From Orbicella franksi (taxonomy: Eukaryota): DNA of 64,000 nucleotides. Where the stretch lies: positions 6,138,001 to 6,202,000 of the forward strand of contig OZ116708.1 of assembly GCA_964199315.1 (NCBI GenBank), given 5' to 3'. Positions 1 through 64,000 of the stretch are shown piece after piece. Position 1 is the first letter of the stretch. Each line of letters opens with the position of its first letter. The notes beneath the pieces are model-generated. The model was not told where the DNA came from. It searched no databases and saw only the letters and a list, made by a program, of their open reading frames with translations. Position numbers and translations under genes: made by a program.

Positions 1-1133
1 TGTTACATCCGGTCAGCAGTCGTGCTTCCTCGGACTTCCGGCCTACGTGTTCTGTTATTCACCATTCTTGGCTTATCGACTATCGCAATATCTGACTCAA
101 TTTTAGCCAAAGACGTTACTTTGGATTGTTCAAAGGCATGCATTTGCTTTGTACATTGATCTCGACACATTTACTTTACTTCTTGGTTGGATAATATTGA
201 TGAATTTAGGTGCTCGACGGCAGAAATCGCAAGTATTATGACCATGTTTTGACCTTTAATTTCAACTATTCTTCGTCAAGTGTATGCGGGCTTCTTGTAT
301 CATCATCTCTGGTCTGAAACACGAGGCAAACTGGATATTCGATGGGAGTAACCGTTAGATTAGAGTCAGCGCTAGATTTGGTCAAGAAAATGGAGCGAGC
401 GAAGGAGAGACACTGGAGAGAACCACGCGACCAAAGCATCCTGAAGAAATTCCCAAACCTTCAAGGTAGGTTTTGTATCGATTTATATTTCATCAAATTC
501 GTTGGCCAAAACCCTACTAACTAAATGTAGGTAACAGACAAGATGATAAAAGATACTTTTGAAACTGATTTTCTCTCTCTAAAGGCTGTTGGAGCCAAAT
601 GCTAGAGCCCTCAAAATGACCAATTTTGCAATTTTTTTCCAATTTGCCCCAGGTGTCTTCAGCACCCGTGGCCAGAATATAGTTTTCTCCAAATTGATTT
701 TATGATATTTAGAAATGTCAATATCTGTTTCATCTCTGCTGCTAATTTGGTTTATGTGGAAAGAGTACTTTCGGAGAAATTACGAATATGGTTGTGCTTG
801 TTTTCCCTGCTTGTCTAAATGGCTGGCAGGGAACATAGTAAGACGAGCATTATTTTTCATCTTGATTGTAAAACCCTAAATACTTTAACGGCAAGTTTTA
901 TAAACTGGGAGAGTGGCTATACCATCTGTATGAATTTCATTTGAATTGGTTCATATGCACCCGAGAACCAGACTCGTTTACTTTTACTTTTTGAGAGCGG
1001 AACTTTTGTTCAAAACATGGTCCTGAGGCCGACGTCATCTAGTGCGGTTACCATGGCAACGATACATCTGCCGATCCAAATATGGTTGATTTTGTTTATC
1101 CCCCAAGGTTACCCACTTCTACACAAAAATTGG

Positions 1134-1329
1134 TAAAGGTAAAGGTAAAGGTAAAGTCTGCGTACGAGCCAAGTGGCCCATCAGGCCGGAGCTTATCCCG
1201 GTTTCTGTAGCATGAAGCGACTAGGAGTATCTTGTCAAAGAACACAACACAATGTCCCCGGCCAGGGCTCGAACCCGGACCGCTCGATCCGGAGACGAGC
1301 GCACTAACCATGAGGCCACCGCGCCTCCC
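1134..1329 (-). mobile_element. tRNA-derived SINE with 13-bp TSD
   Basis: A-box GGTGGCCTCATGG, B-box GGTTCGAGCCC, (TTTACC)n tail; TSD ACACAAAAATTGG at 1,121-1,133 and 1,330-1,342. Confidence 0.9.
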
Positions 1330-1389
1330 ACACAAAAATTGGAGGGGGGTTAAAATTTTTCATTTCCAACTTTGCTTCACTTTCCTGGA

Positions 1390-1705
1390 GGATTGTTCTT
1401 AAAAACTCATTAGTACCAGGATTTGACTCAAACTTGAGAAGATCTAGGTTGAAGTCACCTAGTATGAGACAATATTTGTTCTCTCTATGAATCTTTTCAA
1501 CCACCGTATTTAAGTAAATCATGAAATTGTCTAAGTCGCCATAGGCATGTTTATATATAATTCCACAAATAGTATTATTATCTATATCATTTTGGATTTC
1601 AATCCATAGGGATTCATATCCATCTTCAACCGAAGAGAGATCTTGACCATAGCTATATTTTACCTTATTCCTAAGAAAAAACTCCCACTCCTCCAGCTTT
1701 GTAAA
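1390..1705 (-). pseudogene. non-LTR retrotransposon (L2/CR1-like) APE endonuclease fragment
   Basis: AGGVGVF / ESLWIEI / ICGIIYKH / LILGDFNLDLL motifs with a frameshift. Confidence 0.8.
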
Positions 1706-4317
1706 GTTATTTTTTTGCGCGTGAGTGCTTTGTGTGCTGTTACATGTGTTTTTTTCTCATTTTCTCTTCTAATCTGACCCAAATAAACAATTGCTTTAAT
1801 AACTAAGAATGGTTGCATTTTTTCGGGCAGTTATGTATTTGTCTTTATTTTAGATGTACTTTTGTACAATTTAAAATTTTAGGTATAAATTCACATAAAG
1901 TTGTTGTTTTTGTTGTTGTTGTTGTTGCTGCTGTCGGAAACACTGTGGTGTAAGCTCCAAGTGTGCATATAGCTAGCTCCACCATTTATTTTGTACTTTT
2001 TGGACCCAGAGCTCTCTCGTTCAGGAATCGAGAGCAGGAACAACCTTTACTACAAATGTCGAACATCAGTTAGAATTTGCTGCATCGCCCTACCCCGTCA
2101 ACAGCTTACCTATGGATTCCCCTGAAATTTTCTTCTCGTTGAACAGTACCCCCTAAAACGGCTTTCCCGTAAATCCCTTTGCCTTTATTATTCAATGGCT
2201 TCATGTCTCTGTTACCGCAGCCAATTGCCCCTTATTTCTCTTTGCATCCGTCTCAGGGTTTCTGCATGCGTTTAGTCGCTGCTAAAGCATGCATTCCTAA
2301 TTCCTTTCCCCATACATTCCTGCATGCGCTCCCTATGCGTTCGGTTACCTTTCTCGTGCCCCAAGGGTTTCTCGATTGGTTGTCTCCTACAGATACCTTC
2401 CCCGGGAAGCTTGGGCTTCCTTCTTGTTGTCCTTTTTCTTTCCCTTGCATTAGAATAAATTTCTCGTTCTTTTCCCTATGTATTTCCCGTTCTTACCCGT
2501 ATATCCGATACGAAGTAACTCTGAGTTCCCTTTTCCGTTTATCCCCTGCTTTCTTCACAAGCTGTCCGTAAGGATAGTGCTAACACATCAGCTTCTGGGT
2601 AACGGAAAACTTTGCCTTGAAAGTGTGGGCGGTGACGAAGCGAAGGTAGAGTGGATTTTGGCCCGCTAAAACAGAGCTCGAGTTCGATGCAAGTTCCAGC
2701 GAACTGCCAAAAGTGGCGGAAGAACCGAGAGAACCTGGTACCTAACATGAAGACCGCTGATTCCTGCTTGTGGGAGATCGGGCACTCACAAGGCTGCTAT
2801 GTTCTTACGAAGGGACTGGGATAACACGGCAAAGAAAGCACAAAACGGTAGAAATCACCAAAAAACACAAAGAACATACAAAGGCAGACTTAGTTGTATT
2901 AATCTTACTTGTAGAATGTTCATATTTCGGAGTATTTAACGCTCTAAATCGATGATATTTCGTTCATTCTCAACGTTTCCTTGGCTAACCTAACACCGCG
3001 TCAGTTCAAACTCAGTTACCAGGGCTCCTTGCGCCTTGGACTTACACAACGCGTGACGCTTTTATGGACCTTCATGAATAAATACGTACATGTCCGAGAA
3101 TTAATTTTCCGCTTTTCGCGAGACGTGAGCTTAGGACGCCTGCATATGCAGTAACAATTCTTGTTTTGTCGTCGTTCTGGGTGCGCGGAAACTTTTCAAG
3201 AAGACAGCTTAGTGCAATGTTGATCAATGGAACGATTTAGTTCTGTGCACACCTTCTAACGCAACTTCAATTTAAAGTATTCTATTGCACACACTTGGAC
3301 TTTAGAGAACTTTAAATGTTTCAACGTAAAAGGCACCTTAACGGGGGCTTCACGGTAGGTTTACGGAGCTTGGCGGTGTTACACTTTAACTTTACGCGTC
3401 TTTAAATAGCTTATTTATATGGCTTCGGTTACCAGAGACAACCCTCCCACCCCTCTCCCTCCCCACCCCAAGTTACCCTGACCGAGGTAACTTTGCAAAA
3501 TTCAACCAACCGTTTACAAAAGGATCGCGAACCGTTGGGGGGCGAAACAACTCGGATGGACGAGTCTCGCCTCGGCAGGTAGGGTAACCCTAGCAGCGGA
3601 ACAGCTTTTCTTGGTATAAAAAACTTTGGCTAGCCTAACCGAGAAAATTCTCGGCGTCGCGAGTGTCACGAGATGTCTAGATTTGGGATTTTTAAAAGCA
3701 GAAATTCGCATCAAAGAAGTGAAAATTAACTGCGCAAAAGCCACTTTGATCGAAAGATCGAGGAAAACTCAAAGAAAGAGGGATATTTGCACATTTGATT
3801 ATTAAATAAGGGCCAATTATGAATAATCATGTAGGGTCAACTTTGACTTGGACTATAGGGACAACTTTTTTACATATAAACGCTCGAAATAGTTGCCTTA
3901 GAGAGAGAGCTGAACTGTCTTGGGTACCTCAGACCATATAACTGGGGCCTAATACTGCCGTAAAGCGCTCTTCAAGTTTGCCGGCAACTTTACGCTTATC
4001 GTTAAGTTGAGTAAATATGCCATTTCGTGCTGTGAAAGTCCCATTTTGTCGATAATTTGGAATTTACATTATTTGAACAGTCTCCGTTGGTTGAACCGTT
4101 ACACGAGAGTTCTATTAAATAACTCCACTTTTCCATTACATGGTTTTTGCACGGTTTAAGCAGGCCTTCTCTTAAATTTAGATTTTTTTTTTCTAAGAGT
4201 CTTCATTTTACATTAACATGGTCTTTACAGATTTTCGAAAAGCCCCCATTGTCTTATTTAAATTGTTTTCACAGCCTTTGCAAGGTCCTCCTTTTTAATT
4301 TATTATATGGCTGTGTC

Positions 4318-4800
4318 TCACAAAGACTGGGAACTACCGAATTCAAGAATTTGATTGGCTGAAATCGATATTGAAAGCGGTCTAGATTGTCCCATCTAGA
4401 CCGACATCTAGACCGGTAATGTTCTGCGGTGAAAAAGTTGCAAACTCTAATGCAAAAATGTTGACTATTTTCTGCTAACAATATTTATTTATGGCAATGC
4501 CAAAAAGTGTGATAAGAAAAGAAAAGAAAAGTAAAGAGGACGAGCAGACTTCGGCAGAATTAAGTTCAGCTCATCGCCGTTCGCCAGCAAAATGTCGGCT
4601 AGTACAAACCAGTTACACTAAACGTATTAAATTTCTCTTACTCGCCATATAATAAACATCTTATCAACCGAGCTTAGTCGGTCTGTATGGGAGAATCTTG
4701 ACCTCGGTCGTGTGTACAGATCTCACTGCGTTCGGTCTGTACTCACGACCTCGGTCAAGATTCTCCCACACAGACCTCCTGCTCAGTTAATAAGAGCTAA
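4318..4800. repeat. dispersed repeat with a long terminal hairpin (4,680-4,776)
   Basis: ggtctgtatgggagaatcttgacc...ggtcaagattctcccacacagacc inverted arms. Confidence 0.6.
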
Positions 4801-5177
4801 TTACAAGTTTTTAACAGGCTATTTACAGCGGTACTTCAGAATTACCGGTACTTCAGAATTACTTACGATACCTTCTGAGTTGTTTTTATTCCAAAATCTA
4901 TCTTTAGGATCTTTGAAATCGGCACCAATTTCTTTAAGTAACACACTTTAGTTTCCATTTGGCTCCGTATCGGTTATTTTAGCGAGTTTTGAACAACAGG
5001 TATTCGTCAATTTGTCTTTCGTATAATATGTTTACATTGCAAAATACGAATGTTACTCCAGTTGAGAAATAACCTCACTAGTTTTGGTACGTTTTTGGTA
5101 AATTTTTAGCCGATTTTAAATCTGTAAAACGCTGTTAAGTCACCGGGAAACAGCGCTATGTAAGTGTCTTGTCATTA

Positions 5178-5182
5178 TTAGT

Positions 5183-5214
<32 letters not shown>

Positions 5215-5238
5215 TATCACCATTATCATTATTATTAA
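5178..5238 (+). repeat. (ATC/ATT)n microsatellite
   Basis: Seen directly. Confidence 0.9.
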
Positions 5239-7569
5239 TAGTTCACCCGAAGCCAAATCAATACCGTTTCCTTTCTGAGGAAACGAAACAAAGCTATGCT
5301 ATGATTTTAAAGTGGCTTCGTCGCGGTATTTCAGAAGGTTTTTTTTTTTTTCATTCATTAAAAGCATTTTTACTTCGCTTAAAATAGATCAAATTGATTA
5401 TCTTTAAAAATTATAATCATGAAAGGGCCCTTGAAACACACTGAAATTAATTTTTATTTAAAAAAAAATATTGGATCTTTGTTTGTTAAAATTCTCTAGA
5501 ATAAACAAAAACAAAAATCGGGGTTATTTGTCCAGACTTTTTCTTATATAAAGTGTTGTTTCCGCTATTTGTTTCTAAATTTAAGCCGTATTGCGGTCCT
5601 CTCTCCTCTGCCTCTGGGTCGGCGTCCGGAAAAAAATGAGAACAATGGACATAAAACAAACTAAAGCAACAGCAACAACAACAACAACAACAACAATAGA
5701 GACAAAGACGAAAAAGACCCAGACCCAAGGCCAAAACCAGCCGAAATTTATTTATTCTCAAAATCTATTTCCACTAAGCCTCAAAATTCTTAACAATAAA
5801 AGATAACAGATACCCTAAACATATCTCTGAAAGAAAAGCATAAATGAATAAGCTAGTAAAGGTATAATTCTGCTAACCTTAGGCTCCATACCAGCTGTAC
5901 CACTAATCACGGCAACGTTTGTCTGTACTATTAACTAACAGAATGGTCTGCCCTCGCAATACAGATGAAGACGACAGTTGAATTCATTCTTTCTGTGGAA
6001 TTAAGCAAGCTCATCTTTTAGGGCAACAAGTTCTAAAATCGGGGCAGCAATTAGCATTAATGCCCCTTGCACAACAACCAAATGATCTATGTCTGGGGTC
6101 CACCAAGTATCACCTATTATTGGGTGGGCAGAATCTGTCATTTTTGCATTGCAACTTTAACTAGAGTAAGTTCAGGTTGCCAATTAAAGCTCAATTTAAC
6201 ATATACCTGCATTGTAATGGATCTTACACTTGACAAATTCCAAGATCTTTTAACATGATCTGTCTATAACACAAGTAAAAATTAACGCCAATTTTTCCTC
6301 TCTAAAATCTCGCGTGACCTATTTTAACCAACTTTTTAGCGAAAATGACGATGATATATAATGGAACGGTGAACCTGCGTAGCTGGTACTTTTGTGTGCA
6401 CTTTGAAACGTCATTAGACGAAGCCGTGAATACAAGCCGTCAAATAGCGAGAGACTTAATACGGGATGATGTGAGAAACTAAGTGAAACAGATGTAACCA
6501 AAAAATATATCGAGATATTTTTATTAAGATAATGTGAAGTGATTTTGATTTAATGGTGCATACTGGCATACATTTGGTTGTGACTCTAAGAGCGGGACTG
6601 AGATCGTCATCTCTTTGGTTTCCTGAGCATAGGAGAAGGTCACTTAAATGCATAACAGAGTGTAAATGCATAACAGAACGTAACGCTCCATCTACACATT
6701 CAAGAAAACGTATGAACATTATTAATCACAATCAACTGACATTTCCCGTCCAAACTGGGGCATTGATAATGTGGCCTGCTACTATGAGACTGTGTTAAAA
6801 ACTAGAATAAAAGCTTGGGAGATTTCAGTTGACACAGGAAAAATGGAACACTAACAGGAAAAATATCGTAAAAACTAACAAAATACGGTCAATCGAACAA
6901 TTTTCTTAGGGTAAAAAACGAACGATCAAGAGTTAGTGTGTTCGACTCGCGGAGCGCATTACCGGTAGTACGCAGGCTCAAAAGGGTAAAACCAAAAAAC
7001 ATTTACCAAAACACCAATCAGCCTCCAAAAACACAAATCAATTAACCAAAACACAAAATAATCTCAAAGACCAAAACAATTTCTCAAAACACAAAGAAAT
7101 TTCTTAAAACGCAAACCAATTTCAATTGCATGAGTTTATTTTAAGGTGAATCCTTAGTATTGCACTGCGTATCCTATACTGCGCATAAAAATCACGTAAT
7201 CAGGCGAATAAGCTCGTGGGCATTCCGAGAACATGGTATTAACTTTCAATCAAGGGACCAGGTAAAGAGGCCCGCTGCTCTTTAGCCCTGAATTCCCTGG
7301 TCCACTCATCCCAGGCCTTCTCCAAATGCTATCCTTAGCGATAGTACTAAAAAGTGAACTACTCTAGAGCTAACGAGTGGAGCTGAGAGCATGCGCAGAG
7401 TGTTAGGAAAGAGCGGGTGGGCTCTTCTAGTTTCTCCGTTCATCCCCGGTGGGTTCCCCAACGATAATTGTACATCTGCTACACCGTGTGTTCTTTGGAC
7501 GGATTCCGTGCTGGCACACGTGGAACACGTTGGACAGGTATGCGTATTTCCTAACGCACAACAAATATA

Positions 7570-7732
7570 CAGTGGCGGATCCAGATCTTGAACTAAGAGA
7601 AGGGAAGAGGGGGAGGCTGGCGGGGCGTTTTTGTTTTTTGCTTTCCCTGCCAGCTTTTCCTCCTTCTGCAATTGTTTATTTTTTACCTAAAATAAAGACG
7701 GGGGGGGGGGGCCTCCCCTACATCCGCCACTG
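7570..7732. mobile_element. MITE with CAGTGGCGGAT termini
   Basis: TIR cagtggcggat / atccgccactg with a G-run; related ends at ~13,647 and ~14,684; no TSD found. Confidence 0.65.
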
Positions 7733-7940
7733 GAGAGTGCAAAGATAAACGTGCGAAGAAATGCAAGAGCTCTTGCTGCAACTTCAATGAATTTCATTAA
7801 TGACTGATTCACTTAAATATCAAAATCAAAATCAAACTATTAGGTTTGGAGCCGACCTTTGCCTAAGCTTACAAGAGAGACGGACCAATAAGGCGGGAAA
7901 TCGCAAAAAGGAGGCAGTTTTCAGATTAAACAACGTGCAG

Positions 7941-7946
7941 TTTATT
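7941..7946 (-). promoter_or_regulatory. candidate poly(A) signal AATAAA of the receptor gene
   Basis: TTTATT on the plus strand ~740 nt past the stop; unsupported without transcript data. Confidence 0.25.
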
Positions 7947-8681
7947 GATGTGCAAGGACAAACTATTAAGTACTACTTTACATCCTCAACATTATATAGA
8001 TCTAAGCTTCTTCTGATTTTTGAAATTTTCATTGCATTGATGACATGTAAGATGATTATATACCATTACATTACTAACAATACTGCAATGGATGTTGGTT
8101 CTGTGATCTCACATATCGGGGCACCGAAATTGCATGTATTAAATTCTACTCCTATCAGTCTTATTTCTTTTGAAATTTTTACAACAAAGTCAATCGTTCG
8201 GTTATGAGAATACGGTAGCTGATGACCAATCCCCTCGAGAAATTACTGATCGATCAACACCTTAAGTTTTAGTATGCACGTTAGAGCGGGCAATACTTTT
8301 CTTCCTGAATGCTTCAAGCGCAACAACCTATTTTCTTTCTCTGAAATAAAACGCTTTACACAGAAACAAATATTAAATCGAAACCTCTACCTTTTAAACC
8401 AAACTAAATCCCATTCACTTAAAGTAAAATACTTCGTGGGTGTTTCCGTCAGCAAAGAACCCACGACGCGAGAAAGGAGGGGAGGAGATGGAGAGGATCA
8501 TTTACCCCCTCTCCATATCGTGGGCGTAAGATATTACATATGCACCCGAGGGTTAATATAAATTTAACCTGCACCACCTATGATAAATTGGAGTATTGCT
8601 TGTAACACAATTTCCAGCAAGTTAACCTAATGTTCTTCTGGTAAGAGTGCAGTACCTAGAAAACCATACTCAAGGTAAAAT

Positions 8682-8970
8682 CTACACTTCTGACTGACTG
8701 TGCTCGCCTGTTAAGTTAAGTCTTCCGTAGACATTATCAGGTCTCCCATGTGCATTACCCAATGATTGATAATGATCCCCAGGATCAAAATAAGGGTTAC
8801 GAAAACCAACATCGGCGTGTGGTACTGGCTGTTGAAATGCATCAATCTCCATATATTCTGGTTCGTTGTATGTTTGCCCATATGCCGGATTGTCGTGTCC
8901 CACATTTCTCTCCGTGCCGTAATTCTGTGTTCTAGCATTGGAGGTCGCTCGTCTCCTAACACTGCAAATG
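8682..8970 (-). CDS. exon e58: terminal exon, cytoplasmic tail
   Basis: Acceptor follows a ~30-T tract; phase 2 matches e57; contains NPAY and NPYF; ends QSEV-stop. Confidence 0.85.
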
Positions 8971-9004
<34 letters not shown>

Positions 9005-12000
9005 CAAGCATTGATCTTTGGCGAGTAAAAACAGGATAAGGATAACTGCTTAAGTAAAAATAAGTCCGCAACATTAAAATTGTATTTTTATCGTAAACTT
9101 CACTTTTGCCCACGCACGAGGAGGCACCTTAGAAGTCCCCGTGTATAGGGAGGAAAATTTCGCCGTAGCAGAAAAAAATCTCGATTTTTGAGAACACGGC
9201 TCGCAAAGAATTGCCGAAAAGTACTCGTAGGATTGCCGAAAGTTTGCTGGGGTTGAATAAACACACCGCGATCAAGTAAATTCTCTTCGAAATGGCGGAG
9301 ATTCTGATATAAAACAAATTGAAAACGATTTCAAAGATCCTGGAGATGGATTTTGGGATAAAAACAACTCAGAAGGTATCGTAAGTAATTCCGAAGCACC
9401 GGTAAATCTCGATATTCGAGGCGAGTGTCACTTCGCTCGTGTTCAGTTGGACCGTAAAGCACTTCCGATGGCCAGTTCTACCTTTGGCATGCCGTTTATT
9501 CAGATCGCTCATTTGTGTTGAGTAATCTTACGTGTCGTAGAGCTCATGTCACGGCTGGCTGACTTGGCAGGAATCCAAAGGTAAATGTAAATGTTTTGCA
9601 GCGTTTTCGCTGAGGACAAAGGACTTGACTCTAATTTGCATTAAAAGATTAGAGCAGTGACAGTACGCGATACTCCTGTTAATAACCTGAGTATCAGGCC
9701 TTTCCTAGCGAGAGGGTAGGGAAAGAGAGAAATTGCAGAGAAAAGCCTTTTCTTTGCCGTGTGCTTCTCCTCCTACCGGTCTCAGGGAAAAATCGTGACA
9801 GAAAGTACCAGATGATTTTCTCAACTGCTGTTCTGCTTTCGAGATAAGTTTGTTCTTATAACAAGAAAAATGGTTTGTTTCATCATCAAATTCAAACAGC
9901 AGAGTGGTTTGACATAATATTTTGTTTCTCTATAATTTTTAACCTGTTTTTCTTTAGTTGTACTGAGTCAAAATTTGTAACAGAAATATTTGTTCCCATG
10001 AAGGAAACCTTTCTTTTTTTTCAGAAAGTACTTTTTGTCTGCTTTCAAACGAAAACTCACGGCTTTCTTGAATGGAATGAGTTAAATAGAAAGTGTTGGT
10101 CTAGTTTACTAAGTTGAATGTTTGGATAATGACCATGATAAGATGCCTAAGTTATAGGAACATTATGAGTGATAAAGTTTACAATAGCCCATTCGGCTTC
10201 GCCTCATGGGTTATTGACCCGTAGCCCGCAAGGGCTACGGGTCTAATTGTTAATTATGCAATAATATTGAATAATCTCACAGAAATCATAATGTAAATTA
10301 GCCATCCGTATATAGAGCGTGGCCATCACATATGTACGCAAATTTATTGGAACAAAAGAAAGAGTTTGCATAAGAAAAGAGTTCTACTTCCACTGAATTG
10401 GTTTGGTGCACTAACATGGCCGCCGCTTCATTGTTTTGGAACACCAACATGGCTGCCGTCACGTCATGTGAAAACGCCCCACTAGAGTATTTAAACATTC
10501 ATGTAAGGGCTAGGACTTTAACAGAAATTCTGTCATAGTTTAACGGGACAATCTCGATAGTCCTTACGTTTGCTAATCTATCACAAGTTTTCATGGACCA
10601 CATTGAAAATGACGCCATAAAGGGTCCGTTAAAGCCATGTACTGAGTAACCATCCAGCTTCCATGTGGTTCCACGTATCTTTTGAACATTCACGCCGGGT
10701 TAGCTGTCGCCAAAAGTAGTCATTAGGGAACTACTTTTCTGTCTTTAATCCGATGGAGCTCAAACTTTCCAACATGATAGACAATTCAAATCAATTTTTT
10801 GTTTCTCGATTTTAATTTATTTTTAATAATAGGGTTTTTAAATTATAACAATGTTTATAGAGGGCCACAAGTTCATTAGTTTTTAACTATTAAGTGTCAC
10901 CCTCGGGTTGTTAATTATCCTATCGTGTACTAAAGAACTTACAGACGGCGTTTCCGCAGACAGAAGATGGCGACAAAAACTACTGCAATAACTAGGCCAG
11001 ATCCCAAAACTATGACTGGGTAAAAAATCTTCGCGGGCATGCCTTGTTCTTCAGTCCCGGACGAGATGGAAATGCCTAGAAAAATGCAAAACACTACTTT
11101 GTCACTAAATTCAAAAGCGGATCGAGGAAATCAAGAAACATGGAGCTACGGTGGACGCGAGGAAAAAGAAGGTGCGGGCATGTGTATGTTACGCCCTAAA
11201 AGTGTAGAAAACTCTACCAGGCTGATTGAAACTGGAAGGCCATAGAGGGTTAATGGAAGAATACATGACAAAACTGAAACACGCTTTTTGGGAAGTTAAC
11301 TTAAATCAAAATAAAAACTAAGTTTCGAACTGTTGCAGGAAAACCGAAGAAGTACATGGAAGCAAACGGACAAATCAAAAACCAACCGACGAAACAGGCA
11401 AACAAACAGAAAAACAACCCGACAAAAGAAACAACCACCAAAAGAAACTGCCAACCAAGCAAATAAACAAGTCAACAACCAAACAATTTCAACTGACCTT
11501 GACAGTCTTTGCTTCCTTTTGATCCCTTTTGTCCAAAAGTAGATGTCCCGGATGGACACGTGACACATTCGTTTTGGGCTTCTTGATCCTGGTAGTGGTC
11601 TTCTGTGCATGCTTGGCAACCAGTAGTGTTGAAGAAGTACCCAAGGGGACAATTGACTAATAAAAACAAAATAATAAAAGTAGAAAGTAAAAATTAGCAA
11701 GTCGAAATGAATTTCACAATCTGATTCAAGCCACAAGTAGATATACAGTTTTGGCCGTTAAAAAATCTATTTTTTTTTCCGTTAAAACATCTAGCATGAT
11801 TTGTTTTGATTTACAAAGTTGGAAACGAAAATTAAACAAATATATCGAGCAAGTCACAAACAAGAACGACGCTGAATAGTGCGAAACATCATAACAAACA
11901 TCTGACAATTTAGCTACTTCTTTTCAGATGACTTTTTTCATTGAAGAGCTGAAAGTGCAAAACAAGGCACATGCGAGCTAAAAAGCCAAAACTATTTTTC

Positions 12001-15000
12001 GTATGAATTTGACAAAAACCCGGTTTACGCCACTGATGGCTTAAAAATTTTGCCTTTGCTGTGATATATTATGTTTCGTGTCTTGTTCAAGAACATGAAA
12101 TGCAATGAAACCAATCAAGGATCTTGGTTGCTAATAATAAGTTCTTACCACATTTAGTTCCTTTAAGAACTTGTCCTTTGTCACAGACAAGACCAACTAC
12201 TCGTACCGCCGGTGGTTTTGATGGGTCATATTCCAACACAACTCCACTAATGTTCAAAGACAGGTCTGTTTCATTCAGAGATGCTAGAATGGTACTTGAT
12301 ATCTGTTGAGTTGTCTGGTTCAAATCAACCACGGAGGTATTGCTGGGCAGTGGGACTTTTACAGCAAATGTCACAGTAAGAGGAACTTTAGAAGCCTGTT
12401 CGCTATCAGCTATGTCCCTTCTGCGAAGAGTTCCACTCTGCTCTCCGCATTCCACATTTACGTTGTCAATCGTGCATTCCTTATTTCCATCACAACCTCC
12501 AACAGTACCCAAGTACAGCGTATAAAGCGCGATGAAGTTACTGGCGATACTGGCGTGCATCTCTTCCGTACACTGGTCAGCTAGATAATGATACGCTAAA
12601 GCAAGCAAAGTTTCTGCTTGGCGTGTTTCTAGATAGATAAATCATAAATAAATTATCTTGTTAATTCCTGACAAACGGACAAAACCATTGACAGCTGGAA
12701 AAGAAAACGTAGGAATTCCGGTTTGTTTGATTTTGTACGACGATCTTCTTGTACTTAGAAAGTTGAAAAACACGCTCAATTAGTCCCAATTGCGAATGAA
12801 TGTTGGATGTACCATTAAAGACGATCATCAATAAAGAAAATTTTGCAGGGCGGCTTGTATGGGGCGCCGTTTGTAAATTTATTATTTAGACCGAATTTAT
12901 GCCATTTTCCCCTCATTTATAAATAATTGGAAATGCCACAAAATTTGTTTATAAATAAGACACAAGACCTTGTCCGTTGATATGTAAATAATTATTTTAG
13001 GTACGTCCTGATTTATAAATAATCTTTTACCATAGAGTTATTATATATAAATAACAAACTAAACAACTTCAATTATTTATAAATCAGGTCATCTCTAAAA
13101 TAGTTATTTACATATCATAAAGTTTGTAAATCTCATTATTTATAAATAAATTACTTCGCCGGGAGTATAAATTAATTATTTATAGATAATGAACTTCACA
13201 AAGTGTGTAAATTCATTATTTAGAAATAATGAATTTCACCTCGCCGAGTGTAAATTTATTATTTATAAATAATGAACTTCACTGAGTGTGTAAATTCATT
13301 ATTTAGAAATAATAAATGTCACCTCGCCGAGTGCAAATTTATTATTTATAAATAATGAACTTCACTGAGTGTGTAAATTCATTATTTAGAAATAATGAAG
13401 TTTTACCTCGCCGAGTGTAAATTTATTATTTAGAAATAATGAATTTAACCGTGTGTGTAAATTCACTATTTACAAATAATGAAGTTTCATCTCGCCGAGT
13501 GTAAATTTATTACTTCTAAATAATGAACTTCACTGAGTATGTAAATTCAGCGTCTCTTGCCCGATCGATTTCGGAGGTTGTTTCTCGCGCCATAAGTGAG
13601 ACAGTTAATGCTGCCCTTGCTCAGGTAGGTATGCAGCCTGAAATTCAGCAGTGGCGGATCTGGGTGAGGGGCCAGGGGACCCGTTCCCCCCCACCCCACG
13701 CTTCAAATATCTATTATGTCGTTCTTATTCACTCAACAATTCGGCAGCTCACACTGCAACAGGAACAACTACTCAAAGGCCGAGGTAACAGGTAAATTTT
13801 AAGAAAAGAAACTGCTGCATGAAGAAGATAAAAATCGCTTGGCGTGTTAAGTGAAAGGTCTGATTTCTATTGAAATAGACCTTTTTCGCTTGGGCGGTTT
13901 GTTGTTCCATTACAGACCACGTGATATTCTCTAGAGAATTGTTCTTTTATTCATCTAAAAATTATTTTTTCATATACGCGCAACTATTTGAAAATTTGAA
14001 AGGAAGAATTCTCAAGAGTATCATCACATGGTCTGAAATGGGGCAACAAACCGCCCAGTCGAAAAAGGTCTATTCAACAGTGCTTTAAACGTAAATTAAT
14101 TTAGCTTTCCACGTGTACGATCTTTGGACTTGCCTGGAATAGACATGCTTAGCTGTGACTTGATCAAGCCAAACAAAGTGTGTCACACAGCTATCCGTCC
14201 AAAGGTCACAAAGGTCACAAAGAATTTAACCTGCGAGCAGGCTCACGTTTGAGTCAAACGCACGAGTGACGAAGAGGAATAGCGATCGGCGGGAAAGAAG
14301 CGCCAAGAAAGTGACTTTCTCCTCTTGCGGCTTCGCCCGTCGATTTCTCGCTCTCAGCTACGCCGAGCGCGTTTGTGCTCCAACGTGAGCCTGTTCGCAG
14401 GCTACAAAGAATTATCTGAGCAAGTAAATACATTATTCGATTTCCCGATTTTAAATCTCTGCATTTTCTTCATGCAGCAATTTCTTGTCTTAAAATTTAC
14501 CTGTTACCTCGGCCTTTGAGTAGTTGTTGTCGTTGTCGTTGTTCCTGTTGCAGTGTGAGCTGCCGAATTGTTGAGTGAATAAGAACTACACAATAGATAT
14601 TTGAAGCGTGATTCTCGCTTAAACGCAATTATTCAAAATAAGGGGGGGGGGGGGGGAGGGGGCCTCCCCTGGATCTGTCACTGCTGAATTTCAGGCTGCA
14701 TACCTACCTGAGCAAGGGCAGCATTAACTGTCTCACTTATGGCGCGAGAAACAGCCTCCGAAATCGATCGGGCAAGAGACGCTGGGTCAGCCATTCATAC
14801 TTTCATTATTTCTAAATAATGAATTTACATACTCAGTGAAGTTCACTATTTCTAAGTAATAAATTTACCCTCGGCGAGATGAAACTTCATTATCTCTAAA
14901 TAATGAATTTCTAAATAATGAATTTACACACACAGTTAAATTCATTATTTCTAAATAATAAATTTACAGTCGGCGAGATGAAACTTCATTATCTCTAAAT

Positions 15001-18000
15001 AATGAATTTACACACTCAGTGAAGTTCATTATTTATAAATAATAAATTTACACTCGGCGAGGTGAAATTCATTATTTCTAAATAATGAATTTACACACTC
15101 AGTAAAGTTCATTATTTATAAATAATAAATTTACACTCGGCGAGGTGAAATTTATTATTTCTAAATAATGAATTTACACTCCAGGCGAAGTAATTTATTT
15201 ATAAATAATGAGATTTACAAACTTTATGATATGTAAATAACTATTTTAGAGATGACCTGATTTATAAATAATTGAAGTTGTTTAGTTTGTTATTTATATA
15301 TAATAACTCTATGGTAAAAGATTATTTATAAATCAGGACGTACCTAAAATAATTATTTACATATCAACGGACAAGGTCTTGTGTCTTATTTATAAACAAA
15401 TTTTGTGGCATTTCCAATTATTTATAAATGAGGGGAAAATGGCATAAATTCGGTCTAAATAATAAATTTACAAACGGCGCCCCATAGGCTTGTAACATAG
15501 TTTTGTTGGTTATGAAATATTCCATGTCAGAGTTTTGAATGAGGTAACCGGAAAAATTAATTTTTCAGTCGCACTTAAGATTTCAAAGGTTCATTAGTGA
15601 AAACTCATCGTTAGATTTAAGGCTTTTTTTTCCAGTTCTCTTCCCCACCTGGTCCCAATAACTCGAATGAATTTAAAGTTCAATTCAAACTTTCATGTCA
15701 TCAATAGCCTTTTTACCACCTAATTTTTATTTTTAGGAAAAAATTACTTCTATGAACTTTCTATCAGAATAATACATTGGTTGAATTCAAACAAACTTGA
15801 CCCTTTAATGGGCCCTCGGATGGCGCAGGCAGTTTCTCTTGCATTGTGGCCTGAAAAAAATGACCTTCTTTGTTTCGTAGATCAGATTTCTACAAATACT
15901 GTGCGATATTTTTCCCCAGCAAGCCATGAAGTTTCGATACATAGTCTTACTAGAGCAGTCTGGCACTTTGTCTCCAGGATTCCAGTTCCCTGAAGCACCA
16001 CAGAAATAGAACTCAGGTGGTTTGAGAGCAAAATCATATCCCACATTGCATTGCAGGGTGCAAAACTTCCCGGCGTCTAGCCACTTGTCACACGTCTTGG
16101 CTCCATTCTGCGGTGTTCGTAAATCGTCACATGGTTTCGCTTTTCAAAGAGAAAAAAGAAGTTGAATCCTTAGTGATAACATCGATTAATCATAGGGCTT
16201 GGATGGGCCACTTGGCTCGTAAGCAGTCTTTACCTTTCCTTGCTAGAACAAATTTACACTTTACAATAGCCCTTTTCACAGTCAACTTTTCTCATTTGCA
16301 TTACAGTATAGCTAGTATGTATGTGAGACAATTTAGGGCTATTTTGTTGTTTCAGCCCTAAATTGCCTTATATCCACGCTGGATTACATTGTAATGCAAA
16401 TGAGAAAACACTAACCGTAAATAGGGCTATTACTCAATAGGGATTTGTATAAACCCACATAACAGTGACATAAATCTTCTAGGTATTTAGTAATTTGACC
16501 GTGTTGCAATAAACCATATGGTACAAAGTGTCGTGTTCTTTCCCCTGTTTAGGTGGACACTACGGCTCAAGACCATTCTAGTGCGTCTGGAGGCACTATG
16601 AGTTAGGCAAAAATAGGGAAATGCAAGCAACTGTCTTAATTGTCCCGGATAACAACTTGAAGACAATAAGCAAACTCTAATGACAGTTGTTTTGATGCGT
16701 AAACTATTCATATTTGTTACTGTTTTTTTTTCTCTACTTATAACTTTGGGAGATGTTCGAAATACTTTCGTTTTCGTCGAAAATGTATGTCTTGATTCAT
16801 GCAGTGTTGAACCTGCCGAGAAATATTGCAATTTATGTGAACAGTTCCTTGAAGTTTTCGGACTTCAAAATTGTCTTGTTATGCCTTCAAATCCCAAAAT
16901 ACTTTTGGAAACCCTCAAAAATGGCTTTACATACCCACAATGATTACTTGGAAATGACAAGTGGCAGTATTTCCAGCTATGTCTGATGCAGTGTAAGTCA
17001 CGTTATGCTCTCCCCATGTGAACTTGCTTCCATTTTCTCTGCTTGTTGTAAATAAGTGAACGCCAACATTATCTGTGGCAATGACTCCAGGAAAAAAGAT
17101 CCTCGTCCATTTTTCTTCAGTCGTCTTGTAGATGCCATCAGGACAGTTTGTAATCTTCGGCGGCTCAAGATCTGTTTTATGTTAAATGAAAAAAAACCAA
17201 AACAAAACAAAACTAAACAAAACAAAAAACAAAAACAAAACAAAACAAAACAAACAAAAAAACAAACAAACAAACAAACACGTTTCTTCTTTTTCCTACG
17301 CTTGTTACATAATGGACATTTTTTCTGGATCATTTAATAATTTAATTCAAAATTTACCATCTTTGATTATTTGTTATATTCATGATTCTCTCAGTGTTGC
17401 TGGCACAAGCAGTTCCAGGTCGCTTGTCACGGTGTGATCTGAACAGGATAAATGGACTTGGTAGTCAAGAGTTTCACTAAATGTAAGAGGTCAAACATGA
17501 GTTTGAATTTTGTCTGGAACTCAGAATTTCTCCTTGTCTCACGCTCGTGACAAAGTGAACATTCAACCTCACTAAAAGAGAAGCTTCCCATAATATAATC
17601 ACAGGAGATGCTTAAAAGACAAGCGCTGAATCCAAACTCATTATCCGACGTGATTCGACGAGAATAACTCCATATTGACGAGGTAATTTGGTAAACAACT
17701 AAGCATACGTAACTGATTCCTTTAAGATGAATGCAGTGTGTACCTTTGACATGAATAAGAAATATACAGCTTCTACTCAGACCAGACGAGTCGGTGGCTT
17801 TGTATGTAATGTGCTTTTTACCAACAACTAGCTTTTGCGGAGGCCGTAAACCATGGAGCGTCAGGGACTCGTTAGAGTTGTCGGTGTGGACTGGTAACTG
17901 CCACTTTACATTTGCATATGATTGGCCAGGCTCTGTTGGAATATTGTCCATATCAGGTGGACATGTGATGCTAGGAGCTTGGATATCTGTCGAGAAAGCA

Positions 18001-21000
18001 ATTTGCCTGAACTAAATGTTGAATTATTATTATTATTATTATTATTATTAGTTATACATCGTCCTATTTAATCATGGCCAATTACAGGTGTAATTAACAA
18101 TTTTTAACTTTAACAATGTTATTAATGCGCCTTTTTTGTTGGTGAGGGTAAAGAAGAACATAAGTTTGCTGGAGAGAAAATTTTTGTATCTTTTATAAAC
18201 CAATCTTTTCTATTTCATATTTAATTAGTATTCTGTTGACGAAGTCCCTGAAGATGATTGGTTTGTCACGCATTTTGCAGCTGTAAATGTATTTTTATAA
18301 ATCTAGTATCGTATAATTGAATTTCTTTAATTGTTAAAACTGTATTTTAGTTTTTCTTTACTGAATGGGTTTATCTGGGAATTGTTTGGTTCAGTAAACC
18401 AATTGATAAACTTAGTTTCAAAGGAAGCTGTAAACTGACCATCTCTAAATGACTCCATTGATCACTCATTTAGAAATGTTAAATAATCATTTAAAAAAAA
18501 AAAAAATGAGAGGGAAATAAATGACAAACCACCAGTGCACTATCAGTTATATTGACGACGATTTACTTTCGCGTGCGCCATCGTAAACTGAATAAAATTT
18601 CTAAGTACATCATATTCGTTCTTACCTCTGCAGATTGTCTTGTTGGTATCCTCGCTCCATGTTCCACTTTCAAGGCAGGATACTTTTGGTGCGCCCTCGA
18701 GTTGATAACCGACCGTAACATTGCATATGAAGAAGCACTCGGTTTTATAATTTACACCTGAAGGTATCTGGCAAGTACTTGGATAAACCATTCCATGAGA
18801 TGGTGTTGCAATGCTTGGGCACTTAACGACTGATTGGAAAGGGAAAGAAAATAGTTAAGAAGGAAAGTCCCATGCAGCCGGAGCTCCTGTCTCAAAATCA
18901 TTTTACAACCAGGAGCATTTCAACGCCCATTGGATGGGACGACGCTGAGCCATTTTTATCGGGAGAAGAATGGGGATATCAATAATTCGTATAGCAAGCA
19001 AAAATCTTCATTTCATAACAAAATAATTAATAATAATAATCCCATTACAGGTTTATTAAGCTGTGCAACCATTTCCAAAAAAAAAAAAAAAAAAAAAATG
19101 ATTCACGAATTTTACGATTGACATTCAAAAATACGACTTGTTAAACCAATTGTTGTGCGTAGGTTACGTACTGTTGCATGTGGTCACGTTGCCTGACCAT
19201 GTTCCGTCTGCTCCACATGAGCGCAAAGGAGATCCAGCCATTCGGTATCCTGTGTTACAAGCAAGGGAGGCTTGGGAACCAAATGAAGATCCGCATGAAA
19301 GAGAGGTTATGGATCCATAGACTGGTGGCTGGAGGACTGGGCATGATTTTCCTGTGGATCAAACATATTTTCCTTTAATTAACTGCTTAAGTAATAAAAA
19401 CATTTTAGTTTAAGAATAAACGCTTAAATTGCATGGTTTTGTCTATATCGTTAGTCCCGTAGTCTTTGAGTGCTGTGCTCTAGTTCCTCTGGGAAACGCG
19501 GCTCAGATTGGTGAAAAAATGAAGCACGCACCAAAATTAACCGGAACGAAAAACTTTTTTTAACGAGATTACTAACTGTGTTCAAACTTTTAACTTTGCT
19601 CTAGCCCAAAAAAACAAAGTAAAAATCATTAATTATAATAATTTGCGACATAAATTATGATTATTATGAAAATTATTAGTCATAATGATAGTTATTGTTA
19701 ACATTTATGATAATTCTTGTACTAATTTTGACAATTACATTTAGTGACTTACTTGCTACTTGTACGATAAAAGTACAGTTAGCTCGGTTTCCACTGTTGT
19801 CTATTGCGGAATACAGTACATTGTACAGACCGATACTGAGGTTGACAGGGGGACGAACGCCCGGGTAGCTGATAGACACGTGACCAGAGTTGTCATTCGC
19901 AATTGGTTCAATCCATGTAAGTAAAGCCCTGGATGAACATTCCGTAGCATAGAACACCATATCGCTAGGACATGTGTTATTGAAGGAAGGTGGAGTGTTA
20001 TCTGTAAACGACGAAAATAGTTCAACTTCAAGAGACTAAATTCAAGGAGCAGTGCTGCAGATGGATCTTGAAGAACATCCGTGACCGTTAACGTTGGCGA
20101 AGCCACTTAACGGTTACTTGGTAGTACATGGCTGTAAAATTGTTTCTTGTCTGTTGCAATCATTAAGAAATAGAGCTTGGATAGTCAATTTTCAAAAGGA
20201 AGTGTAAGAAACCATTCCTATATTAAGTTAAGCCGCACTACCTTACCTGTACAGTTTGTATTGTTCGACCCAGTCCACTGCCCTTTATTACCACATACTC
20301 GTGCAGATGTTCCTTCAAGGACATATCCAGGCCTTTGACAAGTGAATGTGCATGTCTGGCCATACGGACTGCTCGATAGACACGAGGATGGAGATACATG
20401 TACAACATCATCAGTTGGAGGGACGAGCGGGTCACAGGTGATAACTAAATAGATCAAAAGTTTAGATAAATATATACCAGCGATGCAACATCTCGTGGTA
20501 TAATATGAAATGTCCCAAATGTCTCTTGTATTTTATTAGTATACGCAGGCACTCATATTTTATTCCATACCTTAGAAAATAAGTGGCCGACGCAATCAAT
20601 CTGATATACGAGCAGCGTTCAATGGGAAAGTTGGGTGTAATACCGTCAGGAATTCTGATTGACTGTATTTTCTATGGCATGGTATAACTAACTTTATACC
20701 GCTGGACCCCGCTTAGTCGAACTCGATAGTTTAGAAGTTGCCCCATTTTCGATGTCAAACCCACTTTCACTGGAGTTTCCCCTGCTTTTTTGTCAGTCAT
20801 TTACCATTGGTTATTTGGAGCTTTGCTATATATTTCGGATCGATTAGATAAGATTACCGCTTTCCTTACACCTAATTTTGTTACACGTCTGGTATAGATG
20901 TCTTGTATCTATTACCTTGGCAATAAGATGTTTCTCCACTCCAAGTCCCATTTTCCAGGCAACGCCTTACTGACGAACCAACCATATTGTAGCCAACATT

Positions 21001-24000
21001 ACATGAAAAACTACAATGTGTATCATAAGGTTCCGATGTAATGTTTGTACAGCCGGTTTTAACTCCATTTGTCGGAATAGGAAGCGACAGACATCTAATT
21101 TCTGGAGAGAAATGAAAAACAAAAAGCGCATGACTTAGTAAGGGCAATCATATACTTGCACAGACCTTACGCCTTAATCAAACAACAGACAGAGGTCTAG
21201 TAGACGAGAATTTTTTTCATTCTGTGGGCCATACAGCTCAGGCAAAATCCAGCTTCCTGCAGAGTTTGGTTGTATCTCTGTCTGGCGATGGAGTCTGCGA
21301 CAAGTTCAATGGGTTATCTAGCCGAGAGGTGCTTATCTTTTGATCAATTCCGTGTACCAATCTAACTGGTGCTATATTTTTGTGTCTATTCCGTTATACC
21401 TTGACAGCTAGGTAAAGGATTATCCCAAGCTCCTGGAGGTCTGTTACCAGGGGCAACACACGCGACCGTTAACGAGCCATTCAAACGATGACCAATGGCA
21501 CACGTAAAGTTACACTGAGCTCCAAAATGATTACCGCAGTTGCTCATCCTCAATGCACTTCCTGAATTAACTGTCAGTGACGTACAGCTAATAACTGGTG
21601 ACATTAAAAAAGAGGTGGTTAGCATGTCTCGTATAACAAACACCTAGCTTGTTGTGACAACCATCAAGAAATAACCTTTTCATACCTAATACTTTTATAG
21701 CAAAGGTACAGGTAGCTCTGTTTCCTGAATGGTCCACAGCAGTGTAGGAGATCACGTGCGTTCCCTGACTGAATCTTTGTGGTGGTTTGTAATTTGACGT
21801 AAGTGAAGGCGTGGCTCCTAAGTTGTCCGTAGCAACAGGCTCAGTCCAGTTTACTTGGGCTGAAAACATATCACGCTCTGCATACACCAGCAACGGGCTC
21901 GTTGGACACGTAACACCGAATGTTGGAGGAAGAACGTCTGCAAGAAGAACAAGTGTTACATTATAGAACTCTCTTTTATAAGACAGAAAAAAAAGTCAGC
22001 GTATGAAACTCTAGGGTACGACCATCCATGTAAAAGTTGTTCAGCGGTATTTCCATTTCATGTTGTTTGTGCTGTACAAGGTGAATCTAACTTTTAGGTA
22101 TTTTACCATTCCAATGTAAGCTCCCGAACAGTATTTTCATGTGGTACTGTTTATTATACAGTACAAGGTGGTTCTAGCTTTTAAGTCAGTGGATGTGACC
22201 ACAGCGTGTGACCATTCAAATGAAAGCTAACATTCTAACGTTAAAGTAAAGCCTTTTAATTCATATAAAAGTACTAAGCGGTAACTTCATGTGGTGTTTT
22301 ATCATGCTTTGCAAGGAGGTTGTAACTTTTTAAACTGGTACGTCTCGATCTGGATAAAGCCCTAATGCGTGGCCATTAAAATGGGGGTTATTAAGTGGTA
22401 CTGTACTATGCGTTACATGACTACTCTAATGTTTACGTCCGTGAATGAAACCTTGTTTCAAGACTCTCATAAATGATTTCGTTCTAATTTTACACCTTTA
22501 CCTGTACAGTTGATGGAATTTCCACTCCATTGCCCGGTGTGCAAACACGTTCTGGTGACATTTCCGTCAGCACTGCCATATTCACTTTGACAGCCAAATA
22601 CACAATTTGATCCATAGGTATTACCACAGGAAACAGTCAGCAGAACTGCTCTTGCAGGGATGCTCAAGGGCGGACAGGTGATAGCTTAAATCGTAATAAA
22701 CAAATTTTTAGTTAGAACATGTATATAATAATGTTACCTAAGTATAAGGTTATTAAGTCAGTTTATAAGGTTGGTACACGGCGTAAATTTTTTGCCAGAT
22801 ATAAAATGTTACTAATATTTTAATTTTTTCTCTTTAATTTGACGGTGACCCTCAAGTTAAAGGGCCCCTCTGAAGGCAACTACATGAGGTAATGAAAACA
22901 AACAACAACGACAAAAGAACGAGGATTGTAATGCTTATAAACAATGGGTTTGAAGCTAGTCGGGAAACGAGTACACTTTATTTTCACCTGTGCAATTGAA
23001 ATCTTGGCCACTCCAGGTGCCGTTTTCTAGACACCGTCTTGATGACGAGCCCATTCCGGTGTATCCGGAATAACAAGAAAACTGACAAACTTTGTCGAAA
23101 TACTCTATTGTTATGCCTGTACAGGTACTTTTGATGCCATTAGTTAGGAATGCAAAAGCTGGACACGTGACAGCTGTAAACAAAATGATAATTTAATTTG
23201 ACAATCCGGTTATCTACTCAGCAAATAACAAATCTAGCAAGTTATAGCAACTCTGTCTGTCCTCCGTCTGTCCGTCCGTCCGTCCTTTCGTCTGTCTGTT
23301 TGTCTGTCTGTGATTACCTTTATGTCGTCGTGATTGCACCTATAAACTCTACTTTTTACAAAACTAGGCCTTGGTAAAAAAATGGCAGACAAAATGAACC
23401 GAATAACAGAGCAGTTTCCCCTTATCTCATTTCTTAATCGCACGTATTTGGTCCCTTGCACAATATTCAAGTGTTTGGAAAATGCTCTCATTTTCTGACG
23501 CTTATCAATCACCATCAAGAGTTAAGCCTCACCATAACACTGAGGCTGTGTTCCAGTCCATGTTCCATTGCTGTTACATGTCCTTGTTACTGATCCAGTC
23601 AGGACGTACCCCACGTCGCAAGAAAACCGACAGGTTTCTCCTGGCAAATCGGAGCAAGTCTCTAAATATCCTTGGGAAGGCGCTGACAGCTTCGGGCAGC
23701 GGTTCACTATGTCAAGAATCAAGTAACGAATGTTACCCTTTTGAAGGTAACTTACGTATATCTCTTAGATTTTGAATAGAAGTGTAATTTTGTGACACTG
23801 AATAACTCGGGATCAGTACTAAAACAACGATAGACCGCAAGATTTGGAATACAATCTCACGTACCTTAGTGTACTGACACACAAGAACAGACAGTGTTTG
23901 TTTTTTAGGTACATTGCGTAACAATTCATCTGATGGTTACGGTGAAATAGGTAATCGCGATACAGATCTAAGACCTTTAGATACAAGCATATTTTAATAA

Positions 24001-27000
24001 GAAATGAGTTGTACAAAAATGATTTAAATTGTAGCATGGAAAGGGCCACAAAGGAAGTACCATAAAGGCGAAAGGCAAAAAGCGAAGAAGAATCACCAGG
24101 ACTGATCAATGGATGAAAATGCGTAGAATTAAATGACGGGTTAGTTTGGTACATATGATCAAATGAAACCTTTTTTATTTTTATTTTTTATTTTTTTCTC
24201 ATTTCTGTTCTAGTTAATAATATAATTATGCGGAATAACAAACAAATTAGACTTAAATTGTCAAAACATACTACGACCTAGCTCATTAACATGGCGGGAT
24301 TCCTCTTTGCAGCACAACACCTTACCTCCTTGACAAATTAAGGGGTCTGCAGGATTCAATTGTACTCCTTCTGGACAAGAGCACTGATAACCTTGTGGAT
24401 TTGGAAGACAAAGGTGACTGCATCCTCCATTTGACTGAGAACAGTTGGTGGATCCTACACGACCAGAAAATTAATTATATTATTCTAATTTGCGTTCTAG
24501 AGATTTAGTCGTTGCCATACTCCTACATCTTTGAGTATCGTGCAAAGCCAACTTTCAGCTGGATCTAGGTTTCAAATTGACATATATTCTACCTCGACCT
24601 TTTCTTCCCGGCATTTATGCAGTTTTGTAATTTTCACACTATCATAGGACAAAGATCTACATTATGTCAACTACAGTGCGGTTTTCAATTTAGTGTCGTA
24701 AAACCAAAACCAAGCCAATTACTTACTAATTAAACTAGTCAGCCAATGTCAAACCTTAGTACAAACCAAAAAATGCCTGATTACTTAGCTTTCGATGCTA
24801 AATTGAAAACCTCTCTAACCGGAATTGAATTATCTTTTATTAAATACGGCCGTCTGACATCAAGAAGTTACAATTCAGTTGGTTTTTGTCGCCAGTATTC
24901 ATTTTCTCCTTGAAAACCGTTTTAAATTACACAACTTGCCGTCAGCTTTCAGTAAAGGTTACCTACTACCTCTCCATAACAACGCCGCCTAGAAAAAAAA
25001 GCTGTGGAGAACTAAACTGAACATGCATACCGTTAAAAGTTTCAGTGTGGTCATAACTGTGAAGCTCCATTAGGGTTCCCATTCCACGAACCACGACTTC
25101 TGTTACAGAAGATGTCATGTTGTATTTGTGAATGCTTCGGCTGTTCCAATCAGACCAGTACAGAACGTCATTGTATAGAGCGAGTCCAAAAGGGTGCATA
25201 TCAAATGATAAATCCAGCATCAGTGTTCGGTTATTTCCTTGTAGGCCCACCCTCTCAATCCTATCGAGGTTCGCATCGCACCAGTACAGCATCCTACTTT
25301 GGTAATCCATAGCGAGCGAGTTCACCCACACAAGTCCGGAGCTAACAAGAATTGTCCTGTTAGAACCGTCCATGTTAGCTTGTTCAATCTTTGACGATGA
25401 TCCCCGACTGCCCCAATAGATCTTTCTGAAAGAACAATTTAACGTTTTCTTATAAGTCATTGTACAGAGAGAGTGTCCTACAATAGTTTCACGATACAGA
25501 TATTGTATTCAAGTGCAAATGATAATATCTTTCAAGTTTTTTCTTTTCATATTATACATATCGATAGCCCGAGCAAGTTCGATTTGCCACTAGATATCTG
25601 GATATTTGCAAATGAATCTCCCGAAAATCTCTTAGAGACTGCCAAATACCCTCCGTACACAACCTGCCTTTTCCAGACTTACCACCATTCTCCACGTAGC
25701 CCGACTCAGTAGCTATAAGAGAGACTTAACCTAATAATATTGTTCTGTATGAAATATCCACATTTATAAATTGAACCGAATAAACGTCTGAGTAAATACG
25801 TATTACCGTGGCTTCTTAGATTACCTTTCTGCAATGTCGAGTAGTATAGCTCTTGGCTGTTCAATGCTTGATGTGATTAGACCCCTTCTAGACGACCCAT
25901 CTAACTTTGCCACCTCAATTCTACTTGTTCCCTCATCTGTCCAGTAAATATTACGTCCAACATAATCTACTGCCAGTCCTCCAGGAGTAGTAACATTAGT
26001 GTGCGCGATGACTTTGACTGAAGACCCGTTAGGAAATGAACTGGCCACCAGTTTTAACGTCACATCTGTCCAATAAACCTTTCCTTCGACCGGATCGTAA
26101 TCAACAGCCACGGGCCTTGATATGTTTGTGTTGATTCCAAGCGGATAGCAAGGGGCTTCTGGTATTTGAAGAGGAACTTTGTAAATTTCTTCCGCATCCG
26201 CTTCAGCAAAGATGATAAATTTATTGGAAGTTATCTTGTGAAACAGTTCTTGGACAAAGAATGAAAACGGTGTGAGTATGCGTGAGTATGCGAGATATCT
26301 AAATATTGACAACCAGTCAGTTGGTCTTACTCAATGCACATGCCAAACCAACTGGTACCGGGAAAAAATACGAAAGAACCAAGGATATTTCTTCTCATAT
26401 TGGTAATAGCAGTAGATCGTTCTCACCATAATTACAGCTTTTTCCATCGGACTTGAGTTGAATGCCTGTTGGACATGCGCACTGATATCCTCCTGGATTT
26501 AAAAGACACAAATCACTGCAGAGGCCATTGTTTTGAGCGCAAGCATGGGAACCTGAAGATGCAAAACAAACACTTTTTATCTTACCGACTCAGTAAGTGG
26601 CAGAGAAAAAAAATCACAAAACTTCTTATGAAGTGATACTTGGAGATAAGATATTAACAAGATACCTGAAAATATCAAGGCTGGATCAAATACGTGAATA
26701 TCCATAGGTTTTTGAAGGCCATTGATTACGACTTCCTGGTTTCCACTGCTTAAGTTGAAACGTGAAACGCTCTTGGTATTCCAATCAGTCCAGTAAAGCA
26801 TGTCCTGATACACCGCTAGTCCATAGGGATGAATATTAGCTGCAGATGACATGATTAACTGTCTGTTTCCTCCATCGAGGTCTGATACCTCGATTTTGTC
26901 AAGTTTAGCGTCAGCCCAAAACACGCGATTTGTCGCTTGGTGGATAGTGAGTCCATTTGGCCAGACAAGGCTTCCTGTTACAATGGTTCGCCTCGCTGAG

Positions 27001-30000
27001 CCATCCATCCCAGCTTGTTCGATCTTCGGATTGGCGCCCCAGTCTGTCCAATACATCATGCTGAAAGCAACCCAACGGAATCCTAACATAACTGCATCTT
27101 TAAAACTTACTACACTCTTGTTTTTTTATAACAGAACATTTAATAAGTATATCGAGGTTAAAAGCAGCGAAATATTTAGAATATTTTAAGAATAAACCCG
27201 AGGCTGCGATTTTGAAAAAAAGTACTGTTTTTTTTTTGCTGAAAATTTGTAAATTATGTTCATTTTTTAACTCAACTATGTAAATTCTGCCTAGCTTTCG
27301 GTAAAGAGTGAAGATAGCCAAAAGGAAAACAATAAAACAAAACAGTGCTAGCCCTTTGTTCGATGCTAACAACATTTCTGGCTTTATTGCCTTCAGTCTG
27401 GCTTCAAGCTTACTCCAACAGTACTTAAGTCCCGTCAAAGTGTCGCAGGCTAAGAATATTCACAAAAATATTTTCAGTCCAAAATCAGGAGAATATGAAT
27501 AGTTAAATATGAATAGTTAAATATGAATAGTTAAATATGAATAGTTAAATATAAATAGTTAACTATGAAAAATCAGGCGGGCCAGGACAGAAAAACAATA
27601 TCTTTGTTGTAATTCGTTTTGCTATATTCAGAAAAATTCTACGACGAATTTGTAAATACCCAGGAGATACGTTGACATATTTTCAGAAGTCCGTAAGTGT
27701 GATATATAAATTACTTCATGGAAAGTGCGCGCATACGGTATTTACGCACGAGTTGTTGAACTATCAGAAAACGGAAGAGTCAGCGTAGCTAACGAGTGAG
27801 AATTCTGATACAAAAACAACGAGTGCGTAAGTACCGTACAAAGCACTTTTCATGCTGTAATTTGTTTATTTAATGCATACTGAGATTTTCATTTTCAACT
27901 TTCTAATAAAATTTATTTGCTTTTTTATTCAGTAGAACAATACTCAAGTTATGTTTTTATTCAATCTAGACGCAAGCACTGTGTCGCTTCTCCGAAAGCC
28001 TTTCGAACAGAGTGTTTACCTCTTCATCAGTCGACGCTTCAGCTGCTTTTGAATTGTTTTCTTTGCCTTAATTGTTTTTTTTTTTAGTTGTTTGCTTCAA
28101 GCTTCTAGATATTTCTTTGCTTGGTAAAATTCTTTGTCGTCGATAATGCTTACGGGATAATTGCCTTCTTTAAAAACCGGCTAATACTTGAAAAGAGCCC
28201 TCGAAGGCTTGGTAGATAGATAGATAACTTTATTTCAACTCGAATTGATGAGGCTGATTAGGCCTCTAATGGCTCTTGGTGGCTCGTAATCCTCGCCATC
28301 TTTTCGTTTGACTTTAAAATAAATTCCCACAGGTATTTGTTAAGTTTATCTGGTTTGACTTCTTCAACTTTTCTTGTCTATTTTTTCTGTTTGAGGAATA
28401 GGCTAAAGCAAGCCAACTTCGAGCCAGGTGTTTGCCCTAGCGCATTTGTTCTGCTGTTCTTCAGTGGGTTCACCTAAAGAGATAAACCTATTCGAACTTT
28501 CCGCCATTCAAAGATTGTCTGTGGTTCATTGCTAATTTGCAAGAAACTTGTGTAAACTTGTGGAAACTCTGCAAACTTTCATGAAGGAATATTGAAGGGA
28601 CGCCAAAAGCAATGTGACGCGCTGCGAACTAACTGATTCATTTTGACAGCTAATTTCTGATTGGATGAAACGGTTTTCCCACGCGCGTGGGAGAAAGACG
28701 TTTCGCTATTCCCATTGGATAAAAAAAGTTCCGGATGGGTTTTTAATGCGAATGGATCTATCTGAAAATAAAGACAAGATGTTCACAATTTAGTTGAATT
28801 TGGTTCTGGGATGTAAAGGTTTCGGATCAATCGACTCCAGCAATAGACGATCGGAACTGTCGTTCAAAGTTCGCAGGAAATTTGTCTTCCTTGAAATTTT
28901 GTTCTTCGCCAACATTCTTCGAATTTCCCCTACGTTCATCGCAACTGTCTTTGCCGGTTATCGGCTACCAGCTATTTATAAAGAATCCTGTTAATACAAA
29001 GTTTATTTTGCGTTTACTTGCCCAGTACCAACCGGTCTTTTTTCTTTATTTTTTCTCTCTATATATCCCCTTAGGTGTTTTTTAACTTGGCTGCCTATTG
29101 GTTTGATGTCACATTCAGATTATATTTTTTTCGAAGGGAATGTGTACCGGATAATATGTAGGCATGTAATGCCACTCATCGCTCCCGCCCAAATTGGCTT
29201 TCGCAAACCAGGCCAGAAGCGATGACAAGCGGCTCAAGCTAGAGAGCTTGGGAAGCCCCATTAAATATCTTACTTTTGTCTGTTAATGGAGAGGCTAGAA
29301 GTTACTTTGCAGTCTAATCGCATTTGACTTACCCATTTCTCTCATCAAGCAAGATCGCTCTCGGCTCATCAAGTCCATCTTTGATCAACAGTTTCCTGCT
29401 TGTTCCATCAAGCCAAGCCACTTCAATCCTATTGGTCCCTGTATCAGTCCAATAAATGTTTCGTCCCACATGGTCGATGGCTAAGCCGTCTGGAGTTTGT
29501 ACATTACAGCGAAACAACATCTTCACTGAAGTTGCGTTAGAAAAAGCGCTGATGATACGACCTTGCGCAACGTCCGACCAGTACACCCGATCTTCGAGAG
29601 GGTCATAGTCCAATGCAATAGGATGCTGATTTCCAAGGTGAATAAACAACGTTTGCGCGACGAAATAGCTGACGTCCAAGGAAATTTTCTTAGTGGATTG
29701 GTCGGCGGCATCAGCAAAGAGAAGAAACTTGTTCACCTCTACAATTTAAGTGACATGCAAGGTTATTATACGGTTTAAAAAGTCCTAACTTATAGGCATT
29801 ATTCCGAAGTGTTTTGATACTAATTATCAGAAGACATTTACTTTTGTGGGATTCCCATAGCGTTTTCAGGTGAGTTCGACCTGATCATTATTCCCAAATG
29901 GCGACCGAAACTAGTGAAGAATTGCAAATGGTAAGCACATTTTCCATTCGGATATTTCGATTGGGAATTTTAAACAACCTTTCAAAATGTTCTGTCTATT

Positions 30001-33000
30001 TTTGAAATTTTCCGGTTGGTCGAGGCAAAATTGTCTTAGCATTTATATTCTGACCAAAATTTCTGGATTTTTAAAAGGTAGTGCTAAACGGTAAACCACT
30101 CCTGTCACCAACGCTACAGGTTCTCTCCCAGCGAAGAGAGAGGCATTGTGGGAGTTAACTTCTTTGCTCAAGAACACGATAAAAGGACCCCGCAAGAGCT
30201 CGACTACGGAATAATTAATTCGGAGGATATAAGGCTAACCTTCGGATCACCGAGTATTATAGTCTTGTTGTTCATGTTTTGTTATCATGAAAAGTATGCT
30301 TTTGCTCCAGATGCCTGGCGAAAACGAAGCTTAACAGAAAAAAACTTACTGTCTTCGCATGTCTTGCCATCTTGCTTCACAGTCAAACCAGTTGGACAAG
30401 AACATTGGCTACCAGAGGATTTTGCTATACAGAAATGACTGCATTCTCCATTGTTTACAGTGCAAGGGTTTGAAGCTTTAAAAAGACATAAAAAGAACGC
30501 TTAATTTTAGCACAGTGCAGAAAACAGTTGGGGTACCGTGTTTGTAGAAACGCGGATCTCGTAGAAAAGATCACGAGCTGAAATAAGAGAATAAACTCTA
30601 AATTCTTGCAATTGTCAGTCATCAGTGTTCTTCTCCTGTGTTTCGAGGCCTAATATTGAAGCGACTGGTCGCCAAATCGGCATTAGTTACTGGGGAAAAT
30701 ACGAAGGATTCTTTCGTAATATTTGTATTACAATTTACAAAGATTGTTAAAAGATTGATTGAGACGAAGACTGGTCCCATTGAAAACATGAGTGAATTCG
30801 TGAGCCTATGATGGCCCTATAAATTTGGCCCTTTGTTTTTATTGTGACTTAATGTATCATTATTTGTTACAATGCCGGGCCCTGCTTTGATCAGCCTACG
30901 CTATACGTGGGCAGTGTAAGTTGTAATTTGTTAGGGAAATAAATAAAACTGTAATAAACTGTAAGAAAACTGTATAAATACCCGAAGGTTGACGGGAGCT
31001 GTCGTATGGTACAATACCCATAGGCTGTCCGCCATTGACACTGAAACTTCGTAGCACGTGTCCAGTGGCAGCGTCCAACTGACGAATCTCTTTTTGTGCA
31101 ACCCAGTCAGTAAAAAACAGGAAAGGAGGAATTAGCGCAACGTCAAACGGATGTAAGTACTGTTGCTGATAAAGAAGCTTTCTGTCGTTGCCATTGTAGT
31201 CGACGGATTCCACCCTGTCATGTCCTGCATCCACCCAAAATATTCGTTTATTTCCTCTGTCAAGCTCAATACCATTGGGCCAATGAAGATTGGTTGTTAC
31301 GATGGCGAGTCTTTGGCTACCGCTAAGCGAAGCTCGTTCGATTTTGGGATTAACTCCCCAGTCCGTCCAGATCATTAAGCCGCTATCCAGATCCAGGTTT
31401 ATTGCTCTGGGCTCATCAAGGCTGAATGAAATTAACCTACGTTGGTTATTACCATCTAGGTCTGATACTGATATGGTATCATGCGTCGTATCAGTCCAAT
31501 ACAGCTCTAATGCTCTCCAATCCACCGCCAATCCATCACAAACTCCAATACCAGTGATAATTGTAGTCGTGCTTGCGACGTCAATGCGGAAACGTTTGAT
31601 ATTTTGTTCTGTTACATCACTCCAGAATATGTAACCCAAACTGAAATGGACATCTATGGCAACAGCTCGTGTTAAACCCGAAATTATGGAACGAGCTGCT
31701 CCAGTTTTGTAGTCGATGGCTAAAATATCCGAAGTGTTTGATGCCAACAAACATGGTGGACTGCATAAAGTGGCTACAAACCGAAAAGAATAAGATAAAA
31801 GTGAAGTAAAATGTATCGAGCTGTATCGAAACTGACACATGGTGATATTTAAATATTTTCTAGTGATTGAAAAATAAATTAATTAAATAAAAACCGACAT
31901 GACAACGTTCCTTGTTCACTTTGGCCACACGTCTTAAGTAGCCAATTAAAATGTAAAAACTACGAGGTGCAAATTTGTAAAATTTGACATTTGCGTTCTG
32001 TTAATCAGCTGACATCTCCGCTTCGCACAGATCTTTCAATTTCATCAGCTAGCTTCAAAAAGCCATTAGAAAGTTATCAAAAAGATGCCAAAGTAGTCAA
32101 ACTCGCCACGTAGATGCCTAATTAGTGAAAAGCTTTCCGAAAAAAGCTGTCGCCATAATGAGAAAATCATCATCTCAACTATAATCGCTATATTTGCCAT
32201 GGTTTATTGTATGAATACAATCTGAAGCCATGCCTTATAGCCAGCTCACTTAAAATATCAACTTATTTTATTTCATTATGGCCCGGCACATATTCTCATT
32301 CTAACAATAGTTTCGTTACTCTATTAGACTATCGGGTCTTGCTACATTGATTTATTGGCGGCAGATTAATTTGAACAAGGTTTCATTTTGGGTATCGACA
32401 CGATGTATGTTTCGCCTCTTACTTTGACAAAAAGGCGATTCTCCACTCCAAGTTCCGTTTTCCCGGCATTGCCTAACCGACGATCCAATTAAGTAGAAGC
32501 CTTTATCGCAAGAAAAATTACATTGAGTATTGTAAGGTTCCGGTACCAAGTCGGTACAGCCGGTCTTAACTCCATTTGCTGGACCTTGAAGAGTTGGGCA
32601 TCTTACAACTAAGAGAAATAAAAGATGAAAGATATTGCACATAAGGTTTGGGAACGCTTCTTATTCGTTTACGGTATAAACGCTTCTCTTCTAATATCAC
32701 CTTGTTTTATAGTACATGTGTATATTATACATATGTATTTCTTGTTTATCATACTTTGGCAATATGACGTTTGTCCACTCCAAGACCCGTTTTCTAGGCA
32801 TCGCCTTACTGGTGAGCCAGTCAGATTATAGCCGACATTACATGAAAAACTGCAATGTTTATCATAAGGTTCTGATGTCATGTCGCTACAGCCGGTCTTG
32901 ACACCATTTGTCGGAACTGGAAGTGACAGACATCTTATAGCTACAGTAGGAACAATATCAATGTAAAATGTTTGAGTTTCCTTGGACTTGTACGTATCGT

Positions 33001-36000
33001 ATATAAAGTTACATGACATCTTAATTGCTATGTCGCACGTGATGGTCTGCGGTTTTGTTACTATTATGCGCACGCATGCCATGTGCGCCTGTTGTTGAAT
33101 ATGAACCGCCCTGTTTGATTAAACCTTGTTGTGTTGTACCAGTTTGATTCTTTCAATTCCGCGAGACACAACAGATTGGCGACGAGGATTTAAATCCTAC
33201 GCAGCAACCAGAGAAACTTCGAGCTTTCGCCACTATGCCGATTGGAAAGATTGAAGCGTTTGATGAAACGAACGACGATTGGAACGCCTATGTGGAACGT
33301 ATAGAGCAATGCTTCATCGCCAACGAAATCAAGGACGACAAGCAAGTGGCCGTAATGCTAAGCTTAATGGGAAACAAAACGTATGGATTACTACGCAATT
33401 TGGCCGCCCCAGCCAAGCCGTCCAGCCTGTCTTTCAAGACTATCGTAGAAACACTACAGAAGCATCTGTCACCGAAACCACTGCTCATAGCAGAGCGATT
33501 CCGCTTTCACAGAAGGAACCAACTCGAAGGTGAAACCGTAAGTACTTACGTTGCTGAATTAAAGAAATTGTCGCTGTATTGTGAATTCGGAACTAACTTA
33601 AATGACGCGTTAAGAGATAGACTAGTGTGTGGACTACACAATGAACTTATCCAGAAACGACTGCTCTCCGAGCCAGATTTGTCATTGGCCAAAGCGTCAG
33701 AAATTACCTTAGCGATGGAAGCGGCAGCGAAAGACACACTAGAATTGCAGGGTAACATTAATAAAGAGTCTGAAGTCAACAAAATAAGCAAGGATAGCGA
33801 AAGAGTTCCAAAAGGGAACGATGATGTCAAATCAAAATCTCATTGTTATCGATGTGGGGGTAGTACACACGAGTCAGCCGAGTGTTACTTCAGGAATGAA
33901 ACATGCCAAAAATGTGGGAAACTAGGCCATATCCAAAGAGTATGCCGCTCAGGAAAGAGTCAGAACTCTACACGAAGACCAAGGGACGAGAACCCCAACC
34001 TTCACTCGTTCGAGGTAGATGATGAGCGCGATGATGATAGCTTGGTGGCATCCCTAGAAGTCAACAATGTTAACCATGGAGTAGTTGGTGACGTCATCTG
34101 GGTGACACCAAAAGTTAACGACCACACACTGAAGATGGAGCTAGACACAGGTTCAGCGATATCTACACTCCCCTTGGAGACGTACAAGGAAACCTTCCCA
34201 AACACACCTCTGGCTGACACTACCGCTATTTTGAAAACCTACTCAGGAGAGAAGATAACACCAGAAGGCAAACTACTTGTTCGCGTGGAACACAACAACG
34301 AAGTCAAGGACTTAACATTATATGTAGTGAAAACACAAGGGCCGGCGTTGTTCGGAAGAGATTGGCTACACCAGATACAACTCGATTGGAAAAGGATCTG
34401 TGCTATTTCAAAAGAACAGCCGACACAAGACACCCAGAAGAAATTAGAGAGACTCATAGGCGACTATAGTGAAATGTTTACGGATGAAATCGGCACATTT
34501 CAGTCAGCCAAGGCGAAACTCGCGTTGAAGGAAGGCAGTCAACCAAAGTTTTGTAAAGCAAGGCCTGTCCCATACGCCATGAAACCTAAGGTCGAGGTGG
34601 AGCTGAAACGTCTAGAAAAAGAAGGCATATTGCACAAGGTCAAATTCAGCGACTGGGCGACGCCTATTGTGCAAGTTGCCAAATCAAACGGCACAGTTTG
34701 AATTTGTGGCGACTATAAGATCACAGTTAACCCCCAGCTTCAGACAGAGGAGTACCCACTCCCACGCATCGATGACATATTCGCTAAGCTGGCAGGAGGG
34801 CAGAAATTCACCAAGATTGACCTCAGACAGGCCTACCATCAGATGGAAGTGGAGGAAGAGTCACAAGAGTACTTGACGATTAACACCCACCAGGGGTTGT
34901 ACCGATACAACCGCCTGGTATTCGGGGTCACTTCAGCCCCAGCAATTTGGCAGAGATCTATGGATCAAATCTTAGAGGGGGTCGAAGGAACTAGTTGCAT
35001 CTTAGACGACATGATTATCACAGGAAAAGATGACAAAGAGCACCTTGACAATCTGGAGGAAGTACTGAAGAGGCTACAGGCAAATGGCCTACGAGCAAAC
35101 CGCGAGAAGTGCGAGTTTTTCCAGACGAAGATCACTTATTGTGGACACGAAGTAGATCGGCACGGATTACACAAGACTCAAGAGAAAGTTCATGCAGTTG
35201 TTAATGCCCCAAGACCAGAGAATGTCCAGCAACTCCGTTCATTCTTAGGCCTGGTAAACTACTACCATAGGTTCTTGCCAAACCTTGCCACCACACTCAA
35301 TCCCCTTAATGGACTCTTGGAGCAAGGAAAACGATGGAAGTGGACCACAGAGTGCGAGGAGGCCTTCCACTCAGTAAAGAAGCTGATCACATCAGATATG
35401 GTGCTCACCCATTATGATCCAGGACGGCCATTGAGACTAGCCTGTGACGCCTCACCAGTCGGAATTGGGGCAGGTTTATCGCACATCATGGAGGATGGCT
35501 CAGAGCGACCCATAGCCTTCGCATCACGTACCCTAACCAAAGCAGAAAGGAACTACTCCCAAATTGATAAAGAAGCCTTAGCCTTGGTTTGGGAAGTCAA
35601 GAAATTCCACCTTTACCTGTTTGGTCGTCACTTCACACTCGTGACAGATCATGAGCCCCTGACCTCAATTTGTAATCCCAGGAAAGGAATACCAGCAATG
35701 ACAGTTGCTCGCTTGCAACGTTATGCGTTGTTTCTAGCAGGGTTTGAGTACACTATTGAGTACAAGAACACAACCCAACATGGAAACGCGGATGGATTGT
35801 CACGCCTACCTCTAAAGAAAGCCTCTGACAAGGAAGTAGTTGACCCAGTGGAGAGTATCCCAGATAGAAGTGCTGCCAGTCAATGCAGATATGATCCGTC
35901 AAGCAACTCAGGAGAGATCCGGTTTTGTCACGTGTGATGGAAAACACAAAGCAAGGGTGAGAAGGAGAAGGAGCTGGAACCATTTTAGAGGAGGAAAGAT

Positions 36001-39000
36001 GAGCTCACCATACAGGATGGCTGCCTCATGTGGGGCTCACGAGTAATAATCCCACCCAAGCACCAGGCACAACTGTTAGCTGAGCTCCATGAAGGCCACC
36101 TTGGAATTGTTAAGATGAAGGCCTTAGCCAGGAGCTACATGTGGTGGCCAGGGATGGACAAAGCAATTGAAGAAGTAGCAAAAGGGTGCACTGGTTGTCA
36201 ACTTACCCAGAACAACCGTAAGACCGCTCCACTTCACTCATGGGAGTGGCCAGCACGACCATGGCAACGCATCCACATTGACTTTGCTGGCCCATTCTTA
36301 GGAACTATGTTTCTGATTGTTGTAGATGCACATTCTAAATGGCCAGAAGTGATACCGATGACTACTACAACTGCCAGCAGAACAGTTGAGGAACTAAGAA
36401 AGCTCTTTGCCACACGCGGCTTGCCAGAACAGCTTGTAAGCGATAATGGACCTCAATTCATAGCAGATGAATTCGGAGATTTCATGAGAAGTAATGGTAT
36501 TAAGCACATTAAGTCAGCTCCGTACCACCCAGCCACAAATGGAATGGCTGAACGTTTTGTACAAACATTCAAGCAAGCTCTCCGCGCAGCACTGACGGAA
36601 AAGAAATCTATCTCTTGGAAGCTGGCAAACTTTTTGCTGGCCTACAGATCAACCCCACATGCCTTGACTGGAGAGACACCAGCCATGCTCCTCATGGGGA
36701 GAAACATCAGGACAAGGCTTGATATACTGAAGCCTAACTTACGGAAGCGAGTGGAAGACAAACAGCAAGATCAAGAGTTACGGTCAAGTCACAGCCCTGC
36801 CAGAAAGCTAGAGTTAGGCCAAGCTGTAGTTGCCCGAAACTACAGAGCTGGAAACAAGTGGGTTCCGGGGATCATCATCACAGCTCACTCAGGACCCTTG
36901 CCCTATGAAGTCAAGGTCGCACCCAATACAGTATGGCGACGGCATGTTGATCAACTCAGAGAGTCTGCAGTGACTCCAAACTTTAACAAGGAACAGTATA
37001 CACCGCAACTAAACCCAGCGGTGTTGGCAGCAACACCACAATCAGCAAGTAGTGTGGAGAATGAAGAATTACAGGCTACCACTATGAGTGGCATGGAGGA
37101 ACCATTAACCAAAGATACACATGTGGACAACACCCCTGACAACCCTCCCAGCAGCCAAAGCGAGACCGTGGTTAGCAGTCCGGCAACACCACCATGCAGA
37201 CGTTATCCCCTTCGGCTACGGAAGCCACCAGAGAGACTGAACTTGTAACTGCAGTGAACTTGTGCGTTATTAAAAGATTGTGATTTAAGGGGGGGAGGAA
37301 TGCTATGTTGCACATGGTTATGCGGTTTTGTTACTATTATGCGCACGCATGCCATGTGCGCCTGTTGTTGAATATGAACCGCCATGTTTGATTAAACCTT
37401 GTTGTGTTGTACCAGTTTGATTCATTCAATTCCGCGAAACACAACATTAATAACGTCATTTGACAACAGAATGAACGTAAAAAATGCAACAGTAACAAAT
37501 TGCTAACAACTTTTGTGTTAAGAAATACTGTAAAATCCTCTTCAAATACTCGCTATTATGGGGGACGGCGTTTATAATTGTTCGTTACAGGCTAAAAGTC
37601 AACATTGATTGTTTTTAGAGTAGAAAAAATAAACGCCATTCGCGAAAGACGCAGGGGTAAGTTGTTTATGACTTTTTGATTCAAAGTAGTTGAAATGACA
37701 ACACATGACGAAACAGAAATCTACATATTGTAACATTCAAAAATATATATTTCTTGAATTCTTCGAAGTTATATTGTTTTTCGCGCACCTTCGCAGCTAG
37801 GCAAAGGATTGTCCCAGTATCCTGGAGGTTTGTTACCGGGGGCAACACAAGTCACCGTTGATGATCCATTCAAACGATAACCAATCGTACAAGAAAAGTT
37901 ACATGTTGATCCAAAATGATTGCCACACATGCCCATACGCAGTGCAAGTCCTGGATTCACTGTCAACGAGGTGCAATTGATCACTGTTGAAATATACGAC
38001 AAACATATTAGCATCATTTCTTGTCTTAGTTAGGAGCACTTCTTCTATTCCCATATCTTAGCTTAACTTGCATGTTTACTAAACCGCCACTACAAACATA
38101 AAACTGGCGAGTATATATGCATGGTCTGCAGTAGTCCTTGTAAATGATGTTTATGCTTTTATATACACACATGCATATGAGTTAACTGAAAAAAATTGGT
38201 ATCATTTTTACCTCTGACATCAATAGTAAAGGTGCAAGTAGCCTTGTTTCCTGACTGGTCAGCGGTAGTGTATGTGATTACGTGAGTTCCCTGGCTGAAT
38301 CTTTCAAACGGTTTGTGATTTGATGACATGGTAAGCAGAACTCCTGAGTTGTCAGTAGCAACTGGCTCGGTCCAGTTAACTTCTGCTGAGAACAGACCTC
38401 GTTCTGCATACACTACTAACGGACTTGATGGACATGTCGCATTGAACGTCGGAGGAAGAATGTCTGTAATGCGGATGAGCTCTTCATTAACGAAGAAGAC
38501 AAATTGACCATTATATTATCATATTCATCCATGTATGTCTTATTCGTGGAATTATCGTTTTTGATAGGCTCTTCTCCAGACTACAGTGTATTTGCTACGC
38601 AATTGGGCAACGACTACATGAGGTCAGTAGCCATGCAAATTTGTCTCATCTGCTAGCTACCAAAAGTCATTAGGAAGTTGTCAAAATAATGCTAAAGTTA
38701 GTCAAACGTCTTCAAAAAGATGCCTAATTGGTCAAAAATTGTACGAAAAAAAGTTACCAAAATAATACGAAAAACTCTGTCAAGTAGCAGAGGTCATGCC
38801 ATGCATCTTTACTGTGGCCACATATTCTCCTTCTAACAAAAGTTTTGTCACTCTTTCATATAATCAGGTTTTGGTGTCATGCTTTATTGGCGGCAGATTA
38901 ACTTAAACGAGGTTTCATTTTGAATATCAACGATGTATGTTTCGCCTCTTACCTTGACAAATAGGCGATTCTCCACTCCAAGTCCCGCTTTCCCGGCACT

Positions 39001-42000
39001 GCCTAACCGACGAACCATTTAAGTAGTAGCCATCATTGCAAGAAAAATTACATTGAGTATTGTAAGGTTCCGATACCAAGTCAGTGCAGCCGGTCTTAAC
39101 TCCGTTTGTTGGACCTGGAAGAGTTGGACATCTTACAACTAACGAAAAATAAAATAACAAAGATATTACACATTAGCTTTGGGAACGCCTCTTACTCGTT
39201 TATACTGTAAAAATGGTATGAATGTTTCTCTTCTAATTTCCGCTTGGTTTTATAAAATATATATCAAACCTTGGCAATATGACGTTTGTCCACTCCAAGA
39301 CCCGTTTTCCAGGCATCGCCTTACTGGTGAGCCAGTCAGATTGTAGCCAACATTACATGAAAAGCTGCAATGTGTATCATAAGGTTCCGATGTGATGTCG
39401 CTACAGCCAGTCTTGACTCCATTTGTTGGAACTGGAAGTGACAGGCATCTTATAGCTACAGTAGGAACAATATAAACATGAAATTTCTAGCTGAGAGTTT
39501 TTCTTTTTTTTCACCTTTCATGTAGTCTTATATCACGTTTTAATAACGTCATTTCATGGCAGAGTAGACCTAAAATAATGCATTTATGTAACATTTACGG
39601 TTGCTGAAAACTCATGCTTCAAAACACAATCAAATCCCATTCATATACGCGCTTTAATAATAAGACTCCATTTTATTTTCGGCGAGTGGCTTGTTCACTG
39701 CATACTAAAAGTGAGCATTGATTGATATTGAAAAGGAAAACTGAATATTTTAATGGCATCCACGAATGACGTATGAACGCGATTTTTGTTGTGACTTGCC
39801 CTTAGGATGACATGGCATGACAAGACAGACCTCTACATATTGTAACATTCCGAAGAGATATCACTTGAGTGCTTCAAAGATATATTCTTTCTCGCATACC
39901 TTCGCAGCTAGGCAGAGGATTGTCCCAGTATCCCGGAGGCTTGTTACCCGGTGCAACACAAGTCAGCGTTGATGATCCGTTCAAGCGATAGCCAATCGTA
40001 CAAGAAAAGTTACATTTTACCCCAAAATGACTAGCACAGCTGCTCAGGCGTAGTGGAAGTCCGGGATCGACTGTTAAAGACGTGCAATTGATCACTGTTG
40101 ACATTTACAGAAAACTTGTTAGCATCATCTCTTGTCTTAATTGCAAGCACCTTTTCTACTTACTGATCTTTGCTTAAAGGCATGACAATTCTCTAGAAAC
40201 AAGTGCAAACCTTAACACAACCCTACCACAAGCATAAAACTAGAAAACATGTCTGATTCTCAATAGTCCTTATATGCAGTCCTTACATGTGAAACACATA
40301 CATGTGAGTTAGCTGGATAAATTTGGCATCATTTTTACCTCTGACGTCAATCGTGAAGGTACATGTGGCCTTGTTTCCTGATTGGTCAGCGGCAGTGTAT
40401 GTGATCACGTGAGTTCCCTGGCTGAATCTTTCAAACGGCTTGTGATTTGATGACACGGTGAGTAGAATTCTTGAGTTGTCAGTAGCAGCTGGCTCAGTCC
40501 AGTTCACTTCTGCTGAAAACAGATCGCGTTCTGCATACACTACTAACGGACTTGATGGACATGTCTCGCCGAATGTCGGAGGAAGAACGTCTGCAATATG
40601 AATAAGCTCTTCATTAGCAACGACTCTATGAACTGTTATAGTTTACATAATAAACAAAATTGTTCTCGCATTTTGATCGGTTCTCGCATATGATCTATTA
40701 GAGGACAGACACACGAATGACCTCATCATTGCAAAGTTTTACCCTCTGTGTTTTAGAATGGCGGAAAGTTTTGAGAATTTAGATAATGTTTTACTTGGCT
40801 GAACGGAAGATAAGGTAAAAAAAAAAAAGTTGTAAACAAATGATGATATAGTAATATATTTCCAAAGGTAGCAATTAAATGTAGACATGATGATAAATGA
40901 GAATGAAGCCATGACGCTACTGGAAAAATGACCTAAAAAAATGCAGGCTTTGATCCCGTTCCAAGCCTAAAGCCAGTTGTGTCATGGCGGCATTCGCGTC
41001 TATTATCATGCCTAAAAATGATAATATAGTTTGACAATCCGGACCTATACATAGGAAATGGCAAATCTAGCAAATTGTAGCAAATCTCTCTGTCCGTCCA
41101 TAAGTCCTTCCGTCCATCTGTCTGTCTGTGATTACATTAATGTCTCCGTGACAGCTCTTAAGAACTCTACTTTTTACAAAACTAGGCCTTGGTAACGAAA
41201 TGGGAGACGAAATAAATCGAATGAAAGAGAGGTTTCTCATTATCCCATTTCTTAATCACACGTATTAGGTCCCTTGATTAATATCCAAGTGTTTTGAAAA
41301 TGCTCCCATATTGTGACGATTATCAATCATCATCAAGAATTAAACCTTACCATTACACTGAGGCTGTGTTCCAGTCCATGTTCCATTGCTGTTACATGTC
41401 CTTGTTACTGATCCAGTCAGGACGTACCCCATATCACAAGAGAACCGACAGATTTCCCCTGGCAAATCGGAGCATGTCTCTAAATGTCCTTGGGTGGGCG
41501 CTGACAGCTGGGGGCAGCGGTTCACTGTGCCGAGAATCAAGTAACGAAATTTACATTTTTGAAGGTAACTTACGTATGCCTCTTAGATTTCGAATAGGAG
41601 TGTAATTTTGTGACGCTGAATAACTCGAGATCAGCTCTAAAACAATAATAAGCCACAAGGTTTGGAATACAGTGATAAGTGCGTTTGTGTACTGACACAC
41701 AACACCAGATACATTGCGTAACATTACGGTGAAAGAAGTAAATCACGATACAGATCTGAGACATTAAGATATAAGCGTGTTTAAAAAAAAACATGAGTTC
41801 TAAAAGCATGGTTTAGACTGTAGCGCAGAAAAGACTATAACGGAAGTACCAGAAAAGCAAGGGCAAAAAGTGAAGAAGAATCACCGGGACTGATCCATTA
41901 GTTAAAAATGCGTGGAATTAAACGTTGGGATAGAATTTAGTTTGGTAAATATTATTGAAAAAAAAAAATCTTATTTCCATGCTAGTTAATAAGATAATTA

Positions 42001-45000
42001 CGAGGCATTATCAGCAAAAAGTTACAATAAATTGTCAAAAGATACTACGATCCAAACCATTAAACATGGTGGGATTCTTTGCAGCACAAGACCTTACCTC
42101 CTTGACAAATAAAGGGGTCAGCAGGATTCAACTGTACTCCTTCTGGACAAGAGCATTGATGGCCTTGTGGATTTGGTAGACAAAGGTGGCTGCATCCTCC
42201 ATTTGACTGAGAGCAGTTGGTGGATCCTACGAGACCAGGCATTTAATTTGGTTTTCTTATTTACACTACACCTTAGAATATTGTGTATGCAAAGTTAAGG
42301 CTTGATTAAATTTCCAATTAGTTGTCATGTATTCTACCACAATTTCTTTTTCAGGGTAATAGTTAAGGGTAGTTTTGTAACTTTCACAGTATTACAAGAC
42401 AAAGGTGATATTAATTCAAGGAAGTGGCTCTCTTACAAACTGTACCTACGTCATGTCAGCTATAGCGCGGTTTCCAGCAGTGTCAAAGTGTCATTAAACC
42501 AAAACTAAGCCAATTACTTGCCAATTAGACAACTCAGCCGATCTCATGCCGTAGTAAAAACCAAAATCAAAACTAAAGTTATTGCCTGATTACTTTCGAT
42601 ACGCAAATAAAACGCAGCCTAACTAGAGTTGAATTACCTATTATTAAATATGGCCGTTTGTCATCAGGAACTCATAATTCAGTTAGTTTATTCGCCGGTA
42701 TTTAGTTTGTCCTTAAGGCTGGCTTTAAATTACGCAACTTGCCGTCAGCTGTCAGTAAAATATGTACACTCCCTTTCTTTAAAAACGCTGGCTAGAAAAT
42801 AGTTGTGGACAACTAAACGGAACCTGCATACCGTTAAAAGTCTCCGTGCTATCATAAATGTGCAGCTCCATTAGGGTTCCCATTCCACGAGAAACGACTT
42901 CTGTTACAGAAGATGTCATGTTGTATTTGTGAATGCTTTGGCTGTTCCAATCAGACCAGTACAGAACGTCATTATATAGGGCGAGTCCAAAAGGGTGCTT
43001 ATCCAACGATAAATCCAGCATCAGTGCTCGGTTATTTCCTTGTAGGTCCACCCTCTCAATCCTATCGAGGTTCGCATCGCACCAGTACAGCATCCTACCT
43101 TGGTAATCCATAGCGAGCGAGTTTACCCACACAAGTCCGGAACTAACGAGAGTTGTCCTGTTAGAACCGTCCATGTTGGCTTGTTCAATCCTTGACGATG
43201 ATCCCCGACTGCCCCAATACATCTTTCTGAAAGGATAATTTAACATTTTCTTATAAGTCATTGTGCAGAGAGAGTGTCCTACAATAATTTCGCGATACAG
43301 AAATTGTATTCAAGTGCAAATAATAATATCTTTCCAATTTTTTTTTTTTTGATATTATACATATCGATAGCCCGAGCAAGTTCGATTTGCCACTAGATAT
43401 CTGGATATTTGCAAATGAATCTCCCGAAAATCTCTCAGAGACTGCCAAATACCCTCCGTACACAACCTGCCTTTTCCAAAGACTTACCACCATTCTCCAC
43501 GTAGCCCGACTCCAATTTTATTACCATACAGAAAAATAACAGTAGCTATAAGAGAGACTTAACCTGATAATATTGTTCTGTATGAAATATCCACATTTAT
43601 AAATGGAAACAAATAAACGTCTGAGTAAATACGTATTACCGTGGCTTCTTAGATTACCTTTCTGCAATATCGAGTAGTATAGCTCTTGGCTGTTCAATGC
43701 TTGATGTGATTAGACCCCTTCTAGACGACCCATCTAACTTTGCCACCTCAATTCTACTTGTTCCCTCATCTGTCCAGTAAATATTACGTCCAACATAATC
43801 TACTGCCAGTCCTCCAGGAGTAGTAACATTAGTGTGCGCGATGACTTTGACTGAAGACCCGTTAGGAAATGAACTGGCCACCAGTTTTAACGTCACATCT
43901 GTCCAATAAACCTTTCCTTCGACCGGATCGTAATCAACAGCCACGGGCCTTGATATGTTTGTGTTAATTCCAAGCGGATAGCAAGGGGTTTCTGGTATTT
44001 GAAGAGGAACTTTGTAAATTTCTTCCGCATCCGCTTCAGCAAAGATGATAAATTTATTCGAAGTTATCTTGTGAAACAATTCTTGTACAAAGAATGAAAA
44101 CAGAGAGTATACGTGTGAGTATGCGAGAGATCTAAATATTAATAACCAGTCAGTTTGTCTTACTCGATCCACATGCCAAGCCAACTGGTATCGGGAAGAA
44201 CCAAGGCTGTTTCTTTTCATCTTAGTAATTTTTATTAAAACTACAGAGCAGTAGATCGCTCTCACCATAATCACAGCTTTTCCCATCATGCTTAAGTTGA
44301 ATGCCTGTTGGACACGCGCACTGATATCCTTCTGGATTTAGAAGACACAAATCACTGCAGAGGCCATTGTTTTGAGCGCAAGCATGGGAACCTGAAGATG
44401 CAAAACAAACACTTTTTATCTTACCGACTCAGTAAGTGGCAGAGAAAAAAAATCAGAAAACTTCTTATGAAGTGATACTTGGAGATAAGATATTAACAAG
44501 ATACCTGAAAATATCAAGGCTGGATCAAATACGTGAATATCCACAGGTTTTTGAAGGCCATTGATTACGATTTCCAGGTTTCCACTGCTTAAGTTGAAAC
44601 GTGAAACGCTCTTGGTATTCCAATCAGTCCAGTAAAGCATGTCCTGATACACCGCTAGTCCATAAGGATGAATATTAGCTGCAGATGACATGATTAACTG
44701 TCTGTTTCCTCCATCGAGGTCTGATACCTCGATTTTGTCAAGTTTAGCGTCAGCCCAAAACACGCGATTTGTCGCTTGGTGGATGGTGAGTCCATTTGGC
44801 CAGACAAGGTTTCCTGTTACAATGGTTCGCCTCGCTGAGCCATCCATCCCAGCTTGTTCGATCTTCGGATTGGCGCCCCAGTCTGTCCAATACATCATGC
44901 TGAAAGCAACCCAACGGAATCCTAACATAACTGCATCTTTAAAACTTACTACACTCTTTTTTTTTATAGCAGAACATTTAATAAGTATATCGAGGTTAAA

Positions 45001-48000
45001 AGCAGCGAAATATTTAGAATATTTTAAGAATAAACCCGAGGCTGCGATTTTGAAAAAAAGTACTGTTTTTTTGCTAAAAAATTTGTAAATGCATTACAAC
45101 TATATTCATTTTTTAACTCAACTATGGAAATTCTGCCTAGCTTTCTGTAAAGAGTGAAGATAGCCAAAAGAAAAATAATAAAACAAAACAGTGTTAGCCC
45201 TTTGTTCGACGCTAACAACATTTCTGGCTTTATTGCCTTCAGTCTGGCTTCAAGCTTACTTCAACAGCACTTAATTATAAGTCCAATCAAAGCGTCGCAT
45301 GCTAAGAATATTCACAAAAATATTTTCAGCCCAAAATCAGCAGAATATGAATAGTTAAATATGAATAGTTAAATATGAATAGTTAAATATGAATAGTTAA
45401 ACATAAATAGTTAAATATGAATAATCAGACGGGCTACGACAGAAAAACAATATCTTTGTTGCAACACGTTTTGCAATATTCAGAAAAATTCTACGACGAA
45501 TTTATAAATACCCAGGAGATATGTTGACATATTTTCAGAAGCCCCTGAGTGTGATATAAAGATTACTTCATGGAAAGTGCGCGCATACGGTATTTACGGA
45601 CGAGTTGTTGACCTATCAGAAAACGGAAGAGTCAGCGTAGCTAACGGGTGAGAATTCTGATACAAAAACAACGAATGCGTAAATACCGTAGAAAGGACTT
45701 TTCATGCTGTAATTTGTTTATTTTATGCATACTGAGATTTTCATTTTCAACTTTCTAATAAAATCTATTTGCTTTTTTATTCAGTAGAACAATACTCAAG
45801 TTATGTTTTTATTCAATCTGGACGCAAGCACTGTGTCGCATCTTCGAAAGCCTTTCTTACAGAGTGTTTACCTCTTCATCAGTCGACGCTTCAGCTGCTT
45901 TTGAATTGTTTTCTGTGCCTTAATTGTTTTTTTTTTAGTTTTTTGCTTCAAGCTTCTAGATATTTCCTTGCTTGGTAAAATTCTTTGTGGTCGATAATGT
46001 TTACGGGATAATTGCCTTCTTTAAAAACCGGCTCATACTTGAAAAGAGCCCTCGAAGGCTTGGTAGATAGATAGATAACTTTATTTTAACTCGGGTTGGT
46101 GAGGCTGATTTGGCCTCTAGTGGCTCTTGGTGGCTCGTAATCCTCGCCATCTTTTCGTTTGACTTCAAAATAAATTCCCACAGGTACTTGTTAAGTTTAT
46201 CTGGTTTGATTTCTTCAACTTTTCTTCTCTATTCTTTCTGTTTGAGGAATAGGGTAAAGCAAGCCAACTTCGAGCCAGGTGTTTGCCCTAGTGCATTTGT
46301 TCTGCTGTTCTTCGGTGGGTTCACCTAAAGGGATGAACCTATTCGAACTTTCCGCCATTCAGAGATTGTCTGTGGTTCATTGCTAATTTGCAAGAAACTT
46401 GTGGAAACTTGTGGAAACTCTGCAAACTTTCATGAAGGAATATTGAAGGGACGCCAAAAGCAATGTGACGCGCTGCGAACTAACTGATTCATTTTGACAG
46501 CTAATTTCTGACTGGATGAAACGGCTTTCCCACGCGCGTGGGAGAAAGGCGTTTCGCTATTGCGATTGGATAAAGAAAGTTCCGGATGGGTTTTTAATGC
46601 GAATGAATCTATCTGAAAATAAAGACGATGTTCACAATTTAGTTGAATTTGGTTCTGGGATGTAAAGGTTTCGGATCAATCGACTCCAGCAATAGACGAT
46701 CGGAACTGTCGTTCAAAGTTCGCAGGAAATTTGTCTTCCTTGAAATTTTGTTCTTCGCCAACATTCTTCGAATTTCCCCCACGTTCATCGCAACTGTCTT
46801 TGCCGGTTATCAGCTACCAACTATTTATAAAGAATCCTGTTAATACAAAGTTTATTTTGCGTTATTACTTGCCCAGTACCAACTGGTCTTTTTTCTTTAT
46901 TTTTTCTCTTTATATATCCCCTTAGGTGTTTTTTAACTTGGCTGCCTATTGGTTTGAGGTCACATTCAGATAATATTTTTTTCGAGGGGAATGTTTACCG
47001 CATAATACGTAGCCACGTAATACCACTCATCGCTCCCGACCAAACTGGCTTTCGCAAACCAGGCCAGAAGCGATGACAAGCAGCTCAAGCTAAAGAGCTT
47101 GGGAAACCCCATTAAATATCTTACTTTTTTCTGTTAATGAAGACGCTGGAAGTTACTTTGCAGTCTAATCGCATTTGACTTACCCATTTCTCTCATCAAG
47201 CAAGATCGCCCTCGGCTCATCAAGTCCATCTTTGATCAACAGTTTCCTGCTTGTTCCATCAAGCCGAGCCACTTCAATCCTATTGGTCCCTGTATCAGTC
47301 CAGTAAATGTTTCGTCCCACATGGTCGATGGCTAAGCCGTCTGGAGTTTGTACATTACAGCGAAACAACATCTTCACTGAAGTTGCGTTAGAAAAAGCGC
47401 TGATGATACGACCTTGCGCAACGTCCGACCAGTACACCCGATCCTCGAGAGGGTCATAGTCCAATGCAATAGGATGCTGATTTCCAAGGTGGATAAACAA
47501 CGTTTGTGCAACGAAATAGCTGACGTCCAAGGAAATTTTCTTAGTGGACTGGTCGGCGCCATCAGTAAACAGAAGAAACTTGTTCACCTCTACAATTTAA
47601 GTGACATGCAAGGTTATTATACGGTTTAAAAAGTCCTAACTTATAGGCATTATTCCGAAGTGTTTTGATACTAATTGTTAGAAGACATTTACTTTTGTGG
47701 GATTCCCATAGCGTTTTCAGGTGAGTTCGACCTGATCATTATTCCAAGATGGCGGCCGAAACTGGTGAAGAATTGCAAATGGTAAGCACATTTTCCATTC
47801 GGATATTTCGATTGGGAATTTTAAACAACCTTTCAAAATGTTCTGTCTATTTTTGAAATTTTCCGATTGGTCGAGGCAAAGTTGTCTTAGCACTTACATT
47901 CTGACCAAAAATTTCTAGATTTTTGAAAGGTAATGCTAAAAGGTAAACCACTCCTATCACCAACGCTACAGGTTCTCTCCCAGCGAGGAGAGAGGCATTG

Positions 48001-51000
48001 TGGGAGTTAACTTCTTTGCTCAAGAACACGATAAAAGGACCCCGCAAGAGCTCGACTCCGGAATAATTAATTCGGAGGATATAAGGCTAACCTTCGGATC
48101 ACCGAGTATTATAGTCTTGTTGTTCATGTTTTGTTATCATGAAAAATATGCTTTTGCTCCAGATGCTTGGCGAAAACGAAGCTTAACAGAAAAAAACTTA
48201 CTGTCTTCGCATGTCTTGCCATCTTTCTTCACAGTCAAACCAGTTGGACAAGAACATTGGCTACCAGAGGATTTTGCTACACAGAAATGACTGCATCCTC
48301 CATTGTTTACGGTGCAAGGGTTTGAAGCTTTAAAAAGACACAAAAAGAACGTTTAATTTTAGTACAGTGCAGAAACAGTTGGGGTACCGTGTTTGTAGAA
48401 ACGCGGATCTCGTAGAAACGATCACGAACTGAAATATGATAATAAACTCTGACTTCTTGCAATTGTCAGTGACCAGTGTTCTTCTCCTGTGTTTCGAGGC
48501 CTAATATTGACGCCCCTGGTCGCCAAATCGGCATTAGGTACTGGGGAAAAGACGAAGGATTCTTTCGTAATATTTGTATTACAATTTACAAAGATTGTTA
48601 AAAGACTTATTGAGATGAAGACTGGTCCCATATAAAACATGAGTGAATTCGTGAGCCTATGATGGCCCTATAAATTTGGCCCTTTCTTTTTATTGTGACT
48701 TAATGTATAATTATTTGTTACAATGCCGGGCGCTGCTTTAATCAGCCTACGCTATACGTGGGCAGTGTAAGTTGTAATTTGTTAGGGAAATAAATAAAAC
48801 TGTAATAAACTGTAATAAAACTGTATAAATACCTGAAGGTTGACGGGAGCTGTCGTATGGTACAATACCCATAGGCTGTCCGCCATTGACACTGAAACTT
48901 CGTAGCACGTGTCCAGTGGCAGCGTCCAACTGATGAACCTCTTTTTGTGCAACCCAGTCAGTAAAAAACAGGAAAGGAGGAATTAGCGCAACGTCAAACG
49001 GATGTAAGTACTGTTGCTGGTAAAGAAGCTTTCTGTCGTTGCCATTGTAGTCGACGGATTCCACCCTGTCATGTCCTGCATCCACCCAAAATATTCGTTT
49101 ATTTCCTCTGTCAAGCTCAATACCATTGGGCCAATGAAGATTGGTTGTTACGATGGCGAGTCTTTGGCTACCGCTAAGCGAAGCTCGTTCGATTTTGGGA
49201 TTAACTCCCCAGTCCGTCCAGATCATTAAGCCGCTATCCAGATCCAGGTTTATTGCTCTGGGCTCATCAAGGCTGAATGAAATTAACCTACGTTGGTTAT
49301 TACCATCTAGGTCTGATACTGATATGGTGTCATTCGTCGTATCAGTCCAATACAGCTCTAATGCTCTCCAATCCACCGCCAGTCCATCACAAACTCCAAT
49401 ACCAGTGATAATTGTAGTCGTGCTTGCGACGTCAATGCGGAAACGTTTGATATTTTGTTCTGTTACATCACTCCAGAATATGTAACCCAAACTGAAATGG
49501 ACATCCATGGCAACAGCTCGTGTTAAACCCGAAATTATGGAACGAGCTGCTCCAGTTTTATAGTCGATGGCTAAAATATCCGAAGTGTTTGATGCCAACA
49601 AACATGGTGGACTGCATAAAGTGGCTATAAACCGAAAAATATAAGATAAAAGTGAAGTAAAATGTATCGAGCTGTATCGAAACTGACACATGACGATATT
49701 TAAATATTTGCTAGTGATTGAAAAATAAATTACTTAAATAAAAACCGACATGACAACATTCCTTGTTCACTTTGGCCACACGTCTTAAGTGGCCAACTAG
49801 AATGTAAAAACTACGAGGTGCAAATTTGTAAAATTTGACATCTGCGTTCTGTTAATCAGCTGACATCTCCGCTTCGCACAGATCTTTCAATTCCATCAGC
49901 TAGCTGCACAAAGCCATTAGAAAGTTATCAAAAAGATGCCAAACTAGTCAAACTTGCCAGGTAGATGGCTAATTAGTGAAAAGCTTTCCGAAAAAAGCTG
50001 TCGCAATAATGAGAAAATCATCATCTCAACTATAATCGCTATATTTGCCATGGTTTATAGTATGAATACAACCTGAAGCCATGCCTTATAGCCAGCTCAC
50101 TTAAAATATCAACTTATTTTATTTCATTATGGCCCGGCACATATTCTCATTCTAACAATAGTTTCGTTACTCTATTAGACTATCGGGTCTTTGTACATTG
50201 ATTTATTGGCGGCAGATTAGCTTGAACAATCTCTCATTTTAGGTATCAACACGACGTATGTTTCGCCTCTTACCTTGACAAAAAGGCGATTCTCCTCTCC
50301 AAGTTCCGTTTTCCCGGCATTGCCTGACCGACGATCCAATTAAGTAGAAGCCGTTATTGCAGGAAAAATTACATTGAGTATTGTAAGGCTCCGATACCAA
50401 GTCGGTACAGCCAGTCTTAACGCCATTTGCTGGACCTTGAAGAGTTGGGCATCTTACAACTAAGAGAAATAAAAAAGCAAAGATATTGCACATAAGCTTT
50501 GTGAGGGCCTCTTATTCGTTTTCGGTATAAACGTTTCCCTTCTAATTTCACCTTGTTTTGTAATTTATGTATATATTATACATATATGTATTTCTGTTTA
50601 TCATACTTTGGCAGTATGAACTTTGTCCACTCCAAGACCCGTCTTTCAGGCAGCGCCTTATTGGTGAGCCAGTCAGATTGTAGCCAACATTACATGAAAA
50701 ACTGCAATATGTATCATAAGGTTCCGATGTGATGTCGCTACAGCCGTTCTTGACACCATTTGTTGGAACTGGAAGTGACAGGCATCTTATAGCTACAGTA
50801 GGAACAATATAAATGTAAAATGCTTGAGTTTCTTGGACTTTCCGCATATTAACTTACATGACATCTTAATAACGTCACTTGACAACAGAATGGACGTAAA
50901 AATTGCAACAGTAACAAATTGCTAACAACTTTTGTGTAAAGAAATACAAAATCCCCTTCAAATACTCGCTATTGTACGGGACGGTGATGTAAATTGTTCG

Positions 51001-54000
51001 CTACAGGCTGAAAGTCAACATTAATTGGTTTAGAACAGAAAAATAAACGCCACATGCATTCGCGAAGACGCAATAATAAGTTGCTTATGACTATTTCATT
51101 CAAATCAGTTGAAATGACAACACATGAAGAAACAGAAGTCTACATATTGTATCATTCCAAAATATATGTCTTGAATGCTTCGAAGGTATATTCTTTTCGC
51201 GTACCTTCGCAGCTAGGCAAAGGATTGTCCCAGTATCCTGGAGGTTTGTTACTCGGGGCAACACAAGTCACTGTTGATGATCCATTCAAACGATAACCAA
51301 TCGTACAAGAAAAGTTACATGTTGCTCCAAAATGATTGTCACAGCTGCTCATGTGCAGTGGAAGTCCTGGATCAACTGTCAAAGAGGTGCAATTGATCAC
51401 TGTGGAAATATACAACAAACATGTGAGCATCATTTCTTGTCTTAGTTACGAACACTTTTTCTACTCACCTATCTTAGCTTTTAAAAATTAAGTAAATGTA
51501 GTCAGGAGATGACATAGTCGATAAAGGTTCCGTTTTTTGTCCCTGACTTGTATATTTTAGGAAGACGTTTCGGCTAACTCTTAAGCTTTCATCAGTTGAA
51601 AAACCGCTTGATGTTTCGCGCAATTTAATTTTTTTAAAATAGAAACGTTGCGCGTGCTGTGTGATCGTGACTCGAGAGAATTTTAAGTGCGTGCTAAGCA
51701 CTTGTAGACTTCATACAAGTCAGTGACAAAAACCAGCACCTTTATCTTAGCTTTTCTTTGCATGTTCACTCAACCGCCACTACCAGCATAGAGCTGGCAA
51801 GCATATCTGTATGGTCTGCAACAGTCCTTATAGATTATGCCTATTCTTTTGTATACACACATGCGTGTGAATTAGCTGAATAAAATTGGTATCATTTTTA
51901 CCTCTAACATCAATGGTGAAGGTGCAAGTGGCCTTGTTTCCTGATTGGTCAGCGGTAGTGTATGTGATTATGTGAGTTCCCTGGCTGAATCTTTCAAACG
52001 GTTTGTGATTTGATGACATGCTAAGCAGAACTCCTGAGTTGTCAGTAGCAGCTGGCTCAGTCCAGTTCACTTCTGCTGAAAACAGACCGCGTTCTGCATA
52101 CACTACTAACGGACTTGATGGACATGTCGCGTCGAATATCGGAGGTAGAACGTCTGCAATATTGACGAGCTCATCATTAGATACAACGTTGTTGAGAATT
52201 TTATATCATCATACTTATGTATTGTTTATTCCTGAAATTATTGCTTCCTTTTTAGGCTTTTCTCCATACTACATTGTCTGTGTTAAGTAATTGAGCAAAG
52301 ACTACATGAGTCTGACTAAAGATGTCCAAGTTTCAAATTACTGACCATGTTAATCCCCAAATGGTACTTTACTTTCACTTTTTCCAGTTACTGAGCGCAA
52401 AAATATTGTACCACACACTCTAAGTGATTTTATAGGCCTACAAAAGTAATCAACGAAGATGCACTGACTGCAAGACTGAAATTGGGTATGCTAATTAGAT
52501 ATAGCTCGTTTTCTCTCATGTGGATCACGTGGAGAACAGCCATGCAAATTTATTGGAATGAAGGAATATGTTTTCTAACGAAAAAAGTTAATCTCCAACA
52601 GGATCGGTGTGGTAAACCACCACGATCACAGATTCACTGTTTTGGTAGACCAATAGGGCTTCGTTCACGTCACGTGAAAATACTCTATCCTTAAATAATG
52701 ATTTCAAGGAGTGGGCGATCTGGCCAGTACCCAAAATACCCCAGACTATAATCCGGGATATTACTCTATCTATTTCGATGTATGGATACCTGTACAATTG
52801 ATTGGGTTCCCACTCCATTGGCCAGACTGCAAACACGTTGTGCTAACATTTCCAGCTAGGCTGGCATATCCACTTCGGCATCCCAATACACAGCTTGATC
52901 CATAGGTATTGCCACAGGAAAGGGTAAGCAGAATCGCCCCTGGAGGAATGTTTACAGGGCCGCAGCTGTGAGCTTGGTAACAAACAAATTGTCATGTTAA
53001 AACATCTTTAAATAATGTGATTAGATTAAATTTCTTAACTATTAGAGCATGCAATGAACAGCTTTTAAACGGGTTACGACAAACTAAACTGAGACAGAAA
53101 TATGCAAATTAAGGCGTACTTAAATGGCACAACAGAAAATAATGGAACTTTAATTTTCAAGATTGAATAATATTTAAACAGAATAAGAATCAGACAAGCT
53201 TCTAACTCAAGAGTAAATTTTACCTATACATAAAAAATCTTGGCCACTCCAAGTTCCATCTCCTTGGCATTGTCTTGACGAAGAGCCATACCCATTGAAG
53301 CCAACGTTACAGGAAAACAGACAGACAGTGTTGTAATACTCTAATGCTGTTCCTGAGCAATTCTGGCGGATGCCATAGGAGGGGGCTGGTAGGGCTGAGC
53401 ACGTGATAGCTATGGAAACAAAAATATATATTACATGTAAGACCTTGATATCGTTTACTTCCTGAGTATTCCGCTACATTCTGCACAATTGATATTAGTG
53501 TAAACTGAAAACAGTTGGCGTGATTACGTCAATATAAGTACGATATGAGAAATACAGAAGCCATACTTCCCAAGGGTCGGTTCAGAACCGATGTCTTTAA
53601 ATTCTCATTTTTTAATCGCAGTTTGGAATTATGGAATCGCCTGACTGTAGCCATCAGGGCAATTTATCAATTATAATTGTTTAGTTAGAAAGTGAATCTG
53701 CTTTATATTATTATTCTTATTTATTTATTTTTTTCGTTTCCTGATTACCTATTGTTGTTGTGATTCGTCTATATTAGTATTTTATATATTTTATGTCTTA
53801 TCTCAGGCAGTTTCTTTAAAATAAGGAATCTAGGATTCTGCATAAACTGCCCTAATTCTTTGTATCATTTTATTTTGATCATCTGTGTAATTGAATTTGA
53901 GTAAATCAATTAATCAATCAATCAATCAATCATTCAGATCAATCAATTAGTTAAACATACCTTATGTATTACCTACCTTGACAACTAGGTAAAGGACTGT

Positions 54001-57000
54001 CCCATGATCCCGGAGGTCCGTTACCAGGGGCAACACATGTGACCGTGGATGAGCCATTCAAACGATAACCAATCGTACAAGAAAAGTTACATTTTGCTCC
54101 AAAGTGAATGCCGCAGCTGCTCATTAGCAGGGGACCTCCTGGATTTATCAGCGATGTACAATTGATAACTGGAAAAATTGAACGTGAAATTAAAATGTTT
54201 TTAATCATCTTGATGAGAAGTATTTTGTACCAAGGATTTCTGAAAGCCTTGTTCACAACTGCAAACTAAGCGTACGCGCAAACGCAAACGCAGTCATAGT
54301 TTTTGCTTTTTTTTACTAACCTACCAACCTTCATAGCTGTTTTACCGATAACTTGTACACGTGTTGTTAATAACTACATTTGAATGTTCAGGACGTTAAG
54401 CAAAATATACTTTGCACAATGTCATGCTTTGTTATTTTGGCTGCACTTAAGTTGAGTCCCTTTACACGTGCTAAACGCAATTTATTCTAAAGCTGCGAAA
54501 CTGTGTAACATGAAATAAACTTTCTGATAACGCTCACGCGCCTTAAAACACTTTTGTCTAGATTATTTTTCTTCGTTTGCTTTGTCGTGTCAAAACAAAC
54601 AGTCTTTACTTGTATGGTTGTGTCAATCGTTTATTGTTTTTCTATACTTTGAGTAATCCTTACAGGCGGGAGAGTTTTAATGAGTTGATTGTGAACAAAC
54701 AATTCGGTAAAAACTGCTTTAAAGGTAATCCCAATCCTTGATGAAAACGCACAACTGTCCAGGAAACAAAGTTAATAGCTTAAACATTGTGTTACCCATC
54801 ACTTCAATCGTAAAGCTACAAGAAGCCTTGTTTGCTGATTGGTCCTCTGCAGTGTACATGACCACGTGAGTTCCCTGGCTGAATCTTTGAGGTGGTTGGT
54901 GATTCCACGTCACGGTAGGTGGGACTCCTGAATTGTCAGTGGCAACGGGCTCGCTCCAGCTCACTTGGGCTGAAAACAGGCCACGTTCTGCATACACCTG
55001 CAACGGACTTGCTGGACACGTGACAACGAATGTCGGAGGACTAACATCTGTAATATGAAATAAAAGCATAAGGCACTATAGTAACACATTATTTGGCAAA
55101 TTATTTTGACACTAATTACTTTCACAGTAATGTTGATTAAAGAGCCCATACATTCGGACATAGTTTTTAGAGGAAAATGGTTATGAAGCCTGGGCAAACA
55201 TCAAAAGGGTAAACAATGATATCAAGATTTATGTTGCAAGCTCCCCGACCGTGCACAATCTTTTGTTTTCGTTCATACAAAATGCATGAATTACGTAACC
55301 AAAACGTTTTTATTGGTTACTTCCTCAGTACAGAGTAAACAGCTACTGTGTTTTGTGCTCGGTCTAGGCCAAAAAAGAGATCAAAGACATGCAACAAAGA
55401 AATTTGTCAGGTTTCATAACCATTCCTCACTATTAACTATGATTTGGAGATTGGTCACATGAATCAGCGACGGCCACTTATTGTTTTCTCACCTTTAGGA
55501 TGTACATGCTATTTTTGGGTGGGCAATAGCTGGTGTAAGAATTTTAAACACGTTAAAAATAGGACCTGGAGGGTAAAAAGCGCTTGCTCGATTTTTTTTC
55601 CCATGGTTCCCCTTGTACATTTTTTTTCGGCAGTTGTTGCTGTACAGGATTTTTATATTGAAACTGCGCACCTCCCCTTAACCCCCACCCCCCGTCCCTC
55701 AGATCCTATTATAAATCGTCTGTCAACTGTCGTGGCTGTCACCATCCAAATAATGGCTTATTATCTGCATTTTCATGTTTTGCAGTTTGTAAAGCAAGCC
55801 TCGAGATTTCCACTATGTGACACGGGAAGTAATCGAATGACCTCATGTTATAATTATGTAAAATGACATACATTGCATGGGCAATATAAAGATAAATAAA
55901 TAAATAAATAAATAAAAAGATTACATTGTTTAATTGTCATTACTGCTTACGTTGGCACACTGTAAATTACAAAACAAATATTGAAAATAGCACATATATA
56001 CTATGAGGAATCCTAACTGGTGGGAAGCTGACCAGTTGGCTGATTGTACAACACGGTCAGTGAGCTGAACTCGGAACTACCAAGAACAAATCCAGATAGT
56101 TGTAGGGTGGAGTATTTGAACCAGGGGGTCTCCAGGTTTCAAATCCAGCCCCCTAAACCACTCGGTCACGCGGTCTTCAAGGACGATTCACTTGTACCTG
56201 TACAGTTGATAGCATTTCCACTCCATTGCCCAGTCTGCAAACACGTTCTGGTCACATTTCCTTGGCTGCTACCATAGCCACTTTGACAGCCAAATACACA
56301 GTTGGATCCAATCGTAGTGCCACAGGAAATGGTCAGTAATACGGCTTTAAAAGGAATGCTCAAAGGAGCACAGGTGACAGCTTAAACGTAACGGACACAT
56401 TTGTCATTTCAAAAGGAAAGGAACTATATTTTAATGAAACTTTGCGACCAAAAAGAAGACCATGTCCTAAGAAAACAAAACGACAGTGTATATCAATGGC
56501 AGAAAATGACTATTTAGCACCCGAAATTAACAAGTGTTGTCATTTCTTCCAAAATGATATCAATTCTATTAATGCTTTCCAAGCGTTTACGCAAGGATGA
56601 ACATTACATTTTTCACCTTGAAAACCACAAAAAACTGTTTGACCTTTCGGTTAATAGGGAAGTTTGGTACATGTTGATCTTAGTGGTTTACTGTTATTTC
56701 CGTCTACAAAAACTGAGCTGGTTTAGCTCCTCACCATTACACTGAGGCTGCGTTCCAGTCCATACACCGTTGCTGTTACATGTCCGTGTTGCTGACCCAG
56801 TCATGCTGTACACACTATCACAGGAAAAATGACAGGAGTGTCCTGGCAAATTAGCACAGGGCGCTACGCTTCCGTGGGCTGGAGCGGTCAACAGAGGGCA
56901 GCGATTCACTGTTTCATAAACAAAGTGATTAAATGTAAATAAATGAAGGTGATACGTTGTTCTTGGGGTCCAAGAATCAGTTGATGACTGTAAACCATAT

Positions 57001-60000
57001 CCCTAGTCCTTGCCTCCAACTCCCACTCCCCTCCCTGGAATCCATATTTATAGTCCTTGCCTTCAATTTGCCCATCTCTCGCTGTTCCATGGCTAACAGA
57101 ACGCTTTGAGAAGGACAAGTTTGTGATAACGATAATAAAGACGCTATTAAATACAATTTCAGCTGCTTTACCTTAGGCTTCGGACTTTATCCCTAGTCCT
57201 CGCCCCCCCCCCCCCCCACCCCCTCCACCCTAACTAACCACCACCACGGAATCCAATCCCTATCAAAGCTGTTACCACAATGTCTAAATTACCTCCTTGA
57301 CAAGTGAAGGCATCGCCAAGCTTCAGTTGAACTCCCTCTGGACAAAAGCATTGATGGCCAGAAGGATTTGGAAGACATAGATTACTGCATCCTCCATTCA
57401 GCTGGCTACAACTGGTGGATCCTATTAAGCAAGGAAGAGTCATCTTGTTGATAATTATCACATTGCATATATGCTCAATAAATGGTTAAGTGTGGGTTAT
57501 CCTCAAGTATGTCACGTCGAGTGTTCTCCCTATGAAGCCATGGCGGTGGTGAACCACTGTGTGGCAAGAGAATTTTCACAAGAACGTTCAGTGCAGTTCA
57601 AAATATGTTTATGTTTGTTTCTTAGCACCTACAGCTTTAACGCCCGAGTGAGGTAATGTCCAGTTTCTTTTGAAAAATTTGTGCCACATTTAATCAGCGT
57701 AGAGTTTCATGCAAAATTGAGCCCAGCTCCCTACCGTATACAAAATATACAGAGAACTAATGACTGGCCATATTCAATTGGCTTCATGTTTAATTAAGAA
57801 GGAATAGTCATGGGGATACTTTTTTCTAGTTTCGTAGTTTTCAAATTTGTTGTCCGTTTAAGGAGTAACCGACTTTGTTACACACTGTTGAGAAGACAAA
57901 CTCGGTAGACTCCTGGCAGCCTTCTTTTTTTCCAAAGGCGAGTGTTTAGTCAACCGCGAACACAAAAGTGGTGGCCGAGTAAGGACAAAGGGGAGACAAA
58001 GGCAGAATGGCCGAGTAGGGAAGACGGCGAGACGACGTGCGTGCCGCGCCCATGTCTCTTTCCATTCCCCTTTAGACTAAAGCGTCTCGTCCCATAACCC
58101 CTGCTGAATTTCGAGAGAAACACAGACTATCAGCAGTCTAGAGACTCGGCTATGTCTATTACCGGTAACTTTTGTCGCCTGCTTTGAGTACATTAAGTAT
58201 TCGACGCTGGTAAGTTGCTAGTGAAATTTTTCGCCATCATTTAACCGATGGTAAACAAATTCGTTTCTGTAAAGTCAAATCAGTCGACAAAAAAAAAAAA
58301 AAAATAATAATAATAATAATAATAATAAAATAAAATATAGTTAACCTGTAAAGTCTTTGGATTGATCATACACGTGCAATTCCATCGGAGTTTCCATGCC
58401 CTGAACTACGACTTCAGTCAGAGAGGTTGTCATGTTGTACTTGTGAACGTTTTGACTGTTCCAGTCAGACCAGTACAGGGCGTCACCAAAAAGAGCGAGT
58501 CCAAAAGGGTGCAAAGAATCCAATGATAAGTCCAGTATCAGTACTCGGTTACTTCCTTGTAGGTCAACCCTTTCAATCTTATCAAGGTACGCATCGCACC
58601 AATACAACTGTCTATTTAGGTAGTCCAGAGTCAGAGCGTTCACCCATAGAAGTCCTGAACTTACGAGAGTTGCCCTGGCAGAACCGTCCATGTTTGCTTG
58701 TTCAATCTTTGGCGATGATCCCCTACTACCCCAATACATCTTTCTAAAAAGATAAGATTCATCAGTTGATCAGTTTAAGGAGAAAAAGAATTGAACAATG
58801 GCGATGAGATACGAAATTTCATTAAAGTGGCAAGTGGAAAGAGCAATATTTCACAAGCTAGGATAGCTTTTTCTCTTGAGAAGTTGCATTGTTCTTGAAT
58901 TTCCAAGAAAACCGTTCGAAAATCTTAAAAGAGGGCGAAGGATTATCTCTTAACGGCCTTATCTATTCCAAAGATTTGTCAACATTCTCAAACATCACCA
59001 AACATTTTCATGCATGAACGAATACCTCTAAAAAGTCTACAACGGTCAATCAAACTTGTAGAAGAGTTACAACTTGTTAATATTGCTTTGGTTTGCATAG
59101 ATATTCGATAGTGCGTCAGTATCATTGACAGCTACATATTTGTGATTTCAAGATTACCTTTCTCCAATATCAAGTAGAATGGCTCTTGGCTCTACAACGC
59201 TTGACGTGATTAGACTAGTTCTGGATGACCCATCCAACCTTGCGACCTCAATTCTACTGGCTCCCTCATCTGTCCAATAAATATTACGTCCAACATAATC
59301 CACTGCCAGCCCTCCAGGAGTTATCACGTTACCGTACGCGATGACTTCAACTGAAGATCCGTTAGGAAATGCCCTGGCCAGTAATTCCAACGTTACGTCT
59401 GTCCAATAGATTTTTCCTTCCACTGGATCATAATCAACAGCCACGGGTCTTGAGATGTTTGCGATGATTCCCAAAGGATAACAAGGGGTTTCAGGTACTT
59501 CCAGAGGAACCTTGTAAATTTCTCCATTGTCTGCTTCAGCAAAGATTACGAATTTCTCTGAGCTTGTCTTGTAGAACATTGCTTGAATATATGTATAAAA
59601 AATGAATAAATAAATAAATAAGCCTATGAGAATCAGACTGACCTACAAATTCTACAAAATTATAGAAAGACATTGCTTTTCCGTATTCATTTGGCAATAG
59701 GGAGTTTAAGCAAATCACTACGGCTGGTGCTACTAAGGCTGCCGTGACTGAAAAGGTCTGGGGAGAGTACGTCTTGGTGGTCTGCCAAGTAGCGAGTAAA
59801 GCGAAATACAAAGATGAAAGAAACATCGACTAAGGAGTTTAAAATCTCTTTTATTTAGTTTCTCACAGCCAAATGGCTTCCTCAAAGGACGATGACCGTT
59901 ATTCGCCTTCCTAGGACGAACAGATTATTATTTCCGAGCGAAAGCGAATGCCAGACACTTTGTTCCAGAACAATTTGATGGATGTTTTATATAATTTCTG

Positions 60001-61422
60001 AGACTAATATCTCAAAGAATATCGAGTGAAAAACAGAAATATATCAATACTCAAAGAAGCAAAATAGCATCGTATAGTTATCCAGATATAAAACATCTTC
60101 ACTAAACCCTCAAAGTAAACTTAACCGAAGAAAAACAACCTCGTGCTCAACACGAATATTTTACTTGACTCACTTCGCCATTCCAACACCTTTGCCAAAA
60201 CTTATCGTAAATTCAGGATACGGATTTACAAGCTTCTGAGAGGTAACCTTACCACAATCTTTGACTTAAATTGACTTTAAAGGATATAGTATCCAATGGA
60301 ATTCTTAAAATACCGAGATGTCCGTTGAAAAGGGCCAGAGAAGCGAAATAAACCCGACGTAGTAGTCACTACGGCAAAACATCCCAACTCACGTAGTCAG
60401 ATTTCACGCTACGGCTGGATGCAACCGACGTACATGCGCACTGTCTCATTTTGGGGGCTATTTACTTCCGGCAGCCGTATCAGCGCCAGCCGTAGTGATT
60501 TGCTTAAAGTCCCTATTATCTCCATTGTCAACCACTTAGCTGGTAATTTCAAGTAAAAAGATCACAATGAATCAATAGGAGACCACTTTCGTTAACAAGG
60601 AAAGTAGTATCTATGGACATCACTAATTTTAACCTGTGATCGACTCTAAGTAGTACATAATGTTAGCATGCTAATCTCGTCACTTCTTTACAAGGTGTTC
60701 TCACTGATTCCACGTCTTACATCCAAATCTGCAAAGCCGTGTGTTACATGCATCATCTGAACCACCCAAGTGCTGCTGTTCCAAGGAAGGGTAATGCTCA
60801 TTACATCAACTTTTGAAACTTGTTCAACTCGACATTGTTCAGTCACGTGAGATAATTAGTGTATGACAACCGTGCTTTTTCTTATGTTTTTAATTTTTTT
60901 GTCGAATTTGTCAATGTGGCTGTTTACTTTTTACAATTTCTAAAACATTTTTTTGGCACGACCTTTCTTGTTTACACATATTTAACCTCAATAATGTTTC
61001 ACACGATTTAGAGTCAAGTCAAGAAAAGCAGCACTCGAATCAAGATGGCGGCCATTCAGAAATTATGATGCAACCACGTCAAATGAGGTAAGCAGACCAC
61101 GCTATAAAGGGACGGAGATGGTCTTAGAGCAACCGACTAGAGACGAGTTAGCTAAAGTGGTAACTAGTTAAAAAATTGAAGCAGATAAACACATTGATTT
61201 CGCACCATGGTCACAGGTTTTCCCATCAGACTTGAGGGCGATGCCGGTTGGACATGCGCACTGGTACCCTTGTGGCTTAAGAAGGCAGAAATCGCTGCAG
61301 AGTCCATTGTTATGGGAACAATTATGAAAACCTGATAACAGACAAACGAAATTAGTAACTTCCAGTACAACAGTTTTCCGAATCTTCGTTACCTTGAGCA
61401 TGATACGTATTTTCTTTAATTG

Positions 61423-61480
<58 letters not shown>

Positions 61481-63333
61481 CACCATGATTATACATTCTG
61501 TGATTTTTTTATTCATTTTTTTTAACAGGACTGGCAAATGATTATATCTTGCGACCACAAAGCTCAGTAATTGTTTCATCATTCAATTAATATTTGCGTA
61601 CTGAGTTAGTTAGTTTTCACAGTTGATGTCGGGAGGCGAGAGACGCGCTGCTTAGCTAAAGTGATACTTGATAACTTCTACATCCACGGAATGAATAAGA
61701 GATTTGATAAATTGCAGGGCTTCACACCAATTCACGTATGTTTTGATAGGAAAAATTAACAACTAAGTACCTGAAAATATCAAGGCTGGATCAAATACAT
61801 GAATTTCCATAGGTTTTTGAAGGCCATTGACTATGATATCCTGGTTTCCACTGCTTACGTTTAAACGCGAAATGCTCTTAGTATTCCAGTCTGTCCAGTA
61901 TAGCATGTCCTGGTACACCGCCAGTCCATAAGGATGGATATTAGCCGCAGATGACATTATTAACTGTCTGTTTCCTCCACTGAGGTCTGATACCTCAATT
62001 TTGTCAACCAAAGCATCCACCCAAAACAGTCGATTTGTCGCTGGGTCGATAGTGAGTCCATTTGGCCAGACTAGGTTTCCCGTTACAATGGTTTGTCTCG
62101 CCGAACCATCCATCTCAGCCTGCTCGATCTTCGGATTGGCGCCCCAGTCTGTCCAGTACATCATGCTGAAAGAAACAGCAAACATTATTCTTTCGGACGG
62201 CTAGCAGATGCTTCAATTACCTGCAGCTATTTAATTTGTCTGTTTTCCCAAGCTACTGTTTTTCTGGGAATGCTCGTTAACTCAAAGCTGACAGTTTTTT
62301 TTTTTGCTATTTTTTAGGCTGAAGATGTCGCACTGTATCACTTAGATATAAAATCTACGTGCAAAGGTTCTAATTTGATTGTTCCTTGAGCGACGTTCCC
62401 ATTCCAATAAATTCCAGTATAACAAACGAAGTGATAAGCTGCAACATTGCTTGCAATTTTGCTGATTTCCATAATCAACATTACAAAATGACCGGTTATT
62501 AAATAAATATTAACGAAACTGAGGTCTCTACGGGAAAATCTCCAACAGAGACCTTGCCGTATTGACCGGGCGATGGCAAGGTCAATATTGCAAGGCCGAG
62601 GTTTGAGAATTTCTCGTAAAGACCGAACGTTTGGGGTTAATAGGTTGCTTGTTATATGCATATGGCTTTTCACTACCCGTAATCGGCCAGTGGGCTACAC
62701 GGGAAAACAAAACTCACGTGCAGAGGTCACGGTTGCAATTCTAATTTCACTGTTTGTTGAAGGATGTTCCCATTTTACTATGTCTCACCCTAAACCAACG
62801 AGGTGATAAGCGGCAGCTATGCTTGCAGTATCGCTGATTTCCACAGTCAATATCATAAAATGACCAGCTATTAATAAAACTATCATATAAAATATCGCAG
62901 TTTTATACAGTAGCGAATGCATCTAACCCATTTCTTTCATCAAGTACAATGGCCCTGGGCTCATCCAGTCCATCTTTGATAAGCAGTTTCCTCCCAGTTC
63001 CATCAAGCAGTCCTACTTCAATCCTATTGGTTCCTGTATCTGTCCAATAAATGTTTCTTCCCACGTAGTCAATAGCTAAGCCGTCTGGCGTTTCAACATT
63101 GCAGCGAAACAAATTTTTCACTGAGGTGGCATTGAAAAACGCGCTGATGATTCGACCTTGAGCAATGTCTGACCAGTACACTCGATCTTCGACAGGGTCA
63201 TAGTCCAATGCAATTGGGCGCTGGGTCCCGAGATGATAAAACAAAGTCTGGGAGGTGAAGTAGTTCGTGTCCAAGGAAACATACTGGGTGGATTTGTCGT
63301 CAGCGTCGGCAAAAAGAAGAAACTTTTTGACCT
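8682..63333 (-). CDS. Giant LRP-like mosaic type I membrane receptor, 5'-partial, 58 exons visible, ~5,000 aa: 8x(YWTD propeller+EGF), 24 Sushi/CCP, 8 HYR, linker, ephrin-receptor-like Cys domain, TM, NPxY tail
   Basis: All 58 exons have AG/GT boundaries and chain in compatible phase (15,002 nt). YWTD/YWSD/FWAD motifs, 6-Cys EGF, 4-Cys CCP with W-S-G, HYR (TDNSG...[16 protein letters not shown]), hydrophobic TM followed by RKRR, stop at 8,682. Single-transcript status is inferred. Confidence 0.85.
10311..10485. mobile_element. dispersed MITE-like repeat; diverged second copy at ~52,500-52,690
   Basis: Shared core gcaaatttattggaa...acgtcatgtgaaaacg; recognised as a common anthozoan repeat (from memory). 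Confidence 0.5.
10943..11075 (-). CDS. exon e57: transmembrane exon, absent from the ORF track
   Basis: 133 nt, phase 1-2; ...[32 protein letters not shown]; acceptor ttttctag, donor gtaagt. Confidence 0.9.
11498..11656 (-). CDS. exon e56: ephrin-receptor-like Cys-rich (GCC2/GCC3) domain
   Basis: 159 nt, phase 1-1; CPLGYFFN...CQAC...[19 protein letters not shown]. Confidence 0.9.
12149..12628 (-). CDS. exon e55: ~160-aa membrane-proximal linker domain (SEA-like, uncertain)
   Basis: 480 nt open exon, phase 1-1, between the last Sushi and the GCC domain; contains an LRRRD basic cluster. Confidence 0.8.
13160..13548 (+). repeat. palindromic ~40/43-bp minisatellite (alternating dimer) in the left arm
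   Basis: Units gtgtaaattcattatttagaaataatgaatttcacctcgccga and gtgtaaatttattatttataaataatgaacttcactgagt. Confidence 0.9.
13874..14074. mobile_element. MITE with ~52-bp TIRs (AATAGACC..GGTCTATT), nested in the foldback spacer
   Basis: aatagacctttttcgcttgggcggtttgttg matches the reverse complement of caacaaaccgcccagtcgaaaaaggtctatt. Confidence 0.75.
14228..14404. mobile_element. MITE (CCTGCGAGCAGGCTC terminus family), nested in the foldback spacer
   Basis: Imperfect TIRs cctgcgagcaggctcacgtt / aacgtgagcctgttcgcagg. Confidence 0.65.
14800..15185 (-). repeat. same minisatellite, inverted, in the right arm
   Basis: Reverse complement of the left-arm array, with a different unit arrangement. Confidence 0.9.
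15951..16139 (-). CDS. exon e54: Sushi/CCP-like
   Basis: 189 nt, phase 1-1; [17 protein letters not shown]...[11 protein letters not shown]...[17 protein letters not shown]. Confidence 0.88.
16200..16240 (+). mobile_element. 3' tail fragment of the same SINE family
   Basis: gatgggccacttggctcgtaagcagtctttaccttt matches the tail of the 1.1-1.3 kb SINE. Confidence 0.6.
16265..16431. mobile_element. MITE (AATAGCCC..GGGCTATT)
   Basis: Terminal and subterminal inverted repeats (ttttctcatttgcattaca / tgtaatgcaaatgagaaaa) plus an internal palindrome. Confidence 0.7.
16935..17171 (-). CDS. exon e53: HYR domain, absent from the ORF track
   Basis: 237 nt, phase 1-1; [12 protein letters not shown]...ATDNVG...[23 protein letters not shown]. 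Confidence 0.9.
17186..17282 (+). repeat. A/C-rich low-complexity tract (AAAC-like); similar tract at ~11,335-11,485
   Basis: Seen directly; forms a T/G-rich stretch next to a splice site on the minus strand. Confidence 0.8.
17744..17986 (-). CDS. exon e52: HYR domain
   Basis: 243 nt, phase 1-1; [12 protein letters not shown]...[17 protein letters not shown]. Confidence 0.9.
18626..18829 (-). CDS. exon e51: Sushi/CCP
   Basis: 204 nt, phase 1-1; [19 protein letters not shown]. Confidence 0.9.
19172..19351 (-). CDS. exon e50: Sushi/CCP, absent from the ORF track
   Basis: 180 nt, phase 1-1; [20 protein letters not shown]...[28 protein letters not shown]. Confidence 0.9.
19753..20001 (-). CDS. 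exon e49: HYR domain
   Basis: 249 nt, phase 1-1; [12 protein letters not shown]...[15 protein letters not shown]. Confidence 0.9.
20247..20444 (-). CDS. exon e48: Sushi/CCP
   Basis: 198 nt, phase 1-1; [28 protein letters not shown]. Confidence 0.9.
20916..21101 (-). CDS. exon e47: Sushi/CCP (AIRC type)
   Basis: 186 nt, phase 1-1. Confidence 0.9.
21400..21594 (-). CDS. exon e46: Sushi/CCP (VINCT type)
   Basis: 195 nt, phase 1-1. Confidence 0.9.
21686..21937 (-). CDS. exon e45: HYR domain
   Basis: 252 nt, phase 1-1. Confidence 0.9.
21995..22455 (+). repeat. degenerate ~85-bp satellite, about 5 units
   Basis: Recurring catgtggt...gtacaaggtg..tcta.ctttta..ccattc; resembles a widespread coral satellite (from memory). 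Confidence 0.55.
22502..22684 (-). CDS. exon e44: Sushi/CCP (AITCP type)
   Basis: 183 nt, phase 1-1. Confidence 0.9.
22988..23173 (-). CDS. exon e43: Sushi/CCP (AVTCP type)
   Basis: 186 nt, phase 1-1. Confidence 0.9.
23533..23706 (-). CDS. exon e42: Sushi/CCP (VNRCP type)
   Basis: 174 nt, phase 1-1. Confidence 0.9.
24326..24454 (-). CDS. exon e41: EGF-like
   Basis: 129 nt, phase 1-1; [26 protein letters not shown]. Confidence 0.9.
24672..24817. mobile_element. MITE (GCGGTTTTCAATT..AATTGAAAACC); paralog at ~42,460-42,625
   Basis: Imperfect terminal inverted repeats. Confidence 0.5.
25031..25425 (-). CDS. exon e40: YWTD propeller C, second half (copy 1)
   Basis: 395 nt, phase 2-1. Confidence 0.92.
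25825..26248 (-). CDS. exon e39: YWTD propeller C, first half (copy 1)
   Basis: 424 nt, phase 1-2. Confidence 0.92.
26427..26552 (-). CDS. exon e38: EGF-like
   Basis: 126 nt, phase 1-1; [26 protein letters not shown]. Confidence 0.9.
26666..27060 (-). CDS. exon e37: YWTD propeller B, second half (copy 1)
   Basis: 395 nt, phase 2-1. Confidence 0.92.
27492..27568 (+). repeat. 14-bp tandem repeat AATATGAATAGTTA x~5 (paralog at 45,344-45,423)
   Basis: Seen directly. Confidence 0.9.
27700..28790 (-). mobile_element. Crypton-type (DUF3504/ZMYM-like tyrosine recombinase) relic, copy 1; boundaries approximate
   Basis: Frameshifted translation [48 protein letters not shown]...[15 protein letters not shown]; hairpin at 27,717-27,854. 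Confidence 0.75.
28214..28274 (-). mobile_element. 61-bp retroposon 3' tail inserted in the Crypton ORF (paralog at ~46,065-46,125)
   Basis: AATAAA plus (TATC)n tail; 6-bp TSD CTTGGT; removing it restores YEPPSLRG. Confidence 0.7.
29333..29738 (-). CDS. exon e36: YWTD propeller B, first half (copy 1)
   Basis: 406 nt, phase 1-2. Confidence 0.92.
30350..30475 (-). CDS. exon e35: EGF-like
   Basis: 126 nt, phase 1-1; [26 protein letters not shown]. Confidence 0.9.
30982..31773 (-). CDS. exon e34: complete YWTD propeller A (copy 1)
   Basis: 792 nt, phase 1-1. Confidence 0.93.
32423..32608 (-). CDS. exon e33: Sushi/CCP (VVRC type)
   Basis: 186 nt, phase 1-1. Confidence 0.9.
32755..32940 (-). 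CDS. exon e32: Sushi/CCP (AIRC type)
   Basis: 186 nt, phase 1-1. Confidence 0.9.
33026..33173 (+). repeat. 5' LTR (148 bp)
   Basis: Starts TGCTATG, ends ACAACA; direct repeat of 37,301-37,446. Confidence 0.95.
33235..37248 (+). pseudogene. gag-pol polyprotein, disrupted
   Basis: Gag CCHC knuckles, protease LDTGS, RT (CILDD), RNase H (ACDAS), integrase (HEGH..CTGC, HIDFAGP, SDNG). In-frame TGA at 34,699 replaces the Arg of VRICGDYK; frameshifts and a stop at ~35,850-36,000. Confidence 0.93.
37301..37446 (+). repeat. 3' LTR (146 bp)
   Basis: Follows the PPT; ~5 substitutions and 2 small indels versus the 5' LTR. Confidence 0.95.
37789..37983 (-). CDS. exon e31: Sushi/CCP (VINCT type)
   Basis: 195 nt, phase 1-1. 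Confidence 0.88.
38212..38463 (-). CDS. exon e30: HYR domain
   Basis: 252 nt, phase 1-1. Confidence 0.9.
38953..39138 (-). CDS. exon e29: Sushi/CCP (VVRC type)
   Basis: 186 nt, phase 1-1. Confidence 0.9.
39270..39455 (-). CDS. exon e28: Sushi/CCP (AIRC type), absent from the ORF track
   Basis: 186 nt, phase 1-1, donor GTTTGA; [30 protein letters not shown]...WSGQTSYCQ. Confidence 0.85.
39900..40094 (-). CDS. exon e27: Sushi/CCP (VINCT type)
   Basis: 195 nt, phase 1-1. Confidence 0.9.
40339..40590 (-). CDS. exon e26: HYR domain
   Basis: 252 nt, phase 1-1. Confidence 0.9.
41351..41524 (-). CDS. exon e25: Sushi/CCP (VNRCP type)
   Basis: 174 nt, phase 1-1. Confidence 0.9.
42098..42226 (-). 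CDS. exon e24: EGF-like
   Basis: 129 nt, phase 1-1. Confidence 0.9.
42832..43226 (-). CDS. exon e23: YWTD propeller C, second half (copy 2)
   Basis: 395 nt, phase 2-1. Confidence 0.92.
43658..44081 (-). CDS. exon e22: YWTD propeller C, first half (copy 2)
   Basis: 424 nt, phase 1-2. Confidence 0.92.
44266..44391 (-). CDS. exon e21: EGF-like
   Basis: 126 nt, phase 1-1; [26 protein letters not shown]. Confidence 0.9.
44505..44899 (-). CDS. exon e20: YWTD propeller B, second half (copy 2)
   Basis: 395 nt, phase 2-1. Confidence 0.92.
45550..46640 (-). mobile_element. Crypton-type relic, copy 2; boundaries approximate
   Basis: Paralog of 27,700-28,790 within the segmental duplication. Confidence 0.75.
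47184..47589 (-). CDS. exon e19: YWTD propeller B, first half (copy 2)
   Basis: 406 nt, phase 1-2. Confidence 0.92.
48202..48327 (-). CDS. exon e18: EGF-like
   Basis: 126 nt, phase 1-1; [26 protein letters not shown]. Confidence 0.9.
48833..49624 (-). CDS. exon e17: complete YWTD propeller A (copy 2)
   Basis: 792 nt, phase 1-1; IFWSD, LYWTD, MIWTD, IFWVD, LFFTD. Confidence 0.93.
50274..50459 (-). CDS. exon e16: Sushi/CCP (VVRC type)
   Basis: 186 nt, phase 1-1. Confidence 0.9.
50607..50792 (-). CDS. exon e15: Sushi/CCP (AIRC type)
   Basis: 186 nt, phase 1-1. Confidence 0.9.
51205..51399 (-). CDS. exon e14: Sushi/CCP (VINCT type)
   Basis: 195 nt, phase 1-1. Confidence 0.9.
51483..51742 (-). 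mobile_element. Penelope-like pLTR fragment inserted in intron e13-e14
   Basis: 13-bp direct repeat TATCTTAGCTTTT flanks it; absent from the paralogous intron at ~38,060; CTGATGA..CCGAAACGTC motif; ~21-bp internal inverted repeat. Confidence 0.55.
51902..52153 (-). CDS. exon e13: HYR domain
   Basis: 252 nt, phase 1-1. Confidence 0.9.
52790..52972 (-). CDS. exon e12: Sushi/CCP (AITCP type), absent from the ORF track
   Basis: 183 nt, phase 1-1; [36 protein letters not shown]...CLQSGQWSG. Confidence 0.9.
53224..53409 (-). CDS. exon e11: Sushi/CCP (AVTCP type), absent from the ORF track
   Basis: 186 nt, phase 1-1; translated by hand: [20 protein letters not shown]...[32 protein letters not shown]. 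Confidence 0.9.
53977..54168 (-). CDS. exon e10: Sushi/CCP (VINCT type)
   Basis: 192 nt, phase 1-1; [19 protein letters not shown]. Confidence 0.9.
54796..55047 (-). CDS. exon e9: HYR domain
   Basis: 252 nt, phase 1-1; VATDNSG...[21 protein letters not shown]. Confidence 0.9.
56010..56178 (-). mobile_element. second tRNA-derived SINE family, degenerate
   Basis: A-box TGACCGAGTGG, anticodon-loop-like TTTGAAA, B-box GGTTCAAAT on the minus strand. Confidence 0.6.
56198..56380 (-). CDS. exon e8: Sushi/CCP (AITCP type)
   Basis: 183 nt, phase 1-1; CVFGCQSGY...[10 protein letters not shown]. Confidence 0.9.
56735..56908 (-). CDS. exon e7: Sushi/CCP (VNRCP type)
   Basis: 174 nt, phase 1-1; [27 protein letters not shown]. 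Confidence 0.9.
57293..57421 (-). CDS. exon e6: EGF-like
   Basis: 129 nt, phase 1-1; [26 protein letters not shown]. Confidence 0.9.
57906..58140. mobile_element. MITE-like element (TAGACT..AGTCTA)
   Basis: Short imperfect TIR; no TSD seen. Confidence 0.4.
58346..58743 (-). CDS. exon e5: YWTD propeller C, second half (copy 3)
   Basis: 398 nt, phase 2-1; LYWCD, LYWSDW. Confidence 0.9.
59158..59581 (-). CDS. exon e4: YWTD propeller C, first half (copy 3)
   Basis: 424 nt, phase 1-2; IYWTD twice. Confidence 0.92.
59696..60517. mobile_element. non-autonomous TIR element (AATAGGGA..TCCCTATT), 49-bp TIRs
   Basis: aatagggagtttaagcaaatcactacggctgg versus the reverse complement at 60,469-60,517, few mismatches. 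Confidence 0.75.
61206..61331 (-). CDS. exon e3: EGF-like
   Basis: 126 nt, phase 1-1; [26 protein letters not shown]. Confidence 0.9.
61428..61477 (+). repeat. (TA)n microsatellite
   Basis: Seen directly. Confidence 0.95.
61771..62165 (-). CDS. exon e2: YWTD propeller B, second half (copy 3)
   Basis: 395 nt, phase 2-1; [25 protein letters not shown]. Confidence 0.92.
62523..62624. repeat. long hairpin of a dispersed repeat, same architecture as 4,680-4,776
   Basis: ggtctctacgggaaaatctc..ccttgccgtattgacc / ggtcaatattgcaagg..gagaatttctcgtaaagacc. Confidence 0.6.
62928..63333 (-). CDS. exon e1: YWTD propeller B, first half (copy 3)
   Basis: 406 nt, phase 1-2; [22 protein letters not shown]. 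Confidence 0.9.
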
Positions 63334-64000
63334 CTGTAATAAGGATGAGAAAGATTTGGTCAGCTTTGCGACTCAAAAACAGGCAGCAAGCTGTGTTGTT
63401 GTTGTTTATTTCTTTACAAAAATACTTTTTTAGGCGCTTTGCGTTTTTGCTTTACGGCTAGGCGCTATAACGTAACCCATTTTAGTCCACTGTTGATAAA
63501 ACAATCGGAAGAGAGAATATGACTCTTGCGGGAAGAATGTCCTTGAGAATTGCGCGTAATTAGACTTTCATTTGTATGTTGCTATTTAGTGAATGGGCTA
63601 TTTTACGTTTCCGGTATCTTATTGACTCCTTGTGTTTCGGTAAAGACGTAATAACTTTCACGAGCATGCCACAGTCGATTTACACCGAACATGTTGCAGA
63701 GTCAAATATTACTTCATTATAAATTTATTCTTCGTCAAGAAGAATTCACTCTAGACACTCGCATTCTATTGGCTCATAAACGGTGAGATTGAATGGCTTC
63801 ACGTCCTAGCATGCGCCGAACAATATATAAAACTACTCATTTGAAATGTTGGAACGCAGCATACAAATATCTGCACATTACTCTGTTTAAAGAGGAGAAA
63901 TGACTCGTTACCATTCTTGCTCTGTTACGACATCTGAGCGTGTGAGTTTTAACAGCTATTTGGCGGCATGTTCGTAACAACTCGATTGAAAGCAAATATG

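Follow-up and report, generated by a model that had tools for sequence, protein, structure and literature searches.

The question raised by this region of the Orbicella franksi genome is whether propellers of the LRP type and the Sushi/HYR blocks known from SVEP1-like proteins belong here to one gene and, if so, whether such a protein is restricted to one lineage. We have analyzed a window of 64,000 nt (the whole stretch, contig OZ116708.1) together with its upstream flank. Our analysis indicates that the locus is probably a single, intact and transcribed gene, coding for a 5,334-aa type-I membrane glycoprotein of an old and uncharacterised metazoan receptor family.

The gene is located on the minus strand and has 62 exons, 58 inside the window and four upstream (Table 1). 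Exon ends were chosen by splice-site scoring together with domain-length and phase constraints, and the acceptor of exon 8 (59581) was set by homology, so as to give the length of exons 26 and 43 (424 nt). The in-frame chain gives a CDS of 16,005 nt with zero internal stops, all the introns are GT-AG and there is no frameshift. Between the window-extended coordinate 66281 and the stop at 8682 there are 61 domain-sized, phase-consistent exons, and nearly all the exons of the gene are symmetrical (phase 1-1). The 58 in-frame exons that a first-pass annotation had placed at 8682-63333 were recovered with exactly the same limits. The same annotation had predicted that the gene continues past the window, and one further propeller/EGF pair and a signal-peptide exon were indeed found upstream, the latter with its ORF and donor also kept in two tandem paralogs. 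A set of LTR-retrotransposon ORFs is found inside the 4.8-kb intron that separates exon 35 from exon 36, and is not part of the gene product.

The order of the parts is a signal peptide, three super-modules (each with three YWTD propeller/EGF pairs followed by Sushi/HYR), a domain with a predicted SEA fold, an Ephrin_rec_like (GCC2/GCC3) domain, a transmembrane helix and a 96-aa tail. Searched exon by exon, Pfam detected Ldl_recept_b in all 16 propeller exons (nine propellers, seven split across two exons and two in a single one, with eight of the nine within the window), FXa_inhibition/EGF in all nine EGF exons, Sushi in 23 of the 24 exons predicted to code for it, HYR in all eight HYR exons and Ephrin_rec_like (formerly GCC2_GCC3) in one. 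This agrees with the eight propeller/EGF pairs interleaved with Sushi/HYR, the GCC domain, the transmembrane helix and the tail that had been annotated in the window. What had been called a linker is in place as a juxtamembrane region, although it is a domain in its own right (see below). The reported lack of LDL-A repeats held in every search: PF00057 had no match in 83 segments, including 22 extra Cys-rich minus-strand ORFs, and neither the PROSITE pattern PS01209 nor DxSDE motifs were present in the six frames of 8001-70000. As also reported, the cytoplasmic tail has no PPP[ST]P motif. Neither VWA nor pentraxin was among the Pfam families found in the receptor segments.

Table 1. Exons of the receptor gene and other features of the locus, in window coordinates (those upstream of the window are window-extended)
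Feature	Position	Strand	Evidence
Exon 1, signal peptide	69215-69137	-	two tandem paralogs keep the ORF and the donor
Upstream propeller/EGF pair	66281-65888, 65254-64857, 64195-64070	-	exon chain
Exon 5, propeller 2, N-terminal half (module A)	62928..63333	-	GT-AG, phase 1->2; Ldl_recept_b
Exon 6, propeller 2, C-terminal half	61771..62165	-	exon chain, Pfam
Exon 7, EGF	61206..61331	-	exon chain, Pfam FXa_inhibition
Exon 8, propeller 3, N-terminal half	59158..59581	-	acceptor by length homology, exons 26 and 43
Exon 9, propeller 3, C-terminal half	58346..58743	-	exon chain, Pfam
Exon 10, EGF	57293..57421	-	exon chain, Pfam
Exon 11, Sushi	56735..56908	-	exon chain, Pfam
Exon 12, Sushi	56192..56380	-	exon chain, Pfam
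Exon 13, HYR	54796..55047	-	exon chain, Pfam
Exon 14, Sushi	53977..54168	-	exon chain, Pfam
Exon 15, Sushi	53224..53409	-	exon chain, Pfam
Exon 16, Sushi	52790..52972	-	exon chain, Pfam; 3' joint (52790 to 52153) in RNA contig
Exon 17, HYR	51902..52153	-	both joints in RNA contigs
Exon 18, Sushi	51205..51399	-	both joints in RNA contigs
Exon 19, Sushi	50607..50792	-	both joints in RNA contigs
Exon 20, Sushi, end of module A	50274..50459	-	joint 50274 to 49624 in two RNA runs, two studies
Exon 21, propeller 4, single exon, start of module B	48833..49624	-	exon chain, Pfam, RNA contigs
Exon 22, EGF	48202..48327	-	both joints in RNA contigs
Exon 23, propeller 5, N-terminal half	47184..47589	-	5' joint in RNA; loose contig end at 47184 continues into exon 24 (MMYWTDWGA)
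Exon 24, propeller 5, C-terminal half	44505..44899	-	exon chain, Pfam, RNA contig
Exon 25, EGF	44266..44391	-	exon chain, Pfam
Exon 26, propeller 6, N-terminal half	43658..44081	-	exon chain, Pfam
Exon 27, propeller 6, C-terminal half	42832..43226	-	exon chain, Pfam
Exon 28, EGF	42098..42226	-	exon chain, Pfam
Exon 29, Sushi	41351..41524	-	exon chain, Pfam
Exon 30, HYR	40339..40590	-	exon chain, Pfam
Exon 31, Sushi	39900..40094	-	exon chain, Pfam
Exon 32, Sushi	39270..39455	-	exon chain, Pfam
Exon 33, Sushi	38953..39138	-	exon chain, Pfam
Exon 34, HYR	38212..38463	-	exon chain, Pfam
Exon 35, Sushi	37789..37983	-	exon chain, Pfam
Exon 36, Sushi	32755..32940	-	exon chain, Pfam
Exon 37, Sushi, end of module B	32423..32608	-	exon chain, Pfam
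Exon 38, propeller 7, single exon, start of module C	30982..31773	-	exon chain, Pfam
Exon 39, EGF	30350..30475	-	exon chain, Pfam
Exon 40, propeller 8, N-terminal half	29333..29738	-	exon chain, Pfam
Exon 41, propeller 8, C-terminal half	26666..27060	-	exon chain, Pfam
Exon 42, EGF	26427..26552	-	exon chain, Pfam
Exon 43, propeller 9, N-terminal half	25825..26248	-	exon chain, Pfam
Exon 44, propeller 9, C-terminal half	25031..25425	-	exon chain, Pfam
Exon 45, EGF	24326..24454	-	exon chain, Pfam
Exon 46, Sushi	23533..23706	-	exon chain, Pfam
Exon 47, Sushi	22988..23173	-	exon chain, Pfam
Exon 48, Sushi	22502..22684	-	exon chain, Pfam
Exon 49, HYR	21686..21937	-	exon chain, Pfam
Exon 50, Sushi	21400..21594	-	exon chain, Pfam
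Exon 51, Sushi	20916..21101	-	exon chain, Pfam
Exon 52, Sushi	20247..20444	-	exon chain, Pfam
Exon 53, HYR	19753..20001	-	exon chain, Pfam
Exon 54, Sushi	19172..19351	-	exon chain, Pfam
Exon 55, Sushi	18626..18829	-	exon chain, Pfam
Exon 56, HYR	17744..17986	-	exon chain, Pfam
Exon 57, HYR	16935..17171	-	exon chain, Pfam
Exon 58, Sushi	15951..16139	-	exon chain, Pfam
Exon 59, predicted SEA-fold juxtamembrane domain, multibasic loop GTLRRRD	12149..12628	-	AF2 model, structural matches
Exon 60, Ephrin_rec_like (GCC2/GCC3) Cys-rich domain	11498..11656	-	PF07699, E 1e-7
Exon 61, transmembrane helix and RKRR stop-transfer	10943..11075	-	sequence
Exon 62, cytoplasmic tail (NPAY, YMEI, NPYF, YQSL, YGRL, C-terminal SEV) and stop codon	8682..8970	-	
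Tandem-duplicate copy C, younger pair	24692..33025	-	93.8% identity to 42487-50870, introns included
Tandem-duplicate copy B, younger pair	42487..50870	-	
LTR-retrotransposon ORFs (protease, RT, RNase H, integrase)	33235..37248	+	antisense, intron 35-36

Seven of the predicted joints were matched exactly by RNA contigs (runs X4 and X8, from two studies). Among them is the joint between Sushi exon 20 and propeller exon 21, a splice check that the first-pass annotation had proposed and that both studies contain. A one-module gene cannot yield this joint. No signal-peptide-like exon was found inside the gene, and the earlier proposal of a single giant type-I receptor running across super-modules is supported. 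Exon 21 was present in 12 RNA runs and exon 38 in 6. The contigs are short (243-982 nt), none of them spans two module boundaries and, where they mismatch, they carry the letters of copy B at some positions and of copy C at others; the Sushi-to-propeller joint is therefore proven, but not the identity of the boundary or a three-module mRNA. A joint that goes back 1762 (52974 to 51213) was considered as back-splicing and rejected, and we read it as a paralog contig on the repeated Sushi exons.

To the previous description we can add the origin of the three-module form by tandem intragenic duplication, the SEA-like domain and a cluster in which about 17 paralogs share a single contig. The propeller-plus-stalk block would have been duplicated in tandem twice, to give 9 propellers, 24 Sushi and 8 HYR, something possible because with nearly all exons in phase 1-1 any intron-to-intron duplication keeps the frame. 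Comparison of copies B and C over 3,009 nt gave a dS of 0.079 and a dN of 0.020 (dN/dS 0.25), indicating that both evolve as coding sequence. Their introns were 95.1% identical, with 91 nt of indels, and the copies are found in different flanks, with the retrotransposon only in the stalk of B and a different domain order in the stalks downstream. The SEA-like exon had 19 matches in the genome, all open, 17 of them on the same contig as the gene. The gene thus appears to be one of about 17 clustered paralogs, and duplication in this cluster seems to continue. In one neighbouring paralog the exons follow exactly the order seen in module C, and the first block of this paralog is 95-100% identical to module A at the protein level.

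The domain coded by exon 59 had no match in Pfam, the SEA signature included. Its AF2 model (pLDDT 83.4) was compared by VIA-align with 48,161 chains and the six best were all SEA domains (Z 9.7-7.6), among them those of MUC16 (Z 9.7), GPR126 (Z 8.9) and TMPRSS6 (Z 8.5), while unrelated chains reached at most 6.9. Foldseek gave no significant match against the PDB, and against the Swiss-Prot models ZPBP1/2 came on top (E 5e-4, TM 0.52), the SEA regions of mucins and GPR126 ranking below, so the fold call depends on the exhaustive VIA-align ranking, Foldseek alone not being significant. On the model, exon 59 thus has a predicted SEA fold, an alpha/beta sandwich of beta-alpha-beta-beta-alpha-beta order. 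It superimposes on the SEA domains of MUC16, TMPRSS6 and GPR126/ADGRG6 (PDB 6V55) with an rmsd of 2.5-2.9 A over 106-112 residues of the 160-aa domain, but with 6-12% identity only, i.e., no sequence similarity, and differs from known SEA domains by its predicted extra disulfide-bonded cysteines. There is no GSVVV autoproteolysis motif; the alignment has in its place a multibasic loop, with an R-x-K/R-R-type site in a low-confidence loop of the model. The furin-cleaved SEA domain of GPR126/ADGRG6 is similar in being membrane-adjacent with the protease site in a surface loop, the site in exon 59 being a predicted one. The alignment, fed by a protein search with exon 59 that returned mostly unnamed exon-sized fragments (leads P0027, P0030 and P0047), indicates that the multibasic site has been kept in homologues from coral, anemone, starfish and scallop, although in the window gene it reads L-R-R-R and so lacks the arginine that a textbook furin site has at P4. 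The tail contains NPxY (NPAY, NPYF) and YxxΦ motifs. The membrane-proximal NPxY aligns with RNPVY, LNPTY and SNPTY of the Stylophora, Actinia and starfish proteins, and is degenerate in the two closest paralogs (DPAY, NQAY).

We have found similar predicted proteins in other animals (P0184-P0204, P0314, P0315 and others). Single-module proteins of about 1,700-2,200 aa in Stylophora, Acropora, Pocillopora, Montipora, Oculina, Actinia and Nematostella, as well as echinoderm relatives of 2,500-2,650 aa, are colinear to module C plus tail; by BLASTP, those of about 2,100 aa match residues 3131-5299 end to end (model numbered without the signal peptide). The identity over this part was 54-74% for corals, 37% for Actinia and about 30% for echinoderms. 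Examples are the 'SVEP1-like isoform' proteins P0188/P0189 of Stylophora pistillata (2,183/2,190 aa), LOC114968057 of Acropora millepora (P0195), the 'SVEP1-like' P0184 of Actinia tenebrosa, the Nematostella 'LRP6 isoform X2' P0314, a starfish 'SVEP1-like' protein (P0315) and P0360 of Lytechinus. Like the window gene, these relatives have a signal peptide, three YWTD/EGF units, Sushi/HYR, a SEA-like domain with the basic site, Ephrin_rec_like, a TM and an NPxY tail, and LDL-A is absent from their precomputed Pfam lists. They differ in having one propeller-stalk module (two in the models of about 3,500 aa from Oculina, P0304, and Montipora, P0306), the window gene with its three being about 2.5 times longer. 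Judging from predicted domain order, the window gene belongs to this propeller-head/Sushi-HYR-stalk family, SP-(YWTD-EGF)3-Sushi/HYR-SEA-like-Ephrin_rec_like-TM-NPxY. The first interpretation, a lineage-specific fusion with no counterpart, was therefore only partly right, because Ldl_recept_b, EGF, HYR, Sushi and Ephrin_rec_like are combined in predictions from at least seven hexacorallian genera plus starfish and sea urchins. Its caveat that coral predictions labelled LRP-like might include the layout was correct, the automatic names being 'SVEP1-like', 'LRP4/5/6(-like)' or 'uncharacterized'. It had also named an already characterised ortholog as a reason to abandon the interpretation; we have seen predicted relatives, and our full-text literature searches gave no description of the architecture or the family.

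Members of the LRP5/6 subfamily have four propeller/EGF pairs, three LA repeats and five PPP(S/T)P motifs in the tail. The window receptor resembles LRP5 and LRP6 in having the YWTD-propeller/EGF units directly after the signal peptide of a single-pass type-I protein; these units are colinear with the first three of LRP5/6 and with LRP4, and the propellers are 39.9% identical to residues 21-924 of LRP6 and 40.6% to residues 451-1353 of LRP4. With YWTD/EGF, a single TM and an LDLR/LRP-like NPxY, it has the traits of the LDLR/LRP family except LDL-A. It lacks those of the LRP5/6 subfamily, with three propellers per module instead of four and a Sushi/HYR/SEA/Ephrin_rec_like stalk in the place of the LA repeats; without these repeats and PPPSP, an LRP5/6-type Wnt co-receptor was rejected. 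SVEP1/Polydom is a secreted protein with an N-terminal VWA and a central pentraxin. Sushi, HYR and Ephrin_rec_like (TKE) are common to it, to the Nematostella polydom-like proteins and to the window receptor, but the latter has no VWA, pentraxin or long C-terminal Sushi tail and, rather than being secreted, is membrane-anchored with a cytoplasmic tail and propellers. The Nematostella polydom-like matrix proteins are defined by this Sushi-HYR-Ephrin_rec_like (TKE) core and rise at the larva-to-polyp transition, in a paper whose text mentions neither LRP nor YWTD (PMC12549020).

The canonical family member, of about 2,100 aa, would have the single-module layout described above. Its ectodomain could work as a long multivalent ligand-recognition rod, a proprotein convertase may cut the SEA loop to leave a non-covalent two-chain receptor, as in Notch S1, GPR126 and LRP1, and NPxY and YxxΦ would recruit PTB and AP-2 adaptors for clathrin endocytosis. 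The protein would then be an LDLR-family-like endocytic or scavenging receptor with Sushi/HYR modules in place of the ligand-binding LA repeats. The cleavage, the endocytosis and the class of ligand are inferred, while the gene structure, its domains, the splicing over one module boundary, the spread of the family, the SEA fold of the model and the purifying selection are results of the analysis. Being in a cluster of about 17 paralogs apparently still duplicating suggests for the gene a recognition role (microbe, symbiont or matrix).

It is unlikely that the three-module form is overstated, i.e., that B and C are an assembly artefact (for instance haplotypes or paralogs joined wrongly) or the mRNAs are shorter, with a product of one or two modules and about 2,100-3,800 aa. 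In principle, an error of the assembly could have produced the B/C duplication, the cluster being full of near-identical segments such as the neighbour's first block; a single module is the rule in canonical relatives, with two in the largest models from other species, and the mixed letters and short span of the RNA contigs fit as well. Against this, the intron difference of about 5% and the indels are above the level that we assume between alleles, the flanks of B and C differ, the dN/dS is that of two coding copies, and the Sushi-to-propeller joint is found in RNA in a gene with no internal signal-peptide exon. That the gene is decaying or non-functional, its frame intact only from young duplication in a fast-turnover cluster, is very improbable. 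The location in the cluster, the retrotransposon and a foldback element in the introns and the degenerate NPxY of the sister paralogs speak for it, but it is largely refuted by a 16 kb ORF that stays open and in frame through 62 exons, each with canonical splice sites, by purifying selection between B and C and by spliced RNA in several studies.

What the protein does allows for a different reading, which seems to us quite improbable: that it is not endocytic but an adhesion/matrix-anchoring or signalling protein, either a polydom/SVEP1-like cell-matrix tether whose SEA domain would be shed under force or a decoy for ligands of the LRP4/5/6 propellers (Wnt, Dkk, agrin-type). The SEA domains of mucins, the Notch-like HD domains and GPR126 are associated with shedding and mechanosensing, and the SEA fold match, the colinearity with the first three LRP5/6 propeller-EGF units and a C-terminal S-E-V/A that could bind PDZ scaffolds would suit such a role, as would the core found in Nematostella polydom-like matrix proteins (PMC12549020). 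However, PPPSP motifs, which a Wnt co-receptor needs for signalling, are missing from the tail, its only motif conserved across phyla is the LDLR-type NPxY, and the protein is membrane-anchored unlike SVEP1, with no VWA or pentraxin. We favor the endocytic receptor. A wider proposal, still doubtful, is that of an unnamed ancient family which cnidarians share with echinoderms and possibly with molluscs, our analysis having found no vertebrate member. It would represent a second LDLR-like endocytic branch with Sushi/HYR for LA repeats, matured by convertases via a cryptic SEA domain, and in reef corals it would have grown into a rapidly duplicating cluster, with modules multiplied in frame, serving microbe or symbiont recognition.

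With its clean model of 62 exons and the support from RNA, the locus documents a receptor gene that is among the largest in a coral genome. The puzzling LRP6 and SVEP1-like labels of coral, anemone and echinoderm annotations become one coherent, unstudied receptor family. These labels are frequent in gene lists of coral stress and immunity, and the reading of those lists is affected, since the members are neither Wnt co-receptors nor polydom. The predicted SEA-fold domain, invisible to Pfam, and its deeply conserved multibasic site point to a maturation step that is directly testable. Finally, module multiplication permitted by exon phase, apparently ongoing in a cluster of about 17 genes, makes the locus a useful example of the growth of giant mosaic receptors.

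The sequence analyzed comprised the window and a 170-kb upstream extension (positions above 64000; contig positions are obtained by adding 6,138,000), within an assembly of 497 Mb and 805 contigs. The repeating pattern described in the first-pass annotation was present in stop-free segments of the minus strand, where exons were called by imposing GT-AG sites, domain-sized lengths and compatible phases. A solution was obtained for all candidate exons under these constraints, with one acceptor fixed separately. Spliced together, the resulting 61 exons (66281 to 8682) form an open reading frame of 5,307 codons whose sole stop is the terminal one. Nearly all have phases 1-1, with 1-2 plus 2-1 in the split propellers. 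The window holds 58 of them, between the same limits (63333 and 8682) that had been proposed from inspection. As anticipated, the gene runs past the window, with one further propeller (two exons) and its EGF exon. The only ATG-initiated, hydrophobic mini-exon ending in phase 1 between 66.3 and 87 kb was found at 69215-69137 (minus strand) and encodes MSVIRWSIPTLFILALTYGQSVNVYG, providing the signal peptide expected upstream. Two tandem paralogs retain this exon at the syntenic position, with sequence (96% and 77–82% nucleotide identity), ORF and donor conserved, and relatives from other corals have similar N-termini, e.g., Oculina MSTIWWMCTLSLFTLIY...TLCSPPCLL. With this exon the full model has 62 exons, a CDS of 16,005 nt and 5,334 aa. 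The DNA and RNA sequencing runs with matches to the exons were labeled as corals or coral metagenomes.

Pfam searches of representative pieces returned the mixture of domains claimed initially: Ldl_recept_b, FXa_inhibition/EGF, Sushi, HYR and Ephrin_rec_like. Over each exon and 22 other Cys-rich ORFs, the segment counts were 23 Sushi, 16 Ldl_recept_b, nine EGF-type, eight HYR and one Ephrin_rec_like, with no LDL-A, VWA or pentraxin, while exon 59 (the linker of the first-pass annotation), the TM exon and the tail had no Pfam match. The reported lack of LDL-A repeats held also for the PROSITE LDL-A pattern and for DxSDE motifs, both absent from the six frames of 8001-70000. Moreover, the signal peptide is followed directly by a propeller, so that there is no N-terminal LDL-A cluster.

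The domains are arranged in three super-modules, each starting with three propeller/EGF pairs. The stalks that follow, with S for Sushi and H for HYR, are S S H S S S H S S S in module A, S H S S S H S S S in module B and S S S H S S S H S S H H S in module C, after which come a SEA-like domain, the Ephrin_rec_like domain, a TM helix and the tail. An 8.4-kb block is present twice (24692-33025 and 42487-50870) with 93.8% identity including introns. It contains a module boundary, i.e., two Sushi exons and the propellers after them, and therefore a two-module gene predates the last duplication. Between copies B and C the introns were 95.1% identical and the exons gave a dS of 0.079 and a dN of 0.020 (dN/dS 0.25), indicating that both have been kept as coding sequence. 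Identity per exon was patchy (90.7–98.9%, with introns mostly around 95%, range 87–99%), which may reflect gene conversion between the copies. The first propeller is a single exon in B (48833-49624) and C (30982-31773) and two exons in A (OZ116708.1:6202857-6204281) and in the neighboring paralogs, pointing to an intron loss older than the youngest duplication. The uniform phase-1 exon structure keeps such duplications in frame.

RNA contigs aligned over 47101-53000 gave seven joints, and all seven fall on predicted exon borders; a loose RNA end at 47184 continues into exon 24. One joint, present in two runs from two studies, connects a Sushi exon to a propeller, as was to be expected if transcripts run from one super-module into the next. 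A one-module gene cannot give this joint, because there the first propeller comes after the signal-peptide exon, and no signal-peptide-like exon was found within the gene. The contigs are short, and their variant letters mix those of copy B with those of copy C. They therefore prove a joint at one or other of two equivalent boundaries, but neither assign it to one of these nor place all modules in a single mRNA.

RNA joints and other elements located in the window
Feature	Position	Strand	Remarks
RNA joint	52790|52153	-	RNA contigs
RNA joint	51902|51399	-	RNA contigs
RNA joint	51205|50792	-	RNA contigs
RNA joint	50607|50459	-	RNA contigs
RNA joint	50274|49624	-	connects the final Sushi of a super-module with the first propeller of the following one
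RNA joint	48833|48327	-	RNA contigs
RNA joint	48202|47589	-	RNA contigs
LTR retrotransposon	33235-37248	+	antisense to the gene; three long ORFs (aspartyl protease; RT and RNase H; integrase); within the 4.8-kb intron separating Sushi exons 35 and 36; G+C raised, 0.45–0.47
Inverted repeat	12858-13669 vs. 15486-14663		arms of ~0.8 kb, 85.7% identity; tandem copies inside; within the 3.3-kb intron separating exons 58 and 59
ORF like the endonuclease part of a non-LTR retrotransposon	1307-1756	-	...LILGDFNLDLL...; downstream of the 3' end of the gene

The first-pass annotation had interpreted this giant mosaic without LDL-A repeats as a lineage-specific fusion. The mosaic, its size and the missing repeats stand, but the same layout is a conserved trait in corals, anemones and echinoderms. 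The first lead was a set of fragmentary Oculina models with Ldl_recept_b beside Sushi, and an Actinostola protein of 1,519 aa has propellers, EGF, HYR and Sushi. Using the latter and then a 2,190-aa Stylophora protein as queries, we found many complete models of 1,700–2,200 aa in Stylophora, Acropora (five species), Pocillopora, Montipora, Oculina, Actinia and Nematostella, all with Ldl_recept_b, EGF, HYR, Sushi and Ephrin_rec_like and none with LDL-A. The starfish and sea urchin proteins have 2,470–2,650 aa, and a partial gastropod protein combines propellers, HYR and Ephrin_rec_like. These relatives, named "SVEP1-like", "LRP4-like", "LRP6" or "uncharacterized" in the databases, align end to end with residues 3131-5299 (numbering without the signal peptide), i.e., module C plus tail, indicating that the architecture is ancient and already in the databases. 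Two-module models of ~3,500 aa are found in Oculina and Montipora. The gene studied here is thus an enlarged family member.

Exon 59 codes for 160 aa without a Pfam match, yet an exhaustive protein search retrieved 49 relatives; in their alignment, cysteines are conserved and a basic cluster hardly varies. The AlphaFold2 model from this alignment is confident (pLDDT 83.4, pTM 0.75) and has the form beta-alpha-beta / loop / beta-alpha-beta-beta, with the basic cluster in the low-confidence loop. Foldseek returned no significant PDB match, and among Swiss-Prot models it placed ZPBP1/2 first (E 5e-4, TM 0.52), ahead of the SEA regions of mucins and GPR126. The six best matches found by the exhaustive aligner were all SEA domains: MUC16 SEA5 (Z 9.7), a murine SEA domain (9.0), the zebrafish GPR126 SEA region (8.9), TMPRSS6 (8.5), a second MUC16 entry (7.7) and a transmembrane-protease SEA domain (7.6). 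Unrelated folds came next, at 6.9 or below. This gene and Acropora have LRRR at the basic site; Stylophora has KRRRR there, Actinia RKRR and a scallop protein RRRR, and both Nematostella and a starfish have RRRRR. In the SEA domain of GPR126 and the heterodimerisation domain of Notch, an equivalent loop is cut by furin, from which we infer that the exon 59 domain would likewise be processed by a convertase at its basic site.

The tail (96 aa) contains NPAY, YMEI, NPYF, YQSL, YGRL and a C-terminal S-E-V, and lacks PPPSP, as had been noted. When the tail is aligned with those of paralogs and relatives, its membrane-proximal NPxY position recurs in Stylophora (RNPVY/F), Actinia (LNPTY), a starfish (RNPVY) and a Logan transcript (SNPTY), whereas DPAY and NQAY stand there in the two nearest paralogs. 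Stony corals share EPxYMEI, DHYQxL, a YxRL-type motif (YGRL here) and a C-terminal SE[AV]. By its motif, the NPxY is a putative internalisation signal of the LDLR type.

The SEA-like exon has 19 open matches in this genome, 17 of them at 6.15–8.27 Mb of OZ116708.1. Two genes upstream is a canonical one-module copy whose exon order is identical to that of module C. The next gene upstream (OZ116708.1:6265617-6315806) is a paralog in two blocks 15 kb apart, one with signal peptide, three propellers and two Sushi (protein 95–100% identical to module A) and the other with three propellers, a short stalk, SEA-like domain, TM and tail. This locus would be either another multi-module gene or a segmental copy of 12 kb that arose recently. 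Between it and the gene studied here are protein-kinase-like ORFs (GLPHFKWDDLG...GSFGAV..., OZ116708.1:6225300-6225920 and 6241476-6241739, minus strand), indicating that members of an unrelated gene family are interspersed among the paralogs. A second group of propeller-exon matches, ~2.5 Mb off (OZ116708.1:3488011-3642122) and without a match to the SEA-like exon, may represent a related subfamily whose C-terminus differs.

Compared with known proteins, the propeller triplet shares 39.9% identity with LRP6 residues 21-924, with which it is colinear, and 40.6% with LRP4 residues 451-1353. The gene departs from the LDLR family by having no LDL-A repeats and from LRP5/6 by this and also by having no PPPSP. 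Its stalk resembles SVEP1/Polydom and the Nematostella "polydom-like" Sushi-HYR-TKE proteins (PMC12549020), but the gene product is membrane-bound and has neither VWA nor pentraxin. LRP and YWTD are nowhere mentioned in the Nematostella paper, and full-text literature searches found no description of propellers combined with a Sushi/HYR stalk. New here are the triplication of the modules, a cryptic SEA domain whose basic site is conserved, and the active cluster of genes. The proposed function is that of an endocytic receptor for recognition, which would mature through cleavage by a convertase.
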